From contig JADFYJ010000010.1 in NCBI GenBank assembly GCA_015233115.1, forward strand, positions 5,083 through 69,082: a stretch of 64,000 bases of DNA, in the 5' to 3' direction. Under the pieces are notes generated by a model. The model was not told the origin of the DNA. It did not search any database and worked only from the letters and a program-made list of their open reading frames with translations. Both the position numbers and the translations under genes were made by a program. Positions 1 through 64,000 of the stretch are shown one piece after another (the stretch's first letter is position 1; every line of letters starts with the position of its first letter). Source of the DNA: Candidatus Omnitrophota bacterium (lineage in GTDB: Bacteria > Omnitrophota > Gorgyraeia > Zapsychrales > Zapsychraceae).

Positions 1-593
1 ACCAACTCTACCAGAGTCACCATCATAATACTATAAAAAACCATCCATCCTTGTCCATGAGGGGTTTTCCACGAATTCAATTTAAAATACGCGGTACTTA
101 ATAAAGCTAAAATTCCCGCGACAACCACAAATAATTCCGGGCGGAGTCCAATAAAAGCAATCTGTAAAGGAATGAGCAGCAAAATCGCGTCAAAATCATC
201 AAACACCGCCAACACTTGAGCTTTTTGAAACACCCAGGTTTTTTTCAAGCCCGCGGCCGCCAGCATCGCGAACAAAACTCCAGCAGACGTGGGCGCGGCA
301 AACACGCCGATCAACAGCGCGTGATTCCAATTCGTCTTAAAAACCATAGCAAAATATACCGCGCACAAAATCCACGGTAAAGCGGCAGCCAAAAAAGCGA
401 ATAAAAAATCAAACCCGTAATTCTTAAGCCGTTTTTTATCAATAATAAATTCCAGGCCGACGCCAATCATGATATAGGCCAGACAAATCTTGGTTATCAA
501 ATCTAGCCCGGGTTTAATGGAAGACAAATTCACGGCCTGAGAACAAACCATACCGGAGATAAGGAGGATGCTATATAAAATGACTAAAAACAT
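1..593 (-). CDS. Partial (N-terminal part only; continues past window start) polytopic membrane protein resembling a cation:proton antiporter (CPA family). Translation begins MFLVILYSILLISG...GVGLEFI...
   Basis: Reverse-strand ORF open to coordinate 1 with ATG at 593-591. Hydrophobic helices and a GxGLEF-like motif are typical of Na+/H+ exchanger N-termini. Not in the ORF track because it is truncated. Confidence 0.4.
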   Translation of the reverse strand, partial: MFLVILYSILLISGMVCSQAVNLSSIKPGLDLITKICLAYIMIGVGLEFIIDKKRLKNYGFDFLFAFLAAALPWILCAVYFAMVFKTNWNHALLIGVFAAPTSAGVLFAMLAAAGLKKTWVFQKAQVLAVFDDFDAILLLIPLQIAFIGLRPELFVVVAGILALLSTAYFKLNSWKTPHGQGWMVFYSIMMVTLVEL

Positions 594-2149
594 TTTTTGT
601 CCGAATTTTGATGCGGGAGACCTAATTTTTTTCTCAATAAATCCATATCAAAATGCGTTTCATCGGGCATATTTTCGCCCATCTTCTCCATTCTGTTAAT
701 CAGCGCCTCTAACCTTAGCCGCCCTTCTTCAGTTTTAACAGTCTGCAAGGGGGTTTTATTATTCAAGGCCGGTATTTTAGTAACAATCCATTCTTTCAAA
801 TAATAATCTTCCAAATGTTGCCGGATAAATTTATTCAAAACAGGATCATCGTCAATTTTTTTCTGCTCTTCAGCAAATTTTTTTTCGTCTTCAGCGCTTA
901 ACGGCGGCAAGGAAGCCAAATCTTTTCCTTCCACCTTCTCATATTCAACACGTGACCCCAACCCTTTGCTGAGTTTGCTCTTTAGCCGCAGTGCCCTTTC
1001 TAACGAATTGGCTTGACCCACCAGATATTCCCCTTTAATCTCGATGGATCCCAAAATGGTATTCCCCGATAAAGTTTTATTTCCTTTTTTAAACCAAATC
1101 CACGTCTTATTTTGGGCGTCATAGTCAACGCATGGCAAATTATCTATTTTTTCTCTCAGGCCTTCTTTCTCACTAATTTTAAAATAAACTGAGCAGAAAA
1201 TAATTTTTTCTTTGTCTGTGGTGACCATATGTGGTTGACGAACTGATTCTTCTTTAAATCGTGCTTCATGTTCTCTATTTGGATTATTGCTGCGATATAG
1301 ATATTCCGCCCAGAACATACTCGCCGCTTTACTACCGTCCCGGATAGGATCAAAAGATAGTGACCTTGTTTTCATATACTCTTTGAAGCCATCTATATTC
1401 ATTTTAAGAATTTCTAAAAAATCTTTCTTAGCTTCTTTTGAAAATATATAAGGATCGCCAAAACACCATGCCTCATCCATAGTACCGACTAAACGGCAAA
1501 ACCATATGTCCGACTCATGCGCGTCTTTTTGATATGGTTCACCAGTTATTATCATTTTCCAAGTCTTCTTAGTAACCAATTCTTTAAAAATAATAAATTC
1601 TCGCTGAACTTCTTTAACTTCAAAACAGGTGGCATAACTATTGGTTAACCGCGATAACAAATAACGTTCATCAGAATTAAGACTTTTATAATGAATCGAT
1701 TCAGTAAACCGTTCCGCGATAGTTTTTTGATAAGTGCCAAAACGAAAATCCAGAAAAAACCAATTCATGCAAAAACTTTCATGCAGGCCGCCGGGTTGGC
1801 CGGGCCTAAAATCGCGTTCAATTTCCTCATAACAACCGGTCAAAACATCATGAAATTCTTCTTCCCGCATTATAAATGCTCCATACTTGGCAATCATGGC
1901 AAACAAATCAAGAAAGTCACCCAATTTTGTATCTGCCAATTCTTCGGGCACTAGCGTTTTTTCAATACAACATTTTTTGTATTTCTTCCCGCTGCCGCAA
2001 GGGCAAGCGTCGTTACGGCCAACTTTTTCATATAACATAAAAATGCCTTTCAAATTTTTTGCATTCATTGGGCATCCTCTTTTTTTTATCGTCAACAAAA
2101 TGATCACTTCTCGATGCAAGGAGCCAGAAATGACCAATAAAATACGCAT
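584..2149 (-). CDS. SEC-C metal-binding motif protein (CPCGSGKKYKKCC near the N-terminus). Otherwise uncharacterised. The true start is probably the internal MNAKNLKG, around 2071.
   Basis: The CPCGSGKKYKKCC SEC-C zinc-binding motif is visible in the translation. The rest has no motif I recognise. Confidence 0.5.
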   Translation of the reverse strand: MRILLVISGSLHREVIILLTIKKRGCPMNAKNLKGIFMLYEKVGRNDACPCGSGKKYKKCCIEKTLVPEELADTKLGDFLDLFAMIAKYGAFIMREEEFHDVLTGCYEEIERDFRPGQPGGLHESFCMNWFFLDFRFGTYQKTIAERFTESIHYKSLNSDERYLLSRLTNSYATCFEVKEVQREFIIFKELVTKKTWKMIITGEPYQKDAHESDIWFCRLVGTMDEAWCFGDPYIFSKEAKKDFLEILKMNIDGFKEYMKTRSLSFDPIRDGSKAASMFWAEYLYRSNNPNREHEARFKEESVRQPHMVTTDKEKIIFCSVYFKISEKEGLREKIDNLPCVDYDAQNKTWIWFKKGNKTLSGNTILGSIEIKGEYLVGQANSLERALRLKSKLSKGLGSRVEYEKVEGKDLASLPPLSAEDEKKFAEEQKKIDDDPVLNKFIRQHLEDYYLKEWIVTKIPALNNKTPLQTVKTEEGRLRLEALINRMEKMGENMPDETHFDMDLLRKKLGLPHQNSDKKCF

Positions 2150-2245
2150 TAAATTTTAAAAATAAAATTTCAAAGTTGACATTTAGTGACATATATGACA
2201 TATTCAAACTGCGGGACTGGGGCTTTCCTGGGCCCGTTTTTTATT

Positions 2246-2971
2246 TTACGGAAAAGTCTTCAAACCATAACCTAAGCACTTTCCCTCTTTTGCATGAATC
2301 TTGGTTCGCAATACTTCAAACGCGGCATTCTCTCTCTTTTGATCCATAGCCCATTTGCCAATAGGATACGCAACAAGATCAGCAATTTGCATTCCGGCTA
2401 TATTTTGAGATTTTTGATTGAAAGAAAGGTCCGCTAATTTAGCATGAACTTCTTCTTTACTAAACCGTTCGCTTCCCTCCCGAAACGATTCATACTCTTG
2501 TGCCAATTTACGGTCATTATGAGTTTCCCGAGACTCAATCCGTAGCATCATCTGTTCTTTCTGCCGCCCTAAATACATAATCGATCTTTCGAGAATAAAC
2601 CGAAAACACAAGTGATATGGATTATCCGGCTCTGCGTACTGATTCTTAAGGACAGTTTTATTAATTGCTGCAGCAATTATTGTAAAATCCAAATTCAATA
2701 ACATCTCATTTAAGTCGAGATAAAAAGCCTCTCTTTTTCTTTTATCAACCAACGAGGCAAAAGCATTCTTTTGTTTTCGAATGTCATACGACCTTAAAAT
2801 TATAGAATCCTTTGAGAAATGTTTTTGTTTCAGTTCTTGGACAGCAGGCTCAACTATTGCAGTATAATAATCAAAATTAAAAATACATCCCGCCAAAACA
2901 AACACAGGATAAGTAGCATCAATTTTTTCAAGACTATGATCACCTGATTCATCCAAAAACATTATTTTCAT
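2246..2971 (-). CDS. DUF3800-family protein (N-terminus MKIMFLDESGDHS... followed by a hydrophobic VFVLAGCIF stretch).
   Basis: The N-terminal 'xxFLDESGD' motif followed by a hydrophobic strand is the signature of DUF3800 (RNase-H-like fold proteins). Confidence 0.5.
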   Translation of the reverse strand: MKIMFLDESGDHSLEKIDATYPVFVLAGCIFNFDYYTAIVEPAVQELKQKHFSKDSIILRSYDIRKQKNAFASLVDKRKREAFYLDLNEMLLNLDFTIIAAAINKTVLKNQYAEPDNPYHLCFRFILERSIMYLGRQKEQMMLRIESRETHNDRKLAQEYESFREGSERFSKEEVHAKLADLSFNQKSQNIAGMQIADLVAYPIGKWAMDQKRENAAFEVLRTKIHAKEGKCLGYGLKTFP

Positions 2972-3220
2972 TTTCTAATATCCTTATTTAACCTTAAAAC
3001 CAATTCTTTTGCTGATACTTTAAACCATTTTTTCTAAACCTATTGCAAATTCCGAGTTTAATGAAAATCAAATTGGTTTGTATTTTATACTTCTTCATAC
3101 AGGGAGTCAACGGGAATAACGGTTACAAACGGTTCTAAAAAAACTCACAAACCACATGACAGCACCCTAAAATTAATTATATAATTTAAATAATATAAAC
3201 GCGGTTAAAAGGTTGACCCC

Positions 3221-4777
3221 ATGAAAAATCTATCCCAACAACTTTTCAAAATTAAAGACCTTAACCTTATTTTAGCGGAAAGCCATGAGCCGCATAAAAA
3301 ACTTAAACGGGCTTTAACCGCGTTTGATTTAATTGTTTTCGGAGTCGGAGTGACTGTAGGCGCGGGAATTTTCGCGACTGTGGGTACTGCGGCGGCTGGT
3401 GATGCTCTCCGTTTGGGCGCTGGCCCGGCTCTTATCCTCTCGTTCGCGTTAACTGCCATTGCTTGCGCGTTTGCCGCTTTATGTTACGCGGAATTGGCGT
3501 CTTTGGTACCGATATCCGGCAGCGCGTATACTTATTCTTATGCCACATTCGGCGAACTGATTGCCTGGATTATTGGCTGGGACTTGATGCTGGAATACGG
3601 CGTCGGCAGTATCGCCGTTTCCTTAAGCTGGTCAGGATATTTCCAGGGATTCCTGCGAGGGATAGGGATCAATTTGCCGGCCTGGGCCACGATTGATTTT
3701 CGTTCCGCGATTTCCGGATTTGAAAAAGCGTCCAGTCAAATTTGCGCTACGACACCCTTGGAACAATTGAGCCCAGGTTTACAGCACGCCTGGAATGCTG
3801 TGCACAGCGCGCCGCATATTTTCGGCATACCTTTTGTTTGTAATTTACCTGCCAGCTTAGTCGTGCTTTTATTAACCATTGTTTTAGTTATAGGGATCAA
3901 AGAAAGCTCCCGGTTCAATGTCATCATTGTCGCAGTCAAACTCGCGGTCCTCGGATTTTTTATTTTTATTGGCGCGAAACACGTGAATCCGCAAAATTGG
4001 GTGCCGTTTGCTCCTAACGGATTCGCCGGGATTAAAGCAGCGGCGGCTATTGCTTTTTTTGCTTACATCGGCTTTGACGTGGTTTCAACGGCCGCAGAAG
4101 AAACGATTAATCCTAAACGAGATGTTCCTATCGGGATTTTGGGATCGCTTTTGATTTGTACTTTAATTTACATGAGCGTCGCGGCCGTGTTCACCGGACT
4201 TATTCCTTTTCCGGCATTAAAAGCCGCTTTAACCGCGGAAAAAGCTGAACCTTTGGCTTACGCCATGCGTTACGCTCATCTGGGATGGGCCGCCGGCATT
4301 ATAGGCTTTGGTTCCATTGCCGCTCAGCTGGCTGTACTTCTAGTTTTACAGATGGGACAATCCCGGATCTTTTTTTCCATGGCCCGCGACGGACTTCTTC
4401 CCCAAAGTTTCGCGAAAGTCCATCCCCGTTTTAAAACACCATATGTCACGACGATCTTGACCGGAATCATTATTGCGTTGTTTGCCGCGTTTACTAACAT
4501 TGAAGAAATGGTTGACCTCACCAATATCGGAACATTGTTTGCCTTTGCGCTGGTGTGTTTTGGCGTGATTATTTTAAGAGTAAAAGAACCGCATCGTCAC
4601 CGCACCTTTAAAGTGCCGCTCAATCCGGTCATCCCTTTGTTAGGCGTAGCTTCCTGCGTTTTTTTAATGACCGCGCTTCCCGCGATTACCTGGATTAGAT
4701 TTATCGTGTGGCTGTTAATCGGGCTGGTAGTTTATTTTATGTATGGGATTAAACACAGTTTGTTGCATAAAAATTAA
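3221..4777 (+). CDS. APC-superfamily amino-acid permease (about 12 TM).
   Basis: FGVGVTVGAGIFAT motif near the N-terminus and alternating hydrophobic segments over 518 aa. Only substantial plus-strand gene in the window. Its 3' end overlaps the convergent ABC-F gene by 4 nt. Confidence 0.85.
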   Translation: MKNLSQQLFKIKDLNLILAESHEPHKKLKRALTAFDLIVFGVGVTVGAGIFATVGTAAAGDALRLGAGPALILSFALTAIACAFAALCYAELASLVPISGSAYTYSYATFGELIAWIIGWDLMLEYGVGSIAVSLSWSGYFQGFLRGIGINLPAWATIDFRSAISGFEKASSQICATTPLEQLSPGLQHAWNAVHSAPHIFGIPFVCNLPASLVVLLLTIVLVIGIKESSRFNVIIVAVKLAVLGFFIFIGAKHVNPQNWVPFAPNGFAGIKAAAAIAFFAYIGFDVVSTAAEETINPKRDVPIGILGSLLICTLIYMSVAAVFTGLIPFPALKAALTAEKAEPLAYAMRYAHLGWAAGIIGFGSIAAQLAVLLVLQMGQSRIFFSMARDGLLPQSFAKVHPRFKTPYVTTILTGIIIALFAAFTNIEEMVDLTNIGTLFAFALVCFGVIILRVKEPHRHRTFKVPLNPVIPLLGVASCVFLMTALPAITWIRFIVWLLIGLVVYFMYGIKHSLLHKN

Positions 4778-6681
4778 TTATTTTCTTCCAACAGCTCCCA
4801 CCTCTGAAACGCGGCGAGCAGGTCGTCTTCGACTTGTTCTAACTCAGCTTTGATCTTCGCGATCTCAGCTGGTTCTTTTTTAAAAAAGGCTGGATCCGCC
4901 ATCAGCTCATAAAATTGTTCCCGCTTGGCTTCAAGCTCTTCAATTTTCGCTGGAAGGCTTTTCAATTCTTGTTCTTCTTTAAAAGACAATTTTTTTATAA
5001 TCTTAGGTTTTTCACAAAGAGACGGCTCATTCTTCTTTGGCGCAGGGGTTTCTTCTTCCTCGTTCTTCTTCGCTTGTTTCGCGCCTGCTTCACGCTGACT
5101 TAGCCAATCATCATATCCGCCGATGTATTCATTAATCACGCCGTTGCCTTCCATCACAATTGTGGAGGTTACCACATTATTCAAAAACGCACGGTCATGG
5201 CTGACCAATAAAAGCGTACCCGTATAATCAACCAATAATTCTTCCAAAAGTTCCAGCGTTTCAATATCCAAATCATTAGTCGGCTCATCCATGACCAGCA
5301 AATTCGAAGGTTGGGTAAATAAACGAGCCAGTAACAAACGATTGCGTTCTCCGCCAGATAAAACTTTGACCGGTGTTCGCGCGCGGTCTGGTGTGAATAA
5401 AAAATCCTGTAAATAGCCGATGATATGACGAGGCCGGCCATTGATAATGACCGTATCTCCATGACCACACACATTTTCAGCCACAGTTTTTTCGTCATCC
5501 AGCTCTTCCCGCAGTTGATCGTAATAAACGATTTCCAGATTCGTTCCCAACCGGACTGTCCCGCTTTGCGACGGAAGTTTGCCCAGCAATATCCGCAACA
5601 AGGTGGTCTTGCCGCAGCCGTTCGGGCCAATCACGCCGATTTTATCCCCACGCATAATCTGCGTTGAAAAATCCTTAATCAAAACTTTATCCCCAAAACT
5701 ATGATTAAGCCGGGTCGCCTTAAGAACCAAATGCCCTGACTTATCTGTTTCCTGCACCCGAAATCGTACTTGGCCGATCAATTGCCGCTGGGCTCTTCTT
5801 TCTTCGCGCATCACTTGCAATCTTTTTATACGGCCTTCATCGCGGCAACGGCGGGCCTTAACCCCTTGTCTTATCCAAATCTCTTCCTGCGCCAATTTTT
5901 TACCAAACTCTTCCCGCTGAGTCGATTCCACTTCTAACGCCATTTTTTTCCGTTCCAAAAACGTTTTATAATCGCAAGCCCAGGTAAACAATTTTCCACG
6001 GTCCAATTCAATAATCTTCGTCGTTAAATTCTGCATAAAATTCCGGTCATGCGTGACAAAAAAGATTGTACCCGGATACGTTTTTAAAAATCCTTCGAGC
6101 CAGTTAATCGAATCAATATCCAAATGATTGGTCGGCTCATCCAGAAGGAGAACATCGGGTTTAATAACCAAAGCCCTTGCCAAAAGCACCCGGCGTTTCT
6201 GTCCTCCTGACAAAAGTTCAAACTCGGCATCCGGATCCAGTTTCATTTTAGAAATAATGAAATCAACCTGATTACTAATTTCCCACCCGTCGGTATGATC
6301 CAGCGCGGATTGCAAACGGTCCAGCTCATCCATTAATTCCTGAGTATGTTCTGTTTGCAAACGATGACTGACATGATGATATTCGCTCAAATTTTTAGCC
6401 ACATGGCCCAAACCTGACAAAACAATATCAAATACCGTTCCTTTGATATCCGTCGGGACCTCCTGTGGAAGATGCGTGACCTGTATCCCTTTTTGAAAAA
6501 TAACCTGCCCTTCATCCACGCCCAGCTGGCCCGCCATAACTTTCATCAAAGTGGTTTTGCCTGTGCCATTGCGCCCCAAAAGCGCGATCCGCTCTCCTTG
6601 TTCCACCTGCAAACTAATACCGTCGAACAAACGGGGCCCGCCGAATGCTAAATTAATGTCCTGTAAACTAATTAAAGCCAT
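4774..6681 (-). CDS. ABC-F family ATPase (Uup/YheS-like). Two ABC cassettes and a C-terminal coiled-coil/charged domain, no TM domain.
   Basis: Two Walker A motifs (GRNGTGKTT and GPNGCGKTT), two ABC signatures (LSGGQKRRVLLARAL and LSGGERNRLLLARL), and a lysine/glutamate-rich C-terminal coiled coil as in Uup. Confidence 0.85.
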   Translation of the reverse strand: MALISLQDINLAFGGPRLFDGISLQVEQGERIALLGRNGTGKTTLMKVMAGQLGVDEGQVIFQKGIQVTHLPQEVPTDIKGTVFDIVLSGLGHVAKNLSEYHHVSHRLQTEHTQELMDELDRLQSALDHTDGWEISNQVDFIISKMKLDPDAEFELLSGGQKRRVLLARALVIKPDVLLLDEPTNHLDIDSINWLEGFLKTYPGTIFFVTHDRNFMQNLTTKIIELDRGKLFTWACDYKTFLERKKMALEVESTQREEFGKKLAQEEIWIRQGVKARRCRDEGRIKRLQVMREERRAQRQLIGQVRFRVQETDKSGHLVLKATRLNHSFGDKVLIKDFSTQIMRGDKIGVIGPNGCGKTTLLRILLGKLPSQSGTVRLGTNLEIVYYDQLREELDDEKTVAENVCGHGDTVIINGRPRHIIGYLQDFLFTPDRARTPVKVLSGGERNRLLLARLFTQPSNLLVMDEPTNDLDIETLELLEELLVDYTGTLLLVSHDRAFLNNVVTSTIVMEGNGVINEYIGGYDDWLSQREAGAKQAKKNEEEETPAPKKNEPSLCEKPKIIKKLSFKEEQELKSLPAKIEELEAKREQFYELMADPAFFKKEPAEIAKIKAELEQVEDDLLAAFQRWELLEENN

Positions 6682-6771
6682 AGTTTAAAATTCTTTCTGG
6701 TAATTATTTATAAATAATGAGGGAAAGTGTATCATGGAGAGAAACGGCTGTCTATAGATATGACTTTGACG

Positions 6772-7575
6772 TTATCCAATTTGAAAACTTCTCATGGATA
6801 TTGATCCATTTTGTATGCCTTCATACATAAACTTTAACGACTCGCCTTTTTCCTGTAAACCTAATGCGTAGATCATGGGTAAATAATGATCCAGGGTCGG
6901 AATCGCTAAAGCGGCATTTTTTTCGTGGTTTAAAATATCTATCAAATACGCATGATCTTCATGGGACAATTTTTCCTTCATTTTTTCATCTAATTTTAAT
7001 GCCCAATCATAAACTGGGGTTTCGATGTCATATTCGATCTGACTCAGATTATGCACCATATTCCCGCTAGCCATAATCAAGACCCCTTGGGTTCTTAAAT
7101 CAACAAATCTCTGCGCCAACCCATAATGATAACGCAAGGGTTTAGGTTCCCACTGATTAAACAAATAATCCAGGCTTACTTCGAATACGGGAATATCCGC
7201 GGCAGGGAACATATATTTTAATACCGCGTAAGCCGCGTGATCCAAGCCGCGGACATGATCACACTCGATGAGATCGGCAGATGAGGCTTGAATCTGTCGC
7301 GCGAATTCTGAAGCTCCGGGGCAGGCATATTTAAAATTATATAGCTCTTTTGGAAAACCGGAAAAATCATAAATCATTTCCGGCTTATCTCCGCTCGCCA
7401 CGCGCGTCCCCTTGCTCAGCCAATGCGCGGAAATCACCATAATCGCTTTCGGCCGAGGCAATGCTTTGCCCCAGCGGATCAAACTCCTGGTGAAATCATT
7501 ATCCAAAATCATATTCATGGGCGAGCCATGACCGACAAATAAAACCGGCATCTTTTTTTTATCAGCTTTATTCAT
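6772..7575 (-). CDS. ygiD: DODA-type extradiol ring-cleavage dioxygenase (4,5-DOPA dioxygenase, YgiD-like). The track ORF extends to 7665, but the likely start is MNKADKKKMPVLFVGHGSPMN at 7575.
   Basis: PVLFVGHGSPMN N-terminal motif and overall length match the YgiD/LigB class III extradiol dioxygenase family. The upstream ORF extension is produced by an in-frame 8-mer tandem repeat and is probably not coding. Confidence 0.75.
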   Translation of the reverse strand: MNKADKKKMPVLFVGHGSPMNMILDNDFTRSLIRWGKALPRPKAIMVISAHWLSKGTRVASGDKPEMIYDFSGFPKELYNFKYACPGASEFARQIQASSADLIECDHVRGLDHAAYAVLKYMFPAADIPVFEVSLDYLFNQWEPKPLRYHYGLAQRFVDLRTQGVLIMASGNMVHNLSQIEYDIETPVYDWALKLDEKMKEKLSHEDHAYLIDILNHEKNAALAIPTLDHYLPMIYALGLQEKGESLKFMYEGIQNGSISMRSFQIG

Positions 7576-7591
7576 ATACCCATCCATTAAG

Positions 7592-7640
7592 TAACAAAGT
7601 AACAGAGTGACAGAGTAACAGAGTGACAGAGTGACAGAGT
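7592..7640. repeat. Tandem 8-nt repeat ((A/G)ACAGAGT, about 6 copies) immediately upstream of the ygiD-like start.
   Basis: Direct reading: gtaacaaagtaacagagtgacagagtaacagagtgacagagtgacagagtg. Confidence 0.8.
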
Positions 7641-7843
7641 GTCTGTAGGACGGCAGGTTAATCAATAGAACAAATCCGCATGTGCCATCCGCGCTCTAGT
7701 CTTTCGGCAACAGTTCATGCCATATCCAGGCGGCTTGAAAGCATGTTGTCGCTAAGCAAAGAAATACAATATTTGTTAAAGAAATTTTTTCGTTAAAATC
7801 CATATACATCTCCTAACATATATAACCCTGAATCCCTCGTGGT

Positions 7844-9034
7844 TTAGGGTTCAACCACAATTTTTCCCCGCATATCTTCATGCCCTTCGCCGCAAAATAT
7901 ATCGCAAAAAAACTCAAAAGTGCCAATTTTTTGAGGTGTTATATGCACAGCAGCAGCCTTCCCAGGCCTAATTTCCGCGTGAATACCCAACTCAGGGCAA
8001 TTAAAACCATGAACCACATCTTTGGTCGTTAATTCCAAAGATACAGGAACACCTTTTTTTAACACGATTTTATTGGGATTATATTCAAATTTCTTGGCTG
8101 TAATTTGAATCACCTTCTCTGGCGAATCCACATCAGCCATTGCCATTTTCATGACTCCTTCCACAGAATATTCCATAATGACAAATTCCCCGGAAGCTTT
8201 AACCGTTATACTACGAAAACCTAAACCGTTATATGGTGATGCCGGATCCCACGACACTGGCGCTTTTTTCTCCACAGAACCGGGCGCGGGCAAAGGATAC
8301 ATTAATCCCTTGGCCGCATGAAACGTGATATCCCCTTCTGTATGTTCATTAAGCTGATGAATATGGCCATAAAATACTTGCACATTTTTAAACGGCTTAA
8401 GCATCTCTAAAGCCTTTGCCCCGTCTTTGGTCCACCAGTCCCATTGAGGATACAAATCAAAAAGAGGCCGGTGCGTTAAAACCACAATCCTGGCATCTGG
8501 AGGAAGTTTAGCCACTTCCATCTTCATCCACTGTAACTGCTCATCTCCTAAAGTAGACTTTGGGTCTGAAACATTATCGAGCGCGATAAAATATATTCCT
8601 TTATGCTCAAACACATAATGAGTTTCCCCAAAAACCTCTTTATACGCCTGTCCGTTATCCAATGCTGCGTCATGCTCTCCGGGTAAAAATTTTAAATCTT
8701 TAATTTGCAGGCCGCTCACGATATCCCGGAATCCCATAAGCCGCTTACGCCGTTCTTTGGCATCGCTGGTGGTGTGAGTCAAATCTCCGGTAAAAACAAT
8801 AAAATCCGGCTGCGGATTCATGGCATTGACAGCGGTAATCGCTTTTTTCAAAGTGAGGGAAGCATCCGGGTTAATTTTTGGATCATTAAATCCCCAATGA
8901 GTGTCGGAAAGCTGAACAAATGTGAAATCTTCCATTTTTGTCACGGTGTCTGCCGCATGAACAAAATGGCAAAAAAATAATCCATATGCTAAAACTAAAA
9001 AACCTAAAATTTTTCTAAAACGAATCCCTATCAT
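7844..9034 (-). CDS. Secreted calcineurin-like metallophosphoesterase fused to a C-terminal CuA-type cupredoxin domain.
   Basis: N-terminal signal peptide (MIGIRFRKILGFLVLAYGLFFCHFVHA). The phosphoesterase motifs GDLTH and GHIH are present. The C-terminus carries H...CDIFCGEGHEDM, i.e. H-x(n)-C-x3-C-x3-H-x2-M, the binuclear CuA ligand pattern of COX subunit II and NosZ. Strong RBS (AGGAGG) before the ATG at 9034. Confidence 0.7.
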   Translation of the reverse strand: MIGIRFRKILGFLVLAYGLFFCHFVHAADTVTKMEDFTFVQLSDTHWGFNDPKINPDASLTLKKAITAVNAMNPQPDFIVFTGDLTHTTSDAKERRKRLMGFRDIVSGLQIKDLKFLPGEHDAALDNGQAYKEVFGETHYVFEHKGIYFIALDNVSDPKSTLGDEQLQWMKMEVAKLPPDARIVVLTHRPLFDLYPQWDWWTKDGAKALEMLKPFKNVQVFYGHIHQLNEHTEGDITFHAAKGLMYPLPAPGSVEKKAPVSWDPASPYNGLGFRSITVKASGEFVIMEYSVEGVMKMAMADVDSPEKVIQITAKKFEYNPNKIVLKKGVPVSLELTTKDVVHGFNCPELGIHAEIRPGKAAAVHITPQKIGTFEFFCDIFCGEGHEDMRGKIVVEP

Positions 9035-9103
9035 TTTTTCCTCCTTTTTCTTTCTTGCTATAGTCTAAAAGAAAGAACGATTTTGTAAATTCTCAGAATC
9101 CGC

Positions 9104-9124
9104 TTTTTATTGACTTTTTTCTAC
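9104..9124 (+). promoter_or_regulatory. 21-nt motif TTTTTATTGACTTTTTTCTAC. It recurs identically at 17216-17236 and nearly identically at 27646-27661. Candidate shared transcription-factor site or promoter element.
   Basis: Exact string match found by eye at three intergenic positions. Each lies upstream of a minus-strand gene start: the phosphoesterase-cupredoxin gene, the SDR gene, and the small-ORF/MCO operon. Confidence 0.45.
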
Positions 9125-9131
9125 TAAATAT

Positions 9132-9152
9132 GGACCACCGACGCGGTGGTCC
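9132..9152. terminator. Perfect 9-bp inverted repeat (GGACCACCG-acg-CGGTGGTCC) directly 3' of the yihY stop. Possible terminator or attenuator hairpin.
   Basis: Palindrome read from the sequence. No clear U-tract follows, so intrinsic-terminator status is uncertain. Confidence 0.35.
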
Positions 9153-9157
9153 AAAGG

Positions 9158-10486
9158 TTAAATATCTTTTAGCAGATGATTGGCAGGAGATTTTTTGAGC
9201 AGATCTTCAAAATGCTTCAATGACTGTTCAAGCTTAGTTAATTCTTCGTTGTGTGTGACAGGGACAGATCCTGTACCCTTTTTCTCTAAAACATCCGTCA
9301 CAAACTGAATAGTAAGATGATTAACATCTTGAGCTGGCTGATACAATGGCAGACGATACGCGCTGTTCTGCATTTCAGAAATAATTCCCGCTTCCGTCAA
9401 TTCAAATAAAATATCGCGCACTAACCGGATCGGGATATCCACTTCATCGGAAATTTGGGTGGCAGTCAATGGTTTTTCCCCCTTAACAAAACGTTTGACT
9501 AATATACTGGTGATCTGTAAAGAAACTAATCTTTTAAAAGCATGACTTACGCTCAAACAATCCTGTTCGAATTCATAGGTATCGACATTCTGATGGGCAA
9601 ACGTGACTTCTGTACCGAACAACACAACCCGCCAACTCACTTGGAGCCAGACGAGAAATAAGGGCAGAGCAGCGAAACTTCCGTAAATAGCATTGGCTTT
9701 AGCCGCAGCAACCTGAAACTGAATATATGTGACCTGCACGACCTGATAAATCGTCCCTGCCACAATGCCGCCAATAATCCCAGCGGATAATTTCACTTTG
9801 GTGTTAGGCATAAAAATATAAATAAACGCGAATAAAATCCAGATCATCACATATGGCAACAGCGCCAGTAAAAAAAAGATCGCCGGACTCAACGGGCCAA
9901 GAAAAGACAATTTTTGTAAAATCATTTCGACTTGTGTCGCAGCAAATACCGTGACGCCGCTGGAGGCAATGACAAAAAACGGACACACCAGCATGATGGA
10001 TAAATAATCGGTAATCTTACGGCCCAGACTCCGTCCAGTTTTTATTCCCCAAATATCGTTAAAAGATGTTTCAATACTATTTAAAACTTGGATAACAGTC
10101 CAAAACAACACCATGACTCCCACTCCAGCGACCAGCCCGCCCTGAGTATTATCCAGAAGATTATTAGCAAAAGTGATAATCTGCGTGATCGTTACTTCCT
10201 GCCCAGGAAATTTTTCTAAAACTTGTTTTTCCAGCAGGCGGTCAAACCCGAATCCTTTGGCAATCCCAAAGGCCATAGCCGCAACTGGAACAACTGACAA
10301 TAAAGAATAAAACGTCAATGCCGAAGCGTTTAGCTGACATTTATTACTACGGAATTCCCGAACTGCCAGCACAATAATCCGCAATTGCTTGATCAAAAAA
10401 GACCGTTGACGGGGGAGCTTTTTAGTGTGAATCCGCCAAATATCTTTATCGATAAAATCAAATAATTTAGTAATAATTCGCCGCAT
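9158..10486 (-). CDS. yihY: YihY/BrkB (virulence factor BrkB / former 'RNase BN') family inner-membrane protein with a C-terminal cytoplasmic extension. The likely start is MRRIITK at 10486, preceded by AGGAG.
   Basis: ALTFYSLLSVVPVAAMAFG motif and a six-TM core are typical of YihY. Confidence 0.8.
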   Translation of the reverse strand: MRRIITKLFDFIDKDIWRIHTKKLPRQRSFLIKQLRIIVLAVREFRSNKCQLNASALTFYSLLSVVPVAAMAFGIAKGFGFDRLLEKQVLEKFPGQEVTITQIITFANNLLDNTQGGLVAGVGVMVLFWTVIQVLNSIETSFNDIWGIKTGRSLGRKITDYLSIMLVCPFFVIASSGVTVFAATQVEMILQKLSFLGPLSPAIFFLLALLPYVMIWILFAFIYIFMPNTKVKLSAGIIGGIVAGTIYQVVQVTYIQFQVAAAKANAIYGSFAALPLFLVWLQVSWRVVLFGTEVTFAHQNVDTYEFEQDCLSVSHAFKRLVSLQITSILVKRFVKGEKPLTATQISDEVDIPIRLVRDILFELTEAGIISEMQNSAYRLPLYQPAQDVNHLTIQFVTDVLEKKGTGSVPVTHNEELTKLEQSLKHFEDLLKKSPANHLLKDI

Positions 10487-10569
10487 ATAATCTCCTAATG
10501 ATACGCGCCACGTTTGACCCACCCAGCGCTTTTACAACAATCGCTTTTCACTACATGCTACATGCACTT

Positions 10570-11439
10570 TTAAATATTTACGTTAAACACATTCCGGATC
10601 ACCACGCCGATTACAAAAGTGATAGCCGCGATACTCAGGCTCAAGACCGCCATTTCGGTAAATCTTTTTTTGAAATTTAATTTTTGCGCGACCGAGATGT
10701 AAAAAGTAAAAGACCCAATTTCCAGTAAAGCAACGCTCAACGCGATCGCCAAACAAACAAAAACATTTTTTAATAAAAAATACGGTAAGACCAGAACAAT
10801 AACTGTTCCCAAATAAGAAACACCCGTATACCAACAAGCTTTAATAGGATCCTTATCCGTTTCCTCACCTTTCGTCGACAAATATTCTGACGCCGCCATG
10901 GACATGGCCGCAGCGATCCCCGTGATCAAGCCCACGATCCCAATCAATTTGGTATTATTCAAGGCCAGAGTAAAACCCGCCAAGGTCGCGGTCAATTCTA
11001 CTAAAGCATCATTTAAACCTAAAATCATGGAGCTGACATACTTAAACCGATCCTCATCGATCAGATCGAGCAAAGCACTTTCATGCGCTTTTTCGTCACC
11101 TATAATCATTTTAACCTCTGGGGTCTCATCTTTAAGCGGGGAATAGAAATCTTGAGCCGATAATTCCCCCCGCTCCATAAGCCGCAAACTAAAATTCAAT
11201 CCGCATATTCTCGCCATCAGCACATAATAAAATATTTTCCATTGATCAGGCTGAACATCTTCACCGGATATTTTTTTAAAAATTTCGTAATGCTTGAATT
11301 CCTCATTGGATATTCTTTGTAAAATACCTGATTGTCCTTCCTTCTTTACAATTTCTGAAAGTTTTTGATAAACATGATATTCTGTCAGCTCATTTTTTTG
11401 AGCTATTAAAATTTTTTTTCTTGATTCAGAATTTAGCAT
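10570..11439 (-). CDS. Ferritin-like (rubrerythrin/erythrin) domain fused to a VIT1/CCC1-family iron/manganese transporter.
   Basis: The N-terminal roughly 140 aa carry EExxH-type ferritin-like pairs (ELTEYHVYQ, EEFKHYEIF). The C-terminal half has the VIT1 TM helices and conserved acidic residues. Confidence 0.7.
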   Translation of the reverse strand: MLNSESRKKILIAQKNELTEYHVYQKLSEIVKKEGQSGILQRISNEEFKHYEIFKKISGEDVQPDQWKIFYYVLMARICGLNFSLRLMERGELSAQDFYSPLKDETPEVKMIIGDEKAHESALLDLIDEDRFKYVSSMILGLNDALVELTATLAGFTLALNNTKLIGIVGLITGIAAAMSMAASEYLSTKGEETDKDPIKACWYTGVSYLGTVIVLVLPYFLLKNVFVCLAIALSVALLEIGSFTFYISVAQKLNFKKRFTEMAVLSLSIAAITFVIGVVIRNVFNVNI

Positions 11440-11451
11440 TTAACTCCTTAT

Positions 11452-11820
11452 CTAGACTGCAGCCATATTAATTTTTTCTAAGAAAAACTCATGATTAAAC
11501 GGTTTCGATATGACACCGGAAACAAGATGAGCCACCTTTTCCTCTTTTAACATTTTTTCAATAAATGGTTTCCCGGTTACAATAAATACTTTGGTCATAG
11601 GATTTTTCTGGTTCATGCTCTTAAGCAGATCAATCCCGCTGACCCGGGGCATTTTAAAATCAAATATGGCGATTTCAAAATCATGTTGTTGGATCCACCT
11701 CATGCCTTCGTCGGGGTCAGAAGTATTCTTAACTTCATAACCCTCATCCATAAGGAAATCCGCCATACCTTCGCATAAATCAACATCATCATCAATAATT
11801 AAAATTCGTTTTTTATCCAT
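11452..11820 (-). CDS. Stand-alone response-regulator receiver (REC) protein. The likely start is MDKKRILIIDDD at 11820.
   Basis: ILIIDDD...D...K pattern of the CheY-like fold. It overlaps the upstream hybrid kinase stop by about 8 nt. Confidence 0.7.
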   Translation of the reverse strand: MDKKRILIIDDDVDLCEGMADFLMDEGYEVKNTSDPDEGMRWIQQHDFEIAIFDFKMPRVSGIDLLKSMNQKNPMTKVFIVTGKPFIEKMLKEEKVAHLVSGVISKPFNHEFFLEKINMAAV

Positions 11821-13318
11821 TGGTTTTTTGGGGCAAGTTAACAACCACGGTGGTTCCTTTGCCAGGTTCACTGGTAAAACCGATCGAACCGCCGTGCATG
11901 CTTAAAATACGATAGCACACGGTTAAGCCCAGCCCTGTCCCTTTCGCTTTAGTTGTAAAAAAAGGATCGAAAATTTTGTCCAAATTTTCCTTCGAAATTC
12001 CTTCTCCATTGTCCCTTATAAAAATTTTTATAAATTCTTGTTCACGGATCATCTCGATCTCAACGTTCCCTCCCATATTAGGGATCGCATCAAACGCGTT
12101 ATTGATCAAATTTGAAAACACTTCCCTCATTTGAAGCGGATCCGCATTAATTAAAACTTTTTTTATAGGATCATGTTTCATATCAACCACGACAGCCTTA
12201 TTCGACTGTTTTTTCGCTAAATCAATGCACTCTTGCAAAATTTCCGCGATACTGATTTCCTCGTTATGCGGCGGTCGCAGCCGGGAATAAAACAATAAAT
12301 TATTAATGATCTGGTCACTCTCCATAACCTTCTTATCAATAGCCTTCAAATGCTTCTCTATCGACGCTGTATCTTTTGCTTTGCGCTTGATCAGCGCCGC
12401 GGCCATACCAATGGCCGCCAAAGGATTACGTAATTCATGCGCCACAGTAGCGGCGAGCGTTCCGATATCAGAAAGACGCTTAGCTCTTTCCAGTTCAACT
12501 TGAATGCCCATCAACTCTTGAGATCGTTTTTTAACCATCCCTTCTAACATTTCCTTGTCTCGTTTCAGAACTTCTCCGGCTTGTTTTCGAACCGTGATAT
12601 CACGAACCAAAACCTGAACCGAGCGAACTCCTTTTTCAAAAAAAGGTGAAGCGACAACTTCCACGTTCACCGTAGTCCCGTCACAACGTAAAATTTTAGC
12701 TTCAATCAAAGGAGCAGACAGCCCTTCTAATACCCTCTGGATTTCTTCACATATTTGGTGTTGCGGATCAGGACAAAATAAATCAAACAAGGATTTTCCG
12801 GCGATTTGTTCCATGGTAGAAGCCCCCAACAATTGTAACGCTGCCTGATTAACAAACGCGATCTTATTCTCCCGGTTAACAAAAATCGCTTCCGGAGACA
12901 TTTCAATCAAACTACGATACCGGCTTTCACCTTCCCTACGCTCGACTGAATACAAAATACTGCGAACCAATAAATTGCGATTAATCTCTCCCTTAATCAA
13001 ATAATCGCTGGCCTGTCTCTGTATGGCCTGTAAACCCACATCTTGATCATTAAGCCCGGTGAGCACAATAATCGGAATTCCCTGCTCTTGTAACGTAATC
13101 TTTTCCAAACCCTCCAGCCCGCGGCTGTCAGGCAAGTTGATATCTAATAAAATAATATCAAACTTATCCTTACGCAAAATCTTTATTGCCTCGTCCACCA
13201 AATTCGCATGAAATATAGTAAAAAAAGGAGACACACTTTCTGTCAACATTTCAGAAACCAGTCTAAAATCTGCCGGGTTGTCTTCAACAACTAAAACTTT
13301 TATTTCATTTCTGCTCAT
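11813..13318 (-). CDS. Hybrid sensor: N-terminal REC domain, PAS domain, HisKA and HATPase_c histidine kinase core.
   Basis: VLVVEDNPADF (REC), AHELRNPLAAI (H-box), N/G1/G2 boxes (NNAFDA, DNGEGI, GTGLGL). Confidence 0.8.
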   Translation of the reverse strand: MSRNEIKVLVVEDNPADFRLVSEMLTESVSPFFTIFHANLVDEAIKILRKDKFDIILLDINLPDSRGLEGLEKITLQEQGIPIIVLTGLNDQDVGLQAIQRQASDYLIKGEINRNLLVRSILYSVERREGESRYRSLIEMSPEAIFVNRENKIAFVNQAALQLLGASTMEQIAGKSLFDLFCPDPQHQICEEIQRVLEGLSAPLIEAKILRCDGTTVNVEVVASPFFEKGVRSVQVLVRDITVRKQAGEVLKRDKEMLEGMVKKRSQELMGIQVELERAKRLSDIGTLAATVAHELRNPLAAIGMAAALIKRKAKDTASIEKHLKAIDKKVMESDQIINNLLFYSRLRPPHNEEISIAEILQECIDLAKKQSNKAVVVDMKHDPIKKVLINADPLQMREVFSNLINNAFDAIPNMGGNVEIEMIREQEFIKIFIRDNGEGISKENLDKIFDPFFTTKAKGTGLGLTVCYRILSMHGGSIGFTSEPGKGTTVVVNLPQKTNG

Positions 13319-13336
13319 ACATTTTGCTTTGCTTTT

Positions 13337-13786
13337 TTAATTCTTAGGCGGCAATTTCACTATTGTAAACCAAAATTCTTGTATTGTCTTAGCCACTTTA
13401 ACAAACTGTTCAAGATCAACCGGTTTAGTAATATAACAATTCGCATGCAAATTATATGTCTTAATTATATCTTCTTCAGCCTTAGATACGGTCAACACCA
13501 CCACAGGTATGGCTTTTAATTTTTCATCATTTTTAATTTCCTTTAAAACCTCCCGGCCATCTTTTTTAGGAAGATTTAGATCTAGTAGTATAAGATCCGG
13601 GCGGACTGCCTGAGCATATCGGCCTTCTTTCTTCAAATACGCGACAGCTTCAACTCCGTCAGTCACCACATTTAGATTATTGAAAATCTTTTCTTCTTTC
13701 AAAGCTTCGGTAGTCAATCTGACATCGGCCGGGTTGTCCTCCACTAATAAGATTTCAATCGGTTGAATATTATTATCACGAAACAT
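13337..13786 (-). CDS. Single-domain CheY-like response regulator.
   Basis: [13 protein letters not shown]...[11 protein letters not shown]...K receiver signature. Confidence 0.8.
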
Positions 13787-13800
13787 GACATCCTCTCTTT

Positions 13801-15678
13801 CTAAACCTTTTTAGGAATTGTAAAATAAAATATAGAGCCTTTTCCATTCTCTGACTCAACCCATATCCGACCCCCACGCGTTTCCACAATTTTTTTGCAT
13901 ATCGACAATCCTATTCCAGTTCCGGAGTATTCTTCCCGGCCATGCAAACGCTGGAAAATAAGAAATATCCGGTCTTTATATTGTGCTTCTATTCCGATCC
14001 CATTATCCTTGACAGAAAATAACCACTCGTGTTCTTGCTCGGTCGCGCTAACGTGAACCCGGGGCGCTTCCCGGCTATGAAATTTAACCGCATTTCCCAA
14101 CAAATTTTGAAACAATTGAATAAAATTCGTTTCTAACCCATTTACTACCGGCAAATGATCGCGGGTTATCACCGCTTTTTGGCTATCGATCACAAACTTC
14201 ATGCTGTTGAAAATCCGATCAAATATCAAGTTACAATCAACAGCCACCATCGGCTTTTCAGCCCGGCCAACCCGGGAATAAGCGAGAAGGTCATTAATCA
14301 AATTCTGCATACGCCTCGCGCCATCGATTATAAAACTGATAAACTCATCCGCGTCAGAATCTAATTTTCCTTTATAACGCCTTTCCAAAAGACCGGCATA
14401 GCTCCCCATCACCCTTAAGGGTTCCTGTAGATCGTGTGATGCCACGTACGCAAATTGCTCCAGATTCTCATTGGAGCTTCTCAGTTCCTTCTCCACATGC
14501 ATCCGTTCATTCACTTCTTTGTTTAAATCATCTCTCGACGCGGTAATTAATTTCAAATCCCGGGTCATCTTATCAAAAGACCGGGAAAGATCGCCGATCT
14601 CATTCTTAATCGGCAAGGATACTTGATGTTCCAAATTTCCGGCCCCGATGATTTCCGCCCCTTTTATTAGATCTTTGATCGGCTTAGAAATCGTCCACCC
14701 CATCACAAAAGCCATGGCCCCAGTCACAATAATAATGACCAAAATAATCCGTACAATGAGTCGCTTTAAATGCTCCACATCTTCAAATGCTTCCTGAGTA
14801 TCAATTTTAGCCACCATCCCCCACTGCAAATATGGAATATAGTGCCACGCCGCTATCACTTCCTTGCCCCGATAATCAGTAAGTATCCCTGAACCTTCCT
14901 GACCTTGCACGGCCCGTTGAATAGGTTCGCCGTTTTTATCGCCCATTTTAATGCTTCTTTGAAGCGTTGCTTGAGAGTCATGCCGCAAAGGATTTAAAAA
15001 TATGACCTGATCCCCAATTTTTTTCCCGATCAAGGTTTCTCCCGTCTTCCCCAATCCGGTTGCTTCCCCAATAAGCTGGAAAATGGGTTTCGCGTCAACT
15101 TCAAAAACAACCAGCCCTGCCTCCACATCTTTTGAATCATAAGCTGGGCCTGCCACCATAATCTCAAAATTTTTCCCCATGGATTTGTTCAAAAAAATAT
15201 TGGAAAAATAAATTCGTTTTTTCCCTTCTTCAAAAACGGTTTGATCTGGGTCGGACAAAAGTTTCTCGAATTCCCAAAGGTAATGTTGAGGATTAGTGGT
15301 ATATACGACCTTTCCCTCAAGATCAACCAGCATAATATCCGATAAACCCAAAACCTTTTGCATTTTGGGTAATTGTTCATCCAGCATCTTTTTAGCGTTA
15401 ATGAATTTTAAATTATTGGGATCTCTCGCAAATTGAACTAATATCGGAAGGTTTTGTCTTATATTATAAAGACTTTGCGCGATTTCCAAATTCGCCTTTA
15501 ATCCGGTAAAATAAACTTCGATTTTGTCGGCTTTATATTTAGCCAAGTCTTTCAACTGAGAAAGCCGGTTTTTTTCCAAAGAATATCTATAATTATTAAA
15601 TGTAATCGCGCTGGCCATGATGAGCGGAATCGTGGCCACAATCAAAAACATGATAATTAATTTTACACGAATTGACAT
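13801..15678 (-). CDS. Membrane sensor histidine kinase with an N-terminal TM helix, an extracytoplasmic Cache-like domain, a second TM helix, HAMP, then a HisKA (phytochrome-type HDLQEPLR H-box) and HATPase core.
   Basis: [11 protein letters not shown]-box and GTGIGL G2 box. Two TM helices flank a periplasmic domain of about 270 aa. Confidence 0.8.
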
Positions 15679-16046
15679 TAGGTTAGCATATCCTTCATAG
15701 TGTTTCCCAGCTTCGCCAAATCAAAAGGTTTTAAAATAATTCGAGCTGACGAAATCTTTTGAATACGGTCGAGTGTTGGTGTATCCGCGTATCCGGAAAT
15801 AAACAAGATTGGAATATCCGCGAAAAATCGAATATTTTTTGCGATAGCCACCCCATCCATATCTCCGGATAATTTCAAATCCATCAAAATTAAATCCGGT
15901 TGATGGTCTTTGACCCATTGGATCGCATCAGGCCCTGACGAGGAAATATACGGAACCTCAAAACCAATGCTCGGTAAAAATTCCTGCAATCCATGAGCAA
16001 TAGCGAGGTCATCTTCAACAATAAAAATTTGGGGAATTTTAGGCAT
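15678..16046 (-). CDS. Single-domain response-regulator receiver protein.
   Basis: IFIVEDDLAIA...LILMDLKL...K motifs. The stop overlaps the downstream kinase start by 1 nt. Confidence 0.8.
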   Translation of the reverse strand: MPKIPQIFIVEDDLAIAHGLQEFLPSIGFEVPYISSSGPDAIQWVKDHQPDLILMDLKLSGDMDGVAIAKNIRFFADIPILFISGYADTPTLDRIQKISSARIILKPFDLAKLGNTMKDMLT

Positions 16047-16223
16047 AGTGTGTATATAATTTATCAGAATAATACATTTTACACAATTTTTAATTCCGCA
16101 GGTAATTTATTAATTTGAACCGCCTCTCCCCAATTCCGAATTATAATTCTTAATTGGGAGGGCATAGTATGTCGCATGTAACATCGATATTTTTTAAAAA
16201 TCATTTTTAAAATAAAATTATCT

Positions 16224-16244
16224 TTTCACCCAACGGGTGAAAAT
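16224..16244. promoter_or_regulatory. Perfect 9-bp inverted repeat (TTTTCACCC-aac-GGGTGAAAA) in the 276-bp intergenic region upstream of the TCS cluster.
   Basis: Read directly. It sits between a second hairpin (16285-16317) and the start of the REC gene at 16046. Candidate operator or terminator. Confidence 0.4.
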
Positions 16245-16284
16245 TTTCAACAACCACATACCACATACTACGCACAACACACTG

Positions 16285-16317
16285 CCCTAATTCTCAATTT
16301 CTAATTCAGAATTAGGG
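16285..16317. terminator. 10-bp inverted repeat (CCCTAATTCT-n13-AGAATTAGGG) immediately 3' of the SDR gene stop. Candidate terminator hairpin.
   Basis: Read directly. No strong U-tract follows. Confidence 0.4.
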
Positions 16318-16322
16318 GCTTC

Positions 16323-17165
16323 TCAGTCCCGATTATGAGGTTGATCACGACTGCCTGTTTCTCGCGCCGTTCTTCTTCTCTCACGCCCAGAATACAACGC
16401 ACGATCAGATCCTTGATCAAAATTTTGTCCATTTTCTTCCTCCAACAAATGGCGGCCGCCATCTAAAAAAAGAACTTGGCCAGTCATAAAATCATTTTTT
16501 AACAAATATAACACCGCCGCTGTAATATCCTCCAATTCACCGTGACGATTTAACGGAAGATTCTGGGCTAAATGATCTAAATAACTCTCATCTTTCCCGA
16601 TAGGCGGAAGGATCAGACCCGGCGCAACCGCATTAACAGATACGGCCGGAGCAAATTTTTGAGCAGACATTTTGATTAAATCAAACAGCAGATGTTTACT
16701 TAGAATATATGATACATGCTTCCAATCATACCCTTTGATCCGGGTATCCAAAATATTGACCACACTCCCCTGGGTCAGATGAGCAAACTCCCTCATCAAC
16801 AAAAAAGGCACCCACGCATTAATTCCAACATGCCGGGATAATGTTGTAAAATCTATATCATCAATTGTATCAGTAGAAAATATCGACGCATTATTAATTA
16901 ATATATCCAAATGGCCGGTTAAGGCCATGGCTCTTTTAATCAGAGTTTCATATTCATACGGATTTTCAAAATCCGCGTTAATCGTCCATGCCTTTAACCC
17001 ACGGCCGGCGATTTGTGCACAAATGTCTGCCGCTTCAACGGATGACAAAGAATAATGAACAATAACATTAACCCCCTCTTCAGCTAAGGCCAATGATATC
17101 GCTTTCCCTATCCGTTTCGCTCCACCTGTAACTAACGCTATTTTACCTTTTAAACTTTTAATCAT
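16323..17165 (-). CDS. SDR-family NAD(P)-dependent oxidoreductase (pteridine reductase/FolM-like glycine motif). The probable start is MIKSLKGKIALVTGG at 17165.
   Basis: IALVTGGAKRIGKAI Rossmann motif, NNAS, and a YxxxK catalytic-dyad region. Confidence 0.75.
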   Translation of the reverse strand: MIKSLKGKIALVTGGAKRIGKAISLALAEEGVNVIVHYSLSSVEAADICAQIAGRGLKAWTINADFENPYEYETLIKRAMALTGHLDILINNASIFSTDTIDDIDFTTLSRHVGINAWVPFLLMREFAHLTQGSVVNILDTRIKGYDWKHVSYILSKHLLFDLIKMSAQKFAPAVSVNAVAPGLILPPIGKDESYLDHLAQNLPLNRHGELEDITAAVLYLLKNDFMTGQVLFLDGGRHLLEEENGQNFDQGSDRALYSGRERRRTARETGSRDQPHNRD

Positions 17166-17258
17166 TAGACTTATATTAATAAAAAATATCAATACACAGA
17201 ATAGCCTTTTTCTCCTTTTTATTGACTTTTTTCTACAGGATAGGAAGAATTTATAAAA

Positions 17259-18788
17259 CTACCAGTCTATCGGAAAATAATCTTTGAGAAATTTTCCGCA
17301 CCAGTGCGTACCAGCGATGATACCGTGAAAAAACGGATCGCAGACGCGGGCTGCTCCATCAACAATGTCTAACGGCGGCTGAAAATCATGCTGCTCTTGT
17401 TTAAAGGTTGCCAATGCAGCCGGATCCTCATCTGTGACCCATCCGGTATCAACGGCGTTCATAAAAATACCGTATTTCGCTAAATCACTTGCCGAAGTAT
17501 GCGTGAGCATATTCAAGGCCGCCTTGGCCATGTTCGTATGCGGATGCCGGTCCGCTTTCTTAAACCGTAAAAATTTTCCTTCCATAGCTGTCACATTCAC
17601 AATATGTTTTTTGCCGGTATTATCCCGTTTCATCATGGGAGCCAGTTTATTGCAGAGAACAAACGGCGCGATCGCGTTAACCAGTTGAATTTCAATCATC
17701 TCAGCCGTCGGAACTTCACCTAAACGGAGACGCCAGCTGTTAGTCGCGCGTAAATCCACCTGCTGAAGGTCCGCGTCTAATTTTCCGGCAGGAAAAATGT
17801 GTTCCCCGGCTAAAGTGTCATCGTGGGTATAAGGAATTTGGGACAATTGCGCGGAACCCCGCAAACCTACACCAGGCATTTTTCCGTCCCATTTGACCGG
17901 TAAATTAATTTCCGGGACTGCTTCTGACGAAGCATAAGTTAATAACTGGTTTTTACATTCTTCGAACGACCGCAACAATTGCCGCGCGGATTCTGGTTGG
18001 TGTTCAAATAGTTTATTTTCATTCGGCATGAGATGGGCATAAAACCCGACCGGACGGCGAACAGTTTGAGCGGCGTTATTAATCAGAATATCCAGACGGT
18101 CATATTTTTGCTGAATATAATTGCAAAAGATTTCCACGCTCGGCGTATGACGCAAATCCAATCCGTACACATGCAACCGATCCGCCCACTGTTTAAAATC
18201 TTCTTCACGTGAAAACCGTAACGCGGAATCAACAGGGAAACGAGTCGTAGCGATAACACGACAGCCAGCTCTCAGCATCATCAAAGTGGCTTGATAACCA
18301 ATTTTTAGACGAGACCCCGTAATCAAGGCCACTTGCCCGGTCAAATCCGCGGTCTGAAAACGTTTTTGATAATTAAAATCCGCGCAAGCCGGGCACATAG
18401 AGTCATAAAAAAAATGCAGGGTGGTAAATTCCGTCTTGCACACATAACAATTCCGGGGCGAATTTAATTCGCCCTTACTTTCTTGTGCCGCGGCGCCTTG
18501 ATGAGCAACTTGTTTCGGAGCGATAAATATCGCGGATTCTCTCGCCGAACGGATGCCCGTGGCTTTGCGCGCAATCCGCTCTTCCCTGACAATTTTTTGC
18601 CGGGTCAAATCTTTGATTTTCTTTTTGCGTTTGATGATCTCGTGTTTATCCGGACGGGAAAGCTGGCCCGCGGCAGTTAAAAGCGCGATCCGTTCTTCGT
18701 CCGACAACAAAGCAAGCTGGTCGCTATCGCTCACCATACTTTCAAGAAATTTTATGCTTTTATGGATTTCTTCCGGAGAATGTTTCAT
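17259..18788 (-). CDS. SDR-family oxidoreductase with an N-terminal extension of about 170 aa containing a CxxC-x(n)-CxxC zinc-ribbon-like motif.
   Basis: CYVCK...CPACADF precedes [14 protein letters not shown] (Rossmann) and INNAA. The start is ambiguous (18809 or the internal ATG at 18788). It overlaps the upstream methyltransferase gene. Confidence 0.6.
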
Positions 18789-19735
18789 AACGCGGTCATT
18801 TTCCAGCACCGGTGAACCTGCCGGTTGCGGTAATCTTCAGGAATAGATTTTGGGGTCAGCTCTACCAAATCCTTGATAGATAAGCCTTCCAATTTTGGTT
18901 CGAACCGTTGATGATTGGTGGAAAAAAATACTAATGAGCCGGGCGCCATAATTTTTAAAACCTGACGTATCAACTCCGGATGATCTCGGTTAATATCAAA
19001 CGATACTCCCGCATCATGATTCTTATAAAACGAAGGCGGATCGATCAATGCCAAAGTAAAACGACGTCCATACCGGACCGCTTGTCTTAAATACATCGTA
19101 ACATCGGATTGTACCATTTCATGCTGAGGCGTCAAAAGTCCGTTTAATTGTAAATTATCCTCAGCCCATTTCAGATACGTGGCTGACCTATCAACTGTCA
19201 CGGAACTTTTAACTCCACCGAGTGCGGCAGCACAAGTAAAAGTGCCGGTATACCCGTAAAGATTTAAAAAATCTTTCTCTTTGGCCAATTTTCCGATGAG
19301 CACCCGCGTATCCCGGTGGTCTGAAAATAATCCGGTATCCAAAAAATCATCCAGATTAACCCAAAATTGCAGATCCCGTTCACGCACTTTCATCCGCTCT
19401 CCGGTTGATGCCAATTTACTATAGCGAGGGCCTTCTTCAGTTTTTGTTTGACGTCGTTTAACGTGCGTACGGTAAGATGGCACGCCCAAAGCCTCAGCAA
19501 CGGCTTCAGCCATTTGCGGTAGCCACTCCGGGCCGGTCTGTAAATGCACATATTCACCGACCACTAAATGTCCGGCATACCAATCCACGACAGCCCTGAC
19601 TTCCGGAATATCCCAGTCAAACAACCGGAAACAATCAATATTCTGCTTGGCATACCGCTTGGCCAAATGCGCAAAATTCTTCCGCACGCGGTTCGCTAAA
19701 ATTTCTGATTGATATTTAATTTGCTCTGGGGTCAT
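18785..19735 (-). CDS. Class I SAM-dependent methyltransferase of the rRNA large-subunit (RlmI/RlmK, Methyltrans_SAM) type.
   Basis: [18 protein letters not shown]... and DPPSF motifs are typical of the RlmK/RlmI catalytic domain. Confidence 0.6.
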
Positions 19736-20042
19736 AATATTAAAATGTTTGATTGTTTAAAAAACGTAACCGCGTGCCAATACACAAGGTTGGCGTTGAA
19801 ACCGAATCCCCGAGCGAGTTTCCTTGGCGCTTCGCCAAGGTTGTTTGAGCGAAGGATTTGGTTTAAATGCAAACCGCCCAACCGCGCGCTTTATTATCAA
19901 TGTAACAATGAAAAAACGATTCTCTTTGGTGAAACATCATGATATGAGAGATTAGGGCAGGATGCAATATTTATTAATAAACGCAAAACATAACCCTTAA
20001 TTTAAACTATTAACCCGAATTAAGTTTTATGTCCTAAGTACT

Positions 20043-20402
20043 TTATTTCGATAAAATCATATTTAAAGAAACTAACAAAAGAAACATTCCAAATAAACGT
20101 TTTAAATGCAGGTCAGAAAGATTTTGTGCTAAATTGGCGCCCCATAAGCCGCCAAAAAGAAAACCAATACAGATAAAAGTGACCACTGTTAAATTAACGT
20201 GTCCGCTCTGATAATAACGCCATGCAGCCAGCAAGCCAATTGGAGGAACCAAAATGGCCAGCGTAGTCCCTTGCGCCTGATGTTGAGTGAAACCGAACAT
20301 ATAAGTCAAAGCAGGAATAATAATCAAACCGCCGCCGATTCCCAAAATACCGGCCATGGTCCCCGCGACTAAACCAATAATCATGTACAAAAGAATTTTC
20401 AT
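20043..20402 (-). CDS. Small TSUP (TauE/SafE) family membrane protein, half-size 4-TM form.
   Basis: GILGIGGGLIIIPAL motif characteristic of TSUP transporters. Confidence 0.65.
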   Translation of the reverse strand: MKILLYMIIGLVAGTMAGILGIGGGLIIIPALTYMFGFTQHQAQGTTLAILVPPIGLLAAWRYYQSGHVNLTVVTFICIGFLFGGLWGANLAQNLSDLHLKRLFGMFLLLVSLNMILSK

Positions 20403-20780
20403 TTACTTTTTTTTATTTTTTAAAAGTTCTACTATTTTAGCGCTTAAAACATCCAAATCAAAGGGCTTTGTCATATAAAAATCCGCACCAATAACCCGGC
20501 CGATCACCCGGTCCGCATCTGAATCTTTTGAGGTCAGCATGATAATCGGGGTTTTTGCTATTTTCGCGTCACTTCGGATCTCTTTGCAAACAGCTTCACC
20601 GGGCAATTGCGGCAGTTTCAAATCCAAAATAATTAAATCAGGGTTACGGAGCCTTGCCTTCTCCAGCCCTTCTTTACCATTAGCCGCGATCGCGACATCA
20701 TAACCCGCATCTTCCAATACAAACCTAACCGTCTTTGTAATATCCACTTCATCATCGATCATGAGTATCATTTCGTGCAT
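20403..20780 (-). CDS. Single-domain response regulator (REC).
   Basis: ILMIDDEVDI...LIILDLKLP...K motifs. Directly abuts the TSUP gene. Confidence 0.8.
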   Translation of the reverse strand: MHEMILMIDDEVDITKTVRFVLEDAGYDVAIAANGKEGLEKARLRNPDLIILDLKLPQLPGEAVCKEIRSDAKIAKTPIIMLTSKDSDADRVIGRVIGADFYMTKPFDLDVLSAKIVELLKNKKK

Positions 20781-20810
20781 AATTAACTCCTGCTTGATAT
20801 ATGTTCATGA

Positions 20811-22916
20811 TTACACTGGTACAGGGTCCCGCTTTTCTTGTTCCACCGAAAAAGAAAAATAAAAAGAACTGCCTTTATTTAACTCTGACTCTACCCAAAT
20901 TTTACCACCTTGCGCCTCAATCAGACCCTTAGTGATCGCCAACCCCAAACCACTGCCCCCTTCATGACGAACCCGGACATCAGATGATCTATAAAACTTA
21001 TTAAATATTTGCTGTGAATCCTCCCGCGACATTCCAAAGCCTGTATCCGTCACACTAGCTTGAACTTCCCATCCTTTATCTTCTATTATAACAGTTACCT
21101 CCCCATTTTCTGGAGTAAATTTTATAGCATTGTGAATTAGATTTGTAAAAACTCTTCGCGTCTTTTCCGGATCAATCAAAATGACCACTAATTCTTTTTC
21201 TGCCGAAATCCGCAAACTAATCTTTTTTTCATCCGCGTAAGATTGCAAAGCGGCCATCACTTCCCTGGCCAAAACAAAAAGGTTAGTAGGCACTTTGTAT
21301 ACCGTCAAAACACCCGCTTCAATTTTTGAAATATCTAAAAGATCACTGACAATACGCGCCAACCGGTCCGTATTATTTAAAATCATTTCCAAAAATTCTT
21401 TCCGGTCATCAGTATCCATTTTCCCAGAAGCCCCATCTTTTAATAATATCGTAGCCGCATTTTTTACCGAAGTTAAAGGCGTCCTTAACTCATGAGAAAC
21501 GATCGCGACAAAATCATTCTTCATCTTATCCACTGAATTTAATTTTTCATTCATTTCATTAACCAATGCAATCATAGTCTCTCTTCGTTTTAACGCGATA
21601 AAAAAAACGACCGTCAGAATACAAACGAACATAGTAAAAAAAATGCTTAACAAACGATATTGAATTATCGGCGAAGCGGAAATATTTTTCTTCAAAACTA
21701 CGACGCCCAAAATTTTATCTTTCTCATCTTTAATAGGAAAACTCACATAATAAACTCTTTGGGCATAAATAGCCCCTAAAGTAAAATAATATCCAGTCTT
21801 GCCATTCATGGCTTGTTTAAAGTACGAGGCAGAAACAAACGATTGATCCGTGGCTGTCCCCAAAGCATTCCCTCCAATGCTCAACACAGTTTTGCCGCCA
21901 ACATCCAGCATAAAAAACTCCACACTACTAAATTTTCCCATATAATCCTGAATCATCAAAACCGCCCGAGTCAAATCTTTGTCTTGGCGAGTCAAAAGCG
22001 CGGTCTTGACCGGACGAGAATGGCTAATAACTTTTCCGATTTTTTCTAATTGAGCCAATTCTTTGATAAGACGATTAAATGGTGAATATTCACTCTCCCG
22101 GCTTTTTTTAATGAGTTGAATTCCCGCGTAATAATCCAAGTAGTTCGTAAAAACCCAACCTGCCCCGATAAAAATGATCAAGGTTATCAAAATGATCCAT
22201 TTGGAAGGCTTTAAATAGACAAAAGGTTTTTTAGATAAAAGTTCGTTTCTTTGCGGAGTATAGGGGTAAAACCATAACGCCATAGCAGAAACTAATGCCA
22301 ACATTCCTCGCACCAACTGAACCGGAACTCCTATTTGCTGATAAAAAAATTCATCATTCAGCCATGATGCCCACAAATAATCAGCTTTAGGGACGATCAA
22401 TCCAGATAAAATAGCATAAACAAATAACCCAATACTTAAAACCCGCAAAGAATTTCTTTTAGACGGATTTGCTTGTGAAGCAGAGAAAATAATCCACGCC
22501 GATAATACACCAGCAGGGAATCCCACAAAATATCTGAACGTGATATTTAAACCGAGCAATCCTCCCTGAATACCCGAAAACGCCAAAGGCAGTATAAACG
22601 CGTATACCCACAAACTTCCTAATTTTTTCCCTTGCAACCGAAAGCCTATTCTCGCGAACTCCCAAAAACATATATACGAAAAAAATAAAACAGCTAAATG
22701 AGCAGCAGAAAAAGTAAAACTTAAATCATGGTTAATCTCCAGAATTTCCATCCACTCATTCAATCCATGAACCAAACCAAATAAACCTAACCAAAACCAA
22801 GGCAATAATTGTTCCCGATCATGGCGGAGACTGAAGCACAAAATCGACAATAAGAAGAAGGCGAGTCCATAAAAAAAATACACATAATCGTATTGAACAT
22901 TGAAAAAATTTTGCAT
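20811..22916 (-). CDS. Sensor histidine kinase: N-terminal multi-TM (7TMR-like) region, internal extracytoplasmic Cache-like domain, HisKA and HATPase_c.
   Basis: SHELRTPLTSV H-box, N box (HNAIKFT), DTGFGM, GGSGLGL. Confidence 0.8.
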   Translation of the reverse strand: MQNFFNVQYDYVYFFYGLAFFLLSILCFSLRHDREQLLPWFWLGLFGLVHGLNEWMEILEINHDLSFTFSAAHLAVLFFSYICFWEFARIGFRLQGKKLGSLWVYAFILPLAFSGIQGGLLGLNITFRYFVGFPAGVLSAWIIFSASQANPSKRNSLRVLSIGLFVYAILSGLIVPKADYLWASWLNDEFFYQQIGVPVQLVRGMLALVSAMALWFYPYTPQRNELLSKKPFVYLKPSKWIILITLIIFIGAGWVFTNYLDYYAGIQLIKKSRESEYSPFNRLIKELAQLEKIGKVISHSRPVKTALLTRQDKDLTRAVLMIQDYMGKFSSVEFFMLDVGGKTVLSIGGNALGTATDQSFVSASYFKQAMNGKTGYYFTLGAIYAQRVYYVSFPIKDEKDKILGVVVLKKNISASPIIQYRLLSIFFTMFVCILTVVFFIALKRRETMIALVNEMNEKLNSVDKMKNDFVAIVSHELRTPLTSVKNAATILLKDGASGKMDTDDRKEFLEMILNNTDRLARIVSDLLDISKIEAGVLTVYKVPTNLFVLAREVMAALQSYADEKKISLRISAEKELVVILIDPEKTRRVFTNLIHNAIKFTPENGEVTVIIEDKGWEVQASVTDTGFGMSREDSQQIFNKFYRSSDVRVRHEGGSGLGLAITKGLIEAQGGKIWVESELNKGSSFYFSFSVEQEKRDPVPV

Positions 22917-22983
22917 ACATCTCTTTCGTTAAAATATCAAACGCATGTTTACATTATAAATCAATTTTCCAAATAAATAACAT

Positions 22984-23014
22984 AAAAAAACGGGGAGGGT
23001 TTAAACCCTCCCCG
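22984..23014 (-). terminator. Rho-independent terminator downstream of the multicopper-oxidase gene: CGGGGAGGGTTTAAACCCTCCCCG hairpin with a U7 tail on the minus strand (and an A-tract on the other side).
   Basis: Perfect 10-bp GC-rich stem with a 4-nt loop, followed by TTTTTTT on the minus-strand transcript. Confidence 0.75.
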
Positions 23015-23037
23015 TCTCATATTATCGATTTACTTTT

Positions 23038-26000
23038 TTACGGGGTTGTAACATTTAATGTTACCCACGCTGATGTACTCACTGTATTAGTTGCTTGTAT
23101 CCGATAATAATAGGTAGTGCCTCGGCTCAAACCTAAATTCAAATAGGATCTAGCTGTAGAAGCAACCACATACTTAGTCACATTTTGAGTAAAGGCAGAA
23201 TCTGTCGCCCTTTGGATCGAGAATCCTGTCAAAGGTGTTCCGGTTTCCTGCCAAGAAAGCAAAACTTGCGCCATAATCGTTCCGAACAGTGACGCAGATC
23301 CCGCAAAACTCGTCGGGGCTGCTAAAATGGCAGCCGACGGCGTGACGCTATTCGTTGCTGCTGATGCCGCGCTGGTTCCGATGGCGTTCGTTGCGGTTAC
23401 GGTAAACGTATACGCTGTGCCATTCGTTAATCCTGTCACCACTATCGGCGCCGCATTCGTTGTTCCAACTCCGACTATACCTCCGGGGTTAGACGTCGCG
23501 GTATATCCTGTGATCACACTCCCGCCATTCGATGCTGGAGCTGTGAAACTTACAGTTGCTTGCGCGTTTCCTGCCACTGCACTTGCTGCGGTCGGTGCGC
23601 CTGGGACTGTTGCTGGAGCCAATGGTGTTACACTATTCGTCGGTGCTGATGCCGCGCTGGTTCCAATGGCGTTCGTTGCGGTTACGGTAAACGTATACGC
23701 TGTGCCATTCGTTAATCCTGTCACCACTATCGGCGCCGCATTCGTTGTTCCAACTCCGACTATACCTCCGGGGTTAGACGTCGCGGTATATCCTGTGATC
23801 ACACTCCCGCCATTCGATGCTGGAGCTGTGAAACTTACAGTTGCTTGCGCGTTTCCTGCCACTGCACTTGCCGCAGTTGGTGCGCCTGGGACTGTAACAA
23901 CAACTGGAACAAACGTAAACCTAAAAGCATCCGCGACAACAATTCCATTGGTGGTTCCTGTTGTCCGGATCCGTACAAAACCAGTTTGCCCTGCGGCAAA
24001 CGTATATGTCCCAATGGGGAACCACTGACTGCCATTCAGTCGCTCATTCACATTGACTGTGCTGATCCCGGTTGTTGAAGAAACATCAACAGGAACAGCG
24101 GTGGCCTGATTAGCTCGGGCAGGATACCACATTTCTACTTTATATTGTCCTGCCGTCGGAAGATTAGGCTTAAACGTGAACGTCTTGGTCCCTTTCCCTG
24201 TATTATTATCCGTCCGGTAATTGGTTGCCCAATATCCGGCATTCGTGGTTGCCGTGGTCCATGTTCCAACAATAGCTATTGCTGGTACAGGGTCAGCATT
24301 GTCCACAATAATCGGCGGCTGTGTCGGAATCACAGTATTTGACGGGATTGAAGGCAACCCTGTCCCCACAGCGTTAGTCGCTGTGACTGTAAACGTATAC
24401 GCCGTACCATTCGTTAAACCTGAAACGACAATCGGACTTGATGCTCCAAGAGCTATTATGCTTCCAGGATTAGACGTCACGGTATATCCTGTAATCGGAC
24501 TGCCGCCAGTTCCTATCGGCGGATTAAAGCTTACTGTGGCCTGAGCATTGCCAGCTACTGCTGTCACTGCCATTGGTTCAGGCGGAACAGTTTGGAATAT
24601 GACCGGACGCATCATATCCATCTCTTCATGACCGAGCAAGTGACAATGCCAGACGTATTCATTTCCGAAATTGGTCATCTGATTAACCACCGTAATCGGT
24701 CCGCCAGTGAGAGGATCAAAACTACTAAATGTCGTTCCTAACGGCATCGTCGGATCCAAAGGCCGGATACTGTCTGGCACAGCGAATGGAACATTCTTTT
24801 GCGAAATCGGTCTTAACGCCACAATCGCATCTTCCAATGGATTCATCCTCACTGTATCCTTCCATCCCAGCTCATTAGGTTCTGGCGGCTTAACAACTCC
24901 AGCCCAGTCAACCCGGTTAATCAGCTGAACATTGAATAAGTGAAAATGAATCGCATGTGTATCTACCCCATTATGGGTGACTTTCCAAATTTGGGTTTCA
25001 CCATCTTTAATAATTTCCGTCGCCGGAGCGATATACCCTAGAGGAACAGTCGTTTGAGTATTGGAATTTGTAAACGGCAATTCAACACCCAAAATAGAAT
25101 TCATCCGACCATAATCAAGTTCAAAAAGCTCTTGTATGGCCTTGGGCTTCATCGGCATGGTGATCGGTGCTGTCGCCCCAATAGGAGTGTAAGTTAATGA
25201 CGTGTCTTGTATCTTTGAATATACATTTGGTAGAGTCTTTCCATACGCTGGACCATAAGCAGCTTGCGGCACTAAAGGCGCAGGCTGAGACGCCACAAAT
25301 GCGGCCGGTAATGCTGACTGCAAAGCGGCTAAATTAAATGCCGGATCTGCTGTCGGACTAGATACCTGGAATTGCATAATGGTACGGGTATTAGGACCAT
25401 AACCAGGCAACGTCGTTGGCGCACCGCCGATAGCCGTTTGATCCAGATCGCCGGTATAATAATCTAAGCGGGGATCGCCTGCCGGAACCGGCGCAGGAGA
25501 ATCATTATAGAGAATAATTTTTGAACCGTCCGGAACTTGCGAAAAGTCAATGATGACATCAGCCCGTTCAGCCGGCCCTAAAAACAAATTATGTTCTTTA
25601 ACATTCAAAACCGTAATACTTCTTTTATCCAAATCGTAACCAATGGGGATATTAGGAAGTACAACCGGCGCTGGCAAAAATCCGCCTTCTGTACCGATCT
25701 GAATCATGGATGGACCAACCATCGTCGGGTCTGGCCATCCGCCATTTCTGCCATCTGGTGTCGGCCATCCTGTCGGCCAAACGCCAGGGATAGCTGGAAC
25801 TGTTTTAATTTCCGTCGGATTTGCCGGATCAACATAATACAATTGCAAATTAAGGAAGCGGTCATTACAAGCATTTAAAATACGAAACCGGTATGCTTTG
25901 CGAGCAACCTTTACATAAGGATAAGCTGTCCCATTCACCAACGGCGTATCCATAAATGCTTCCATAACCATGGATGTATCCGGTGTACCAGGCTTTTGAA

Positions 26001-27228
26001 ATCCAGTTACAGGGTCTACAACCGGACCATGAACCAGACCAGCTGCTGTCGTGACTGGCGGCCAAAACCAGGGGCCATAATCCCAACGGCCAAACGCATT
26101 AACACCTAATGGGTCATTAGGATTCTGATTCGGCATATACACATGAGGAAACCATAAATCGCCCGTCATAGGCATCCCTGGCATAGATCCGGAATTCCAA
26201 GTAGGATCTGTGGCCGCGATCTTAGTTGCATCCACAAAAGTTTTATCCTGAATAATCAAAGGAATACCATAATGATAAACACCGCCTAAATCCGGAAGAA
26301 CTTTTTGTGTGCTGATCAAATTCTCTTCAGTCGGATCTGATAACACATAACCTGCGGCCTCACCTGCATAAACATTCAAGCGCGTAATACCAAAGGCGTG
26401 ATCATGATAAAACATGAGGCGTGCGCTTTGTTGATTCGTATAAAAAAACGTTTGCGAACCATCGCCTGGATCAGGCATGTCCGGGACATTGGTCACACTG
26501 ACACCTTTAGGGTAGGAAGTAATTTCTCCAGCTGGAGTGATCCATTGGTGCGGAGTGCCGTCGCTAATCCAAGGAGTGTTGCCCCCATGAAGATGCAAGG
26601 TAGCCCGGTTTTGAGTATAACTTTCTTTCATGCCCGGCATGCCTGGCATATCCGTCGGCCCCATCCCTGCTCCCATCACAGTTGTATCAACCGGGATAAA
26701 TAAATTACCGCCTGCGCCGGTCGGAAGTAAATTTGTAAACTTCACGCGCGTCGGACGGTTCATCTGGGCAATAATAACCGGCCCCAAATAATGCGGTTGC
26801 GGCCACGCTGTGATCTTCCCAGTAAGCGGATCACGAGTCGCCGGGTTAGCCGGATCATTCAATTGGACATAACCTCGCATCTTGGTTCCAGATTTGGGCA
26901 AATCAGAATGCATCTGTTCATTATATTCGACCAACCCAATTTCATAATAATCAGATCCGGGATAAGTTACCGTATCTGCTACAGCGACAGGAATAAACTG
27001 TCCCAGATTATTCGCGTTAGACGCTCCTAACCCAGGCAAAGAATCCACAAACTTTCTTAATAGCGGACTATTCGTCCAATTGGGAACATTAAAATAATCC
27101 GGAGCTGCTCCAGGAGTAGCCATAGGCATAGTTTGCGCTGAAACGTTAGGTGCAGTATATCCTCCCAAAACCATCATAAGCGTCAAAGCCAAGCTGGTTA
27201 ATTTTCGGGTCAAAGTATTCTTATTCAT
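23038..27228 (-). CDS. Giant secreted multicopper oxidase (three-cupredoxin laccase/CotA type) with several C-terminal fibronectin type III repeats and a beta-sandwich (carbohydrate-binding-like) domain. The likely start is MNKNTL at 27228, with an AAGGAGG RBS.
   Basis: All four MCO copper-ligand motifs are present: HLHGG, HDH, HAIHFH and WHCHLLGHEEMDMM. Sec signal peptide. Three FN3-like units share the motif AVAGNAQATVSF...SNGGS.ITGYT...VTGLTNGTAYTFTVTATN. The track ORF extends to 27318, but the in-frame ATG with an RBS is at 27228. Confidence 0.8.
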   Translation of the reverse strand: MNKNTLTRKLTSLALTLMMVLGGYTAPNVSAQTMPMATPGAAPDYFNVPNWTNSPLLRKFVDSLPGLGASNANNLGQFIPVAVADTVTYPGSDYYEIGLVEYNEQMHSDLPKSGTKMRGYVQLNDPANPATRDPLTGKITAWPQPHYLGPVIIAQMNRPTRVKFTNLLPTGAGGNLFIPVDTTVMGAGMGPTDMPGMPGMKESYTQNRATLHLHGGNTPWISDGTPHQWITPAGEITSYPKGVSVTNVPDMPDPGDGSQTFFYTNQQSARLMFYHDHAFGITRLNVYAGEAAGYVLSDPTEENLISTQKVLPDLGGVYHYGIPLIIQDKTFVDATKIAATDPTWNSGSMPGMPMTGDLWFPHVYMPNQNPNDPLGVNAFGRWDYGPWFWPPVTTAAGLVHGPVVDPVTGFQKPGTPDTSMVMEAFMDTPLVNGTAYPYVKVARKAYRFRILNACNDRFLNLQLYYVDPANPTEIKTVPAIPGVWPTGWPTPDGRNGGWPDPTMVGPSMIQIGTEGGFLPAPVVLPNIPIGYDLDKRSITVLNVKEHNLFLGPAERADVIIDFSQVPDGSKIILYNDSPAPVPAGDPRLDYYTGDLDQTAIGGAPTTLPGYGPNTRTIMQFQVSSPTADPAFNLAALQSALPAAFVASQPAPLVPQAAYGPAYGKTLPNVYSKIQDTSLTYTPIGATAPITMPMKPKAIQELFELDYGRMNSILGVELPFTNSNTQTTVPLGYIAPATEIIKDGETQIWKVTHNGVDTHAIHFHLFNVQLINRVDWAGVVKPPEPNELGWKDTVRMNPLEDAIVALRPISQKNVPFAVPDSIRPLDPTMPLGTTFSSFDPLTGGPITVVNQMTNFGNEYVWHCHLLGHEEMDMMRPVIFQTVPPEPMAVTAVAGNAQATVSFNPPIGTGGSPITGYTVTSNPGSIIALGASSPIVVSGLTNGTAYTFTVTATNAVGTGLPSIPSNTVIPTQPPIIVDNADPVPAIAIVGTWTTATTNAGYWATNYRTDNNTGKGTKTFTFKPNLPTAGQYKVEMWYPARANQATAVPVDVSSTTGISTVNVNERLNGSQWFPIGTYTFAAGQTGFVRIRTTGTTNGIVVADAFRFTFVPVVVTVPGAPTAASAVAGNAQATVSFTAPASNGGSVITGYTATSNPGGIVGVGTTNAAPIVVTGLTNGTAYTFTVTATNAIGTSAASAPTNSVTPLAPATVPGAPTAASAVAGNAQATVSFTAPASNGGSVITGYTATSNPGGIVGVGTTNAAPIVVTGLTNGTAYTFTVTATNAIGTSAASAATNSVTPSAAILAAPTSFAGSASLFGTIMAQVLLSWQETGTPLTGFSIQRATDSAFTQNVTKYVVASTARSYLNLGLSRGTTYYYRIQATNTVSTSAWVTLNVTTP
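23331..23880. repeat. Near-identical tandem duplication of about 288 bp (two copies) inside the MCO gene, each encoding one FN3 repeat. A third, diverged copy lies at about 24330-24600.
   Basis: The two DNA copies, starting about 23331 and about 23620, are identical over more than 250 nt apart from a few substitutions. Confidence 0.85.
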
Positions 27229-27526
27229 TTTTACCTCCTTCACCCATTCCGCAGGCAGCACCAGAAACTGTGGTTGTTTCAACCGGCCCGTCGTTGGTTG
27301 TGCTAAGAGTTGCCGCATTTTGTTGCTCAGATCGACGAGCTGCCGCTGCTTCTCTTTGCTCTGTGGTCACGCGTTTCATTCGGCGTTGCATGATGGCTTG
27401 TGCATCATGACTTTTCAACGGCGGCTGAGGCGTTTGTTCCTGCGCCCGAACCTGAGCAACGCCTGCCCAAAGAGCAGTAGCACTCAGAAGCACACTTCCC
27501 ATGATAATAAGTTTATTCTTGTTCAT
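27221..27526 (-). CDS. Small (101 aa) secreted protein of unknown function encoded immediately upstream of the MCO gene, overlapping its start by 8 nt.
   Basis: AAGGAGG RBS 5 nt before the ATG at 27526. Signal peptide MNKNKLIIMGSVLLSATALWAGVAQVRA, a Q/R/A-rich middle and a C-terminal ...SGAACGMGEGG. Confidence 0.45.
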   Translation of the reverse strand: MNKNKLIIMGSVLLSATALWAGVAQVRAQEQTPQPPLKSHDAQAIMQRRMKRVTTEQREAAAARRSEQQNAATLSTTNDGPVETTTVSGAACGMGEGGKNE

Positions 27527-27667
27527 GATTCCTCCTTAATACTTACGTTTTTATTATTTTTCTGTCATAGATTAATTCGAATTGATGTTCTTTAAAAAAT
27601 TATAAAACATTTTAAACTTTTAAAAATCGGCATTTTCCACCAGCTATTGACTTTTTTCCACCTGATT

Positions 27668-27697
27668 CCATAATTACAAAAAAACCCTGTACCATGC
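27668..27697 (-). terminator. Rho-independent terminator after the yqjE-like gene: CCCTGTATCGCATGGTACAGGG hairpin with a U7 tail on the minus strand.
   Basis: 7-bp stem with an 8-nt loop, followed by TTTTTTT on the minus-strand transcript. Confidence 0.65.
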
Positions 27698-27727
27698 GAT
27701 ACAGGGCTACCATTGTTCGATCATCGT

Positions 27728-28144
27728 TTATTTATTGGCATTCTCGCCTTGATTAGATTTATTTTTTATTGCATAATTTACAACGTGGTGAATTTCTGAG
27801 AAATGCGCCCAGGTTTTTTCGCTGAACAAATAAGTTAGAACACCAACCGCGGCAATAAGCTCGACGACACCCAATAAAAGTGCCGCAGAAAATTTCATTT
27901 CAACGGTCCAGCCGGAATAAGCGAAAAGAGCGATGTGTAACAAAAGTAAACCGGAGACAAACATAATAAAAGCAAACAACCATAATAATGCGCCTATATG
28001 GAAAGTTCGAATTTTCTTTATTCCTAAGACATACGCTCTCGCGGCTTTAATCTTGAATATAGATACTCGGCCTTCAACCTTTTTGCCCATAACCATCAAA
28101 GACAAAAAAAACATAATTTTACGCATCATATTTACAATTGTCAT
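27728..28144 (-). CDS. YqjE-like / 'phage holin family' (DUF1469) small membrane protein, partner of the adjacent DUF883 gene.
   Basis: Two to three TM helices. Position directly downstream of a YqjD/ElaB-like gene, as in the E. coli yqjD-yqjE-yqjK module. Confidence 0.45.
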   Translation of the reverse strand: MTIVNMMRKIMFFLSLMVMGKKVEGRVSIFKIKAARAYVLGIKKIRTFHIGALLWLFAFIMFVSGLLLLHIALFAYSGWTVEMKFSAALLLGVVELIAAVGVLTYLFSEKTWAHFSEIHHVVNYAIKNKSNQGENANK

Positions 28145-28157
28145 ATTCTTTCCAATT

Positions 28158-28463
28158 CTATCGTCGTTTTGATCCCATAAAATAGCCTAGGACAATGGAA
28201 AACAATGCCACACCACCGATATATGGCCACGGATTTTCCCTCACTTGAGCATCCACGACCTTAACCGTTTCCAGGGCTTTCTTTTTGCCTTCTTCGATAA
28301 TCTGTTTTCCGTGATTAGCCCCTTCCATAACAGCCTGCTTCATGCTTAAATATTTTTCAGACATTAAATCCTTTAACTCGTTTTTCTTCTCTTTAGCTGC
28401 TTCATTCAACAGTTCCAGAGCTTCCGTGATCTTGGCATTAGTAGTTTTCGTAATATTTTCCAT
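28158..28463 (-). CDS. DUF883 (YqjD/ElaB/YgaM family) membrane-anchored protein.
   Basis: N-terminal coiled-coil. The C-terminal ENPWPYIGGVALFSIVLGYFMG tail-anchor is a hallmark of ElaB/YqjD. Confidence 0.7.
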   Translation of the reverse strand: MENITKTTNAKITEALELLNEAAKEKKNELKDLMSEKYLSMKQAVMEGANHGKQIIEEGKKKALETVKVVDAQVRENPWPYIGGVALFSIVLGYFMGSKRR

Positions 28464-28508
28464 GTTTTTTTCTCCTATTATGAGTGCTAGCCTTGGGGCA
28501 TTAATAAA

Positions 28509-28676
28509 TTAAGTTTTTTTTCCCATTAAAAAATAAAGGGCCATACCTACTATTGGCAAAACCAGTATTAAAATAATCCATAAAGCTTTACTCCCCGTCG
28601 ACATTGTGCTTTTTAAGACATCAATAATGGCAATAATGTCTAATACAAAAATAATGAGCCCTAATAATCCATACAT
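28509..28676 (-). CDS. Unlisted small ORF (55 aa) encoding a PLDc_N-type two-TM membrane protein: MYGLLGLIIFVLDIIAIIDVLKSTMSTGSKALWIILILVLPIVGMALYFLMGKKT.
   Basis: Not in the ORF track (under 60 aa). AGGAGG RBS upstream of the ATG at 28676. The 'DIIAIIDVLKS...KALWIILILVLPIVGxxLYFLMG' pattern matches the PLD nuclease N-terminal small-protein family. Confidence 0.55.
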   Translation of the reverse strand: MYGLLGLIIFVLDIIAIIDVLKSTMSTGSKALWIILILVLPIVGMALYFLMGKKT

Positions 28677-28684
28677 AAGACCTC

Positions 28685-29146
28685 CTATTCATTCAACAAA
28701 GACACGCGGTTATTTTGAATTTGCGGTAAAACCCTTGCGAAAGAAACCATCATTTCGTCGATGGATTTGAGCCTGGACACCTTCACATTATTTTGATTCA
28801 GCTTCACCTCATATCCAGTTTGCTCTTTAATAATTTTTTCAATGCTGGCTGTTGTGCAATGTTTAGAATCAAATTTAACCTGTTTCATATTTTTTAAATC
28901 CAGAGAACTTCTAAACGTTCCCGGAAGATAAATCGTTCCATTATTAAAATCAACCGCGTATGCAATAACTCCAGGAATAAGGAAAAATAACAATCCAATT
29001 CCATCTAGCACGGCCACTCCCACATCAATTCTTCCACTTCTTTGACCTTTTCGTTCCGGATATAAAATGGTTCCACAACCAGTTAATTGAACAATCAATA
29101 ACGCGCTGATTAATACATTTAAAAATTTTTTTAATTTGTCCGCCAT
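28685..29146 (-). CDS. Predicted lipoprotein of unknown function.
   Basis: Signal peptide with a lipobox-like LTGC. Confidence 0.4.
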   Translation of the reverse strand: MADKLKKFLNVLISALLIVQLTGCGTILYPERKGQRSGRIDVGVAVLDGIGLLFFLIPGVIAYAVDFNNGTIYLPGTFRSSLDLKNMKQVKFDSKHCTTASIEKIIKEQTGYEVKLNQNNVKVSRLKSIDEMMVSFARVLPQIQNNRVSLLNE

Positions 29147-29249
29147 ATATTCTCCTTTACCTTTTTTAACGTGGATATGACTAATTTAGTTTGACATTAT
29201 TCTGAAAAATGAATATTGGATGAATCCTCTATCTTTTGACTTTATTCCA

Positions 29250-30623
29250 CTATTCTTTAAAACTCACTTTTCCAGACCGGATAATATCTGAATATTTTTG
29301 TGCTGATGGCCGGATTGTCCGCTCCTGCGTCGCATAATTTACTTCGATCAATCCAAAACGAGGACTAAATCCTTCTGCCCATTCATAATTATCCATTAAT
29401 GACCAATAAAGATAACCGAAGACTGAAACTCCCTCTTTCATCGCCTGGGCTGTAGCTCGAAGGTGTGCTGTAATAAACTCTGCCCGCTGAGTATCATCAT
29501 TTGTACAAATACCATTTTCCGAAATTAAAAGCGGCAGTTTATATCGGGAAAATTCTTTCAAAAACGTATAAAGTCCCTGCGGATAAATTTCCCAACCTAA
29601 ACCATTTCTCTGACCTTGAAGATTTTTTATTAAGCATTCATTTCCTAAAATATCCGGAAGCAAAAACCCCCGGCTACGAACATATTCCCGGGTATAATAA
29701 TTCAAACCAATAAAATCCAAAGTTCTGGCTCGGGGAAGACGCACCTTGAAAAGCCCCAGTACTTTGACTTTTCCCTTGATTAACGCTTCAACAAATAAAT
29801 GATTAATCACCTGACTTCTTACCCGCGCGGAAAGCCGATCCCACATTGAAAAACCTGAACACGGCTCGAATAAAACCACTTGTTGGGCTATTCCCACCAT
29901 GGGATGCTTCCATCCCTTTAGAACATAAATTTTTTTGATCTTTTCATAGGCCATAACATGGGCTTTAGCTAAATTTCGAACCACTTGAAATGCCTTTTGG
30001 TTTGATTTCTCCCCCGGTGGCCACTGTCCGGTCATATACCCTTTATAGGCATACACAGCGGGTTCATTTAACGTAATCCAATACTTTACATCGCCGCCTA
30101 AAGCTTCAATCGCGATTTGAGTATATCGGGCAAAAAGTTCTGGACTATTATCCGCAAGCCAGCCTCCCTGATTCGCCAACCATAAAGGAATCGTAAAATG
30201 ATTGAGCGTGATGATGGGCTCCATTCCCTTAGTTTTTAAAGAAAGGATCATTTGGCGGTAATGATCAAGTGCAGCTTGGTCGAACTGACCGGGAAAAGGT
30301 TCAATCCGGCTCCATTCCAAAGAAAAACGATACGCTGTTAATCCTAACTTTTGTGCCAATAGGAAATCGCTCTCAAAACGGTTCCATTCATCACACGCCA
30401 CGCCGGAACGCATCGCCGCCGGTATATGCTGTTCCCATTGCCACCAATCATTATGAGTATTATTACCTTCAACCTGGTGAGATGATGTGCCCGCTCCCCA
30501 CAAAAAATTTTGAGGGAAAGTAAATTCCTGCGGTACTTTTTCTCTTATTGTTTTTTGAGTGCCTGCACAACCTTGTCCCAAAACAACAAAAAAAACTAAA
30601 ACAAGGGCAGTTATCCTTCTCAT
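29250..30623 (-). CDS. Secreted glycoside hydrolase family 1 (beta-glucosidase or beta-galactosidase type). The likely start is MRRITALV at 30623, overlapping the upstream gene stop (TAATG).
   Basis: GH1 signatures are present: YRFSLEWSRIEP, WITLNEP (acid/base Glu) and LISENG (nucleophile Glu). N-terminal signal peptide. Confidence 0.85.
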   Translation of the reverse strand: MRRITALVLVFFVVLGQGCAGTQKTIREKVPQEFTFPQNFLWGAGTSSHQVEGNNTHNDWWQWEQHIPAAMRSGVACDEWNRFESDFLLAQKLGLTAYRFSLEWSRIEPFPGQFDQAALDHYRQMILSLKTKGMEPIITLNHFTIPLWLANQGGWLADNSPELFARYTQIAIEALGGDVKYWITLNEPAVYAYKGYMTGQWPPGEKSNQKAFQVVRNLAKAHVMAYEKIKKIYVLKGWKHPMVGIAQQVVLFEPCSGFSMWDRLSARVRSQVINHLFVEALIKGKVKVLGLFKVRLPRARTLDFIGLNYYTREYVRSRGFLLPDILGNECLIKNLQGQRNGLGWEIYPQGLYTFLKEFSRYKLPLLISENGICTNDDTQRAEFITAHLRATAQAMKEGVSVFGYLYWSLMDNYEWAEGFSPRFGLIEVNYATQERTIRPSAQKYSDIIRSGKVSFKE

Positions 30624-31282
30624 TATTGTGAGGTAGTTACCGTCGTAGTTGTGGTTGTGGTACTCGTCCCTTTCGGTAAATACATTGTAATGGAACGGGC
30701 CCATTGTTTTCCATCTTTAACCACAAATTCAATCTTGACGACATTACCCGGCTTCAGGTTTAATTGAACAGGCTGGCTGCTAGGACTTTGCATGACGATA
30801 ATATCTTTAGGTTCAAAAGCGAATGAAGACAGACTATTTTCGCCCTCTTCACCTGCGCCTGGTCTCTCTGTCAACGTCAATGTTCCAGCCGCAAGATCTA
30901 TGGACTGAATTGCGCCATAGGCTATTTGAAATTCAGATGTGGTTCTGGGTTCCGTCGTAATTTTTTGGACAATCTTCTCTTCTTTCCCATAAATCACATC
31001 AACTGTCACATGTTGTCCCGGCTGTAAGTCCTTAATTGAAAGAAACTTCTTATCCGACGGATCTGTAACGCGCGTTTCATTCTCGGTAATTCGGTACTCG
31101 CTTATTTCACCCTTGTTAGGAGGCGCGTCTTTAAGCTGCAGTTTGCCGAGCTTAGTATCTATCCAGGTGATTTCTCCTGACACGTGATGCACAGACTCAT
31201 TCGCTGCCGCGCATATAGAAACTCCAGTCAATAACACCCCAGCCGTAACCGCAAAAAACATTTTAAAATAATTTATGTTCAT
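30623..31282 (-). CDS. Secreted protein of unknown function with a poly-Thr C-terminus (TSTTTTTTTVTTSQ).
   Basis: Signal peptide. No recognisable catalytic motif. Confidence 0.4.
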   Translation of the reverse strand: MNINYFKMFFAVTAGVLLTGVSICAAANESVHHVSGEITWIDTKLGKLQLKDAPPNKGEISEYRITENETRVTDPSDKKFLSIKDLQPGQHVTVDVIYGKEEKIVQKITTEPRTTSEFQIAYGAIQSIDLAAGTLTLTERPGAGEEGENSLSSFAFEPKDIIVMQSPSSQPVQLNLKPGNVVKIEFVVKDGKQWARSITMYLPKGTSTTTTTTTVTTSQ

Positions 31283-31302
31283 AGTCTTTTCCTTTCTTTT
31301 TA

Positions 31303-31563
31303 TTAGAACTTTAATTTAACTTGGCCTTCCCCTTTATCCTGAGCTTTATCCGCGTTCTTTTTTGTTTCTATCTCATTTTTAGCTCTAGTCTCTTTGTTCT
31401 CTTGATTGTTGATCACATCCCCATCGGTGTTTATTTTTCCATTGTCGCCTGTCTGCTCATTCACTGATCCCTTAGGATCTAGCACCCTCATCTCATCAGC
31501 AAAAACTAACACCGAAGTAGAAAACAATAAAACTGCTGTAATAATCATGAATGGCTTGTTCAT
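31303..31563 (-). CDS. Small secreted acidic/lysine-rich protein (86 aa).
   Basis: Signal peptide MNKPFMIITAVLLFSTSVLVFA. Low-complexity body. Confidence 0.35.
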   Translation of the reverse strand: MNKPFMIITAVLLFSTSVLVFADEMRVLDPKGSVNEQTGDNGKINTDGDVINNQENKETRAKNEIETKKNADKAQDKGEGQVKLKF

Positions 31564-31584
31564 TTCTTTCCCCTTTCTTACCCC

Positions 31585-32205
31585 TTACCGCCCATACAAA
31601 GCCCGTAATTGCTCGACGGATGGCATGTTAGGATAATATTCGCCCTGCGGGCCGATAAAACCACTTCCCGACCTTTTTATATTGACTGCCGTATACCCGC
31701 CTCGTGAGTTAGGAATATTTATCGTCAAATAATCCGCAGATTGTTGCATGTGTGGTGAGCCCTGAACAGGCGGTTGAACAACAATATACGAGCCATCAGG
31801 TAATTGCTGATAGTACACATTTTTGTCATAGTAGTAAGAATCATTATCAACAACAACAGTTGTGTGCCGAGGCGGCAAAGACTCTACTAAAGCTCCAATG
31901 ACGAGACCAGAAACCGCAAATTCCCATCCAAACCAACCCCTTTTGTACCACCGGCCCTCACGGTAGTGATACCGCTCTCCATGATTATATTGCCGGTTGT
32001 TTTCCCGGCTGATTCCCCGGTTATCCCGATTATCCGCCCGCTTAACGCCCCACTGGTCTTGTCGGTTATTATCTTTTTGGTCTTCTCGATCATTTTCCTT
32101 TTGGTTTCCGCGGTTGTCATGACTCTGCGCCAAAACACCCGAACATGACAAGGTCGTTGCCAAAACAAAAATTAAAAACACTCTACCCTTTATATTATAT
32201 TTCAT
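31585..32205 (-). CDS. Secreted/membrane protein with a low-complexity DNR/Q-rich region (DNRGNQKENDREDQKDNNRQDQW...), one TM helix and a C-terminal Y-rich domain. The likely start is MKYNIKG at 32205.
   Basis: Signal peptide followed by a D/N/R/Q repeat region. The track ORF extends to 32253, but the start chosen here avoids the SOD gene. Confidence 0.35.
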   Translation of the reverse strand: MKYNIKGRVFLIFVLATTLSCSGVLAQSHDNRGNQKENDREDQKDNNRQDQWGVKRADNRDNRGISRENNRQYNHGERYHYREGRWYKRGWFGWEFAVSGLVIGALVESLPPRHTTVVVDNDSYYYDKNVYYQQLPDGSYIVVQPPVQGSPHMQQSADYLTINIPNSRGGYTAVNIKRSGSGFIGPQGEYYPNMPSVEQLRALYGR

Positions 32206-32216
32206 TTTTTTCTCTC

Positions 32217-32843
32217 CTATTGTTTCCCCAGGTTGTCCGAAGCAAAATTCCAATTGATTAATTTATCCAAAACAGCCGTCACATAATCTCCCCGTAAATT
32301 TTGATAGTCCAGGTAATACGCGTGTTCCCACACATCAATGGTTAATAGCGGCTTCATGCCCTTGACCAGCGGCAAATCCGCATTACTGGTTTTAACCACC
32401 TTAATTTTTCCTCCATCCACGACCAGCCATGCCCAACCGCTGCCGAACTGAGTTGTTGCCGCAGTCGCCAACTCTTTTTTGCAAGCTTCTAATGTACCGA
32501 AAGATTCTTCGATTTTTTGATGTAATGCGGAAGATGGTTTTCCTCCGCCCTTTGGGCTCAAACTCTTCCAATAAAACGCATGATTCCAGGCCTGCGCGGC
32601 ATTATTAAAAATCGGAGCCTTATCAATTTTACCGGCAGTTTCAGTTATAATTTTTTCTAGCGGCATATCTGAAAATTCTGCTCCCGCCACAAGTTTATTT
32701 AAATTATCGACGTAGGCTTTATGATGTTTACCATAGTGAAAACTCATTGTTTTTGCTGAAATAATCGGCTCTAACGCATTTTCCGGGTAAGGCAAAGCCG
32801 GCAAAACATGCAAATATTTATTTTCTGCGTTTTTATCATTCAT
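32217..32843 (-). CDS. Fe/Mn-family superoxide dismutase.
   Basis: Metal-ligand motifs [24 protein letters not shown] and [13 protein letters not shown]. Confidence 0.9.
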
Positions 32844-32945
32844 GGTCTTCTCCTTATGCTACTGGCTCACCACGGCGTTGATCCAGGGGTTCTTGTATGT
32901 ATTTTAACGATAAATTTAATTTTAAAAATTGGCTACATCAGCTAT

Positions 32946-35900
32946 TCATTGACTATTTTCCGCTATCATTCGAACCTCTACTCGGTGATCTTGATGATCA
33001 TCAATAAGTTCGATCATTTTATTCTCTTGTAGATGGCCATCTACTAAGACCCCAGCCAGACCGCTTCCCAGCAGGATCTGTGAAACTTCAATGTGATACA
33101 ACGTATCTCGATAACGGTAATGTATTTTGAATGTTTTCCATTCCGGAGGAAGACAGGGTTCTATTGATAATTGATTCACATTTAATCTTAAGCCCAAAAG
33201 AAACTCCAGGAGTAATCGGTACATCCAGCCCGCTGACCCGGTATACCAGGTCCAACCGCCGCGGCCCACATGAGGAGCAACCGCGTAAACATCTGCCGCA
33301 ACCACGTAAGGCTCCACTTTATATATATTAATTTCTTCCAAAGATTTTCCGTGATTGACGGGATTGATCATATCCAGAAGTTCCCAAGCCATACGGCTAT
33401 CCCCAAGCCGGGCAAAAGCCATAGCCGCCCAAATGGCCGCATGAGTATATTGCCCGCCATTTTCCCTCACACCTGGAACATAGCCCTTGATATAGCCCGG
33501 GTTCATTCCAGATTTATCGAATGGCGGATCAAGCAGTTGAATAATCTGTGTATCCCGGTGGACCAAACGCTGATTAAGAGACGTCATGGCCTTCCGGCCG
33601 CGGTCAGGATCAGCTGCCCCAGAAAGAACAGACCAGCTTTGCGCGATAGAATCAATCTGGCATTCAGAATTACCTGCTGACCCCAGAAGGGCCCCATCAT
33701 CAAAATACGCGCGTCTGTACCATTCTCCGTCCCACCCGTTTTTCTCAATATTTTGCTTTAGTTGAATCAATTGAGCGCGGCAAATTTCCACAAAAGCACT
33801 ATCATCGCGCAGCTGGGCCATTTTAATAAATTGCGTCAACACATCATAAAGAAAAAATCCTAACCAAACACTTTCCCCCTTACCCTGCTGTCCGACACAA
33901 TTCATTCCGTCATTCCAGTCACAGGAACCCATGAGGGGTAATCCATGTTGCCCGATACTCAAACTTTTAATAATAGCCCGCTGGCAATGCTCATACAAAC
34001 TCACTTTTTCAGATGACTGTTTGGGCAAATCGTAATACGAATCTTCCTCTACGGTAACCATCCGACCGCGCAAAAAAGGAACCAACTCATCTAAGACACC
34101 CGTATCCCCTATGCTCAGGACATAATGGCACGTAGCGTATACTAACCAAAGATAATCATCTGAACAATGGGTGCGAACGCCTCTTCCCGAGGGAGGATGC
34201 CACCAGTGTTGGACATCACCTTCGAGGAATTGATGGGACGCGCACAAAAGTAAATGTTCGCGCATGAGGCGCGGTTCGCAATGGTTCAAAGCCATTACAT
34301 CCTGTAACTGATCTCGGAAACCAAACGCCCCGCCGGATTGATAATAACCGCTGCGCCCCCAGAGACGGCAGGCCAAAGTTTGATAAATCAACCAGCCGTT
34401 GGCCAGGACATTGAGCGATGAATCAGGTGTCTCTACCTGCACAGCACCAATCGTATGTGTCCAGTACTTATTCACAGCGTCTAAAGCTTCCTGCGCCCCC
34501 GATGACCCGCAAAAATTCCGCACCAGATTTTTGACCTGCTCAACATTGTGACCCGCTCCCAGAGTAAAAACAATTTCACGTTCTTCTCCATCCGCTAACT
34601 CAAACGGAACCTGAATCGCGGCGCAGGGATCTAAGGCCGAACCCGTTCGTCCAGAAAGATGAGCCCGTAATAACGCGTCCGGCTTATGAATTGATCCATT
34701 GCGCCCTAAAAATTCCGCTCGATCCGCGCATATGGTCCGGCCCATATCATTGGTCGAAAAAAACGCGATGATGTCAGAAAACTCCGAATTGTAAAAATTT
34801 CGGGCATAAATCGCTCCGTTTATAGGATCCACTTCCGTATGGACATGCATGACGGTCTTGGATCTCAAATCTCCCAGCACCCATTCCACATAACCTGTGG
34901 CAGAAAGCCGGCGAGGCCGTCCAGAAATATTCCGTATTTTAAGAACCGAAAATTTGACCGGTGACTCTAGCGCCACATAAACCCATAACTCTGAATGAAG
35001 CCCTCCTTCATCATGCTCAAAAACACTATAACCAAATCCGTGACGAATCAGATACGGGTGCCGGGAATGCACTGGTTGAGGCGCCGGAGACCAAACCTGC
35101 CCAGTTTCTTCATCCCGTAAATAAAAAGCCTCTCCCGTTAAATCGTTCACCGGATCATTATTCCAGGGACTCAAACGAAATTCATGAGCATTCTCGCTCC
35201 ACGTATAGGCCAATCCATTCTCGGAAATAATGGTGCCGAAATGCGCGTTCGCTAACACATTGACCCATGGGGCTGGAGTCACTTGATCTGATGAAAGACA
35301 AATGACATACTCTCGTCCATCCGGAGTAAACCCTCCTAATCCATTGAACAAAATTAAATCATGCCGCGTTTCACCCAAAGATGGGGCGATTGCCGGACGG
35401 AACGTTTTAACAGGAATAAACTGCTCAACAGGAAATTCACTAAAATTATGGCGATAAATTTGATTGGCCAATGTTCCCCTGCGGTCTGAAATAATGGCCC
35501 GAGCAACAGACTGAAACAAAATACGTTCTTCGTCGGATATTTGTTCAGCGGGCCGCACGAATATCTCGCCGGAATTATGCGCAATTTGAGACTGAACAGT
35601 CGCGCTAATCAATCCCATAATTTGTTCCTGTAATAACTGCCGATAACCCGAAAGAGCTTCATTCCAGATCACCAAATCAACAGCGAGCCCTTTTAACCGC
35701 CAATACGCGTGAGCCTGCACCATCTGCCTGACTATTTCAACATTGGCCAAATCTCCAATTTGCAAAATCACCATGGGCAGGTCACCAGAAATGGCCGATC
35801 CCCACAACCCGCTTTGACCACGGCGATTTTGAATAAGCACAGCAGGGTCCGCCCGGAGTGATGCATGGGCATAAATAATAAAACCCGCCAGATGCCCAAA

Positions 35901-38900
35901 AAGCTGGGCATCGGTTTCTGTCGCGTTGATCTGCCGCAAAACCACCTGACTGTGAGTCCAGGACAATTCAAAAACGCGGTCCGCGATACGCCAATCATGA
36001 TATTTTTCAATCAAACTTAAAGCTTTATCGCGCGTTTCACCCATGCCGTAAACCATATTAATAATAACGGTCTGTTCCGGTTCAAGGGACATCTGACCAC
36101 GGATCACTGTCACTGGATCCAGCACGGAGCCCTGGCTCCCGGAAAGATCATGAGACTGAGTCATTGCGTAAGGTTCAGCCAGATTATAACCGCGTCCGAT
36201 AAACTGCATACGGTCAGTTTCATAGGATACCTTTTGAATTTCAGCGTCATGCACGGACATTAAATGAAACATCCATGGCTCCTGTTCAGTAACAGACCTG
36301 GGACGACGAGAACACAAGATAGCCTGCTTTGATTTGATAATTTCAGTCTGCACAAAAAGATTACTAAACATTGGATGTAAGGCATCGGCCATATCCGGAG
36401 CCAGCACCACTTCTGAATAACTGGTCACCTCAATCACCCTCCTGCCCCGGGAACGATTGGTGATCCGCACTCGCCGCAGTTCTATATCATCTTCCGGTGA
36501 AACCACAATTTCCACATGAGTCTCCAATCCATAATCCCGCCGACGGAATTCGGCGCGTCCTTGTGAAAAAATAACTTCATAATTTTCCGGCTGTTTATGC
36601 GTGGGTTGATAGGCCGTCGACCAGAATTTTCCGCTTGCTATGTCGCGAATATAACAAAACACGCCCCAATTATCGCAAGTGGTGTCTTCCCGCCAACGGG
36701 TTACAGCCATATCCTTCCAGCGGCTGTAGCCTCCGCCCGCATTTGTTACCATGACATGATACCGGCCATTAGACAATAACTGTACTTCCGGAACCTGTGT
36801 ATGGGGACTTTTAAGTATGCGAACTGGCGACTGGGTTTCAGCGGCCAGCGCGCGAATATTGGAAAGTTCATTGACGTGAATATAAAATGGGATACTCTTA
36901 GGAATTCTCTCTTGAAGCAATAACATGTTAGCCTGAAAAAGCGGATCAGCTCTGAATCGTTTTTGCATAGGATGATCTAATAATACATATGCTAGAGCAA
37001 GTAAGCTCATCCCTTGATGGTGAGCCAAAAATGACCGGAGTATCGTACTCGACCTACCCCTCACCCGGCGTGATGGTGTATAATCAACCGCTTCATATAG
37101 ACCATACTGGCCCATCATCCCTTCACACGCTAGACGCTGTAAATTGAGACAAGCCGGTTCAGGCGTCACCATCAACGCCAGCAATGAAGCATAAGGCGCT
37201 ATAACCAAGTCTTCTGTTAATCCGCGCTTAAATCCTAATCCAGGAACACCAAACGCGCGATACTGGTAATTGAGATTCGCATCAATGGCATTATACCCAG
37301 ATTCCGAAATACCCCAAGCGACCCCAAACTGTTTTCCGTATTCAATTTGTCTTCCTACCGCGGCTTGATAAGTCTGTCCCAGCAGAGTATTTTCATACGT
37401 TGGCATGACCACCAACGGCATCAAGTATTCAAACATCGAACCGCTCCACGACAAAAGAGTTGGTTTTCCGCCGGAGGTAGTTAACAAACGTCCCAGGGCA
37501 AACCAGCTTTCCGAAGGCACTTGTCCCTGAGCGATCGCGGTAAAATAACATAATCTCGCTTCTGACGCCAAAAGATCATAAAATCCTGAATCTAATTTAC
37601 GTTCTTCCGAATAGTATCCTATAGATAACAATTTCCGTTTTACATCATAAAGAAAATCGTACTCCATCTGAGCAAAATCACCGGCTTGCCTAACTAAACG
37701 TTCAATATCGCTGATTCGTTTCAAAGCACGAGTACTTATCTCGCCTTCAACTTTTGTCAGCTCCCTAAGTGTTGGTATGCCCGTAATACCCGAATAATTT
37801 TTCGGAACCAAAAAGATTAAATCATCGAGTATATGCCGACATTGCTGAACCAGCTTTTGGGTCCACTCGATTGCTTCGGCCTCTGCGGATAGAGAAATTT
37901 TTGTATGAAATTCTTCGGCGTGCTGACCGAACGCTTCAAGCCACAATCGTACCTGCTCGAGTGTAGCCGGTTTAAATTCGTCAGCCGACTCTAAATCTTT
38001 TTCCAATTGATGAGTTGAAAACAAATTCATATCACCTATTGAATCCACCAAAACCAAAAACGTATCTTTCAAACTTTCCAGCCATCGCTCTCCTAAAATT
38101 TTGTCATCGCATAGAGCCAATAGTCCGGGCCGTAATGTCAAAAGAAAACCCGCCAGGTTGCCGCTGTCAACTGTTGAGATGTAGTTAGGAAGAAGCGGCT
38201 GCAAAGATTGTGTATCATACCAATTAAAAAAATGTCCGCGAAAACGTTTTAGCCCTGCCATGGAACGAAACGTATTTTCAGTTCGTTCCAGTAGCCTCTG
38301 CGCTGTCATGATACCAAAATCATACGCTGACAAATTAGCTAAAAGAGCCAGGCCGATATTGGTGGGTGAGGTGCGGTGTGAAATTTTAATCATCCGGGTT
38401 TCCTGGTAGTTATCAGGAGGAAGCCAGTGGTCTTCCTGCCCGACAAAGGTCTCAAAAAAATCCCAAATTTTCCGGGAAAGTTTTCGCAGAAAAAATAGTT
38501 GATTAGCGCTTAGTTTTACTTCCCTGCGGGGCATAAGCCGGCTGAGCCACCAGACACAAGCCGGTGATACCGCCCACAACAATAAAACAGGTCCGGCGAA
38601 CATCAAAGTGTGTGGCGCTGATCCGGCCAAATAAATAAACACCGAAACTGCTGTCACAGGAGCAATCCACATTAAAAGGAACGACCGAATCAAATCATTG
38701 CTGTCCCCATCCGTATCCGCATACAAATTCCATTCCAGAAACCGTTTATGAGTAATCAGCATCCGCACGACCGTACGCACGATCGCATCCAAAGTAAAAA
38801 AAGCTTCATAAGGAAGACATGCAACAGTAAAAGCCCTTTGAGCCAAACGCCCAGCCGCGGCCCGGAAGACTGTTTTTAAATGCTGTTTCCAGAAAACATC

Positions 38901-41543
38901 TTTCGACTTGTGTAATGCGTCTAAAAAGGAAATAAGCAGAGGAGGAAAAAATATCATTTCAAATACGACACACGTCCAATGCCAAGGCGAAGGAATAATC
39001 GTCCAACTCATCAGCAAAAGGGCTATTAACGCAAATGGCACTAGACTACGCCTTAAATTATCAAAAATTTTCCATTGCGACAAAAATGATAAAGTATTTT
39101 TCTGCTTGTGCCCGTCAGATGACGGAACTTTGGACCACAACCAGCCTAATAATTGCCAATCTCCGCGGATCCAACGGTGCCGACGCCTAACATCTGTACT
39201 GTAACGGAAAAGATTTTCCTCGTACAATTCGACGTTACTCAACAGTCCGGAACGGGCATAACATCCTTCCCAAAGGTCATGGCTCAAAATCTTACCTTCA
39301 GGAAACCGTCCTTTGCACGCCCTTTCAAAAATATCCAAATCATAAATCCCTTTGCCGATAAATGAACCTTCCCCAAACAGATCCTGGTAAACATCCGAAA
39401 CCGTACGGGTATAAGGATCTATCCCCGGCTCACCTGCGTATAACCTCGCGTAAAAGGACCGATTCGCTCCTGCCAGGCTGGTACTCACCCGCGGCTGAAG
39501 TATTCCGTAGCCTTCGCAGACACATTGTTTCTGCTCGTCATAACGGGCGCGGTTTAAAGGGTGCGCCATGGTTTCTACCAGCTGACGAGCACAATCACGG
39601 GGTAATTGCGTATCTGTATCCAAGGTAATGATATATTTAACATTTTTCAATACCGCCAAATCACCTACGATGAGTAAAAATTTTTCCTGGGAGCCTCCGC
39701 GCAGCAGGCCATTTAAATCCGCTAATTTCCCGCGTTTACGTTCATATCCCATCCAAATGCCTTCACAAGGATTCCAGCTCCGTGGCCGGTGGAACAGAAA
39801 AAAAATATCAGGCCTGCCTTTTTTATATTTACTGTTAAGCTCTACAATTTTTTCCTGGGTTAATCGTAGAAGCGCATCGTCATCAGGCATAGTTTCTTGA
39901 GGCGCGTCCTGAAAGTCAGTTAATAATCCAAAATGTAATTGTTCATCCTGATTAGCCAAAAACCTCACTTCCAAGGCTTCGATAAGCCGCTCTATGTTCT
40001 GTGAACTTGTGAGCATGGTGGGCACAACTATTAAGGTAAGAAATTCCGACGGAATTCCTTTCGAAAAATCCATACGCGGCAATACCTGCGGCTTGACCAT
40101 TGACATGGCCATGTAGTTGACTAGCTCTAAGGCCAATTGACTCATGGCGACAATTAAAAAAACGCCAAAAGCCGCAGCTTTCCATGCCATAACATTCATG
40201 CCATAGAGATGGATCCAAAGGACACCCATCCCCCAAAATGTTAACACGGCAACAGCCCCGAGATACAGCAACAAGGCAAATCGTTGCGCTAATTTATATG
40301 CTTTTTCTATGATTGAAAACTGGTTCCGTACAGCTTGTTCAAGTTGTGACAATCCTTTATCGATTAAATAAAAACCGACGTGAGCGGTCCGGTCACTGAC
40401 TCCGTTTTTCCCAGCCGCTTCACTTGCTAATTGAACCGCTTTTTGCGCCACCTCACTTTCAAAAATTCCGCTCCTTTTCGCTATGTTCTCAACCACATGA
40501 CGGTAGCGGTCACGAGTAGCAAAATCCATCTGAGCATAAAATCCGGCAGGATCTTTGAGTAAAAACTTTTCGACAATACTCATTGTCTCCACAAATTCAC
40601 GCCAATCCATCGCCGACAACAAACGAAGACTTCCGATGCTATTACTGATAGACACCTGATTAGCCGCTTGTTGTTGATTTTCTAAATTAACCAAATGCTC
40701 AATGGTTAATCCCGACTCTGCCAGCCACTGATTAATCCAGGTCAACGGTAAGGCCAAGGATGGACTATGCCCCTGTAAACGGCGGGTCAGCTCAGCCACA
40801 AAAGAGCTCGACATGGGGGGGGTTGACCGTGCCATGTCCGCGACGATTAAAACTAAAGTTTTAGGTTCTCTCGCGGCAACTTCCGCCATTTGATCCGCCC
40901 AAAAATCAGCCAAATTTTGATCCATTCTTCCCACCGTGATACGAGCAGCCACCCGCCGTAGATTTTCAATCAAGGCCAGCCGCAGCATAATAGGAATGGC
41001 CCACAACTCGCCCAAATTTAACAGGGTGACTTGCTGATAAGCCTTTATAAAATTATTCAAAATTTCCAGATCTATCCGTCCATCACCATGAGCAACCATT
41101 TCTAAAGCAATGTCATACACCCTCGGCAGGCCCTGCGAAGGACCATTCATTAATAGAGGCAATTCCCGATGATAACTTTTGGGTAAATGCCGCTTAGCCG
41201 TACGAACCTGCTCTTCGATCAAATAAAAATTATCCAGCAGCCATTCACCTGCCGGCGTACCTAAACGCTTGGCCTTAACCGCCTCAGTCAGCAAGGCATG
41301 AGTTTCCCCCAGTACCATTTCGTTTTCTGTCAGCCTGGTCAAAAGCAATAGTGAAGAACGTTCCGTCGTTAATTTATGCAACCTGGCCAGCGTTTTGCCA
41401 TATTGTTTCATCTGTTCACTGCTGAACAATTCTGAGCGCAGGGGAGGCTCTTCGCGCATATGTTTGGGGAGCAAAATTTTACCGCGCAAACGCCTTAATA
41501 AATGAGAAAAAAATATTTTGATATCTGTTAATCTTATTTTCAT
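32946..41543 (-). CDS. cgs: Cyclic beta-1,2-glucan synthase (Cgs/NdvB/ChvB-like), 2865 aa: N-terminal polytopic membrane region, GT84-type glycosyltransferase domain, second TM region, and a C-terminal GH94-like (alpha/alpha)6 glucan-phosphorylase domain.
   Basis: The length is almost identical to Brucella/Agrobacterium Cgs/ChvB (about 2830-2870 aa). Domain order is TM, then GT with DxD, then TM, then a six-hairpin glycosidase/phosphorylase. This very large single ORF has no repeats. Its start is 4 nt past the stop of the downstream radical SAM gene. Confidence 0.8.
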   Translation of the reverse strand: MKIRLTDIKIFFSHLLRRLRGKILLPKHMREEPPLRSELFSSEQMKQYGKTLARLHKLTTERSSLLLLTRLTENEMVLGETHALLTEAVKAKRLGTPAGEWLLDNFYLIEEQVRTAKRHLPKSYHRELPLLMNGPSQGLPRVYDIALEMVAHGDGRIDLEILNNFIKAYQQVTLLNLGELWAIPIMLRLALIENLRRVAARITVGRMDQNLADFWADQMAEVAAREPKTLVLIVADMARSTPPMSSSFVAELTRRLQGHSPSLALPLTWINQWLAESGLTIEHLVNLENQQQAANQVSISNSIGSLRLLSAMDWREFVETMSIVEKFLLKDPAGFYAQMDFATRDRYRHVVENIAKRSGIFESEVAQKAVQLASEAAGKNGVSDRTAHVGFYLIDKGLSQLEQAVRNQFSIIEKAYKLAQRFALLLYLGAVAVLTFWGMGVLWIHLYGMNVMAWKAAAFGVFLIVAMSQLALELVNYMAMSMVKPQVLPRMDFSKGIPSEFLTLIVVPTMLTSSQNIERLIEALEVRFLANQDEQLHFGLLTDFQDAPQETMPDDDALLRLTQEKIVELNSKYKKGRPDIFFLFHRPRSWNPCEGIWMGYERKRGKLADLNGLLRGGSQEKFLLIVGDLAVLKNVKYIITLDTDTQLPRDCARQLVETMAHPLNRARYDEQKQCVCEGYGILQPRVSTSLAGANRSFYARLYAGEPGIDPYTRTVSDVYQDLFGEGSFIGKGIYDLDIFERACKGRFPEGKILSHDLWEGCYARSGLLSNVELYEENLFRYSTDVRRRHRWIRGDWQLLGWLWSKVPSSDGHKQKNTLSFLSQWKIFDNLRRSLVPFALIALLLMSWTIIPSPWHWTCVVFEMIFFPPLLISFLDALHKSKDVFWKQHLKTVFRAAAGRLAQRAFTVACLPYEAFFTLDAIVRTVVRMLITHKRFLEWNLYADTDGDSNDLIRSFLLMWIAPVTAVSVFIYLAGSAPHTLMFAGPVLLLWAVSPACVWWLSRLMPRREVKLSANQLFFLRKLSRKIWDFFETFVGQEDHWLPPDNYQETRMIKISHRTSPTNIGLALLANLSAYDFGIMTAQRLLERTENTFRSMAGLKRFRGHFFNWYDTQSLQPLLPNYISTVDSGNLAGFLLTLRPGLLALCDDKILGERWLESLKDTFLVLVDSIGDMNLFSTHQLEKDLESADEFKPATLEQVRLWLEAFGQHAEEFHTKISLSAEAEAIEWTQKLVQQCRHILDDLIFLVPKNYSGITGIPTLRELTKVEGEISTRALKRISDIERLVRQAGDFAQMEYDFLYDVKRKLLSIGYYSEERKLDSGFYDLLASEARLCYFTAIAQGQVPSESWFALGRLLTTSGGKPTLLSWSGSMFEYLMPLVVMPTYENTLLGQTYQAAVGRQIEYGKQFGVAWGISESGYNAIDANLNYQYRAFGVPGLGFKRGLTEDLVIAPYASLLALMVTPEPACLNLQRLACEGMMGQYGLYEAVDYTPSRRVRGRSSTILRSFLAHHQGMSLLALAYVLLDHPMQKRFRADPLFQANMLLLQERIPKSIPFYIHVNELSNIRALAAETQSPVRILKSPHTQVPEVQLLSNGRYHVMVTNAGGGYSRWKDMAVTRWREDTTCDNWGVFCYIRDIASGKFWSTAYQPTHKQPENYEVIFSQGRAEFRRRDYGLETHVEIVVSPEDDIELRRVRITNRSRGRRVIEVTSYSEVVLAPDMADALHPMFSNLFVQTEIIKSKQAILCSRRPRSVTEQEPWMFHLMSVHDAEIQKVSYETDRMQFIGRGYNLAEPYAMTQSHDLSGSQGSVLDPVTVIRGQMSLEPEQTVIINMVYGMGETRDKALSLIEKYHDWRIADRVFELSWTHSQVVLRQINATETDAQLFGHLAGFIIYAHASLRADPAVLIQNRRGQSGLWGSAISGDLPMVILQIGDLANVEIVRQMVQAHAYWRLKGLAVDLVIWNEALSGYRQLLQEQIMGLISATVQSQIAHNSGEIFVRPAEQISDEERILFQSVARAIISDRRGTLANQIYRHNFSEFPVEQFIPVKTFRPAIAPSLGETRHDLILFNGLGGFTPDGREYVICLSSDQVTPAPWVNVLANAHFGTIISENGLAYTWSENAHEFRLSPWNNDPVNDLTGEAFYLRDEETGQVWSPAPQPVHSRHPYLIRHGFGYSVFEHDEGGLHSELWVYVALESPVKFSVLKIRNISGRPRRLSATGYVEWVLGDLRSKTVMHVHTEVDPINGAIYARNFYNSEFSDIIAFFSTNDMGRTICADRAEFLGRNGSIHKPDALLRAHLSGRTGSALDPCAAIQVPFELADGEEREIVFTLGAGHNVEQVKNLVRNFCGSSGAQEALDAVNKYWTHTIGAVQVETPDSSLNVLANGWLIYQTLACRLWGRSGYYQSGGAFGFRDQLQDVMALNHCEPRLMREHLLLCASHQFLEGDVQHWWHPPSGRGVRTHCSDDYLWLVYATCHYVLSIGDTGVLDELVPFLRGRMVTVEEDSYYDLPKQSSEKVSLYEHCQRAIIKSLSIGQHGLPLMGSCDWNDGMNCVGQQGKGESVWLGFFLYDVLTQFIKMAQLRDDSAFVEICRAQLIQLKQNIEKNGWDGEWYRRAYFDDGALLGSAGNSECQIDSIAQSWSVLSGAADPDRGRKAMTSLNQRLVHRDTQIIQLLDPPFDKSGMNPGYIKGYVPGVRENGGQYTHAAIWAAMAFARLGDSRMAWELLDMINPVNHGKSLEEINIYKVEPYVVAADVYAVAPHVGRGGWTWYTGSAGWMYRLLLEFLLGLRLNVNQLSIEPCLPPEWKTFKIHYRYRDTLYHIEVSQILLGSGLAGVLVDGHLQENKMIELIDDHQDHRVEVRMIAENSQ

Positions 41544-43198
41544 GGATGGGACGCAAAAGGATAACCGTCCTGCCGGATATGACCTTTCGCAATCTGCAGT
41601 TTTTCAACAAATCGGTTTTTCTTAAAATTCAAATTCCATTCCTTGACAATACCCCAGCCTAAAACACGAAGCAGATCATTTCGCCAATAGCGATACCAAT
41701 TGATCCATCCCCGCTGAATATCATGAAAGAATATAATCACCGCGGGTAGCATCAAAATATCCAAACCAATTTTTAAAAAATATTTGAACTGATAAAACGA
41801 CGTCATGATTTGCTTCTGGGAGGCCTGCATTTCTTCCGCGGTCAACGGAGCATCCGGTTCAAAAATTGGAAAATTACCGTCATAAAATTCCCAACCAATA
41901 TAACGGATATCATAAATTCTTTTTTGCCGTTTAAGCCGCTCAGTCATTAACGTTCCCGGTAAAGGTACCGGAAGCAAAACTTGCACAGTATCAAGCTTGG
42001 CTTTTCGGATAAATGTTAAATAACGCTCAACCCGCTCTTTCGCTGTCATGGTAAAATGCGTACCTTCATCCAGAGGATATCCAAAAATAAACATGCCATG
42101 CACCAAAAACCCGAAATCATGAAAAATTTTAGTCAGCGCCAGCATATCTTCTGGTTGAATATGTTTATTCATGGCCTTTAATTCTTCAGCAATAGGCGAC
42201 TCATAACCAATACAAACCTTATTAATCCCCGCCTGATACATGGCTGAAAGAAGCTCCGGATCTTTGGCTTTATCCAGCCTAATCTGCGCCGTAAAATCAA
42301 GTTTTTTACCAATACGTTTTTGATAATCTTTAAGGATATAACAAAAACGGATCGTCTCATCCCGGTACTGTCCGAACAGATCATCCACAATAAAAAAATG
42401 CCGGGCATCCCGGGTCTCTACCAAAATACTGATCTGCGCCAAAAGACGTTCCGGTCTCGCCGGCCGCGGCTGACCCTTCACAGTACAAAATTCGCAATCC
42501 ATGCCACAGCCCCGAATTCTTTCTACAGGATAAATTTTTATCCGGGCATACCGTACTAAAGAAAAATCCGGTAAAGGCAATTGATCAAAATCAGCTAACT
42601 TTTCTCTTTCGCCGGTAAAAAATAATTTTCCATTTTTAAAATACGCGAGACCTTTGACTTGATCAATCTCTCCCTGGCCCATAATCGCGGCTAATAATTC
42701 TTTAATGACCAGTTCTCCTTCTCCGATAACGACATAATCGATTCCATGTGACAAAGCATCTAAAATATTATCCCCGGAAAAATGCTGACCTCCCGCGACT
42801 GTAATGACCCCTCTGCTTTTATAAAAACCAGCGACTTCATAAAGCCTGGGAACCGTGCTCGTTAATCCACCATAAAAACCGACCACATCCGCGGGTCTTT
42901 GCCTTTGCATGCGTCCATGATCCGGCTGGTCAAACTCGTCTTTGGGGGCATGCAAGGAAAAATTATTTTCATCAATAACTTCAGCATCCCAATTGGACAT
43001 TTTGTGGACGTTGGTGGCCACATAAACCGGCCCCAAACACGTTGTCATCCTGGCAATGTTCGAATAAACATTAAATGCCGGATAAGCAGGAATAACCATC
43101 CTAAATCTATATTTATTCATAGGTATATTATCTGCAAATTCAGATATAGATAAATGGGCGGAATCGTTTTTATATAGACTTTTTTCGCACATCCACAA
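41540..43198 (-). CDS. B12-binding-domain radical SAM enzyme (class B radical SAM; methyltransferase-like).
   Basis: The N-terminal region is cobalamin-binding-like. The radical SAM motif is CGMDCEFC (CxxxCxxC). Its start overlaps the cgs stop (ATGA). The start is uncertain (43198, or the internal ATG at 43120). Confidence 0.75.
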   Translation of the reverse strand: MWMCEKSLYKNDSAHLSISEFADNIPMNKYRFRMVIPAYPAFNVYSNIARMTTCLGPVYVATNVHKMSNWDAEVIDENNFSLHAPKDEFDQPDHGRMQRQRPADVVGFYGGLTSTVPRLYEVAGFYKSRGVITVAGGQHFSGDNILDALSHGIDYVVIGEGELVIKELLAAIMGQGEIDQVKGLAYFKNGKLFFTGEREKLADFDQLPLPDFSLVRYARIKIYPVERIRGCGMDCEFCTVKGQPRPARPERLLAQISILVETRDARHFFIVDDLFGQYRDETIRFCYILKDYQKRIGKKLDFTAQIRLDKAKDPELLSAMYQAGINKVCIGYESPIAEELKAMNKHIQPEDMLALTKIFHDFGFLVHGMFIFGYPLDEGTHFTMTAKERVERYLTFIRKAKLDTVQVLLPVPLPGTLMTERLKRQKRIYDIRYIGWEFYDGNFPIFEPDAPLTAEEMQASQKQIMTSFYQFKYFLKIGLDILMLPAVIIFFHDIQRGWINWYRYWRNDLLRVLGWGIVKEWNLNFKKNRFVEKLQIAKGHIRQDGYPFASHP

Positions 43199-46100
43199 TT
43201 AAAGGAAGGTGATCTGAGGCTAATTTTCCGAGGTCAGTCCGGGCGACAGCCACATGCGTTACTTCCAAATCTTCGCTCACGAAAACATGATCGATCCGGC
43301 CGATCGGATAATGACTAAACCACGTCGAGCGGGGACGGTGATGTTCCAGTTCGGTCTGGGCATCATTAAGAACTACCTTTATATCGCGGCAAAAAGCGGA
43401 ATTGGGAAGGGAATTTAGGTCACCGCATAAAACTACCGGGCCCGTACACGCGGGATGGCCTAACCACTCTGACCCCAATATTGCTTCAACTTGATGCGTA
43501 CGTTCCCAAGGTAAAACACTTAAATGAGTATTAAGAAATTGCAACCGCATATCTCCGATGTTGATGGCGGTCCACAACGCGCCGCGCGGCTCTGCCCAGG
43601 AATATTTCCCTGTGCCAGGCAAAGCTCCAGCACGAACCAGTTCCATGGGATAACGGCTTAAAATGGCATTGCCATACCGCTCTTCTTCAATCTGAAAAGA
43701 CGGATGAAAATGAACCATCATTTCTAATTGTTGCGCGATAATATGAGGTTGATCAACTCCCCCAGTGCGCGCCCGCTTCATATCTAATTCCTGAAGCGCG
43801 ACAATGTCAGGCTTAAGCCGGGCAATAACCCTGGCGATCCGTTCTGGCGAAATCTTGCCGTCGGTTCCAATACACCCATGGACATTAAAAGTCATAATTC
43901 GAATGGACTTATTAATGCCTTCATTCTGTTTGTAGGGAATAACATTGCCTATGAGCGTTTTGGCACAATCGCTTTCCCGTTCCAAAAATTGCAGGGCCGC
44001 TGTCCGCAAGTCCATAGTCACCACATATGGCTGGTTCTCCGACAAATGGACGACATCGGAAGGCAACAAAGCAAAAGCATTAGTTTCTTCCCAACCAGGT
44101 CCGGCATGAGACCCACTTTCAGAGGGAAAGGTCAGGTTTTTTTGACCCGGCCGGAATCCCATAAACGTAAAATTACCGGCATTAGGATGCTGGCATAGTT
44201 GAATAAGATCAGCGGTGACCGCCGCTAAATAAGGATGATCCTCTCCAAATATTTTTTTAGCATCCTGAGGTAATATAAACTCGCCATCCTCTCTCCACAC
44301 TCTAACCTGTCCATCTTCTTCCGGACGCATAACGACCGGGATTTTCGCCTGCTCAACTAATTTCCGTGCCAGTCTAACCTCATCATCCCTGCTCATTTGA
44401 GCCGGTAAATAGATATTACCCGTCGGGCCGATTGCCGTCACCACCAGTTTCGCCGCCTGTTCTGTGTCGTATGGAAGACTTGTATCCAATTTGGGAGTAT
44501 TTGTCTTGCCCAAAAACCTTACCCGTGTTAACTGGGAGCCAGTCGCCGCCGAAGGATGAACCACAAATTCAGATGAATAAAACTCCTTGAGTATTTCTAC
44601 CACAGCAGTTTCAACACTCCGGCCATATTTTATATGATATGAATCCGCCTCTTCTTGACCATGATCCGAATAAATCCAGACATCATAACGGCGCAGAGAA
44701 GAATGCATGGCTGTATTATAAATATTCTGGATAGCCCGGTCGATCCCTGGTAAAGTCCAACGAGCGGATCTTGATGACGGACCGCGATTATGAGAATGCT
44801 CGTCATAACCCAATAAATTAAAATGGATAATCGGCATACCGCGGGCCAGGTCCATCTTGACTCCCAAAATCACCAGTTCCCGTAACATCACACTTATTAA
44901 AGCGCGCAGATAAATAAATTTTATTTCATTTTTAAAATTTTTTTCCGCGAATAACCGCCAGCCATAATCTATGGTGCCTAAAATAATTTCCCAGCCCATT
45001 AACACAATCATCCGACCAAAAGCGAATAAATGCGTCGTAATTAAAACGGCTAAACTCCAAAGATTAAAATCTTTCCAAATTTTATTCCACCCTAAAAGAG
45101 CCGCACAAAAATGAGCTTCTTTTGCTCCTCCGGTAAAAATGTTTGAATACGAACTTCCGCCATCTAAAAGTCCCGGCCCCGTTAGAGCGAGACGACGTTC
45201 GATTTCGCTGGCCGCATCCCCATCATACATGGTGAATACTTTTTGAGTGTCCTGATCCCTAAATGAAAACGCGGGCACGCTTTGTTTTTTTCCATAAAAT
45301 AATTCTCCCTGAACCGCGGCGGTATTAGAAGGAAGGCCGGTATAAAGGGGATATAGTTCATACTGCTGCCGCGCTAATAGATTTTTCAAAAAAGGCATTT
45401 TATTGTCGGTTAGCGCAATTTTGAGCTGTGTTTGTGAAAATCCGTCGATTTGGATCATGACCAAACCCGGACAACTAGCCGTGTTCCCGCTTTTTAATAC
45501 CGGCTTTTGGGCGACAGTGGTCGCGTCCGACATAGCCATTCCCGTAGCTTTCATCATATTTTTAAACATTTCCCATTCGACTTTTAACCGATTGGCCAAA
45601 GCATGCCACGCCGTATCTTTCTCCTCAGATAAAATAATTTCTTTTTTTAAGACTTCTTCATACACCCTAAGCATTTTGGGGGCACACACCTCAATCGAAA
45701 ATTCTTGAACACTGATCCGTGCCTGTTGTTTCATCCGAAGATATTCTTCGTAGGGCTGATTCACACATCCCTGCAATGCCTCGACAAAATCGCCCTGATC
45801 CTGATGAAAAATTAACCGGCCATTATCCTGGTCTTTCACCACTTCCCTGACTCCTGTGGCGTCCAGAGCGACCACCGGCACGCTGGCAGCCATTGCCTCC
45901 AGAAGTACAATACCCTGTGTTTCACTCAGTGATGCGAAAGCAAAAACATCCATGGCATGATACGCGTCAACCAAATCCTGACCTTGCAAAGGACCAAGTA
46001 ACCGCATTCGTTCTCCTACGCCTGCTTCATGAAAAATTTTTTTGATGTCTTCTTCCAACGGCCCATTCCCGACCAACATCACATAAGCAGATGGATTTTT

Positions 46101-46784
46101 TTTCAAATATTCTGTTGTACACTGACTCAAAAATTCCAAATTTTTTTCTATAGCTAACCTTCCGACAAAACCAACCACCTTGGAGTTAAGGGGTATTCCC
46201 CAACGTTTGCGGATCACGCTTCCTTGTCCGTTGGCAAATTTTTTTAAGTCAATCCCTGTTGGCACAACCGTAATCGGCGACAGCACACCGCGCTCCACCA
46301 AGAGATCCTGGACGCTTTGGCTGGGAGCAATCACCTGGTCAGCCAGATTAGCATAACCGGCAGTCAATTCTATGACAAAACGCCTCATGCCTTCGTTTTG
46401 AACCGGAAGATAATGCATGTGATGTTCAAACATGGTGTGATAGGTAAACACTAAAGGGATATGATTTTGCCGGCATAAACGCAACGCAATGTCACCCATC
46501 CAAAACGGATGGTGGCTATGAACAATATCCGGCTGATACTGTTTCATCAATTCCGGTAAAAGACCCGACATGGGCAGAGCCATGGAAAAATTCGAATGAT
46601 TAAAATTTTGAATAGCTCTTATGCGCACCACACCTTCTTCATCAGGAGGCGCTCCTTCTGCTTCCGGTGCGACAATAATAACCTGATGCCCTAATTTTTC
46701 AAACCTATCCGTGAAGGATTGTATCGACTGCTCAATCCCTCCCACCATAGGAGTAAATGAATTGGTCATCATCAAAATTTTCAT
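43170..46784 (-). CDS. Three-domain enzyme: N-terminal GT4 glycosyltransferase, central alkaline-phosphatase-superfamily (type I phosphodiesterase / phosphotransferase, OpgB/LtaS-like) domain with internal TM helices, and C-terminal endonuclease/exonuclease/phosphatase (EEP) domain.
   Basis: GT4 N-terminus (GGIEQSI...HSHHP). VMIQIDGFSQ and GYDEHSH metal-site-like motifs in the middle. The C-terminus has MTFNVHGC...DIVALQEL...DHVFVS, typical of EEP. Confidence 0.65.
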   Translation of the reverse strand: MKILMMTNSFTPMVGGIEQSIQSFTDRFEKLGHQVIIVAPEAEGAPPDEEGVVRIRAIQNFNHSNFSMALPMSGLLPELMKQYQPDIVHSHHPFWMGDIALRLCRQNHIPLVFTYHTMFEHHMHYLPVQNEGMRRFVIELTAGYANLADQVIAPSQSVQDLLVERGVLSPITVVPTGIDLKKFANGQGSVIRKRWGIPLNSKVVGFVGRLAIEKNLEFLSQCTTEYLKKNPSAYVMLVGNGPLEEDIKKIFHEAGVGERMRLLGPLQGQDLVDAYHAMDVFAFASLSETQGIVLLEAMAASVPVVALDATGVREVVKDQDNGRLIFHQDQGDFVEALQGCVNQPYEEYLRMKQQARISVQEFSIEVCAPKMLRVYEEVLKKEIILSEEKDTAWHALANRLKVEWEMFKNMMKATGMAMSDATTVAQKPVLKSGNTASCPGLVMIQIDGFSQTQLKIALTDNKMPFLKNLLARQQYELYPLYTGLPSNTAAVQGELFYGKKQSVPAFSFRDQDTQKVFTMYDGDAASEIERRLALTGPGLLDGGSSYSNIFTGGAKEAHFCAALLGWNKIWKDFNLWSLAVLITTHLFAFGRMIVLMGWEIILGTIDYGWRLFAEKNFKNEIKFIYLRALISVMLRELVILGVKMDLARGMPIIHFNLLGYDEHSHNRGPSSRSARWTLPGIDRAIQNIYNTAMHSSLRRYDVWIYSDHGQEEADSYHIKYGRSVETAVVEILKEFYSSEFVVHPSAATGSQLTRVRFLGKTNTPKLDTSLPYDTEQAAKLVVTAIGPTGNIYLPAQMSRDDEVRLARKLVEQAKIPVVMRPEEDGQVRVWREDGEFILPQDAKKIFGEDHPYLAAVTADLIQLCQHPNAGNFTFMGFRPGQKNLTFPSESGSHAGPGWEETNAFALLPSDVVHLSENQPYVVTMDLRTAALQFLERESDCAKTLIGNVIPYKQNEGINKSIRIMTFNVHGCIGTDGKISPERIARVIARLKPDIVALQELDMKRARTGGVDQPHIIAQQLEMMVHFHPSFQIEEERYGNAILSRYPMELVRAGALPGTGKYSWAEPRGALWTAINIGDMRLQFLNTHLSVLPWERTHQVEAILGSEWLGHPACTGPVVLCGDLNSLPNSAFCRDIKVVLNDAQTELEHHRPRSTWFSHYPIGRIDHVFVSEDLEVTHVAVARTDLGKLASDHLPLIVDVRKKSI

Positions 46785-46805
46785 ATCATGGGGATAATAA
46801 AGACC

Positions 46806-49064
46806 CTATTTATCAAACTCATAAAAACTTGTTTTTGCTGGTACAGTAATTTTTGGAAAACCAGTCAAATAAATTTCCATCTCTGGTTCTTTGGTAAACC
46901 ATGTCCCCTGCCATTCAACCATAATTTTTTGCCCTACCGGCTTTATCAAAATTTTAATATCTCCAAAACTTGTTGGCGCGGGGCCAAAAATCATATCCGT
47001 TTTGGTGTCGAGCCAGGTTTGCGGGATTCCTGAACATAAAATCAACCGGCCTTGTTCTTCACGGACAAAACAATTTCGAATCATGAGCGCCCATTCAGCG
47101 GCTGCCCAAACGTGCTGTCCATCACCCATACATCCGCCCAAGGTGCGGGGATGAATCGCTTCAGGCCACTGTCCAGTCGAGGTTGCGCCATCCGCAACCG
47201 CTGTCATAAGTTCAAAATACCGAGGATCGCCCGCGCGTAAAAAAGTTTGGGCTAAATGTAAAGTCAAGTAAGGATTAATGCCTGAATGAGTCATATCATG
47301 AAAAAACCCGCCTTTTACTAAACAATTCTCCATTAAAAAATTTGCCGTTCCCAAAACTCGCTGATCATGGGGCTTTAAAAGCCGAAGCGGATAGCTGGCA
47401 GCCAAAGAACCAATGGCCCCTGAATCTAAACGGCGGTATGGCGACGCTGGTATAGACTCATTTTTTATACGGTCTGCTGCTTTTAATAAACTTTTATCAA
47501 TACTGTCCGACAGAGCGTAAGCTTCATTTTCAAAATCCACAGCCTGATTGTGATCATGATACCCTTCACATAAGTATGCCGCAGCCTGCAAACCTGATAC
47601 GGACCAAAAATCATCCCAAAAATAAAAATCGTTCGGTCCTAAATGTTCAGCGCTAAAGCCTGACGGCATTAATCCAGCATGGACAAATTTTAAATCTTTA
47701 GACAACCTTTTTTTGACAATCCACCTTCCTCCTTTATAAATGGACTCTTTCCATTTTGGCGATGGCGCTTCGCCGGTCATTTCGCAATATTGACGCATAA
47801 TCCATAACGCTTCCCCATTCGAATCCCACTCTCCTTCTTGGGAAAGAAAATAGCCTGGGGGCGTTTGTCTAGACCGAAAAGTCTCTAACGCCCTGGCTAC
47901 CCGTCTTTTAAACCCTGTGCACAACAAAGCATATAAAATAAAAGCCGCGTCCCTAAACCAAAATCGTTTATAAATATACGGGCCAGGATAAACCTCATGA
48001 GGGGAATGTAAAATCATGGTTCTAACGGCAGTGTCATAAAGAAATTGAAAATGCTGATCAGGAATTTGCAAAGCACACATTCCACTCAAACTTTGATCCC
48101 AGGCTTCCTCAGCATTTTCCTGGTATTCTGCCACTTTCTCTTTTACAAAAACATTTTTCGTTAAAGGAATTGAAACCGTAACCTCCCGATTCAATTCTGG
48201 TTCAAGTTTAAATAACGCGGCGGCAGTGGCCATACCGACTTTGCAAAATACTCCCGGCTCATCGTCTTGAATTGACAACCGCGTATAAACATCCCCTTGG
48301 TGATAATAAGAAAAAATATTGCGGTCAGGAGGTTGATCAAAATCTATCTGGTCTTTTTCATTGACTTGCCAGCTTGAACGATCAGCCATCACTTTGATAT
48401 TATGGACAAAACTGACACCTTCCGGATTATACGGACGCAAAGAAATGACCAGCCATCCCGCCGACGGCATGGTTCCTGAAATGCGAATTTGACATACCGG
48501 GCATAAAGCCGTTCCCACCATTTGCACTTTATTCTGAAGTTTTAATTGGTCCTGCTGGCATATGGTTATAATACTTAAATTTTTGTCACTCATGAAGTGT
48601 TGCGACACCTCAAGCAAGCGGGAAGGGAGTAAAGGCGTTCCTTTTTCCGGAATGAGCCACGCATCAATCGACCAGCCATCGTATAACGGCGTCACTAGTC
48701 CCCGTCCGTCAACAATGGAATATTCATTGCTGTCCGGAATACCTACTGCTGTCCAGTTGCGATGCGTCAAATTGATTTGGGTTAAAGAAAAAGCCCGGGG
48801 AATGAATGCGTCATTACGCGGATCATACTGACACTCAATCCAATATGGCCAAATCCAATCTAAATTATGTTGAATAGCCAAGCTATTGATCAAGCCCCGG
48901 CTGTGCAACACAACTCCTGAGCGCAACAATTCTGTAGGCGCGGTTACTTCTGATGGTTGCGCAAAATTTTGTAACTGAGCTAAAATTTTAATTGGATCTA
49001 AAAACCCGTGTTTGCGCGCCGCACTGCGAATCAGATATCTCCAAGGAAGCCATTTGAGCCACAT
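46806..49064 (-). CDS. Large (alpha/alpha)6-barrel glycoside-hydrolase-like protein (GDE_C/GH15/GH63-type fold). Assignment is tentative.
   Basis: The C-terminal half shows the periodic W/G/D-rich helix pairs of six-hairpin glycosidases. No unambiguous catalytic signature was identified. Confidence 0.4.
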   Translation of the reverse strand: MWLKWLPWRYLIRSAARKHGFLDPIKILAQLQNFAQPSEVTAPTELLRSGVVLHSRGLINSLAIQHNLDWIWPYWIECQYDPRNDAFIPRAFSLTQINLTHRNWTAVGIPDSNEYSIVDGRGLVTPLYDGWSIDAWLIPEKGTPLLPSRLLEVSQHFMSDKNLSIITICQQDQLKLQNKVQMVGTALCPVCQIRISGTMPSAGWLVISLRPYNPEGVSFVHNIKVMADRSSWQVNEKDQIDFDQPPDRNIFSYYHQGDVYTRLSIQDDEPGVFCKVGMATAAALFKLEPELNREVTVSIPLTKNVFVKEKVAEYQENAEEAWDQSLSGMCALQIPDQHFQFLYDTAVRTMILHSPHEVYPGPYIYKRFWFRDAAFILYALLCTGFKRRVARALETFRSRQTPPGYFLSQEGEWDSNGEALWIMRQYCEMTGEAPSPKWKESIYKGGRWIVKKRLSKDLKFVHAGLMPSGFSAEHLGPNDFYFWDDFWSVSGLQAAAYLCEGYHDHNQAVDFENEAYALSDSIDKSLLKAADRIKNESIPASPYRRLDSGAIGSLAASYPLRLLKPHDQRVLGTANFLMENCLVKGGFFHDMTHSGINPYLTLHLAQTFLRAGDPRYFELMTAVADGATSTGQWPEAIHPRTLGGCMGDGQHVWAAAEWALMIRNCFVREEQGRLILCSGIPQTWLDTKTDMIFGPAPTSFGDIKILIKPVGQKIMVEWQGTWFTKEPEMEIYLTGFPKITVPAKTSFYEFDK

Positions 49065-49083
49065 TTTTTTATCCTTTGAAAGG

Positions 49084-49229
49084 CATGTAGCATGTCGTAT
49101 GTAGTATGTAGTAAAAACGTAAAGTAAAAAAACATAAATATTTCTTTAAAATTTGGTTATCAAGTTTTTGCATTTATTTTACACCAATCGCTTGTTCGCC
49201 ACATGCTACATGCTACATACGACATACTA
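49084..49229. repeat. About 146-bp element bounded by roughly 30-bp imperfect inverted repeats built from CATGTAG/TCGTATG/TAGTATG heptamer units, enclosing an AT-rich core. Candidate miniature inverted-repeat element or structured regulatory region.
   Basis: The left arm is CATGTAGCATGTCGTATGTAGTATGTAGTA (49084-49113). The right arm is ACATGCTACATGCTACATACGACATACTA (49201-49229), which is its approximate reverse complement. Confidence 0.55.
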
Positions 49230-49265
49230 TTTTTTAAACACCAACCATTTAAACCTATTCATCGA

Positions 49266-49991
49266 TTATTCGTAAAGATCAACTTTTATTTTAGTCTTCA
49301 TTTTTTCTTCATCGCCCTTTCTACTTTTCATAGTCAAAAGGTAGTTATGTCCAGCGCCACCCAATAATTTCAAAGGAACCCTTGCCTGATCTTGGCTGAT
49401 CCAAACTTCAAATTTCCTCGGATCACTAACAAAATGATACGCTTTATAAATACCAGCTGGAATTTTGATCTCCTCAATTGACGCAAGCGTAATTTTATAA
49501 GCATCCGGCAAATACGTGTAATACGTCCACCCCAATCCAGGCGCAGAAACAGTCCGCAAATAAAACGGCAAAAGTACGGCACTTTGAATCGCGCCTTTAG
49601 CCTTGAAGTGATACTCCTTGATCACTCTCTCTCCCTTATATTTTTTTATGACTACCGAGCAAGCATCCGCAGAATACTCCTCAATAATATGCTCTTTTAC
49701 AAAAAGAAATTTTATTTGCCGTTCTACTTTGACCGGTAAAAATTTGACAGGATCAGCATAAATTTTTTCGAGATCATCAAACCCAAAAACATGCGTTCTA
49801 AAAGTGATCAATCTCACTGTTTTTCCGTCGAGCTCAGTCAATCCCCAATCGTTATATTCTGCTATTCCCAAACCTGCTATTTTGTAAATAATTTTTTCCA
49901 CCGAATGATCGACGGCGAAACTTTGCTTTGTCCACAAAAAACCAACGGCAAAGATTATAAAAACCACGAAAGTAATAAATAGTTTTCTCAT
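49266..49991 (-). CDS. Secreted hypothetical protein (signal peptide; possible DUF3108-like beta-rich protein).
   Basis: N-terminal signal peptide MRKLFITFVVFIIFAVGFLWTKQSFA. No catalytic motifs. Confidence 0.35.
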   Translation of the reverse strand: MRKLFITFVVFIIFAVGFLWTKQSFAVDHSVEKIIYKIAGLGIAEYNDWGLTELDGKTVRLITFRTHVFGFDDLEKIYADPVKFLPVKVERQIKFLFVKEHIIEEYSADACSVVIKKYKGERVIKEYHFKAKGAIQSAVLLPFYLRTVSAPGLGWTYYTYLPDAYKITLASIEEIKIPAGIYKAYHFVSDPRKFEVWISQDQARVPLKLLGGAGHNYLLTMKSRKGDEEKMKTKIKVDLYE

Positions 49992-49993
49992 GT

Positions 49994-50464
49994 TTATTTT
50001 TTTCGCCCCTCATATTTACTTATCACCCACAATATTAAAAAATAAAACAAAACCCCCGCTAGAATAGCGATAAGCATACTGCCGACGAATAACGGATAAT
50101 ACAAATGAAAAAAAACCTTATAGGAAAAATGCCTGAAAATTTCCCAATTCAAAACGGGATATTGACTTCCCAGGATACCTCTCCCAACGCTATATCCTGC
50201 CCACGTTATAAAAGGAAAAGTCAGAATCGAAGAAAAATTAGTCCCTATTAAAATCGCGATTTTATTCACCGGTTTTATTAAAATGGCCACAATAATAACT
50301 AAAATTGTGTGGAAACCATACAAAGGAAGAATGGAAATAAATACTCCAAGAGCAACACCCAACGCAATTTCTTGGGATGAATTATTTAACTGCAATATCC
50401 ATCGCCATCTCTCTCTTATGGTCTGACCTTTTGTGGTCATAATTCTTTCCCCAAAACATAACAT
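49994..50464 (-). CDS. DUF2062-family membrane protein.
   Basis: ALGVALGVFISILPLYGFHTILVIIVAILIKPVNK matches the DUF2062 conserved core. Confidence 0.55.
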   Translation of the reverse strand: MLCFGERIMTTKGQTIRERWRWILQLNNSSQEIALGVALGVFISILPLYGFHTILVIIVAILIKPVNKIAILIGTNFSSILTFPFITWAGYSVGRGILGSQYPVLNWEIFRHFSYKVFFHLYYPLFVGSMLIAILAGVLFYFLILWVISKYEGRKK

Positions 50465-51153
50465 GTCACTTCCTTCCCCAAATAAACTTTCAAATAGGTC
50501 CGCGGACTTTGATAAATAACCCGAAAACCCATAGACACAAAAAAATCTTTAGCAATCTCGGAAATCGTTCCCATATGCACCGCTTTGACCTGAGCATTTT
50601 TCAAATAGTCCAGATAGGCGACCAGTAATTTTTTCCCCACCCCTTCCCTGCGGTATCCATGCTTCACATTAATATGCAATGTGGCTGGAAATTCTTTCGT
50701 AAAATTCGGCATTACAAACTCACCCTTTAATGCGCCCTGCAAAGACTGAATAAAAAATTTTAAGTTGGCTTTTCTCAAAAAAACACCGCGTTGTAACGCT
50801 TTCATAAAAAGCGGCAGCATAGTTTTACTGCTGATTTGGTTATGGTTATGGAGATCTAGCGAACCAATAATGTAACCGACAACTTTTCCTTTCATATCCG
50901 CCACATAACAGGATTCTGGCTCAAAATCCACATAAGATGACACTAAGGCATCCGCTAAAACTTCATCATCGGTAAAAATATTTCCCCGGGGCAATTCCAA
51001 AAACGCGGTTTCACAGCTAATCCGGCGCACATGCGGACGGTCTTCAATACGATATTTCCGTATCGTAACATGCCGCTTAGCAGACCGGATACTTCGGTCT
51101 TTATGTAAATTTAGTTCTTTTTGAGGGAAAATATCTTGGGGCTGATTAATCAT
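50437..51153 (-). CDS. GNAT-family N-acetyltransferase.
   Basis: Acetyl-CoA binding motif RREGVGKKLL at the expected position. Confidence 0.7.
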   Translation of the reverse strand: MINQPQDIFPQKELNLHKDRSIRSAKRHVTIRKYRIEDRPHVRRISCETAFLELPRGNIFTDDEVLADALVSSYVDFEPESCYVADMKGKVVGYIIGSLDLHNHNQISSKTMLPLFMKALQRGVFLRKANLKFFIQSLQGALKGEFVMPNFTKEFPATLHINVKHGYRREGVGKKLLVAYLDYLKNAQVKAVHMGTISEIAKDFFVSMGFRVIYQSPRTYLKVYLGKEVTCYVLGKEL

Positions 51154-51217
51154 TCTTCTCTCCTTTAGTATTTATACTTTAAATATAAAGGCCGGAAAGA
51201 ACAATGGCACTAAGGTA

Positions 51218-52597
51218 CTATTTTTTCTTTTTTGGCAGATTAACGATTACAGTGGTACCTGCTCCGGGTTCGCTTTGAAATCTGATTGATCCCCCGTGCA
51301 TTTTGATGATCTGGTGACAGACAGTAAGACCCAGACCCGTTCCTTTGACTTTGGTCGTAAAAAAAGGATCGTATATCTTTTCTAAATTCGCTTTGGCTAT
51401 TCCCACCCCGTTATCTTTAATATAAACATTAATAAAATTTTTATCATGCGTCGCCAAAATTTCAACACTGCCTCTCGCATCCGGAACAGCGTCGCAGGCA
51501 TTATTCATGATATTCATAAACATTTCTTTCATCTGCAAAGGGTCCCCATCAATGGAAACATTTTTTACATCTTCTATTTTTTTTTCAACCCATAATGTCT
51601 TTGGGGACATTTCCCGTGCCGTATCAACGCATTCATTCAAAACATTATAAATATATAAATTTTCATGCTGAGGCGGTCTTAGGCGCGAATAAAACAATAA
51701 ATTGTTAATAATCTGATCGCTTTCAATAATTTTTTTTTCGATTGTTTGTAAATGCCGTTCAATTGGAGCATCAACCACTTTCCTTTTAATATTACCCGCC
51801 GCAATACTAATGGCCGCTAAAGGGTTACGCAATTCATGGGCAATCGTTGCTGCCAAAGTTCCTATATCCGAAAGTCGTTTCGACTGTTCCAATTCTACAT
51901 GAATATCCAACAACTCCTGTGACCGCACTTTAATGATCTTTTCCAGGGTTTCGTTATCCCGCTTCAAAACTTCTTCCGCCAGTTTGCGATCAGTAATATC
52001 CCTGCCCACCCCCACTAAACCGACCGGTTTTCCATCTTGATTCATTAACACAACCTTACTGGTTGAAAGAATCCGCATCCGGTTATATTCATCAATGACC
52101 GATTCTTCCATGTCAATTTTTGATTTCCCTAAACGCAATATCTCCTGTTCATCCTTAAAAAATTTCTCCGCCAACTCTTTCGCATAAAAATCAAAATCTG
52201 TTTTTCCTAAAATATCCTCTTGGCTTTTGCAACGCATAATACGGATCGTAGCTAAGTTAGCCATGATAAACTTACTGTTAATATCTTTAAAATAAATATA
52301 ATCCGGAATACTATCAATAAGATCCCGTAACTGCTTGCGTTCATTCCCAAGAATCTCTTCCAGTTTTTTTCGATCAATTATTTCTTGTTCCAGTTTTGCC
52401 GTGCGCTCCTGAACTAAATCTTCCAAATGATTCTGGGTTACCAACAAGGCTTTATGCTCGCGTTTGAATAGGTAGGATAATATAACTAGAGAGAAAAAAA
52501 TAATAATAAAACCTAAGCCTAATATTTCCGGATGGGTGTGGAAAAGGGCATTCATGATATCAAGTTTACACTTTTTGCATTGGCTGTCAAGTAACAC
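51218..52597 (-). CDS. PAS-domain sensor histidine kinase (one TM helix, PAS, HisKA, HATPase_c). A close paralog of the kinase core of the gene at 11813..13318.
   Basis: SDIGTLAATIAHELRNPLAAI...IINNLLFYSRLRPP...GTGLGLTVC is near-identical to the corresponding segments of the 11813..13318 protein. The start is uncertain. Confidence 0.8.
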   Translation of the reverse strand: MLLDSQCKKCKLDIMNALFHTHPEILGLGFIIIFFSLVILSYLFKREHKALLVTQNHLEDLVQERTAKLEQEIIDRKKLEEILGNERKQLRDLIDSIPDYIYFKDINSKFIMANLATIRIMRCKSQEDILGKTDFDFYAKELAEKFFKDEQEILRLGKSKIDMEESVIDEYNRMRILSTSKVVLMNQDGKPVGLVGVGRDITDRKLAEEVLKRDNETLEKIIKVRSQELLDIHVELEQSKRLSDIGTLAATIAHELRNPLAAISIAAGNIKRKVVDAPIERHLQTIEKKIIESDQIINNLLFYSRLRPPQHENLYIYNVLNECVDTAREMSPKTLWVEKKIEDVKNVSIDGDPLQMKEMFMNIMNNACDAVPDARGSVEILATHDKNFINVYIKDNGVGIAKANLEKIYDPFFTTKVKGTGLGLTVCHQIIKMHGGSIRFQSEPGAGTTVIVNLPKKKK

Positions 52598-52634
52598 AAA
52601 AGTAACAGTAACGCGAGCCTAAAACAAATCAAAT

Positions 52635-52688
52635 AAATAGTGACAGGCACCAATTTTTTAATAACAAAATTGGTGCCTGTCACTATTT
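52635..52688 (-). terminator. Long-stem (about 23 bp) perfect hairpin immediately after the hypB stop, followed by a U-rich tract on the minus strand. Probable operon terminator.
   Basis: AAATAGTGACAGGCACCAATTTT-loop-AAAATTGGTGCCTGTCACTATTT, then ATTTATTTGATTTGTTTT on the minus-strand transcript. Confidence 0.6.
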
Positions 52689-53361
52689 ATTTAAAACATT
52701 CCGCAATCTTATGAACTAAAACACAATCTTGGACAAAATCAATCCATGAAGCAAAGCCCTCTCCCGAACAACTATCAACAGTAATGACTTCTCCTTTTTT
52801 ATTCAATTGTTTAAACGCGGCAAGAGCTATCGCTAAATTAAAATTTGTATGCTCAATCAGTTTTAATTTGGTGATAACTAATATCTCTGCTTCTGAAAAA
52901 AGCAAAGGATATTTCTCAACCTTGTCATCTCCTTCTGTGACGCTTAACACCGCGATCTTTCCATCCTCACCAATATCAAATTCTGCGGGACAGACCAGAT
53001 TGCCGATGTTTTCCACAAAAATCAATTCCGGGTTAACATCATTGATCAATTCTTTTAAAGCGGTATTAACCAAATGCGCGTCTAAATGACAGGCGTTACC
53101 CGTATTGATCTGATATGCCGCCACTCCCATTTTTTCAATCCGCGCCGCGTCTTTCGTAGTCGCGATATCTCCTTCGATGACCGCCATTTTAATTGTTTTA
53201 CCTAAAAGCGCGATCGTCTGTTCCAGCAATGTCGTCTTACCTGCGCCGGGAGAACCAATAATATTGAGCATGGTGATGCCGTGTTTTCTTAGCAATAACC
53301 GGTTTTCTTCTGCCCAGGCGTCGTTCGCGCTTAATAATTTATCCATCACATTAATTTTCAT
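52687..53361 (-). CDS. hypB: Hydrogenase nickel-incorporation GTPase HypB.
   Basis: GSPGAGKTT P-loop and the CxxC...C metal site of HypB. Context next to hypA. Confidence 0.9.
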   Translation of the reverse strand: MKINVMDKLLSANDAWAEENRLLLRKHGITMLNIIGSPGAGKTTLLEQTIALLGKTIKMAVIEGDIATTKDAARIEKMGVAAYQINTGNACHLDAHLVNTALKELINDVNPELIFVENIGNLVCPAEFDIGEDGKIAVLSVTEGDDKVEKYPLLFSEAEILVITKLKLIEHTNFNLAIALAAFKQLNKKGEVITVDSCSGEGFASWIDFVQDCVLVHKIAECFK

Positions 53362-53701
53362 CTTCTACCTCCAGTTTATGAATGTAGGGAGCACGCCGAG
53401 CTTCGACCACTGACCGGCACGAATGGCAAATCGGACATAAGCCCTCGATGGAGTCGTGATCGTCGAACTCAAGCGCGCATTGAGAACAAAAATATTTACT
53501 GATAACCCGCCGCACAGAGACTTTCGCCTGATTCAAGCACTGATCCGAAAGATGACTAAGAACAAACTCTAAATTGTCCGCGCTTACTGAATTGTACGGA
53601 CCACAGATGATCTCGATCTCCCTGACCCGGTTAAATCGATGAAAAAGTTTTAATTCCTTAACCTGCTGAACGATTCCTTCTACAAAAGCCAACTCGTGCA
53701 T
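53351..53701 (-). CDS. hypA: Hydrogenase nickel-insertion protein HypA.
   Basis: MHELAFVEGIV N-terminus (Ni site MHE) and the CSQC...CPICHS zinc motif. Confidence 0.85.
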   Translation of the reverse strand: MHELAFVEGIVQQVKELKLFHRFNRVREIEIICGPYNSVSADNLEFVLSHLSDQCLNQAKVSVRRVISKYFCSQCALEFDDHDSIEGLCPICHSCRSVVEARRAPYIHKLEVEDEN

Positions 53702-53711
53702 GATTCCTCCT

Positions 53712-54473
53712 TTACAAATTGAAAACTTTAATTATAATCCCACAAAAAAAGATAACTAACCCCGCGGTCGCATGTGAAAAGACGGCAATACCCTTAGCGT
53801 GTTTCTCAACCTTAAAGGAAACCGCTTTCAATCCAGACAAAGACAAAAAAACCATAACCTGCATAGTGATGACGGTTACCACGCTAAACGCAGCAGCCAC
53901 CATAAACACCGCTTGCCAATTCGATTTTAAAGCAGGATACATAATGAGAGGAATCAACGGTTCACAAGGGCCAAAGAAAAAAATTATAAAGAGGATCCAC
54001 GGAGTCAAACTAGCTTGCCCTGCTTCTGCCTCGTGCATATGCAAATGATCATGATGATGATTGTGAACGTGAAAATGTTCTTTCCCCTGATCATGGACAT
54101 GCTCATGCCCATGCTCTTGGCTCCGGATCCTTTTGATGGCGAACCAAACAAAATAGGTCAAACCGAAAGCAATCAAAAACCACGTTGTGATTTCCCCGCG
54201 GACTGATTCAATGAATTTCAGTCTAACCATGGTTATGCCTGCCGTTATGCCGATAAATCCCAGCATAACGGATGACGCGACATGCCCGATCCCGCAGATC
54301 AGCGTGATGACAAATGTTTTTCTTTTATTCCAATGCCGGGCCTGAGCTAAGGCGGCAAAAGGAATATAATGATCCGGCCCCAAAAGAGTATGCATAAAGC
54401 CTACGGTTAAAGCTGTCAATGTCAAAATTCCCATACCAGGATCCATAGTCTTTTCTCCTATTTTTTTATTCAA
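53712..54473 (-). CDS. Polytopic nickel/cobalt transporter (NicO/HupE-UreJ-like) with a His-rich cytoplasmic loop.
   Basis: GFMHTLLGPDHY motif (HPxxGxDH-like). Central loop HGHEHVHDQGKEHFHVHNHHHDHLHMH. Embedded between tatC and hypA. Confidence 0.6.
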   Translation of the reverse strand: MNKKIGEKTMDPGMGILTLTALTVGFMHTLLGPDHYIPFAALAQARHWNKRKTFVITLICGIGHVASSVMLGFIGITAGITMVRLKFIESVRGEITTWFLIAFGLTYFVWFAIKRIRSQEHGHEHVHDQGKEHFHVHNHHHDHLHMHEAEAGQASLTPWILFIIFFFGPCEPLIPLIMYPALKSNWQAVFMVAAAFSVVTVITMQVMVFLSLSGLKAVSFKVEKHAKGIAVFSHATAGLVIFFCGIIIKVFNL

Positions 54474-55215
54474 CTAACGGTTCTTGCCCGATCATTCTTT
54501 GGGCCCGTTGATAAATCACCTGAGAAACAATGATCGATACAACATATAAAAACAAAAGAGGCACCGCCATACAAAATTGACTAAAAATATCTGGACTGGG
54601 AGTCAATACACCCGCGGCAATAAAAATAAGCACCACGGCATACCGCCATTTATTCACCAAGACTGCTGGGGTGATCAGCCCGATCTGTGTCAAAAAAGCC
54701 ATAACAATAGGGAGTTGAAACACCGCCCCAAACGCGAGACACATTGACGCCACAAAAGAAACATACGAACTGATCGTAAGGGTTGGCGTCATAAAATCAT
54801 GACCAAATGAAAGCAGAAATTTAATCCCTGCCGTGATCACAAAAGTAAAACCAAAATATACGCCGGTAACAAACAACAGGAAAGATGCCGGCATGATGAT
54901 ATAAACATACTTGCGCTCACGCGGCGCCAACCCCGCCGCGATGAACTGCCATATCTCAAAGATGACATAAGGGGAAGACAAAAATAATCCAGCCCAAAAT
55001 GCCACTTTTAAGTAAGTCATAAAAGCTTCTGATGGATCAATGAATATCAAATGACCGACTGGCTTAGCAATGACCCGCAAAATATTATCCGTGTACATAT
55101 ACGCGCCTACAGTCATGACCAAAACCACCAAGCTGGCCCGAATCACCCTTTGTCTGAGTTCATCGATATGTTCCAGAATCGAAAGGTGCCGGTTGTTTAT
55201 TTTCATATATTTCAC
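54466..55215 (-). CDS. tatC: Twin-arginine translocase subunit TatC.
   Basis: Six TM helices with conserved TatC motifs (HLxELRxR-like N-terminus, PSPDIFSQ). Confidence 0.9.
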   Translation of the reverse strand: MKYMKINNRHLSILEHIDELRQRVIRASLVVLVMTVGAYMYTDNILRVIAKPVGHLIFIDPSEAFMTYLKVAFWAGLFLSSPYVIFEIWQFIAAGLAPRERKYVYIIMPASFLLFVTGVYFGFTFVITAGIKFLLSFGHDFMTPTLTISSYVSFVASMCLAFGAVFQLPIVMAFLTQIGLITPAVLVNKWRYAVVLIFIAAGVLTPSPDIFSQFCMAVPLLFLYVVSIIVSQVIYQRAQRMIGQEPLVE

Positions 55216-55225
55216 CCTGCCGTTC

Positions 55226-55456
55226 TTATGAACTTTTTTTAGAATTCAATTCCAACGTTTTACCATTTGTATCGACGGGTTTAGTATCCATAGTCATTTC
55301 CGCGTCAATGGTTTCCTTGATTTCACTAGTCGCTTTTTTAAATTCCCGCATGGACTTCCCCAGTGTGCGCGCCAATTCCGGTAAATTTTTTGAACCAAAC
55401 AACAGTAAAATAATAAACAAAATTACCATTAATTCACCCATGCCTAATCCAAACAT
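55226..55456 (-). CDS. tatA: Twin-arginine translocase TatA/E-family protein (copy 1).
   Basis: MFGLGMGELMVILFIILLLFG...F-K amphipathic helix. GGAGG RBS. Confidence 0.85.
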   Translation of the reverse strand: MFGLGMGELMVILFIILLLFGSKNLPELARTLGKSMREFKKATSEIKETIDAEMTMDTKPVDTNGKTLELNSKKSS

Positions 55457-55526
55457 ACAGCCTCCTTTTTAAAGTAAAAAGTTAAAATTAAAAAGTGAAA
55501 GTAAAGCAAAACCAAAAACGTAAAAA

Positions 55527-55694
55527 TTATTTTTTTGATTCGGCCAGATTCTTTTCTTCTGTATCCCGGCCTGCTTTTTTGAATTCTCTGATGGACTCTC
55601 CTAACGACCGGGCTAAATCCGGAAGCCGGCGCGCGCCAAACAACACCAAAATAATCATCAAAATCACTAGTAATTCGCCCATACCTAAATTCAT
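55527..55694 (-). CDS. tatA: Twin-arginine translocase TatA/B-family protein (copy 2). The start is MNLGMGELL at 55694, with a GGAGG RBS.
   Basis: [37 protein letters not shown]. The track ORF begins upstream at 55730, but the RBS supports 55694. Confidence 0.8.
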
Positions 55695-55744
55695 AAAACC
55701 TCCATTTTTTAAAAACCACCCAGGGTCCACCGCGTCAGTGGACT

Positions 55745-56194
55745 TTAAGCCGCCGACGCGGTGATTAACTCTATTACTATTTCAACAACCTTTGGAACCA
55801 TCACCGCGACTTCGGGGGTTAGGTCCAATGACCACTCAATTCGATAAGGTTCAATTCCGATTACTGTAACCGGCAACTCTGTCGTTCGACCGGTCAAAGC
55901 TAATACGTGTTGCAAATTAAACCCATGCAAAGAACCCATAAACTCTTTCTCTGCACACTCATCGAGAGAAAAAGAATATATAGTGCCAGGCTTAGCTCCC
56001 CCTTTACAAGCATCTATGACAATCATTTGGTCTGCCTCTTCAATCTGCGGCAACACATCAAGGACCGCCGTGCCTGCATCCACAATGCAGACATTTTCGT
56101 CCTGGAGGAGTTCTGCGAGGACATGCGCCGCATGAACACCAACCCCTTCATCAGCTAATAAAAGATTACCTAAGCCCAGCACTAAAGTTTTCAC
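55745..56194 (-). CDS. [NiFe] hydrogenase maturation endopeptidase (HyaD/HybD/HoxM family).
   Basis: [18 protein letters not shown] motif and size. Confidence 0.85.
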
Positions 56195-56226
56195 TCTTTT
56201 CGCCTTTCAAAACTATTGCTTCAGGT

Positions 56227-57660
56227 TTAACAAGTTACTGCGGGCACTTCCAATACCATAGGTTCCTCTTTGGGCCGCATCACATGAACCGCGCATGATA
56301 GGCAAGGATCAAAAGAATGAATCACCCTCAGCACTTCAATCGGCTGTGTCGGATCCATAACTGGCGTGCCAACCAAAGCTTGTTCAATTGGACCACGAAC
56401 ATTTTTGTCATCCTGCGGTGAAGCATTCCAACAAGTGGGAGTAATCACCTGATAATGGGCAATTGTCCCACCGGCAATTTTCACCCAATGGCCCAAAGCG
56501 CCCCGCGGAGCCTCAGTCAAGCCAATACCTTCTCCATCAGAAAGCAGATTATTCTGCTCATACGATGGCGCACCCATGGTCAGCTGATCCAGCCACGTTA
56601 ACATCGCTTCTGCCACTTTTAACGTTTCCTGCGCCCGAGCTAAATGCCGATCCATAACAGAAACGCCATTTTGATAGTCTCCGGTCACCCACATCCGAGC
56701 CAGAGCTCCGGTTTCAAAAGGTTTACCCTGATGACGCGGCGCTTTCAACCAGGAATATCCGTTTGTTTTTGGATATACCGGTTGGGTATCTCCGCTACGC
56801 GGCGTCAAATTATTAGTCGCATCCGCATACCACGAGTGAGTGACTGACTCCGTAATCTGATTTAAAAACACATTATTAGGATTCCCTTTTGTCGCGTTTT
56901 CAACACACCCGCGATGGAACAATTTATCCGTCCCGGAAGCATTCAAATCAAATACGCCATATGCCAATAAATTTTTCCATCCGCCTCCAATGTTGAAATA
57001 ATCGGAATAGATCTGGCTCAAGGCAATAGAATCCGGGATATAAATATTTCTGATAAAATCCAAGAGTAAATTCAACTGAGTTCTGAATTTGGTAATCATC
57101 GCCGCATTGGGCACCACAGTATGCCCGCCAGAAATAATCGCCGCAGTAATCGGCATGCGACCGCTCAATAACGCCCCCATCTCATGCGCTCTGCGTCGGG
57201 CTGCAACAGCTTGCACAAAATGATCCATGATCGGGTAAGTTGGATTTGATGCGGGAAAACGCATATCCACATTATAAGCCGGGGTCCATGGGCTGGTTTG
57301 CGGGCCAGCGACATAATCCAGTAAAGACAGCAAATAAAAATGCAAAATATGCGATTGGACATAATTTGAGCCCAAGGTTAAGTTGCGTAAAATACGGCCA
57401 TTATCCGGCACGCTCCGTCCTGACGCGTTATCCAGAGCCATGGACGCGGCGAGCCCATGAGAAATCGGACACACTCCGCATATGCGCTGAGTAAGAATAG
57501 GCGCGTCCCACGGATGGCGGCCGGCGAGTATCTTTTCAAAACCGCGAAACAGCGTTCCAGTACATTTCGCGTCGGTAACCCGGTTTTGATCAATCGTTAC
57601 TTCCACTTTCAAGTGACCTTCAATCCGGGTCACCGGATCCATAATTGTAATAGTTGCCAT
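56227..57660 (-). CDS. [NiFe] hydrogenase large (catalytic) subunit.
   Basis: N-terminal L1 motif RIEGH...RICGVCPISH. C-terminal DPCLSCAVH followed by an 18-aa extension for proteolytic maturation. Confidence 0.9.
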   Translation of the reverse strand: MATITIMDPVTRIEGHLKVEVTIDQNRVTDAKCTGTLFRGFEKILAGRHPWDAPILTQRICGVCPISHGLAASMALDNASGRSVPDNGRILRNLTLGSNYVQSHILHFYLLSLLDYVAGPQTSPWTPAYNVDMRFPASNPTYPIMDHFVQAVAARRRAHEMGALLSGRMPITAAIISGGHTVVPNAAMITKFRTQLNLLLDFIRNIYIPDSIALSQIYSDYFNIGGGWKNLLAYGVFDLNASGTDKLFHRGCVENATKGNPNNVFLNQITESVTHSWYADATNNLTPRSGDTQPVYPKTNGYSWLKAPRHQGKPFETGALARMWVTGDYQNGVSVMDRHLARAQETLKVAEAMLTWLDQLTMGAPSYEQNNLLSDGEGIGLTEAPRGALGHWVKIAGGTIAHYQVITPTCWNASPQDDKNVRGPIEQALVGTPVMDPTQPIEVLRVIHSFDPCLSCAVHVMRPKEEPMVLEVPAVTC

Positions 57661-57688
57661 TGTTTATCCTTTCCTATTAACATGACTG

Positions 57689-59671
57689 TTAATTATCTGA
57701 CGTGTTCGACATATTTATTCTCACCACACTTTTTTCGACTATTTCCAGTCCGGATACAGCTCTCACTCTTCCCGGCTGAGAACTAACACCAGCCGCTCTG
57801 ACTGACCAAGAACCGTCAGAAGAAATCGTCGTTGTGGTGTATATTTTTCCGCTTGTCGCATTACTGACAGTCACTCTCGCTCTAGCCTTACCCTGACCGG
57901 ACACTGTTAAAGTTCTGTTATGATAATCCCATACCGCTCTGGTTATCGTCAGAACCGTAGATGGCGGCGGTGGAGGTGGCGGCAGCGGCACATTACTGAC
58001 AGACACCGTCAGGCTTTGTCCTTGCGACGAAGCTATTATTGTCGACGGTATCGATGCTGGATTTGTCAGCGTGAACATCCATTGGCCATTCGCCGTAACG
58101 GGGGTTTGACCTAGCGTTATGCCGCTGGAATTTTTGATGACAACAACTGCCGCTGCCACACCTGTCCCTTGAACATTTAATTGATTAGACCCCGCAATCC
58201 ATTGCGCGTTGCTAATGGCAAACACGACCGGAGGCGGCGGGGGTGGAGGCACATTGCTAACCTGGACCGTCAGACTTTGCCCTTGGGACGTTGCCGTCAC
58301 TGTCGCCGGTATCGTAGCCGGATTTGTCAGCGTGTACGTCCACTGACCATTCGCCGCAATCGTGGTTTGCCCTAACGTGGTGCCGCCAGCATTTTGGATG
58401 ACCACAACTGCCGCTGCCGCACCTGTCCCTTGTACATATAATTGATTAGAAGCCGCTATCCATTGCGCGTTGCTGATGGTAAACACCAGTGGCGGCGGCA
58501 TTGCCGGAACATTACTGACGGGTGCAAATAAAACATCCGCATTTAATTTAGCCACAATCGAAACGGGCACAGCCGCCGGGTTATTCACCGTCAACGTCCA
58601 GGCTCCGGATGAATTCGGAACAGACTGCCCGATCAGCGCACCTAAATATTCTTCAACAATGACGGTTGAAGCAGGTGTCCCTTTCCCTGAAACAGTTAAC
58701 TGTTTTGATGTATTATTCCAGGCGGCAGATACGACCTCAAATAGAGCCGGACCAGTCCCTGTCACGGCAGTCAGACTATACATAGGAGAAAATCCGTCAG
58801 GAAATCGGCTGTCCGTACATCCCATACACTGCGAATTAGCGCCAATGCACCAATTCGTCCCATTGTTCCATAAACGTTTAGGACAATCTGCTTGAGTCGA
58901 AGGGCCTTTACAACCAAGATTTCTCATACACAAAGAATCTACCCCGAAGGTCGTGGCTTTACTGCGATCTTGCCGCGGACAATTTTCATGGACATTATTG
59001 TTCTCCCCGCCATACAGGGCAGATGGTCTTCCTGAACTATCCAATGCCGGTATAATACCAGCAATCAGTTGCGCAATGGTCCAGATAATCCAATCCGGAT
59101 GGGCAGGACAGCCAGCGATATTGATGGTTGGTTTGCCGATGGCAGCACTTAAGCTTTGAATTTGTGTCGGATTCGGTGCAGCGGCAGATATACCACCAAA
59201 ACTAGCGCAAGTCCCAATCGCTAAATTAGCGATGGAATTGGCTGACAACTGACGTACAGCGTCTAACGCGGTTATTTCCTGCCCGTTTTCTGTCCACAAA
59301 AGACAGGTATTACCATTAAATGCCGTCGGGATTCCGCCTTCGACAGCCAAAACGTAAGGATTTTTGGTCGCATTACGGAGATTGGCCACCGCTAAATCAC
59401 CAGCCGCGCCCATAAGATTGGGATGAAATGCCAGATCAATATGATTGATCAAAAGATCTGCGACATCTAAAGGTTCAGTAGCGGATATACGATTCGCCAA
59501 TGATACGGTACAACCGGTGCAGGTCGCTGTGCTCAGCCAAATGACTGTGGGTATCCCCGGCCCGCTGGCGGCAAACGCCTTTTGCAGCTGGCCGATCGCC
59601 GAGGCGTCCAACCCCAATAATGCTGCTGAAGAAACACAATACTTTAAAAATTCTCTCCGACTTATTCGCAT
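57689..59671 (-). CDS. [NiFe] hydrogenase small subunit with a Tat signal peptide and an unusual C-terminal extension of about 300 aa made of tandem Ig-like repeats separated by polyproline linkers.
   Basis: MRISRREFLKYCVSSAALLGL (twin-Arg). Fe-S cluster cysteine motifs (ATCTGCTVS, GTCASFGG, GCPAHPD, CxxC-rich distal region). Three repeats with VSNVPPPPPPP linkers. No hydrophobic C-terminal anchor. Confidence 0.85.
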   Translation of the reverse strand: MRISRREFLKYCVSSAALLGLDASAIGQLQKAFAASGPGIPTVIWLSTATCTGCTVSLANRISATEPLDVADLLINHIDLAFHPNLMGAAGDLAVANLRNATKNPYVLAVEGGIPTAFNGNTCLLWTENGQEITALDAVRQLSANSIANLAIGTCASFGGISAAAPNPTQIQSLSAAIGKPTINIAGCPAHPDWIIWTIAQLIAGIIPALDSSGRPSALYGGENNNVHENCPRQDRSKATTFGVDSLCMRNLGCKGPSTQADCPKRLWNNGTNWCIGANSQCMGCTDSRFPDGFSPMYSLTAVTGTGPALFEVVSAAWNNTSKQLTVSGKGTPASTVIVEEYLGALIGQSVPNSSGAWTLTVNNPAAVPVSIVAKLNADVLFAPVSNVPAMPPPLVFTISNAQWIAASNQLYVQGTGAAAAVVVIQNAGGTTLGQTTIAANGQWTYTLTNPATIPATVTATSQGQSLTVQVSNVPPPPPPPVVFAISNAQWIAGSNQLNVQGTGVAAAVVVIKNSSGITLGQTPVTANGQWMFTLTNPASIPSTIIASSQGQSLTVSVSNVPLPPPPPPPSTVLTITRAVWDYHNRTLTVSGQGKARARVTVSNATSGKIYTTTTISSDGSWSVRAAGVSSQPGRVRAVSGLEIVEKSVVRINMSNTSDN

Positions 59672-59691
59672 GTCTTCTCCTTTTTTAATGT

Positions 59692-61179
59692 TTAAAAATA
59701 CAAATCCCTTTCTCCCCGGGAAATTCGTTCATAATATCGCATAAAATGCGGATACGAATTCGGCGCCGTATTCCGAATCTCATTAATCTCTTTTTCTAAA
59801 AGTCCTTTAGCCAGCTCTTGAGTTTTAGCACTGCCAAAATCATCAACCCATTCGCGAAAGGTCAGCACAGCATTGAGTTTACAAAATTTCCCTTCTTTGC
59901 CAGAACGCAAAAGATCCATGATACATTTTCCCGTTCTGTTGCAACGGTAGCCAGCTGTACAAAAAGACGTGATATGTCCGAGACGGGTAAATTCCTGGAT
60001 CACTTCATCCAGACTACGGGTATCCCCCAACATAAATTGCTGACGGCGGCCTTCCTGGGTCATACTGCCGTCGCTGTAAGCGCCAAGGCCAATCTTGGTG
60101 GACGCATCCGTCTGCGTAATACCTAATTCAATTGATGCGCGTTTGAGTTCAGGGGTTTCGCGGCTAGTAATGATCATGCCGGCATGAGGCACCGCCAGTC
60201 TTAATACCATCATTATTTTTTTAAATTCTTCGTCGGAAACTTTGTGTTTTGACTGATGGGTAAACGGAACATTTTCCGCCGGTTCAAGCCGCGGAAAAGA
60301 AATAGTATGCGCGCCAATGCCGAATTTTTTTTCCAATTCGATATTATGCGCAACCAAACCTAATACTTCGTATCTCCAGTCATACAGCCCAAAAAGTGCG
60401 CCAATACCCACATCATCAATTCCAGCTTCGAGTGCCCGGTGCATAGCATAAAGCCGCCACAGATAATTCGCTTTAATGGTGTTTTTCGGGTGGAGGGATT
60501 GGTACGTCGGATGGTGATATGTTTCTTGAAACACTTGATAGGTCCCAATACCAGCATGGCCTAAAATTTTCAAGTCATCCACACAAAGGGGCGCGGCATT
60601 GACATTAACCCGCCGGATCTGTCCATACCCTACTCTGGCTTTAACGCGCACATCGTATATTGTACGGATAGTATCGGCCATATAATGCACATCATTGTCC
60701 GGATGTTCGCCGTAAACCACGATCAGCCGTTTATGCCCTATCTGACCCGCCAGTACTTTGGTTTCCTCCGTTACCTCATCCAGCGTTAAGGTTTTACGCT
60801 GAGTTTTAATATTCGAACAGCGAAAACCGCAATAGACACAATCATTAACGCAGGCATTACTCAAATAAAGCGGCGCGAACGTGACAATACGGTTATCGTA
60901 AACTTTCTTTTTTACCGCCAGAGCGGTTTCTTTCATTTTTTCAAGCAAGTACGAATCTGTCACCCGCATCAGCAGAGCTGTTTCTTCCAACGTAAGAGTC
61001 TCAACATCCAAAGATTTTTGTAGGATGTCTAGTATTATTCTTTTATCAGGAATTTTTGTGAAGCAAAGAGCGGCATCCATCCGTTCCTCATCAATAAAAG
61101 ATTTTCCGCGAGTCAGATACTTTTCAATTTCATCTTCATTAATCCGGGTTTGAGCCCAAGATTTTGTCATGATATCCAT
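59692..61179 (-). CDS. HydG-like radical SAM enzyme (tyrosine-lyase/ThiH-HydG family) with a divergent C-terminal Cys-rich auxiliary-cluster domain.
   Basis: APLYLSNACVNDCVYCGF (CxxxCxxC, HydG/ThiH type). The 495-aa length includes a C-terminal HydG-like domain, FCTAGYRCNRTGKC...FCKLNAVLTF. For comparison, the canonical HydG motif is CTACYR...CHPNA. Confidence 0.7.
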   Translation of the reverse strand: MDIMTKSWAQTRINEDEIEKYLTRGKSFIDEERMDAALCFTKIPDKRIILDILQKSLDVETLTLEETALLMRVTDSYLLEKMKETALAVKKKVYDNRIVTFAPLYLSNACVNDCVYCGFRCSNIKTQRKTLTLDEVTEETKVLAGQIGHKRLIVVYGEHPDNDVHYMADTIRTIYDVRVKARVGYGQIRRVNVNAAPLCVDDLKILGHAGIGTYQVFQETYHHPTYQSLHPKNTIKANYLWRLYAMHRALEAGIDDVGIGALFGLYDWRYEVLGLVAHNIELEKKFGIGAHTISFPRLEPAENVPFTHQSKHKVSDEEFKKIMMVLRLAVPHAGMIITSRETPELKRASIELGITQTDASTKIGLGAYSDGSMTQEGRRQQFMLGDTRSLDEVIQEFTRLGHITSFCTAGYRCNRTGKCIMDLLRSGKEGKFCKLNAVLTFREWVDDFGSAKTQELAKGLLEKEINEIRNTAPNSYPHFMRYYERISRGERDLYF

Positions 61180-62525
61180 TAAAGTGCTCCTTCCGTTATA
61201 GACTGTTCCATCAGAAAAATTTTTTCACTCACTCCCAAATCGGTAGGCGCTCGTCCCAAAGAGCGGAGTAAGGCGAGAATATCCTGAATTTGACTGTTGA
61301 TCGATTCAGAGACATGAGCCCGGTTTGGATAAAGCGAATATAAAGCGCGATATTTAGCCGGCGTCACATTCAACATGACCGAATTAGCTCCGCAAAGCAG
61401 GCCTTCTTTGCGGGCATCAGGATGGAGAGTTTCAAATGCGGTCGTAACTAAAATTTTAGCATTTTCCGGATCAAGGATCCTTGCGATTGCCAAAACCTTA
61501 AATATTTTATCCTTATCCCACGGTAGATACCCGGCAATCGGCGTATTAGGGTGAGGCAAAAATGGTCCAAACGAAAACATCTCAGCGTTTAACTCTTTTG
61601 CCAGAAAAATATCATTGAAAACATCATCGGGTGTTTGACCTGGGATTCCAACTAAGGCTCCGGTCATAATCAAATACCCTAGTTCCCCTGCCCTCTTCAG
61701 GTGGGCGATCCGGGTGTCCAAATTACGGCCGGGATGAAGACGGCTATATACCAATGGATTCGAGGTTTCAAAACGCATCAACATAGCCCGGGCGCCCGCA
61801 TCGTATACGGTTTTCAATCCATCAAAACCAATTTCCCCAAAACTAATCGCGATCAGCACTCCAGCTTGTTTTTTTATTTCTCTTATAATTTTGGCTATTT
61901 TATCCGGGGAGAAGAAAGAGTCTTCTCCGCTCTGCAAAACCAAAGCTTTAAATCCGTAATCTTTGATGGCGGAAAGGGCAGTATCAACAATTTCCTGCTC
62001 ACTCATCCGATAGCGCTTGATTTGTTGATTATGGGAAGAAATACCGCAATAAAAACAATTTTGGGAACAAATATTGGAGATTTCAATAATACCGTGAACA
62101 CAACATGAATTTTTTAAATATTTTTGCCGCAAAAAATTTGCGCATTTATAGATGAAAGCATTAGCCGCTTTTTCTTCAACAGAAAAAAGATAATGCAGGT
62201 CTGAACGCGATAAAGAACTTCGCTCTAAAGCTCGGTCTAAAATACGGGAAAGTTTAGTATCATGATATCCTTCCTCAAAATAAAGTTTGGAAAGGCGCAC
62301 ATCCACTTCCTGCAATTCAAAAAAGGTTTCTTTCCATAAAGCCAGTACTTCCAAAGCCTGGGCAGGAGCAACCTTTTCAATAACATAGCCGCCTTGCGCG
62401 TAAATATAATCCCCGATGTTCAAATTAATCAAATCATTAATGGCCCTCTTTTCTTCTCCAAAGTAATCGACAACAACTGTCTTATCATTGATCGCCTTTA
62501 CCTGACCAGGAATCGCATAACACAT
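61179..62525 (-). CDS. Fusion protein: an N-terminal HypC/HupF-like hydrogenase-maturation scaffold domain (MCYAIPGQV...IGDYIYAQGGYVIEKV) joined to a HydE/BioB/PylB-type radical SAM domain.
   Basis: Residues 1-80 align by eye with HypC/HybG (MC-x-x-[IV]P at the N-terminus, GDYVLVHVGFAI-like core). Residues from about 140 onward carry CSQNCFYC (CxxxCxxC) and the biotin-synthase-like TIM-barrel pattern. The stop overlaps the HydG-like start by 1 nt. Confidence 0.65.
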   Translation of the reverse strand: MCYAIPGQVKAINDKTVVVDYFGEEKRAINDLINLNIGDYIYAQGGYVIEKVAPAQALEVLALWKETFFELQEVDVRLSKLYFEEGYHDTKLSRILDRALERSSLSRSDLHYLFSVEEKAANAFIYKCANFLRQKYLKNSCCVHGIIEISNICSQNCFYCGISSHNQQIKRYRMSEQEIVDTALSAIKDYGFKALVLQSGEDSFFSPDKIAKIIREIKKQAGVLIAISFGEIGFDGLKTVYDAGARAMLMRFETSNPLVYSRLHPGRNLDTRIAHLKRAGELGYLIMTGALVGIPGQTPDDVFNDIFLAKELNAEMFSFGPFLPHPNTPIAGYLPWDKDKIFKVLAIARILDPENAKILVTTAFETLHPDARKEGLLCGANSVMLNVTPAKYRALYSLYPNRAHVSESINSQIQDILALLRSLGRAPTDLGVSEKIFLMEQSITEGAL

Positions 62526-62674
62526 ATGCCCCCCCTTTAAACAGGATCTCGAAAAATTATGTCTGAATTTATCACAATGAAAATTAATTGAAGATTAAAT
62601 TAAAATTAAAATCCTTTAATCTTATGGAAATGGTAGAGATTGTTGCGACGGAAACAAATTAAATTAACGCAGAT

Positions 62675-64000
62675 TTATGCTAAGGGGAGAGTGACGGTAA
62701 AAATTGATCCTTTATCCGGTTCGCTCGCCACAGTGATGCTTCCATGATGAGCTTGAACAATTGACTGAGCAATATAAAGACCCAGCCCATAACCTGAAGA
62801 ACGAGAAGGATTTTTTCCTCGATAAAACCGATTAAATATTTTGTCCAGATCTTCTTTTTTAATTCCGACGCCTGAGTCCGTGATGGATACCGCAACTGTG
62901 CTTTTTTCTAAATGAACACCAATCAGTACACGGCCGTTTTCCGGTGAGAATTTTAACGCATTATCAATCAAATTAAAAAATACCCTTCTTAAATGAACCG
63001 CATCGCCTAAAACCAATATTTCCTGCGCAAGAACATCATAAGTCATATCAATATTTTTTTCTTTGGCGAAAAGCCGCATTTGTTCATAAATATCATTCAG
63101 AAAATTCGTTAAATCAATTTCCTGAAAAACTTTGCGGTCAGTGCGGTATTCAATTTTGGCCATCAAAAGAAGATCATCAATAATTTTATTAATCCGGTCC
63201 ACCTCTTCAATGGTTAACTGGATTACCCGTTTATATTCTTCGATATCCCGTTCTTTTCGTAACGTCAGCCCAGCTTCGCCTTTTATAATGGACAAAGGGG
63301 TCTTTAATTCATGCGCCACATGCGAACTGAATTCCGAAATATAAGTAAATGATTCTTCCAGACGCGTGATCATATCATTAAACGCGTCAGCCAGATATTT
63401 CATTTCCGCATCCATCTTATCCGTAGCCACACGCGCTTTAAGATTTTCTTGCGAAATACTACTCGCGGTCACCGCGATCTGCACTACTGGTTTTAAAACC
63501 AGAGCAATAAAAAATCTTCCTACGATGCCTGCGCCGACAAGTATGACAATAATACCGATAGCAAGATATTTCAGCTGATGTTGTAAAATATGCAATACTG
63601 GCCGCCGCGGGCTGACTACCTGCAAAATATAATACTGTCCTCCGGGAACATGAGCGAAAGGGACATTAATAATCCTTACATTGATATTGTCACTTTCAAT
63701 CGTAGCGCTTTCATAAAAAGGACCGTCTAACGCTTTTTTAATGCCTCGGCTTAATAGCGGCCGTAAATTAGGCGGAAGCGGCCGAGACGAAACAATAAGC
63801 TTTTCATTCGCATTATAAAAATTCACATAATCATCATTCAAACTGAATTTATTGGGGCTCTGCAGCCATTTGCTTTCAACTTCCGCGATTTTCGCTTCAG
63901 CCGAATGCCGCGGGCCTAACAGCATAGCCCTGCGCACGGCAAAAACCAAAGTCCCGGAATCACCGCCGAGAATCTGAACATAAGAACTAATCGTCGCTGA
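62675..64000 (-). CDS. Sensor histidine kinase (periplasmic sensor domain, TM helix, HAMP, HisKA, HATPase_c). The N-terminus runs off the window end.
   Basis: SHVAHELKTPLSII H-box and GYGLGL G2 box. The reading frame is open to coordinate 64000 (the track's 'M' at 63949 is a TTG). Confidence 0.75.
   Translation of the reverse strand, partial: SATISSYVQILGGDSGTLVFAVRRAMLLGPRHSAEAKIAEVESKWLQSPNKFSLNDDYVNFYNANEKLIVSSRPLPPNLRPLLSRGIKKALDGPFYESATIESDNINVRIINVPFAHVPGGQYYILQVVSPRRPVLHILQHQLKYLAIGIIVILVGAGIVGRFFIALVLKPVVQIAVTASSISQENLKARVATDKMDAEMKYLADAFNDMITRLEESFTYISEFSSHVAHELKTPLSIIKGEAGLTLRKERDIEEYKRVIQLTIEEVDRINKIIDDLLLMAKIEYRTDRKVFQEIDLTNFLNDIYEQMRLFAKEKNIDMTYDVLAQEILVLGDAVHLRRVFFNLIDNALKFSPENGRVLIGVHLEKSTVAVSITDSGVGIKKEDLDKIFNRFYRGKNPSRSSGYGLGLYIAQSIVQAHHGSITVASEPDKGSIFTVTLPLA

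Follow-up and report, generated by a model that had tools for sequence, protein, structure and literature searches.

An exported metallophosphoesterase-fold protein with a predicted CuA domain: candidate for an undescribed class of periplasmic redox enzyme

The 64-kb stretch of DNA analysed here (referred to as the window) encodes an exported protein in which a metallophosphoesterase (MPE) fold is joined to a CuA-type cupredoxin domain, and this protein belongs to a large family whose MPEs are paired, almost obligately, with electron carriers. The MPE-CuA pairing probably marks an undescribed redox enzyme. We tentatively propose a periplasmic redox class in which the MPE fold would have been turned flavodiiron-like by an invariant Asn-to-Glu swap, would be fed by interchangeable CuA, blue copper, Rieske or cytochrome c modules, and would often be controlled by an adjacent pair of ECF sigma and anti-sigma factors.

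Metallophosphoesterases are regarded as hydrolases, and we know of CuA centres in very few enzyme types, namely haem-copper oxidases, N2O reductase and CuA-type NO reductase. If the protein is a redox enzyme, both fields would be extended: CuA would gain a new natural home beside cytochrome oxidase, N2O reductase and few others, and the MPE superfamily its first redox-catalytic member. It would also be the second hydrolase scaffold turned to redox chemistry, after the flavodiiron proteins. Periplasmic handling of O2, NO or peroxide would then lie behind annotations such as "cAMP phosphodiesterase", "plastocyanin" and "cytochrome c oxidase subunit II", and a target would be assigned to a conserved ECF sigma/anti-sigma pair.

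Domain architecture and predicted metal sites

The features of the gene and its product are listed in Table 1. A database entry that is 100% identical to the product of ORF 7844..9034 carries the name 'cupredoxin domain-containing protein [Candidatus Omnitrophica bacterium]'. Its N-terminus (MIGIRFRKILGFLVLAYGLFFCHFVHA, followed by ADT) reads by eye as a Sec-type signal peptide, probably cut after VHA, and appears as a low-confidence helix in the predicted structure; 62 of the 105 close homologues have a TAT-like RRxFL motif in place of the Sec-type signal. Pfam matches were obtained for Metallophos (PF00149, residues 38-227, E 2.8e-11), Cupredoxin_1 (PF13473, residues 303-394, E 8.7e-16) and COX2 (PF00116, residues 277-394, E 2.2e-10), all above the gathering scores. 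The initial annotation had described a secreted calcineurin-like phosphoesterase fused to a cupredoxin and had named PF00149 and PF00116 as the families to look for; the Pfam matches and the PDB alignment confirm an MPE with a CuA-type domain. The E-values of the Pfam and PDB matches, together with full-length homologues in the thousands, rule out a chance motif or a mis-called ORF. In the AlphaFold2 model the linker has a pLDDT of 69-76, against >90 elsewhere, and the pTM of 0.73 leaves the arrangement of the two domains uncertain. It is at the point matching this linker that the MPE gene stops in relatives with split genes.

Table 1. Features of the MPE-CuA gene, its product and the upstream region (positions in the window)
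Feature	Position	Strand	Basis
MPE-CuA fusion protein, complete ORF, 396 aa, ATG start	7844..9034	-	ORF list
Signal peptide, residues 1-27, read as Sec-type, no twin-arginine motif	8954..9034	-	sequence read by eye
Metallophosphoesterase-fold domain, residues 38-290	8165..8923	-	Pfam PF00149; Foldseek
GEHD motif, residues 119-122; Glu120 in place of the canonical Asn ligand	8669..8680	-	translation
Inter-domain linker, residues 291-305, helix at lower confidence	8120..8164	-	AlphaFold2
CuA-type cupredoxin domain, residues 306-396	7847..8119	-	Pfam PF13473 + PF00116; Thermus ba3 alignment; 2cua superposition
His342, first CuA histidine ligand, in VHGF	8009..8011	-	Thermus CuA alignment, translation
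CuA ligand loop C377-D-I-F-C381-G-E-G-H385-E-D-M388, motif CDIFCGEGHEDM, residues 377-388	7871..7906	-	translation
-35/-10 pair resembling a promoter, ahead of the ORF, with a weak match to consensus	9062..9089	-	sequence scan
Hairpin resembling a terminator, 10 bp stem with 7 G-C pairs, just past the yihY/brkB-family gene upstream	9131..9153	-	sequence scan

In a phmmer search against the PDB, the cupredoxin domain was matched best by the CuA domain of Thermus thermophilus ba3 subunit II (2cua/2lln, E ~5e-15). The two have the same fold and 33-34% identity (2CUA; 1EHK chain B), and the alignment runs without gaps over residues 306-395. H342, C377, I379, C381, H385 and M388 are all in register with the Thermus CuA ligands, which we take to be H114, C149, Q151, C153, H157 and M160. 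The spacing is identical (His, 34 residues, then Cys-x-(carbonyl)-x-Cys-x3-His-x2-Met); at the backbone-carbonyl position Thermus has Gln, whereas the MPE-CuA family has Ile (I379 here) or Val. The predicted domain, with a pLDDT >90, superposes on 2cua with an rmsd of 0.9-1.4 Å over 89-93 residues. The CuA ligand set reported earlier for the C-terminal ~100 aa is thus in place at all six positions of a solved CuA domain, and no Cys, His or Met is misaligned, the one outcome that had been named beforehand as speaking against CuA. With both Cys, both His and the Met aligned to that site, a type-1 or non-metal cupredoxin is ruled out for this protein, and the domain is predicted to bind copper as a binuclear CuA centre.

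C377, C381, H385 and M388 are invariant in the 105 close homologues, and the first CuA histidine is His in 103 of them. Across 80 species loci, a loose motif scan found 48 His and 29 Met at this position (29/77 Met). The Met variants, mostly from Burkholderiales, form a large proteobacterial subclade that departs from Thermus in this ligand, and the CuA site may therefore be non-classical in part of the family.

Two known CuA enzymes invite comparison. Unlike cytochrome c oxidase subunit II, MPE-CuA has no transmembrane helices and no subunit I, and its CuA domain is attached to, or encoded beside, a soluble dimetal domain; membership in CoxB (TIGR02866) is ruled out at 63.4 vs 147.7 bits, with the CuA domain alone matching. 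NosZ, including the recently named lactonase-type clade III L-NosZ, likewise carries a C-terminal CuA domain on a periplasmic catalytic metallodomain and occurs in Sec and TAT variants. The CuA domain of MPE-CuA matches NosZ models, but the protein has neither the beta-propeller nor CuZ, its catalytic domain being an MPE, and NosZ membership is ruled out (36-47 bits vs cut-offs of 625-700).

By both sequence and structure, the closest relatives of the N-terminal domain are the class III phosphodiesterases, GpdQ of Enterobacter aerogenes and Rv0805/Icc/CpdA. The best Foldseek match was GpdQ (3d03, E 3e-14, TM-score 0.75 normalised to the target); Rv0805 was also matched, as were purple acid phosphatases (E ~1e-10), and all of the nearest solved structures are phosphodiesterases or phosphatases. 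Four of the five canonical MPE motifs are present (D44-x-H46, G83-D84, H188 and G223-H-I-H226), so that DxH, GD, H and GHxH are held in common with the class III enzymes. The third canonical motif, GNH[DE], is replaced by GEHD, a detail that the initial annotation had not recorded. MPE-CuA further differs from class III enzymes in a clade-specific W-x-W-x-T-x-D motif, in GHIHQ, in Sec/TAT export and in the pairing with carriers. Membership in CpdA/Icc (NCBIfam PRK11148) is ruled out at 45.5 bits vs a cut-off of 225; the JGI labels 'CpdA' and 'Icc-related' on homologues are automatic.

GEHD aligns with GNHD (N97) of Rv0805. Glu occupies position 120 in all 105 close homologues and, by a loose motif scan, the GEHD position in 77 of the 80 species loci. 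Distant aligned relatives also mostly have Glu there, the exceptions being two with Asp, one with Ala and one (P0233) without the motif. The predicted metal ligands (D44, H46, D84, E120, H188, H224 and H226) are invariant among the 105 homologues, and H121-D122, a WDW motif (198-200) and Q227 are conserved as well. The fold is that of a superfamily member, but the metal site, as read from these alignments, departs from the family definition. The Asn-to-Glu swap gives a predicted ligand set of 4 His, 2 Asp and 1 Glu, in which two His and one terminal carboxylate would bind each metal and one Asp would bridge the pair.

Flavodiiron proteins and the MPE-CuA family both have a hydrolase-type dinuclear fold, described as an alpha-beta-beta-alpha sandwich, and both are combined with variable electron-transfer modules. 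The flavodiiron site has the composition that is predicted here, namely 4 His, 2 Asp and 1 Glu with a bridging Asp, two His and one carboxylate per metal (PMC12799149). This resemblance leads to the proposal that the dimetal site holds redox-active iron and reduces a small oxidant. It is important to note that the likeness is one of analogy, not homology: the flavodiiron fold is a metallo-beta-lactamase fold, and those proteins are cytoplasmic and fed by flavin or rubredoxin, whereas MPE-CuA is predicted to be periplasmic with CuA, blue copper, Rieske or cytochrome partners. Membership in the flavodiiron proteins is ruled out, as Pfam, NCBIfam and structure searches gave no metallo-beta-lactamase or flavodoxin match.

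Against a redox reading, H121-D122 and all the other hydrolase motifs are kept and the nearest structures are hydrolases, which would allow hydrolytic chemistry. The protein may thus be a true periplasmic phospho(di)esterase with an Fe-containing centre that is active in one redox state, e.g., Fe(III)-Fe(II), as in purple acid phosphatases (PAPs), a reading that we consider possible but doubtful. CuA, or type-1 copper, Rieske or cytochrome c in relatives, would then hold or switch that state with electrons from the respiratory chain. The hydrolytic motifs, intact except for the Asn, favour it, as do the closest structures (GpdQ, Rv0805 and PAPs), and a redox-active, oxidation-state-dependent dimetal centre on a common MPE fold makes a plausible analogy. 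On the other hand, it leaves the invariant Asn-to-Glu change unexplained. The GDxxY motif of PAPs holds the Tyr ligand that gives the purple Fe(III)-tyrosinate colour; at the matching position 87, the 105 homologues have His (90) or Gln (15), never Tyr. The PAP N-terminal domain is likewise missing from MPE-CuA, and PAPs have no dedicated electron-transfer domain. The earlier label 'purple-acid-phosphatase-like' therefore fails as a statement of family membership, given the Tyr and Asn positions, and survives as a mechanistic rival in the form of PAP-like redox activation.

Family spread and electron-carrier partners

Altogether 7894 database proteins, thousands of them metagenomic, match the MPE-CuA protein at E<=1e-5; of the 120 best matches, nearly all share its MPE-cupredoxin architecture. 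At least 544 loci, fused or as two adjacent genes, occur across many phyla in a one-genome-per-species collection. The search in other genomes that had been suggested for this architecture was thus positive, and the view that the pairing is not a standard one holds against characterised proteins but not in sequence databases, where it forms a large conserved family. Full-text literature searches found no paper on the MPE-CuA fusion or on a sigma-MPE module; an eLife 2017 paper was set aside since it concerns unrelated YkuE-type MPEs. The family spans hundreds of species, among them soil Burkholderiales, the plant pathogen Ralstonia solanacearum and uncultured anaerobes. Cultured carriers include Collimonas, Janthinobacterium, Rugamonas, Paraburkholderia and Ralstonia, and among them Ralstonia GMI1000 (on the megaplasmid), Collimonas and Janthinobacterium are genetically tractable. 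The family is also found in Omnitrophica, Smithella, Desulfovibrionaceae and Sedimentisphaerales, in lineages which we take to be strict anaerobes.

In about 24 of the 80 species loci the MPE and the cupredoxin are encoded by two genes with 3-7 nt between them (31 nt at one locus), and the cupredoxin there carries a signal peptide of its own. At eight loci a monohaem cytochrome c gene directly adjoins the MPE-CuA gene on the same strand, and these cytochromes belong to at least two unrelated families. Other electron carriers are found in MPE relatives of 28-40% identity, nearly all with GEHD: at least 24 clusters have fusions of the MPE with a Rieske [2Fe-2S] domain (Pfam E 1.2e-13), and others have fusions with a plastocyanin-type copper domain (E 1.5e-8). 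A clade with stand-alone MPEs is represented by 79 metagenome loci: a haem/cytochrome c gene lies downstream in 32, a type-1 cupredoxin is adjacent in 31, and 4 are fused. A one-electron carrier is fused or adjacent in at least 69 of the 73 loci of this clade with enough flank, a figure that overstates the number of independent observations because the metagenome loci are akin to one another. The stand-alone type has a dihaem partner whose cytochrome domain shares 43% identity with the cytochrome beside the CuA type. The pairing of the MPE family with electron carriers is near-obligate. A functional redox link is supported by these comparative genomic data because the MPE and the cupredoxin can also be encoded by neighbouring genes, cytochromes c are neighbours, and the carriers are swapped in relatives. 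Redox enzymes, NirK and NosZ for instance, typically have swappable one-electron modules, fused or adjacent, and we know of no hydrolase that does.

These partners bear on the reading that the cupredoxin has no redox role and is a Cu chaperone, a sensor, or a structural or oligomerisation module, Cu-bound or empty, on an ordinary exported phosphodiesterase. Cu(I) chaperones are known among cupredoxin-fold proteins with Cys/Met sites, for example CupA (2mry), which the domain matches more weakly in the phmmer search (E 7e-7), and the His-to-Met variants resemble Cu(I)-trafficking ligand sets. However, the clade to which the window protein belongs strictly conserves the complete CuA ligand set, relatives replace the partner with Rieske or cytochrome domains, modules that carry electrons rather than chaperone Cu, and cytochrome c genes lie next door. 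We regard a non-redox cupredoxin as very unlikely.

Under the reading we prefer, the C-terminal cupredoxin would hold a binuclear CuA and exchange single electrons with a soluble periplasmic carrier, which would be a c-type cytochrome in lineages that encode one next door. Electrons would pass directly from CuA to the dinuclear centre of the phosphoesterase-fold domain, which the Asn-to-Glu swap would have remodelled to match flavodiiron O2/NO reductases in the ligand composition of their diiron site. This centre would contain redox-active iron (Fe-Fe or Fe-Mn) and reduce a small oxidant such as O2, NO or H2O2, the choice of substrate being a guess from the ligand analogy and the ECF link. The role would be envelope stress defence, like that of a flavodiiron protein or rubrerythrin, but in the periplasm and fed by high-potential one-electron carriers. 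We hold this scheme, in which CuA feeds the dimetal centre and the substrate is probably O2, NO or H2O2, with somewhat less than even confidence.

Carrier pairing fits a redox-activated phosphoesterase as well as it fits redox catalysis. In favour of that rival, CuA, blue copper, high-potential Rieske centres and c-type cytochromes have potentials that match the PAP diiron couple (~+300 mV or higher); to our knowledge, however, no hydrolase has a dedicated, near-obligate electron-carrier partner across many phyla. Electrons might also flow the other way. In a substrate-oxidising dehydrogenase, the dimetal site would oxidise a periplasmic reductant (e.g., Fe(II), Mn(II), sulfite or phosphite) bound like a tetrahedral oxyanion or a metal ion, and the electrons would travel outward through CuA to reach cytochrome c and the respiratory chain. 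All of the partners are high-potential carriers, of a kind that periplasmic dehydrogenases also use as acceptors, and MPE sites bind phosphate-like oxyanions. In addition, a distant GEHD-type MPE on pSymA of S. meliloti adjoins genes for SCO, SoxY, SoxZ, a flavoprotein and cytochrome c. That distant case apart, there is no conserved link to energy-metabolism genes, and many of the lineages with the family, presumably strict anaerobes, would have no obvious high-potential terminal acceptor. We consider a dehydrogenase unlikely.

ECF sigma factors and the genomic neighbourhood

A homologous pair of an ECF sigma factor and a zf-HC2 anti-sigma factor often adjoins the gene, whichever carrier is present. 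For example, the anti-sigma factors of a Rieske-type locus in Chloroflexi and a CuA-type locus in a gammaproteobacterium are 44% identical. When the neighbours at the 80 species loci were clustered, the ECF sigma factor, the anti-sigma factor and cytochrome c were conserved, and no other conserved neighbour was found. As this adjacency suggests, the gene is likely to be under the control of a dedicated adjacent ECF pair in many lineages. A crude regex scan of 8 usable intergenic regions upstream of MPE genes, with imprecise start-codon calls, gave no ECF-type promoter match. No characterised system was matched to the conserved pair, and the main text of the ECF reclassification paper does not mention a sigma-MPE module.

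The ECF company fits a stress-induced function, and it weighs on the two enzymatic rivals. For a dehydrogenase, ECF control points to a stress response more than to catabolism. For the PAP-like phosphoesterase, the context is one of ECF stress sigma factors, and phosphate-scavenging genes were not seen around the ECF-linked loci. Stress-related neighbours are sporadic (CCP_MauG at locus L083, AhpC and ferritin at locus L087).

Around the ORF in the window, the neighbours are a YihY/BrkB membrane protein, an erythrin-VIT1 protein, a LigB-type dioxygenase, an ABC-F ATPase and two-component regulators, a neighbourhood that is uninformative. Homologues of the sigma factor, the anti-sigma factor, the cytochrome or Cu-assembly proteins were not found within the 64 kb, and the absence of cytochrome c, ECF sigma and Cu-assembly genes near this ORF counts against the redox reading. 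The -35/-10 pair upstream of the ORF is only suggestive as a promoter, since such sites are no more numerous in the region than in shuffled sequence. The terminator-like hairpin behind the upstream gene suggests that the MPE-CuA gene forms a transcription unit of its own.

CuA domain and metal site of the MPE-CuA protein

The initial annotation described a secreted phosphoesterase fused to a CuA-type cupredoxin, and both halves are borne out. Pfam assigns residues 38-227 to a calcineurin-like metallophosphoesterase (MPE) domain (E 2.8e-11), 303-394 to Cupredoxin_1 (E 8.7e-16) and 277-394 to the periplasmic domain of COX2 (E 2.2e-10), each match exceeding its gathering score. The N-terminal sequence has the look of a Sec-type signal peptide, which would make the protein periplasmic. 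When the whole protein is compared with solved structures, the soluble CuA domain from Thermus thermophilus cytochrome ba3 (2cua/2lln) comes out on top at E ~5e-15, and residues 306-395 align to it without a gap. H342 and H385 correspond to the two His of the CuA site, C377 and C381 to the two Cys, I379 to the backbone-carbonyl residue and M388 to the Met, so all six ligand positions are in register and no His, Cys or Met is out of place. In an AlphaFold2 model (input 105 homologues, mean pLDDT 91.6), the C-terminal domain superposes on 2cua with an rmsd of 0.9-1.4 A at 33-34% identity. The ligand set is complete and conserved, on a CuA fold. A structure search with the model returned no PDB entry spanning both the MPE and CuA halves. 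The protein is not CoxB (63 versus 148 bits needed), although the CuA fold and ligands are present, nor NosZ (47 versus 625 bits) or CpdA (45 versus 225 bits).

Compared with the PDB, the modelled N-terminal domain is nearest to GpdQ (E 3e-14) and Rv0805, both phosphodiesterases, and then to purple acid phosphatases. The GNHD motif of Rv0805 is aligned with GEHD, and Glu120 stands where canonical MPEs have the Asn ligand of the second metal; the domain thus fails the GNH[DE] motif test, although the MPE fold is present. This change had no place in the initial annotation. Among the 105 homologues, D44, H46, D84, E120, H121, D122, H188, H224 and H226 are invariant, as are the W198-x-W200 motif and Q227, and the Asn-to-Glu ligand change is therefore an invariant feature carried on an MPE fold. 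Following the canonical Rv0805/GpdQ assignment, metal 1 is presumably bound by D44, H46 and H226 and metal 2 by E120, H188 and H224, with D84 bridging. The predicted site would comprise four His, two Asp and one Glu, that is, two His and one carboxylate per metal plus the bridging Asp. The O2/NO-reducing site of flavodiiron proteins has the same ligand description, bridging Asp included (PMC12799149); the folds are unrelated and the likeness is one of analogy. The MPE-CuA protein shares no homology with flavodiiron proteins or with rubrerythrin, though it may work in a similar way.

The suggestion that the enzyme is purple-acid-phosphatase-like fails as a matter of membership, since the Tyr ligand is missing: its position is His or Gln, never Tyr, in the 105 homologues. 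Its other part, a true phosphoesterase activated by redox change in the purple-acid-phosphatase style, is retained as a rather unlikely rival; the intact His-Asp catalytic pair and the nearness of phosphodiesterases in structure space speak for it.

Distribution and pairing with electron carriers

The database entry for the identical protein bears the name 'cupredoxin domain-containing protein [Candidatus Omnitrophica bacterium]'. There are 7894 database proteins at E<=1e-5, and nearly all of the best 120 of them share the architecture (52-65% identity, ~390 aa). A scan of one genome per species gave at least 544 loci in many phyla. Their hosts include MAGs of Nitrospirota, Thermodesulfobacteriota, Sedimentisphaerales, Bacteroidales, Spirochaetia and Myxococcota, and cultured Collimonas, Janthinobacterium, Rugamonas, Duganella and Paraburkholderia. 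It is also encoded on the Ralstonia solanacearum megaplasmid, in 137 records, under the annotation 'metallophosphoesterase | cytochrome c oxidase subunit II'. The family is abundant and mislabelled by automatic annotation; full-text literature searches found no paper on the architecture, and an ECF review is likewise silent. Ralstonia GMI1000 and Collimonas are tractable hosts.

The first CuA His is replaced by Met in 29 of 77 species loci (L007, L013, L014, L017, L018 and others), mostly in Burkholderiales. The cupredoxin ORF of two Ralstonia loci (L091/L092) is such a variant (ILMGFSIPDF; ligand set Met/Cys/Cys/His/Met), and copper in this large subclade may be bound at a tuned or non-classical binuclear site. 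One homologue of 402 aa (P0029) has ~100 MPE residues duplicated internally and no cupredoxin, possibly an assembly artefact.

In ~24 of 80 species loci the two halves are separate genes, an MPE of ~300 aa followed by a cupredoxin of ~120 aa with its own signal peptide, 3-7 nt apart (31 nt at one locus). Such alternation between fused and split forms is a classic signature of functional partners. At eight loci a monohaem cytochrome c gene directly adjoins on the same strand; the Nitrospirota cytochrome type is unrelated to the Betaproteobacteria one, so that at least two types are represented. When the MPE domain alone was searched against 1.8 billion representative proteins, relatives at 28-40% identity carried GEHD in nearly all cases and TAT signals in many. 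Several have C-terminal redox modules other than CuA, namely a Rieske [2Fe-2S] domain (Pfam E 1.2e-13) or a plastocyanin-type blue-copper domain (Pfam E 1.5e-8); a haem domain is possible from a weak match. As at least 24 MPE-Rieske and at least seven MPE-blue-copper clusters recur, these are not assembly chimeras. The stop codon of a stand-alone MPE in Acidobacteria is overlapped by a dihaem Haem_bd/cytochrome c gene, and a Chloroflexota operon has a blue-copper cupredoxin gene just upstream of a stand-alone MPE.

Among 79 metagenome loci of the stand-alone clade, 32 have a downstream haem/cytochrome c gene, 31 an adjacent blue-copper cupredoxin gene and four a fused cupredoxin; six have too little flanking sequence, and no carrier was found at six, two of which are threshold misses. 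A carrier is therefore present at at least 69 of the 73 adequately flanked loci, a count that overstates independence because the loci are mutually related. The cytochrome found beside the CuA type and the cytochrome domain in the dihaem partner of the stand-alone type share 43% identity. Pairing with a high-potential one-electron carrier, of which there are four kinds, is near-obligate in the MPE clade, whether the carrier is fused or encoded alongside; beside this range, a non-redox copper-binding role for the cupredoxin is very unlikely.

At one locus (L083, 3719-4810 and 7329-8534), an MPE gene fused to blue copper is preceded by one for a dihaem cytochrome c peroxidase (CCP_MauG) and followed by one for a weakly matching 'Lactonase' beta-propeller.

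ECF linkage and proposed function

The MPE clade is frequently linked to ECF sigma/anti-sigma genes. An ECF sigma gene and a zf-HC2 anti-sigma gene adjoin the MPE in ~30 of 80 species loci, and the pair also lies beside Rieske-type, blue-copper-type and stand-alone MPE genes. It is present at 49 of 65 adequately flanked metagenome loci. At another CuA-type locus a sigma gene and a 211-aa gene without a Pfam match adjoin the MPE; the latter is probably the anti-sigma factor. Full-length identity between the anti-sigma of a Chloroflexi MPE-Rieske locus and that of a gammaproteobacterial split MPE/CuA locus is 44%. The shared periplasmic domain matches no Pfam family and has the motif SSDxHTVKPWFxGKxDFxP...GGRLDY. 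In R. solanacearum CFBP 8695 (megaplasmid, L091 3900-4900) the sigma and anti-sigma genes upstream of MPE/cupredoxin look truncated or fused and do not figure in that strain's gene table; GMI1000 (L092) has both intact.

We describe the protein as an MPE with a remodelled site hard-wired to CuA, and consider it probable that electron passage between carrier and dimetal site is central to function. Because swappable electron-transfer modules are a typical trait of redox enzymes, NirK and NosZ among them (the recently named lactonase-type NosZ too), because the Asn-to-Glu change has a clear chemical logic under redox catalysis, and because ECF control suggests a stress function, we tentatively favour redox catalysis at an Fe-containing, flavodiiron-like centre of the MPE domain, which would most likely reduce O2, NO or H2O2 in envelope stress defence. 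It might be a categorically new class of redox enzyme, which is equally tentative.

Outward electron flow from an oxidised substrate appears distinctly improbable; the hint in its favour comes from S. meliloti pSymA, where a distant GEHD-type MPE (378 aa, 27% identity; locus L093, CP140958.1 996321-1007499) is encoded beside SCO, SoxYZ and cytochrome c. On one side of it is the gene of an SCO-family copper chaperone, and on the other are those of a flavoprotein, a c-type cytochrome, SoxZ and SoxY, an arrangement that hints at sulfur oxidation in that clade.

Other features of the window

No homologue of the sigma, the anti-sigma or the cytochrome occurs in the 64 kb, and the neighbours of the MPE-CuA gene are unrelated (YihY/BrkB, erythrin-VIT1, LigB-type dioxygenase, ABC-F). 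A terminator-like hairpin and a weak promoter-like site suggest that it has its own transcription.

Coordinates of features in the window and of anti-sigma genes at other loci
Feature	Sequence	Position	Strand
MPE-CuA ORF, 396 aa	window	7844-9034	-
CuA ligand loop CDIFCGEGHEDM	window	7871-7906	-
Weak promoter-like site	window	9089-9062	
Terminator-like hairpin	window	9153-9131	
Rubrerythrin/erythrin-like N-terminus + VIT1 membrane domain (MbfA-like iron exporter)	window	10570-11439	-
Giant ORF	window	23038-27318	-
Fe/Mn superoxide dismutase	window	32217-32843	
Giant ORF	window	32946-41543	-
GT4 glycosyltransferase + type I phosphodiesterase/nucleotide pyrophosphatase + endonuclease/exonuclease/phosphatase fusion, 1204 aa	window	43170-46784	-
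[NiFe] hydrogenase cluster	window	55745-62525	-
Probable hydrogenase maturation protease	window	55745-56194	-
Hydrogenase large subunit	window	56227-57660	-
Hydrogenase small subunit, TAT signal, C-terminal Big_6 Ig domain	window	57689-59671	-
HypC-fused radical-SAM protein, one of two radical-SAM proteins in the hydrogenase cluster	window	61179-62525	-
Anti-sigma with shared periplasmic domain	L005	6089-6883	
Anti-sigma with shared periplasmic domain	L081	4242-5015	
Anti-sigma with shared periplasmic domain	L084	4469-5293	

The erythrin-VIT1 gene, whose erythrin-like N-terminus is a weak Pfam match below the gathering score, lies two genes upstream of the MPE-CuA gene. One giant ORF encodes 1426 aa with fn3 repeats, a Golvesin_C domain and weak multicopper-oxidase and PAP-N matches, and the other 2865 aa. 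The minus strand carries nearly all predicted genes of the window (1-64000), throughout which the GC skew is negative.

Follow-up and report, generated by a model that had tools for sequence, protein, structure and literature searches.

The 21-nt string that recurs in the window (the whole 64,000-nucleotide stretch of DNA that was analyzed) is the far-upstream half of a promoter module of approximately 70 bp. We consider the motif to be the distal part of an activator-dependent sigma70-type promoter that would be bound at two half-sites by a response regulator combining a receiver (REC) domain with an AraC-type DNA-binding domain, a reading to which we give a probability of roughly 60% from comparisons of sequence.

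Motif copies and promoter register in the window

The original prediction described an identical 21-mer at 9104-9124 and 17216-17236 and a 16-nt version at 27646-27661, and judged the 21/21 identity to be beyond chance. All of this was reproduced. The window search found the 21-mer, TTTTTATTGACTTTTTTCTAC, exactly at both positions, and with up to 3 mismatches there were two matches in the 64-kb window versus 0.01 expected; the identity between these copies, A and B, extends to 22 nt (9103-9124 and 17215-17236), with both flanks differing. The 16-mer, ATTGACTTTTTTCCAC, was found at 27646-27661, and a search for it with 2 mismatches gave five matches versus 0.25 expected, those at 29235-29250 and 32948-32963 being new. 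A longer pattern, TCNNCNNNNNWTTGACTWTWTTCYRC, fit all five strong copies and had no match in 100 shuffles. A PWM scan picked up one more, weaker minus-strand copy at 43149-43189, bringing the total to six; it scored 19.6, whereas the best score among 20 shuffles was 7.8. The repeated motif is confirmed and is larger than first noted. From 4.8 to 64 kb, all ORFs of at least 100 aa treated as genes are on the minus strand; since the neighboring ORFs are all on this strand, the motif is to be read as the reverse complement, GTAGAAAAAAGTCAATAAAAAG, with the minus-strand consensus GTRGAAAAAAGTCAAWAAAAAGnGGA. Each of the six copies lies on the minus (gene) strand 5' of a gene, and the distance from motif position 1 to the minus-strand start codon is 71 to 135 nt for the five strong copies. 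An Rfam search of the whole window found no RNA family.

The motif is in a fixed register with a core promoter, lying approximately 9 nt 5' of a sigma70-type -35 (TTtACA) that is followed by a 16- to 17-nt spacer and a TAtAAT -10. It covers approximately -70 to -45, the 21-mer first noted occupying approximately -70 to -50, and the coding-strand module reads R-GTRGAAAAAA-GTCAAWAAAAA-GnGGAATnA-GCCAAT-TTACA, 16 to 17 nt, TAtAAT, with the -35 beginning at motif position 36. The earlier suggestion of an UP/-35 module was half right. The string does belong to a module of the upstream promoter region, but its TTGAC is on the noncoding strand and does not serve as the -35, which is found on the minus strand approximately 20 nt farther downstream. 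The plus-strand TTGACT was also tried as a -35 and rejected, its spacing to -10-like hexamers being inconsistent among the copies and the neighboring genes all being on the other strand.

Conservation was read in 50 instances chosen by pattern, in columns outside the pattern constraints: positions 17 to 21 are A-rich, T36 occurs in 50/50 and T37 in 35/50, and a TAtAAT-like -10 is found at positions 59 to 64 (A60 and T64, 37/50 each). An independent metagenome set consisted of 115 instances anchored on positions 4 to 22 only, of which 28 start with GTR and 87 do not. G25 was present in 23 of the 28 GTR-starting instances, T36 in 25/28 of them versus 32/87 of the others, and a -10-like hexamer in 23/28 versus 25/87 (Fisher p ~1e-6 for both comparisons). 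G1, G4, G11, C13, G22, and G25 are near-invariant, positions 1 to 3 and 25 having been unconstrained in the metagenome set. The motif is also oriented with respect to genes: an ORF start preceded by a Shine-Dalgarno sequence lies 64 to 300 nt downstream of 63/97 sites versus 11/97 in the opposite direction (p = 6e-15), and in this 97-site set the start codon lies a median of 127 nt from position 1.

Four hexamers start at positions 1, 11, 22, and 31, and two of them then run into an A-tract. They make up a distal half-site, GTRGAA-N4-GTCAAT (positions 1 to 16), and a proximal half-site, GnGGAA-N3-GCCAAT (positions 22 to 36), with offsets of 21 bp between the first subsites and 20 bp between the second; this repeat structure was recognized post hoc, and the internal spacing of the half-sites differs by 1 bp (N4 versus N3). 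The half-site is asymmetric, with two subsites approximately one helical turn apart, and is directly repeated with a period of approximately 21 bp, with its proximal copy reaching up to or into the -35. The proximal half-site ends on T36, with which the -35 also begins.

All features of the individual copies are on the minus strand. The upstream element of copy A (GTAGAAAAAAGTCAATAAAAAGCGGA, motif positions 1 to 26, at 9099..9124, approximately -70 to -45, PWM score 46.8) precedes a metallophosphoesterase-cupredoxin gene (7844-9034, Pfam). A promoter scan placed its core promoter at 9062..9089 (-35 TTTACA 9089-9084, 16-nt spacer, -10 TAGACT 9067-9062); transcription is predicted to start at approximately 9055, and the start codon at 9034 has an AAGGAGG ribosome-binding site. 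Directly 5' of this copy, and outside the motif, is the terminator hairpin (9131..9153) of a BrkB-family gene (9158-10522). Copy B (GTAGAAAAAAGTCAATAAAAAGGAGA, 17211..17236, PWM score 49.3) lies 5' of an SDR gene and has its core promoter at 17163..17201 (-35 TTCTGT 17201-17196, -10 TAATAT 17178-17173). An ATG at 17165-17163 comes 8 nt past this -10 without a Shine-Dalgarno sequence, and from this spacing the SDR start is likely to be ATG 17165 rather than TTG 17192 of the longest ORF and the mRNA is predicted to be leaderless. Copy C (GTGGAAAAAAGTCAATAGCTGGTGGA, 27636..27661, PWM score 38.1), with its core promoter at 27599..27626 (-35 TTTTTA 27626-27621, 16-nt spacer, -10 TATAAT 27604-27599), precedes a 101-aa ORF (27221-27526) and a 1426-aa gene with Fn3, Golvesin_C, and weak Cu-oxidase_2 domains (23038-27318). 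The label of multicopper oxidase first given to this gene has the weak Cu-oxidase_2 match as its sole support.

Copy D (GTGGAATAAAGTCAAAAGATAGAGGA, 29225..29250, PWM score 42.1) overlaps the stop codon of a GH1 gene (29250-30704) and is followed by a -35-like TATTCA (29215-29210), a weak -10, and a 153-aa ORF (28685-29146). Copy E (GCGGAAAATAGTCAATGAATAGCTGA, 32938..32963, PWM score 34.0) lies within the final codons of a 2865-aa gene, with its core promoter at 32901..32928 (-35 TTTTTA 32928-32923, 16-nt spacer, -10 TAAAAT 32906-32901) and an Fe/Mn SOD gene (32217-32843) and then a DUF6515 gene downstream. The weaker copy F (TGCGAAAAAAGTCTATATAAAAACGA, 43164..43189, PWM score 19.6) overlaps the stop of a GT4 gene (43170-46784) and has its core promoter at 43118..43154 (-35 TTTATC 43154-43149, -10 GATAAT 43132-43127). 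Here an ATG at 43120-43118 comes 7 nt past the -10 without a Shine-Dalgarno sequence and a leaderless mRNA is again predicted; the target is a B12/radical-SAM gene (to 41540) that overlaps the start of the 2865-aa GH94/GT2 gene. Transcription would begin approximately 7 nt past the -10, at approximately 9055, 17165, 27592, 32894, and 43120, and the ATGs of the two window genes that lack a Shine-Dalgarno sequence, 7 to 8 nt past the predicted -10, match the expectation for leaderless mRNAs.

Spread of the module and the genes downstream of it

The window comes from a Candidatus Omnitrophica MAG, and the composite module is found again, with little change, in MAGs of Omnitrophota, Elusimicrobiota, Margulisiibacteriota, WOR-1, and further lineages. 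Among the matches listed, Omnitrophota MAGs account for 26/118 genome matches, and the other lineages are Elusimicrobiota, Margulisiibacteriota, WOR-1, Auribacterota, and Desantisbacteria. The loci of the listed matches also contain at least 14 further copies that deviate from the strict pattern, and the density of copies is high, with several per 8 kb in some loci. Elsewhere, the downstream genes encode stand-alone receiver proteins, DUF2934 proteins, SOD, desulfoferrodoxin, PolX, and an HPF-like protein. A single REC-domain cluster provides 23 of the 98 downstream proteins, and Pfam matches among the targets are DUF2934 (three times), desulfoferrodoxin, Prx-like, PolX, S30AE with CSD, DLH, and DUF6515, together with SOD in the window. 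None of approximately 100 downstream genes examined was ribosomal or core housekeeping. Dominated by stand-alone receivers and stress and redox proteins, the regulon looks stress or redox responsive. In four other contigs that carry orthologues of the cupredoxin-phosphoesterase (57 to 64% identity) no motif was found, so motif membership is not tied to this protein family. A full-text literature search found no published description of the motif or module and nothing relevant on Omnitrophota promoters, AraC-type regulators with a general stress response, or DUF2934.

A candidate REC-AraC regulator

A gene for a response regulator with REC and HTH_AraC/HTH_18 domains was present in 22/85 motif-bearing loci versus 0/151 chance-match loci, a comparison that shows co-occurrence and clustering rather than binding, since the loci come from different taxa and the chance-match loci are mostly from phyla that possibly lack the regulator. 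This REC-AraC gene, the sole transcription factor gene seen repeatedly near the motif, shares the motif's strand in every case. In 6 loci the motif starts 73 to 236 nt 5' of it, in 8 motif-bearing loci and 2 response-regulator-selected loci the motif lies just past its stop codon, and the co-localization includes loci from Elusimicrobia, Margulisiibacteriota, and WOR-1. The regulator (family P0121) is highly conserved, the top 120 homologues being 62 to 77% identical. Homologues are annotated by JGI as "response regulator YesN"; no NCBIfam equivalog model matched the regulator at cutoff, and its PDB matches were at the domain level only.

When five loci were picked by the regulator gene alone, all five had at least one motif within 4 kb, with scores of 27 to 44 in four and of only 23 in one. 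These motifs adjoin REC, desulfoferrodoxin, hemerythrin, YflT, and DUF2934 genes; in the five loci none is immediately 5' of the regulator gene, and in one the motif is upstream of it at the operon level. The regulator gene was not found within the 64-kb window, which does contain the kinase/REC module usually located after it (REC, dCache-HAMP histidine kinase, REC, REC-PAS hybrid kinase, REC; 11452..16046, minus strand). The window kinase and the next REC are 59% and 77% identical, respectively, to the genes directly after the REC-AraC regulator in one locus (L265). A single conserved response regulator of the AraC type probably docks at the motif. Of the shared, possibly metal-responsive regulator that was originally suggested, the kind of site has held up, with its fixed promoter register, coherent targets, and one co-localized response regulator family; the metal has not.

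We infer that the regulator binds the motif and that binding is activating, and the stress or redox nature of its signal is likewise inferred. Phosphorylation would make the protein dimerize, and the dimer would occupy both half-sites, with each protomer reaching across an A-tract into two neighboring major grooves. RNA polymerase would be recruited as it is by AraC at I1-I2 or by XylS at Pm. At least six units in the window would be driven by the module: the cupredoxin-phosphoesterase gene, the SDR gene, the small ORF with the gene for the 1426-aa surface protein, the lipoprotein-like ORF, the SOD-DUF6515 operon, and the radical-SAM gene with the cyclic-glucan-synthase-like gene.

This arrangement is like that of AraC I1-I2 (pBAD), XylS at Pm, and RhaS/MelR, which have asymmetric half-sites of approximately 16 to 17 bp with subsites one helical turn apart. 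As at AraC/XylS sites, the module has a direct repeat with a period of approximately 21 bp, a proximal half-site at the sigma70 -35, and a span of approximately -70 to -35, and it is matched with an AraC-type double HTH protein, here encoded beside many sites. Unlike in AraC/XylS, the candidate regulator has a phospho-receiver domain instead of a sugar/effector-binding domain, its binding here is putative, the module sequence is unrelated, and the putative regulon is large and cross-phylum rather than one catabolic operon. The same architecture, Response_reg with HTH_18/HTH_AraC, is found in Bacillus subtilis YesN and Bacteroides hybrid two-component systems; characterized REC-AraC members control local carbohydrate-use loci, whereas the regulon here is dispersed and consists of stress and signaling genes.

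Gene content is shared with the Bacillus sigma-B and alphaproteobacterial EcfG/PhyR regulons, which also include YflT, HPF-like proteins, SOD, and small stress proteins as well as single-domain response regulators and histidine kinases. Sigma-B (GTTTAA-N12-15-GGGTAT) and EcfG (GGAAC-N16-17-CGTT) use alternative sigma promoters, whereas the module has a sigma70-like core and a candidate upstream activator site. We suggest only tentatively that the module and the REC-AraC regulator form a previously unrecognized, phylum-spanning global stress/redox response system in Omnitrophota, Elusimicrobiota, Margulisiibacteriota, and relatives. If they do, this system would be functionally analogous to the sigma-B, RpoS, and EcfG general stress responses but would rely on a two-component activator and a near-invariant operator of approximately 40 bp, and its main output would be a cascade of stand-alone receiver proteins. 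The coordinated response pointed to comprises superoxide/oxygen defense, ribosome hibernation, DNA repair, cell envelope glucans, and many single-domain receivers. Transcriptional control is almost unknown in Omnitrophota and neighboring uncultivated phyla, and a module of approximately 70 bp with a single candidate regulator provides a handle for regulon prediction from MAGs, helps to correct gene starts (including leaderless ones) and to interpret metatranscriptomes, and narrows an in vitro binding test to one protein and one DNA fragment.

Alternative readings of the motif

A different activator, either an OmpR/PhoB-type winged-helix regulator or an AbrB/MraZ-like multimer, might bind the module, the AraC-type regulator being merely a frequent target or neighbor; we consider this unlikely. 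Four direct hexamers (GTRGAA, GTCAAT, GnGGAA, and GCCAAT) with a period of approximately 10.5 bp and A-rich minor-groove spacers fit an OmpR/PhoB-type protein equally well, and TGGAA-type half-sites resemble AbrB/MraZ repeats. The hexamer layout also resembles the PhoB/PhoP pho boxes, in which hexamers or heptamers are directly repeated every 10 to 11 bp with A/T-rich sequence between them; pho boxes are located directly 5' of the -35 or replace it and serve response regulator-dependent activation. Unlike pho boxes, the module has hexamers that alternate between two types and keeps a recognizable -35, and no OmpR family gene recurs alongside, a winged-helix regulator having been seen near the motif once, where one copy lies 5' of an OmpR-type regulator gene (L119). 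The alternating A-B-A'-B' order suits a protomer with two HTHs better than four identical winged helices, and no DNA-binding family recurs near the motif other than REC-AraC, with its 22/85 loci.

It is improbable that the motif is a lineage-specific UP element or curved DNA read by the RNA polymerase alpha C-terminal domains, which would strengthen already strong promoters without a dedicated regulator. Such an element would lie 5' of the -35 and in register, as the motif does, and the motif carries two phased A-tracts (positions 5 to 10 and 17 to 21); the wide occurrence across phyla and the density in some loci could fit a general promoter element. The Escherichia coli rrnB P1 UP element is likewise rich in A-tracts, and it too keeps register with the core promoter from a position 5' of the -35. 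UP elements are A/T-rich from -40 to -60, have no specific G/C requirement, and typically occur at rRNA promoters and other strong promoters of housekeeping genes, whereas the module reaches -70, has invariant G/C positions that alpha-CTD minor-groove binding leaves unexplained (G1, G4, G11, C13, G22, and G25), and is not at housekeeping promoters in the sample. The approximately 100 downstream genes are functionally coherent, and only approximately 6 of approximately 25 transcription units in the window carry the motif.

We regard as quite improbable that the motif itself is an alternative sigma promoter, even though near-identity across phyla is commoner for sigma than for transcription factor recognition. 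The sigma-H consensus is RnAGGAwww, 11 to 12 nt, RnnGAAT, with the start approximately 7 nt past GAAT. A sigma-H-like reading would place the -35 RnAGGAwww at positions 1 to 9 and the -10 RnnGAAT at 22 to 28, and GTRGAAAAA, 12 nt, GnGGAAT does resemble the Bacillus consensus, both boxes matching partially, but the best-conserved block, AGTCAA, would land in the spacer. A sigma-28-like reading would be TCAA-N15-GCCnATTt: TCAA (12 to 15)-N15-GCCAATTT (31 to 38) resembles the FliA/SigD promoter TAAA-N15-GCCGATAA, with its CGA core. There the spacing fits, but only 2/50 instances have the obligatory G at position 34, and this candidate was rejected. Against either reading, a sigma70-type -35/-10 lies in register at a fixed distance downstream, and the leaderless ATGs fall at the start predicted from its -10. 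None of the Firmicute/Bacillus consensuses compared (CtsR, AbrB, Spo0A, DegU, and SigB/D/E/F/G/H/K) matched satisfactorily, and the source of the window is in any case not a Firmicute.

The reading of the motif as a copper or metal-responsive operator is largely refuted, and we give it very little credence. It arose from the cupredoxin or weak Cu-oxidase domains in 2/3 of the first-noted downstream genes. Compared with CueR, CsoR, and CopY operators, the motif does not match: dyad symmetry is absent, no palindrome was found within the motif, whereas a CopY/CsoR operator would be a CopY box or a GC-rich pseudo-palindrome that overlaps the promoter, and the CopY box TACANNTGTA has no match in the window. 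MerR/CueR promoters have a -35/-10 spacer of 19 to 20 nt with a dyad operator inside it, whereas the spacer here is 16 to 17 nt, the motif is 5' of the -35, and there is no shared inverted repeat. Three further window targets are non-copper genes, the targets in other genomes are signaling and stress genes, and the orthologues of the cupredoxin-phosphoesterase elsewhere lack the motif; the idea of a copper regulon is replaced by the better-supported one of a putatively REC-AraC-dependent promoter module.

That the motif is a remnant of a small REP/MITE-type dispersed repeat without a part in regulation, as the 22/22 identity of copies 8 kb apart might suggest, has next to no probability and is refuted by the positional data: relative to genes and to the -35/-10, the copies are strictly placed in both orientation and distance. 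They also have unrelated flanks and share no terminal or inverted repeats, and the motif is conserved across phyla.

A composite promoter in the window and in other genomes

The original prediction of an identical 21-nt motif upstream of three minus-strand units was borne out by exact matches: TTTTTATTGACTTTTTTCTAC was found at 9104-9124 and 17216-17236 (two matches with up to 3 mismatches in the window versus 0.01 expected) and the 16-mer ATTGACTTTTTTCCAC at 27646-27661. The identity between the first two sites in fact extends over 22 nt, with unlike flanks on either side. When the 16-mer was searched with 2 mismatches allowed, further copies were found at 29235-29250 and 32948-32963, giving five copies versus 0.25 expected. 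A longer degenerate pattern fitted all five of these strong copies and had 0 matches in 100 shuffles. In a position weight matrix scan, the five scored 34 to 49, compared to a maximum of 7.8 in 20 shuffles, and a sixth, weaker copy was detected at 43149-43189 (score, 19.6). Between 4.8 and 64 kb, all ORFs of at least 100 aa that were treated as genes are on the minus strand, so the motif must be read as GTAGAAAAAAGTCAATAAAAAG; a start codon follows each of the six copies (A to F) on that strand.

We aligned 50 instances without gaps and examined the columns free of search-pattern constraint, with position 1 being the farthest upstream. Positions 17 to 21 were A-rich, and A27, C33, and A35 were favored. 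T36 (50/50) and T37 (35/50), followed by K38, A39, and C40, formed a -35 hexamer (TTGACA/TTTACA), and after a 17-nt spacer a -10 hexamer, TAtAAT, occupied positions 59 to 64 (A60, 37/50; T64, 37/50). Selection bias was then removed by scanning metagenomes with a 19-mer spanning only positions 4 to 22. This yielded 115 unique instances, 28 of which had GTR at positions 1 to 3, and the other 87 were used as the comparison class. Within the GTR class, G25 was present in 23/28 and T28 in 22/28, and A35 (22/28 versus 32/87; Fisher p = ~1.6e-4), T36 (25/28 versus 32/87; Fisher p ~1e-6), and a -10-like hexamer (23/28 versus 25/87; Fisher p ~1e-6) were all more frequent than in the comparison class. 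Taken together, the conserved unconstrained columns and the comparison of classes indicate that the 21-nt motif is the -70 to -50 portion of a rigid composite promoter. A recognizable -10 element with a 16- to 17-nt spacer is present in 5/6 window copies and is weak in copy D. Flanking sequence was sufficient at 97 sites; at 63 of these, an ORF start preceded by a Shine-Dalgarno sequence was found 64 to 300 nt downstream, versus 11/97 in the opposite orientation (p = 6e-15), and the median distance from position 1 to the start codon was 127 nt.

Two window genes, the SDR gene (copy B, 17163-17201, minus strand) and the B12/radical-SAM gene (copy F, 43118-43154, minus strand), lack a Shine-Dalgarno sequence, and their ATG codons lie 8 and 7 nt, respectively, past the predicted -10. 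Leaderless mRNAs are therefore predicted for both, and translation probably does not begin at the longest-ORF starts, TTG 17192 and TTG 43198. The predicted transcription starts on the minus strand lie close to 9055, 17165, 27592, 32894, and 43120, those at 17165 and 43120 being the leaderless ones.

Scanning a single genome of each species with the degenerate pattern identified at least 118 loci. Among the 118 matches listed, 26 were in Candidatus Omnitrophota MAGs and others were in Elusimicrobiota, Margulisiibacteriota, WOR-1, Auribacterota, Desantisbacteria, and unclassified MAGs; some were in MAGs labeled 'Spirochaetota' or 'Planctomycetales'. The taxonomic labels assigned to MAGs may not be reliable. 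The remaining matches, mostly GCAGAAAA... strings within ORFs of unrelated taxa, look like chance, and a viral control scan gave 19 isolated matches. The candidate-phyla loci share an identical continuation past the 21-mer, the composite being GTRGAAAAAAGTCAAWAAAAAGnRGA, ~4 nt, AGCCAATTTACA, ~17 nt, and TATAAT. The same Omnitrophota loci hold at least 14 more copies outside the strict pattern, with three copies in some 8-kb loci. In a Deltaproteobacteria MAG (locus L081, 1733-1786), two copies stand back to back on opposite strands with a common central CCGG-like junction, the arrangement expected of a divergent promoter pair. Tandem repeats with a 21-nt period also matched the pattern in a Kapabacteria MAG and in Peptoniphilus faecalis (L030, ~3750-4200, and L033, ~2700-2800); that of P. 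faecalis reads as a protein-coding heptad, AEKSQLE, and both were rejected as chance look-alikes.

Genes downstream of the module

Six window units are predicted to be driven by the motif, and four of them are consecutive, from 43.2 to 23.0 kb. They comprise the metallophosphoesterase-cupredoxin gene at 7844-9034; the SDR gene; a 101-aa ORF with the gene for a 1426-aa Fn3/Golvesin_C protein; a 153-aa ORF; the Fe/Mn SOD gene followed by a DUF6515 gene; and the B12/radical-SAM gene, whose end overlaps the start of a 2865-aa GH94/GT2 gene. Given this overlap, the 2865-aa gene may belong to the copy F unit. Its product (32946-41543, minus strand), with two GH94 supersandwich stretches and GH94 catalytic, glucoamylase-like, and GT2 domains, resembles a cyclic beta-1,2-glucan synthase (NdvB/Cgs).

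In other genomes, one receiver-domain cluster accounts for 23/98 distinct downstream proteins. Pfam families among the targets there include DUF2934 (three times), desulfoferrodoxin fused to cytochrome c, a peroxiredoxin-like protein, DNA polymerase X, S30AE (HPF-like) fused to a cold-shock domain, dienelactone hydrolase, DUF6515, a pyruvate:ferredoxin oxidoreductase subunit, and a TPS-domain exoprotein. Ribosomal and core housekeeping genes were absent from the downstream genes examined. The theme is thus signaling together with oxidative or general stress and not copper, to which two of the three units had originally been assigned. Orthologues of the cupredoxin-phosphoesterase (57 to 64% identity) on four other contigs lack the motif upstream. 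The 'multicopper oxidase' label given to the 1426-aa gene (23038-27318, minus strand) is weakly founded, since the protein has four Fn3 domains and Golvesin_C and its matches to Cu-oxidase_2 and purple-acid-phosphatase-N are weak. Proteins of the DUF6515 family recur as targets, directly downstream of the module in loci L053 and L112 and after the SOD gene in the window (31585-32253).

A candidate regulator and rival explanations

Several downstream genes in other genomes encode one orthologous protein of ~240 to 265 aa that combines a receiver domain with an AraC-type HTH (the REC-AraC regulator). The best 120 of its 796 homologues at E <= 1e-30 share 62 to 77% identity, and every organism-named homologue is from Omnitrophica or Omnitrophota; the family is strikingly conserved. 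No NCBIfam equivalog model matched it at cutoff, and its PDB matches are at the domain level only. By tblastn, the gene was found in 22/85 genuine-motif loci (554 kb) versus 0/151 chance-hit loci (925 kb), two sets drawn from different taxa. Motif and gene are always on the same strand, with the motif either 73 to 236 nt upstream of the regulator start (L026, L032, L045, L056, L187, and L222) or ~740 to 790 nt after it, just past the stop (L084, L123, L129, L131, L136, L143, L187, and L228). These loci include Elusimicrobia, Margulisiibacteriota, and WOR-1. In the Elusimicrobia-type loci L084, L129, and L143, the predicted motif-driven gene right after the regulator encodes a receiver domain joined by a long proline-rich linker to a GspE/PilB-type secretion ATPase.

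Each of the five loci picked by the regulator protein alone had one or more motifs within 4 kb, directly after the regulator stop codon in 2/5. Four scored 27 to 44 and one (L263) only 23, and the motifs adjoin REC, desulfoferrodoxin, hemerythrin, YflT, and DUF2934 genes. No AraC HTH was found within the window. An operon at 11452-16046 (minus strand) encodes, in order, REC, a dCache-HAMP kinase, REC, a REC-PAS hybrid kinase, and REC. By sequence comparison, its orthologue in other Omnitrophota is the module that comes right after the regulator: a window kinase and receiver are 59% and 77% identical to the genes directly after the regulator in L265, and the regulator's position is taken by a 122-aa receiver-only gene.

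Within the module, two bipartite half-sites that resemble each other form a direct repeat ~21 bp apart, a structure recognized after the fact: a distal GTRGAA-N4-GTCAAT (positions 1 to 16) and a proximal GnGGAA-N3-GCCAAT (positions 22 to 36), whose last base is the first T of the -35. AraC at I1-I2 and XylS at Pm have the same layout of direct repeats abutting the -35; there, the pair of helix-turn-helix units in each protomer reaches into neighboring major grooves, and sigma region 4 is contacted by the protomer that lies closer to the promoter. From this likeness we propose that the phosphorylated REC-AraC regulator would bind the module as a dimer and that the bound dimer would activate a sigma70-type promoter. 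What we observed is the motif with its register, orientation, and distribution, its target genes, and its co-localization with the regulator gene; that the regulator binds, in which direction it regulates, and the signal are inferred.

Another activator, OmpR/PhoB-like or AbrB/MraZ-like, would also fit the 10.5-bp phasing, but no gene of either type is found repeatedly in the motif's neighborhood. An alternative-sigma promoter inside the motif is disfavored: the G required at position 34 is present in only 2 of the 50 instances, such a reading would place the best-conserved block in a spacer, and a sigma70 core lies downstream in fixed register. The earlier suggestion of a promoter UP/-35 module holds insofar as the motif is an upstream promoter part (-70 to -50). 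A polymerase UP element agrees with the position and the A-tracts but is at odds with the invariant G/C positions, the extension as far as -70, and the selectivity of the gene set. The proposed metal-responsive operator is excluded by the lack of dyad symmetry in the motif, the 16- to 17-nt spacer, and the absence of a CopY box from the window, and the positional data rule out a mobile repeat or remnant of a small repeat family. Response-regulator-dependent promoters with tandem direct repeats are a familiar kind of element. A full-text literature search on the sequence string and related topics found nothing relevant, and this particular module, the near-constancy of its sequence in several uncultivated phyla, and the connection with an uncharacterized REC-AraC regulator appear to be undescribed.

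Other genes in the window

No Rfam families were found in the window, which, in keeping with an Omnitrophica origin, carries many histidine kinase and stand-alone receiver genes as well as Tat secretion genes. At 584-2971 (minus strand), a DUF3800 protein adjoins a 521-aa protein that carries a SEC-C motif and, C-terminally, an Xre/MbcA/ParS-like antitoxin domain; the two may form a toxin-antitoxin or defense pair. A [NiFe] hydrogenase cluster at 53351-62525 (minus strand) has its small subunit fused to bacterial Ig (Big_6) domains and also includes HycI, HypA, HypB, a HypC-radical-SAM fusion, and TatA/TatC.

Follow-up and report, generated by a model that had tools for sequence, protein, structure and literature searches.

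The window analyzed here, a 64-kb stretch of an Omnitrophota genome, carries on its minus strand a multicopper oxidase (MCO) gene (27228-23038) and, directly 5' to it, the gene of a 101-aa secreted protein. The two genes make up a self-contained Omnitrophota operon, and since strong intrinsic terminators lie on both sides, we consider the small gene and the MCO gene to be a discrete bicistronic unit. Other genes of the window near the pair code for a histidine kinase, a response regulator, small membrane proteins, and a GH1 enzyme. We considered the downstream histidine kinase and response regulator as members of the system and rejected them, because a strong terminator stands between them and the pair and because they are not kept beside its relatives. 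A window-wide search revealed no paralog, no second CBM, and no second copy of the N-module, the helical segment of the small protein that is defined below. The features of the locus, in the direction of transcription, are as follows.

27683..27708, minus strand: intrinsic terminator of the preceding gene, with an 11-bp stem and a T run; upstream boundary of the pair
27531..27537, minus strand: Shine-Dalgarno sequence AAGGAGG of the small gene, by direct reading, 4 nt before ATG 27526
27221..27526, minus strand: small gene, 101 aa (MBF0479139.1 / HQL26_06615), encoding a signal peptide, the N-module, and a low-complexity linker
27443..27526, minus strand: putative signal peptide of the small protein, residues 1-28, with an n-region MNKNK, a hydrophobic core, and an AxA-type site
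27332..27412, minus strand: N-module, residues 39-65, SHDAQAIMQRRMKRVTTEQREAAAARR, a helical motif
27234..27240, minus strand: Shine-Dalgarno sequence AAGGAGG of the MCO gene, within the small gene (codons ..GEGG..)
27221..27228, minus strand: 8-nt overlap ATGAATAA, with the MCO start codon within the end of the small gene
23038..27228, minus strand: MCO gene, 1396 aa, start ATG 27228
27133..27228, minus strand: Sec signal peptide of the MCO, residues 1-32, cleavage after VSA, no twin arginine
24589..27132, minus strand: enlarged CotA-like three-cupredoxin core, residues about 33-880, with ~350 aa of insertions relative to CotA
24613..24648, minus strand: HCHLLGHEEMDM, residues 861-872, holding the T1 Cys, His, and axial Met and two T3 His
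24334..24585, minus strand: FN3 unit 1, residues 882-965, Pfam fn3, 67% identical to the duplicated unit
23914..24312, minus strand: Golvesin_C / CBM-type beta-sandwich, residues 973-1105, Pfam PF25275, E 1.2e-34
23617..23901, minus strand: FN3 unit 2, residues 1110-1204, first copy of a 285-bp tandem duplication
23332..23616, minus strand: FN3 unit 3, residues 1205-1299, second copy of the 285-bp tandem duplication
23041..23331, minus strand: FN3 unit 4, residues 1300-1396, Pfam fn3 / Pur_ac_phosph_N-like, a different subtype
22987..23018, minus strand: intrinsic terminator 20 nt past the MCO stop, with a 14-bp stem, 8 GC pairs, and a T run

The open reading frame of the MCO spans 23038..27318 on the minus strand and overlaps that of the small gene from 27221 to 27318. 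The start at ATG 27228, preceded by AAGGAGG at 27240-27234, gives a protein of 1396 aa; ATG 27318, which has no ribosome-binding site and lies within the small gene, was rejected as the start. The stop codon of the small gene (TAA, 27223-27221) falls within ATGAATAA, so that the two genes share exactly 8 nt, as the sequence-only reading had stated for its 101-aa secreted protein. The final codons of the small gene double as the ribosome-binding site of the MCO gene. The signal peptide of the small protein is predicted to be cleaved after VRA at residue 28.

The MCO begins with a classical Sec signal, MNKNTLTRKLTSLALTLMMVLGGYTAPNVSA, the mature protein starting at the following Q. Three-domain MCOs are recognized by four copper motifs (HxH, HxH, HxxHxH, and HCHxxxHxxxxM), and all four are present in the window protein, as HLHGG at residue 212, HDH at residue 275, HAIHFH at residue 758, and HCHLLGHEEMDM at residue 861. 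In an alignment, these motifs match the copper ligands of CotA residue for residue, and the core as a whole was matched to CotA (1gsk) by phmmer with an E value of 5.5e-35, in 6 separate pieces. The three-cupredoxin fold was assessed on the model of P0117, a fused homolog roughly 60% identical to the window protein, and not on the window protein itself; this model gave target-normalized TM-scores of 0.74-0.76 against CotA and bilirubin oxidase (E 1e-34 for CotA chains). No solved structure nearer to the MCO than CotA emerged from the sequence and model comparisons. The window MCO is a three-domain, CotA-like enzyme with a complete T1/T2/T3 copper site, exported by the Sec route, and these results uphold the initial description of a three-domain oxidase of about 1400 aa that carries all four copper motifs and leaves the cytoplasm by Sec without a twin arginine. 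With a complete copper site, the enzyme should accept electrons one at a time from an outside donor and pass them to O2, forming water. A collection of 15 billion proteins contained the small protein but not the exact MCO product, and public annotation may therefore treat the gene of the MCO in another way, for instance by calling it a pseudogene.

The C-terminal tail consists of one FN3 unit, the beta-sandwich domain, and three more FN3 units, with Pfam giving 4 fn3 stretches, which agrees with the first count of at least four FN3 repeats plus a beta-sandwich. The latter belongs to Golvesin_C (PF25275; 119.6 bits, for a cutoff of 31.6) and matches the C-terminal domain of the Paenibacillus xanthan lyase 6F2P (residues 906-1040) with an E value of 7.6e-33. 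The likeness extends over the whole domain, which here sits on an oxidase and not on a lyase. The golvesin domain has been grouped as CBM6/35/36-like (PMC9166713). The two duplicated FN3 units are encoded by copies (23332-23610 and 23617-23895) that are 96-97% identical, with 10 mismatches, all at the edges, around a perfect core of 206 nt (23381-23586). The near-identity noticed beforehand is real, but the period is 285 bp instead of 288 bp; it points to a recent duplication or gene conversion, and it makes for an assembly-error-prone repeat within the MCO gene. Across the family, the length of the FN3 array varies freely and the C-terminal modules vary widely (FN3, Ig-like, FG-GAP, and CBM). 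Surface anchoring had also been suggested, but reading of the sequence revealed no covalent surface-anchor motif at the C terminus of the MCO. We suggest that the tail would instead serve as a spacer-and-binding arm, which most likely keeps the enzyme on a glycan, be it its own envelope, an exopolymer, or a substrate polymer.

The giant size of the MCO, its FN3 array, and its lack of a Tat signal had been pointed out beforehand. However, they do not make it unusual within a family of more than 6000 matches. Thousands of proteins, from many bacterial phyla and from some archaeal MAGs, share the enlarged core of about 850 aa. More than 6400 proteins match the MCO, with cores 60-70% identical, and at least 548 relatives are found among species-representative genomes. 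They include proteins of Geomonas, Geobacter, Geothrix, Neobacillus, Actinomycetota, Methylococcaceae, Omnitrophota, and methanogen MAGs. An RR pair near the start was present in only 11 of 240 family homologs. Large size, FN3 units, and Tat-less export are, on these comparisons, traits of the family, and the MCO itself is not exotic.

The small ORF gave no Pfam or NCBIfam match at E values up to 0.01, and a word-indexed search retrieved only itself. It seemed an orphan until the N termini of MCO homologs were read. A short segment, which we call the N-module, separates the signal peptide from the MCO core in 92 of the 120 closest homologs. It lies outside Pfam and NCBIfam, and we define it as a secreted segment with the pattern R-[IVM]-T-x-[AE]-[QDE]-R-x-A-A-A-x-R that is either fused to an MCO of the family or encoded directly upstream of one. 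The consensus is R-[IV]-T-x-A-Q-R-x-A-A-A-x-R, and in a logo of 74 sequences the T, R, and AAA positions are conserved at 99-100%. The small ORF is homologous to the fused module: a profile built with the window sequence left out matches it with an E value of 3.2e-13, its sole match in the six-frame translation of the window; it aligns ungapped with 36 fused homologs; its T54, R58, and A60-A62 occupy near-invariant positions; and it adjoins and overlaps an MCO gene. In the P0117 model (mean pLDDT 81), the N-module forms a helix at residues 44-56, with a pLDDT of 84 and 76 in two 10-residue blocks, values of about 80 being also possible for a free helix; a very low-confidence stretch precedes it and a poorly modeled linker follows. 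We conclude from these comparisons that the small protein is the N-terminal module of the family, encoded separately.

Searching 1.84 billion representatives with the N-module profile yielded 60 matches, which were fused MCOs, MCO fragments, small stand-alone secreted proteins, and a few ambiguous short fragments; one match was clearly spurious. By this distribution, the N-module is specific to the enlarged-MCO family. We count at least about 14 further loci with the split form, from Omnitrophota, Geobacteraceae, Methylococcaceae, and metagenomes. All five stand-alone N-module proteins that were looked up end 0-8 nt upstream of a long gene, and in the four looked-up split loci having DNA, this gene in each case encodes an MCO of the family with its own signal peptide. 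One locus from an independent genome (L082) has an identical ATGAATAA junction, and the split form was also seen in L015, L024, L029, L049, L062, L068, L069, L075, and L078. The C termini of about 20 stand-alone N-module proteins read GGxx(x), which corresponds to the ribosome-binding-site footprint in the small gene. Because the pairing of small gene and MCO recurs across loci, we regard the split as a real gene fission and not as an artifact; the small gene is the product of this fission, most close relatives tethering the module to the core via a flexible linker. The sequence-only reading had considered the small gene to be probably coupled in translation and a possible partner, a view that would have failed had the small ORF not been conserved in orthologous loci. 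The pairing is found in relatives, in many genomes, and the view stands. Neither a fused nor a split module is present in Neobacillus (L004, L005, and L007), Clostridium (L042), or Micromonospora (L009) relatives, and since such proteins exist, the N-module is not indispensable for the fold.

The nearest described family appears to be that of OmpB and OmpC from Geobacter and MofA from Leptothrix, a placement set by literature descriptions and by Geobacteraceae homologs. The comparison covered homologs from Geomonas, Geobacter sp. DSM 9736, Geomobilimonas, and Pelotalea, which have the enlarged core in common, and the Geobacteraceae homologs are 43-55% identical to the query homolog P0117. A protein search seeded with the Geomonas homolog returned generic names only, and none of the proteins retrieved bore the name of G. 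sulfurreducens OmpB or of MofA. OmpB (GSU1394), OmpC (GSU2657), and MofA are, like the window MCO, large (over 1000 aa) and secreted, residing outside the cell, with a signal peptide and FN3; the window protein has this architecture, with its 1396 aa, Sec signal, and 4 fn3 stretches. As an MCO of the outer surface, OmpB has an FN3 domain and is homologous to MofA (PMC5566968). Just as the MCO here is adjoined by a small gene, ompB is adjoined by the small hypothetical gene GSU1395, and the expression of the two shifts together (PMC10599522). A mofB-like FKBP gene adjoins relatives in L001 and L024, whereas the window contains no neighbors of the mofB (FKBP isomerase), mofC (cytochrome c), or Sco type; a mofB neighbor is not reported for every member, the cluster of OmpB itself being devoid of it. 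The window locus departs from OmpB and MofA in having its N-module on a separate gene and in the CBM-type domain of its tail, which was found only in Omnitrophota relatives and in one other match.

The comparison with CotA laccase and bilirubin oxidase (1GSK and 7Z5P) shows all copper ligands aligned and, for the P0117 model, a matching fold. However, the window MCO is about 22% identical to CotA, has ~350 extra core residues, and is secreted, with a 500-aa tail of binding modules and an N-module partner. In contrast to CueO-type, Tat-exported MCOs, neither signal peptide of the window contains RR. The Mnx system of Bacillus comprises a large MCO, MnxG, whose gene is directly preceded by those of the small subunits MnxE and MnxF, which stay bound to MnxG and are needed for an active enzyme. 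Mnx may thus offer, by analogy, a precedent for how a small protein and an MCO work as a pair. We claim no homology of the N-module to MnxE or MnxF; MnxG is a six-domain MCO, and the N-module also occurs fused to its enzyme.

The best explanation of these data, and in our opinion a likely one, is that the locus encodes an OmpB/MofA-type MCO together with its split-off N-module, which would serve as a maturation or stabilizing partner or as a lid. The small protein and the MCO very probably work together. Translated in step with the MCO through the 8-nt start/stop overlap and exported by a signal peptide of its own, the small protein would present a helix that binds the MCO core via its conserved T/R/Ala face. 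Once bound, the helix may assist an enzyme that would have to fold and take up copper outside the cytoplasm, or may cover it as a lid. We favor such a family-specific interaction because the N-module strictly co-occurs with one enzyme family among the 1.84 billion representatives.

A first alternative concerns the substrate only. The lignin-like or polyphenolic polymer proposed at the outset was a guess, yet a polymer-directed laccase (for lignin-like, humic, or polyphenolic substrates) is conceivable: among solved structures, CotA laccase and bilirubin oxidase come closest, polymer-degrading exoenzymes typically carry CBM-type and FN3 modules, and the C-terminal modules vary across the family as they do in carbohydrate-active enzymes. 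Nevertheless, OmpB and MofA, the only studied relatives, provide the only genetic and physiological data of the family, and these concern Fe/Mn redox (PMC5566968, PMC11412304). OmpB has been linked genetically to Fe(III) reduction, which is unexpected for an oxidase and counts against the best explanation given above. The family is enriched in metal-cycling and anaerobic lineages (Geobacteraceae, Geothrix, Holophagaceae, and Methylococcaceae), and CotA itself oxidizes Mn(II) (PMC3618234). We therefore view a laccase as possible but clearly the less probable assignment, compared with a metal oxidase of the OmpB/MofA kind.

A second alternative is that the N-module serves as an address or anchor rather than as a partner of the core, its helix either being recognized by a secretion or sorting machine, such as the type II system through which OmpB is exported, or adhering to the envelope, mineral surfaces, or another protein; the small protein of split loci would then act at the surface as a factor in its own right. 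The helix is amphipathic and rich in Arg, OmpB depends on an atypical type II system (PMC5566968; PMC10599522), several stand-alone proteins (P0253, P0263, P0266, P0242, and P0287) have either two modules or long additional helical stretches of Ala/Glu/Arg, and the module is dispensable in some lineages. However, the MCO would lose its address in split loci, yet this arrangement is common, and the module is also present in homologs from monoderm Actinomycetota, Neobacillus, and archaeal MAGs, which have no outer membrane or type II system. Together with the strict co-occurrence with a single enzyme family, this makes an address or anchor rather unlikely. A copper chaperone or copper-delivery factor, an idea already raised as a CopZ/CusF-like protein, is improbable. 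The small gene is indeed directly upstream and translationally coupled, metallation must occur outside the cytoplasm given the Sec-type export, and a C-x-M-G close to the C terminus is shared by the window protein and P0247, the relative nearest to it. But Pfam and NCBIfam gave no HMA, CusF, PCuAC, or Sco match, conservation falls on T, R, and Ala and not on any Cys, His, or Met, and C-x-M-G is missing from the other stand-alone proteins and overlaps nucleotides constrained by the ribosome-binding site. Finally, an artifactual or decayed split (a frameshift or assembly error in a fused gene, or a dead 5' remnant) could be imagined from the metagenome-assembled source, the two frames overlapping at 27221-27318, the missing MCO product, and the error-prone repeat, but is scarcely credible given the ribosome-binding site, ATG, and canonical signal peptide between module and core, none of which exist in the linkers of fused homologs, the ATGAATAA junction of L082 in an independent assembly, the 0-8 nt start/stop junctions in at least 5 more contigs, and the intact invariant residues of the module.

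OmpB/MofA-type oxidases have been implicated repeatedly in extracellular iron and manganese cycling, and their family is very large and almost unstudied. What is new here is a conserved, unannotated helical module, either fused to the enzyme or supplied by a coupled small gene, which provides a handle for expression, structure, and knockout work. It also calls for a correction of annotations: dozens of small "hypothetical proteins" encoded 5' of MCO genes belong to the enzyme, and annotation pipelines may take split loci for genes with a frameshift. The window represents one clean Omnitrophota case of the split form, with an unusual, CBM-bearing tail. Going further, and more tentatively than for the partner or lid proposed above, the N-module might be a subunit that the enzyme cannot do without and that works in trans in split loci, either as a built-in maturation or copper-loading helper or as a gate, specific to OmpB/MofA-type oxidases, an extension that we find doubtful. 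If true, split loci would represent a class of multicopper oxidase made of two components. It has been hard to obtain MofA or OmpB as active recombinant proteins, and the need for such a subunit would explain this difficulty. GSU1395-like genes would then be missing parts of the metal-redox machinery of Geobacter and Leptothrix.

The small gene and the MCO gene are framed by two strong terminators and form one unit:

27708-27683: strong terminator, upstream boundary
27526-27221, minus strand: small gene, 101 aa, with its own AAGGAGG and signal peptide
23038..27318, minus strand: MCO ORF at its longest extent
27228, minus strand: functional start ATG of the MCO, with AAGGAGG at 27240-27234 at the usual spacing
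23018-22987: strong terminator, downstream boundary

The ATG at 27318 was rejected as the MCO start, having no ribosome-binding site and lying inside the upstream gene; initiation at 27228 gives a product of 1396 aa. The product begins with a typical Sec signal peptide, MNKNTLTRK followed by a hydrophobic stretch and VSA, with Q next; it lacks a twin arginine. The set of four copper motifs is complete (residues 212, 275, 758 and 861), and the ligand residues of CotA align with them. Pfam assigns residues 973-1105 to Golvesin_C (E 1e-34) and recognizes four fn3 stretches. The 3' end of the small gene reads ATGAATAA, which overlaps the MCO start by 8 nt. Every element reported in the sequence-only reading was borne out: a Sec-exported MCO with four copper motifs, an FN3 array, a beta-sandwich and an overlapping gene of 101 aa. 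No exact match to the MCO product (1396 or 1426 aa) exists in a collection of 15 billion proteins in which the small protein appears as MBF0479139.1, and the MCO gene may have been dropped or flagged in public annotation.

The window MCO is unremarkable within its family, which is large and poorly understood. A protein search with it returned more than 6400 matches, with 60-70% identity over the core among proteins 900-2400 aa long in metagenome-assembled genomes (MAGs) of Omnitrophota, Lentisphaerota, Planctomycetota, Elusimicrobiota, Patescibacteria and others, nearly always annotated as "FtsP/CotA-like multicopper oxidase" or "fibronectin type III domain-containing protein" and nothing more. 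At least 548 relatives occur in species-representative genomes, including cultured Geomonas, Geothrix, Neobacillus, Micromonospora and Clostridium, many Geobacter/Geobacteraceae MAGs, Methylococcaceae, and MAGs of methanogens and Bathyarchaeota. The nearest solved structures by sequence are CotA laccases (E 5e-35), and the match is broken into six separate pieces because the MCO core spans about 850 residues versus 513 in CotA. Structure was modeled for P0117, a compact fused homolog 53-66% identical to aligned family members; its first model gave target-normalized TM-scores of 0.74-0.76 against CotA and bilirubin oxidase, than which no solved structure was nearer, and a second model from a deeper alignment reached a mean pLDDT of 81 and a pTM of 0.85. 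Giant size, FN3 domains and Sec export, all pointed out in the sequence-only reading, are thus the family norm, with RR anywhere near the start in only 11 of 240 members.

The window MCO likely belongs to the OmpB/MofA family, a comparison made through published descriptions and Geobacteraceae homologs rather than the GSU1394 and MofA sequences themselves. OmpB (GSU1394) of Geobacter sulfurreducens is an outer-surface MCO with an FN3 domain, and the mofA operon of Leptothrix includes an FKBP isomerase (mofB) and a cytochrome (mofC) (PMC5566968); whether the MofA substrate is Mn or Fe is still debated (PMC11412304). The expression of ompB and of the adjacent hypothetical gene GSU1395 shifts together (PMC10599522). 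Relatives of the window enzyme occur throughout Geobacteraceae, and FKBP genes flank relatives at two loci, L001 and L024, in arrangements resembling the mofA-mofB pairing; L001 (1-10155) carries two family MCO genes in tandem with an FKBP isomerase gene between them. In contrast to the mof operon, the window has no mofB- or mofC-like neighbors.

A word-indexed search with the small protein matched only itself (MBF0479139.1, HQL26_06615, "Candidatus Omnitrophica bacterium"), but its status as an orphan was overturned once the N-termini of MCO homologs were read. Most homologs carry a conserved segment that follows the signal peptide and precedes the core, which opens with ..PGGTPDYF..NSP..RKFVDxLPG. 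The segment has the consensus [S/R][H/R]D-x-x-A-[IV]-x-[QE]-R-x-x-R-[IV]-T-x-A-Q-R-x-A-A-A-x-R, and the small ORF has its own copy, SHDAQAIMQRRMKRVTTEQREAAAARR. A profile of this N-module, built from 89 homologs with the window sequence left out, matched the small ORF with an E value of 3.2e-13 and no other six-frame ORF of the window, out of 1067; the small ORF aligns without gaps to 36 fused examples. Across 74 sequences, conservation is 99% for T and R, 88-100% for the three Ala and 88% for the next R, with T-x-x-Q/D/E forming a helix N-capping box pattern. The "orphan" is the N-terminal module of the family itself, expressed separately, and showing this is the main value of the locus. The first observation is fully confirmed and its interpretation partly right. 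The module has no Pfam or NCBIfam entry, and no mention of it was found in the literature searched. It is not universal: neither a fused nor a split copy was found in Neobacillus (L004, L005, L007), Clostridium (L042) or Micromonospora (L009). Of the 120 homologs closest to the window enzyme, 92 carry it fused, versus only 11 of 120 relatives of the Geomonas enzyme.

Several variants deserve mention. Actinomycetota-type homologs (P0113, P0118, P0081, P0095 and similar) place the module, ITNADRLAAAxRAAAARA, between two conserved cysteines, which suggests a disulfide-stapled version. Some family MCOs come from MAGs classified as Bathyarchaeota, Methanomassiliicoccales, Methanospirillum and Methanoregula (L023, L030, L046, L061, L066), and segments resembling the N-module are present in L046 and L066 (KVTPEERKVAADR and RVSQAEKEAAAVD). 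Strict anaerobes are an unexpected place for an enzyme that reduces O2, which could be explained by contaminated bins or a different role of the enzyme.

A sequencing frameshift was ruled out as the origin of the split, since it cannot create the ribosome-binding site, ATG and complete second signal peptide that, with a stop codon, separate module and core in the window, where fused homologs have just an Ala/Pro/Gly/Ser-rich linker. The arrangement recurs: in L015 (Geobacter MAG), a small ORF with the N-module (E 1e-6 to 6e-10) precedes an MCO with its own signal peptide, and split variants are recognizable in Geobacteraceae (L062, L068, L075), Methylococcaceae (L069, L049, L078), Omnitrophota (L029) and Geomonas paludis (L024, 4903-11115; order FKBP, small ORF, MCO, with an ATGA overlap). 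Searching 1.84 billion representative proteins with the profile (E up to 1e-3) gave 60 matches, comprising fused MCOs, N-terminal MCO fragments and about two dozen small secreted proteins (78-150 aa), along with a few ambiguous short fragments and one clearly spurious low-complexity protein. The C-terminal ..GGxx(x) seen in about 20 of these small proteins is the trace, at protein level, of a ribosome-binding site serving the gene that follows. All five stand-alone proteins located on contigs are encoded 0-8 nt ahead of a long gene, which is a family MCO with its own signal peptide in all four cases with DNA (E 0 to 7e-180). One of these loci, L082, has the same junction as the window, ATGAATAA; its small protein is 39% identical (E 2e-11) and its MCO 48% overall. 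Because the same architecture recurs at independent loci, the split form is an established two-gene variant across several phyla. The C-terminal C-x-M-G-x-G-G-x-x-N-E common to the small proteins of the window (27221-27260, minus strand) and L082 (6240-6279) is mostly explained by the embedded ribosome-binding site, but the Cys is not. Some stand-alone partners carry two N-modules (P0242, L088 1912-2709; P0287) and others long Ala/Glu/Arg-rich helical extensions after the module (P0253, P0262, P0263, P0266, P0270).

C-terminal modules interchange across the family (FN3 arrays, Ig-like ASH/DUF1573, FG-GAP repeats, rarely Golvesin_C), and FN3 number varies widely, with protein lengths of 1000-2400 aa. 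The near-identical FN3 duplication first noted is real and tandem, at 96-97% identity, with a period of 285 bp and not 288. The copies encode FN3 units 2 and 3 and differ at 10 positions, all at the edges, which together with the identical 206-nt core fits recent duplication or gene conversion; by the same token, additional copies could have been lost through collapse in a short-read assembly. For the Golvesin_C segment, the match is to residues 906-1040 of PDB 6F2P (E 7.6e-33), the C-terminal domain of a Paenibacillus xanthan lyase. Golvesin domains are grouped with CBM6/35/36-like carbohydrate-binding modules, and proteins bearing the module are lectins (PMC9166713). Among the relatives examined, it is present only in a second Omnitrophota MCO, that of L029, and in one further match, P0159. 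The MCO of L029 (5548-10251) ends in three tandem Golvesin_C/CBM-type domains, and a neighboring ORF (11692-14268) has two more. The domain may be a lineage-specific surface-binding device. The MCO C-terminus, where the last unit is FN3, has no sorting or anchor motif, so any surface retention would be non-covalent, most plausibly through Golvesin_C.

Elsewhere in the window, a membrane sensor histidine kinase (weak dCache match) and a single-domain response regulator (20403-22916, minus strand) directly follow the MCO terminator and are not conserved beside the MCO genes of relatives. An Fe/Mn superoxide dismutase gene (32217-32843, minus strand) and a 219-aa ORF with a sub-threshold CusF-like match (30623-31282, minus strand; 25.2 bits versus a cut-off of 27) lie 3-5 kb upstream of the operon and hint at oxygen exposure and copper handling. 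A 2865-aa ORF (32946-41543, minus strand) combines GT2-like, glucoamylase-like, two GH94 supersandwich and GH94 catalytic regions, an architecture typical of cyclic beta-1,2-glucan synthase; L001 likewise has a GH94 gene close to its MCO pair. A B12-binding radical SAM protein (41540-43198, minus strand) adjoins a 1204-aa fusion of GT4 glycosyltransferase, type I phosphodiesterase and endonuclease/exonuclease/phosphatase domains (43170-46784, minus strand).

We infer that N-module and MCO core interact physically, since the module is found either fused or split off, translation of the split pair is coupled, and the module is strictly confined to a single enzyme family. In the better P0117 model, the module is a helix (residues 44-56; pLDDT 84 and 76 in two 10-residue blocks, versus 72 and 64 in the shallower run) flanked by residues 19-39 at pLDDT below 50 and a following linker at 54-68, which fits a structured, possibly docked element. 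The main rival reading makes the module an address or anchor, yet split MCOs would then be left without an address, and the module also occurs in homologs from monoderm bacteria and archaeal MAGs. A CopZ/CusF-like chaperone, as first suggested, is disfavored because the conserved face (T, R, Ala-Ala-Ala, R) offers no metal ligands, and Pfam and NCBIfam lend no support. We favor a partner helix that would bind the MCO core and aid its folding, stability or gating; since four coppers must be assembled after Sec export, such a helper could be useful there. A functional precedent is the Mnx complex, which contains the small subunits MnxE/F; no homology is claimed. Whether fused to the oxidase or encoded beside it, the N-module is a feature conserved across phyla.
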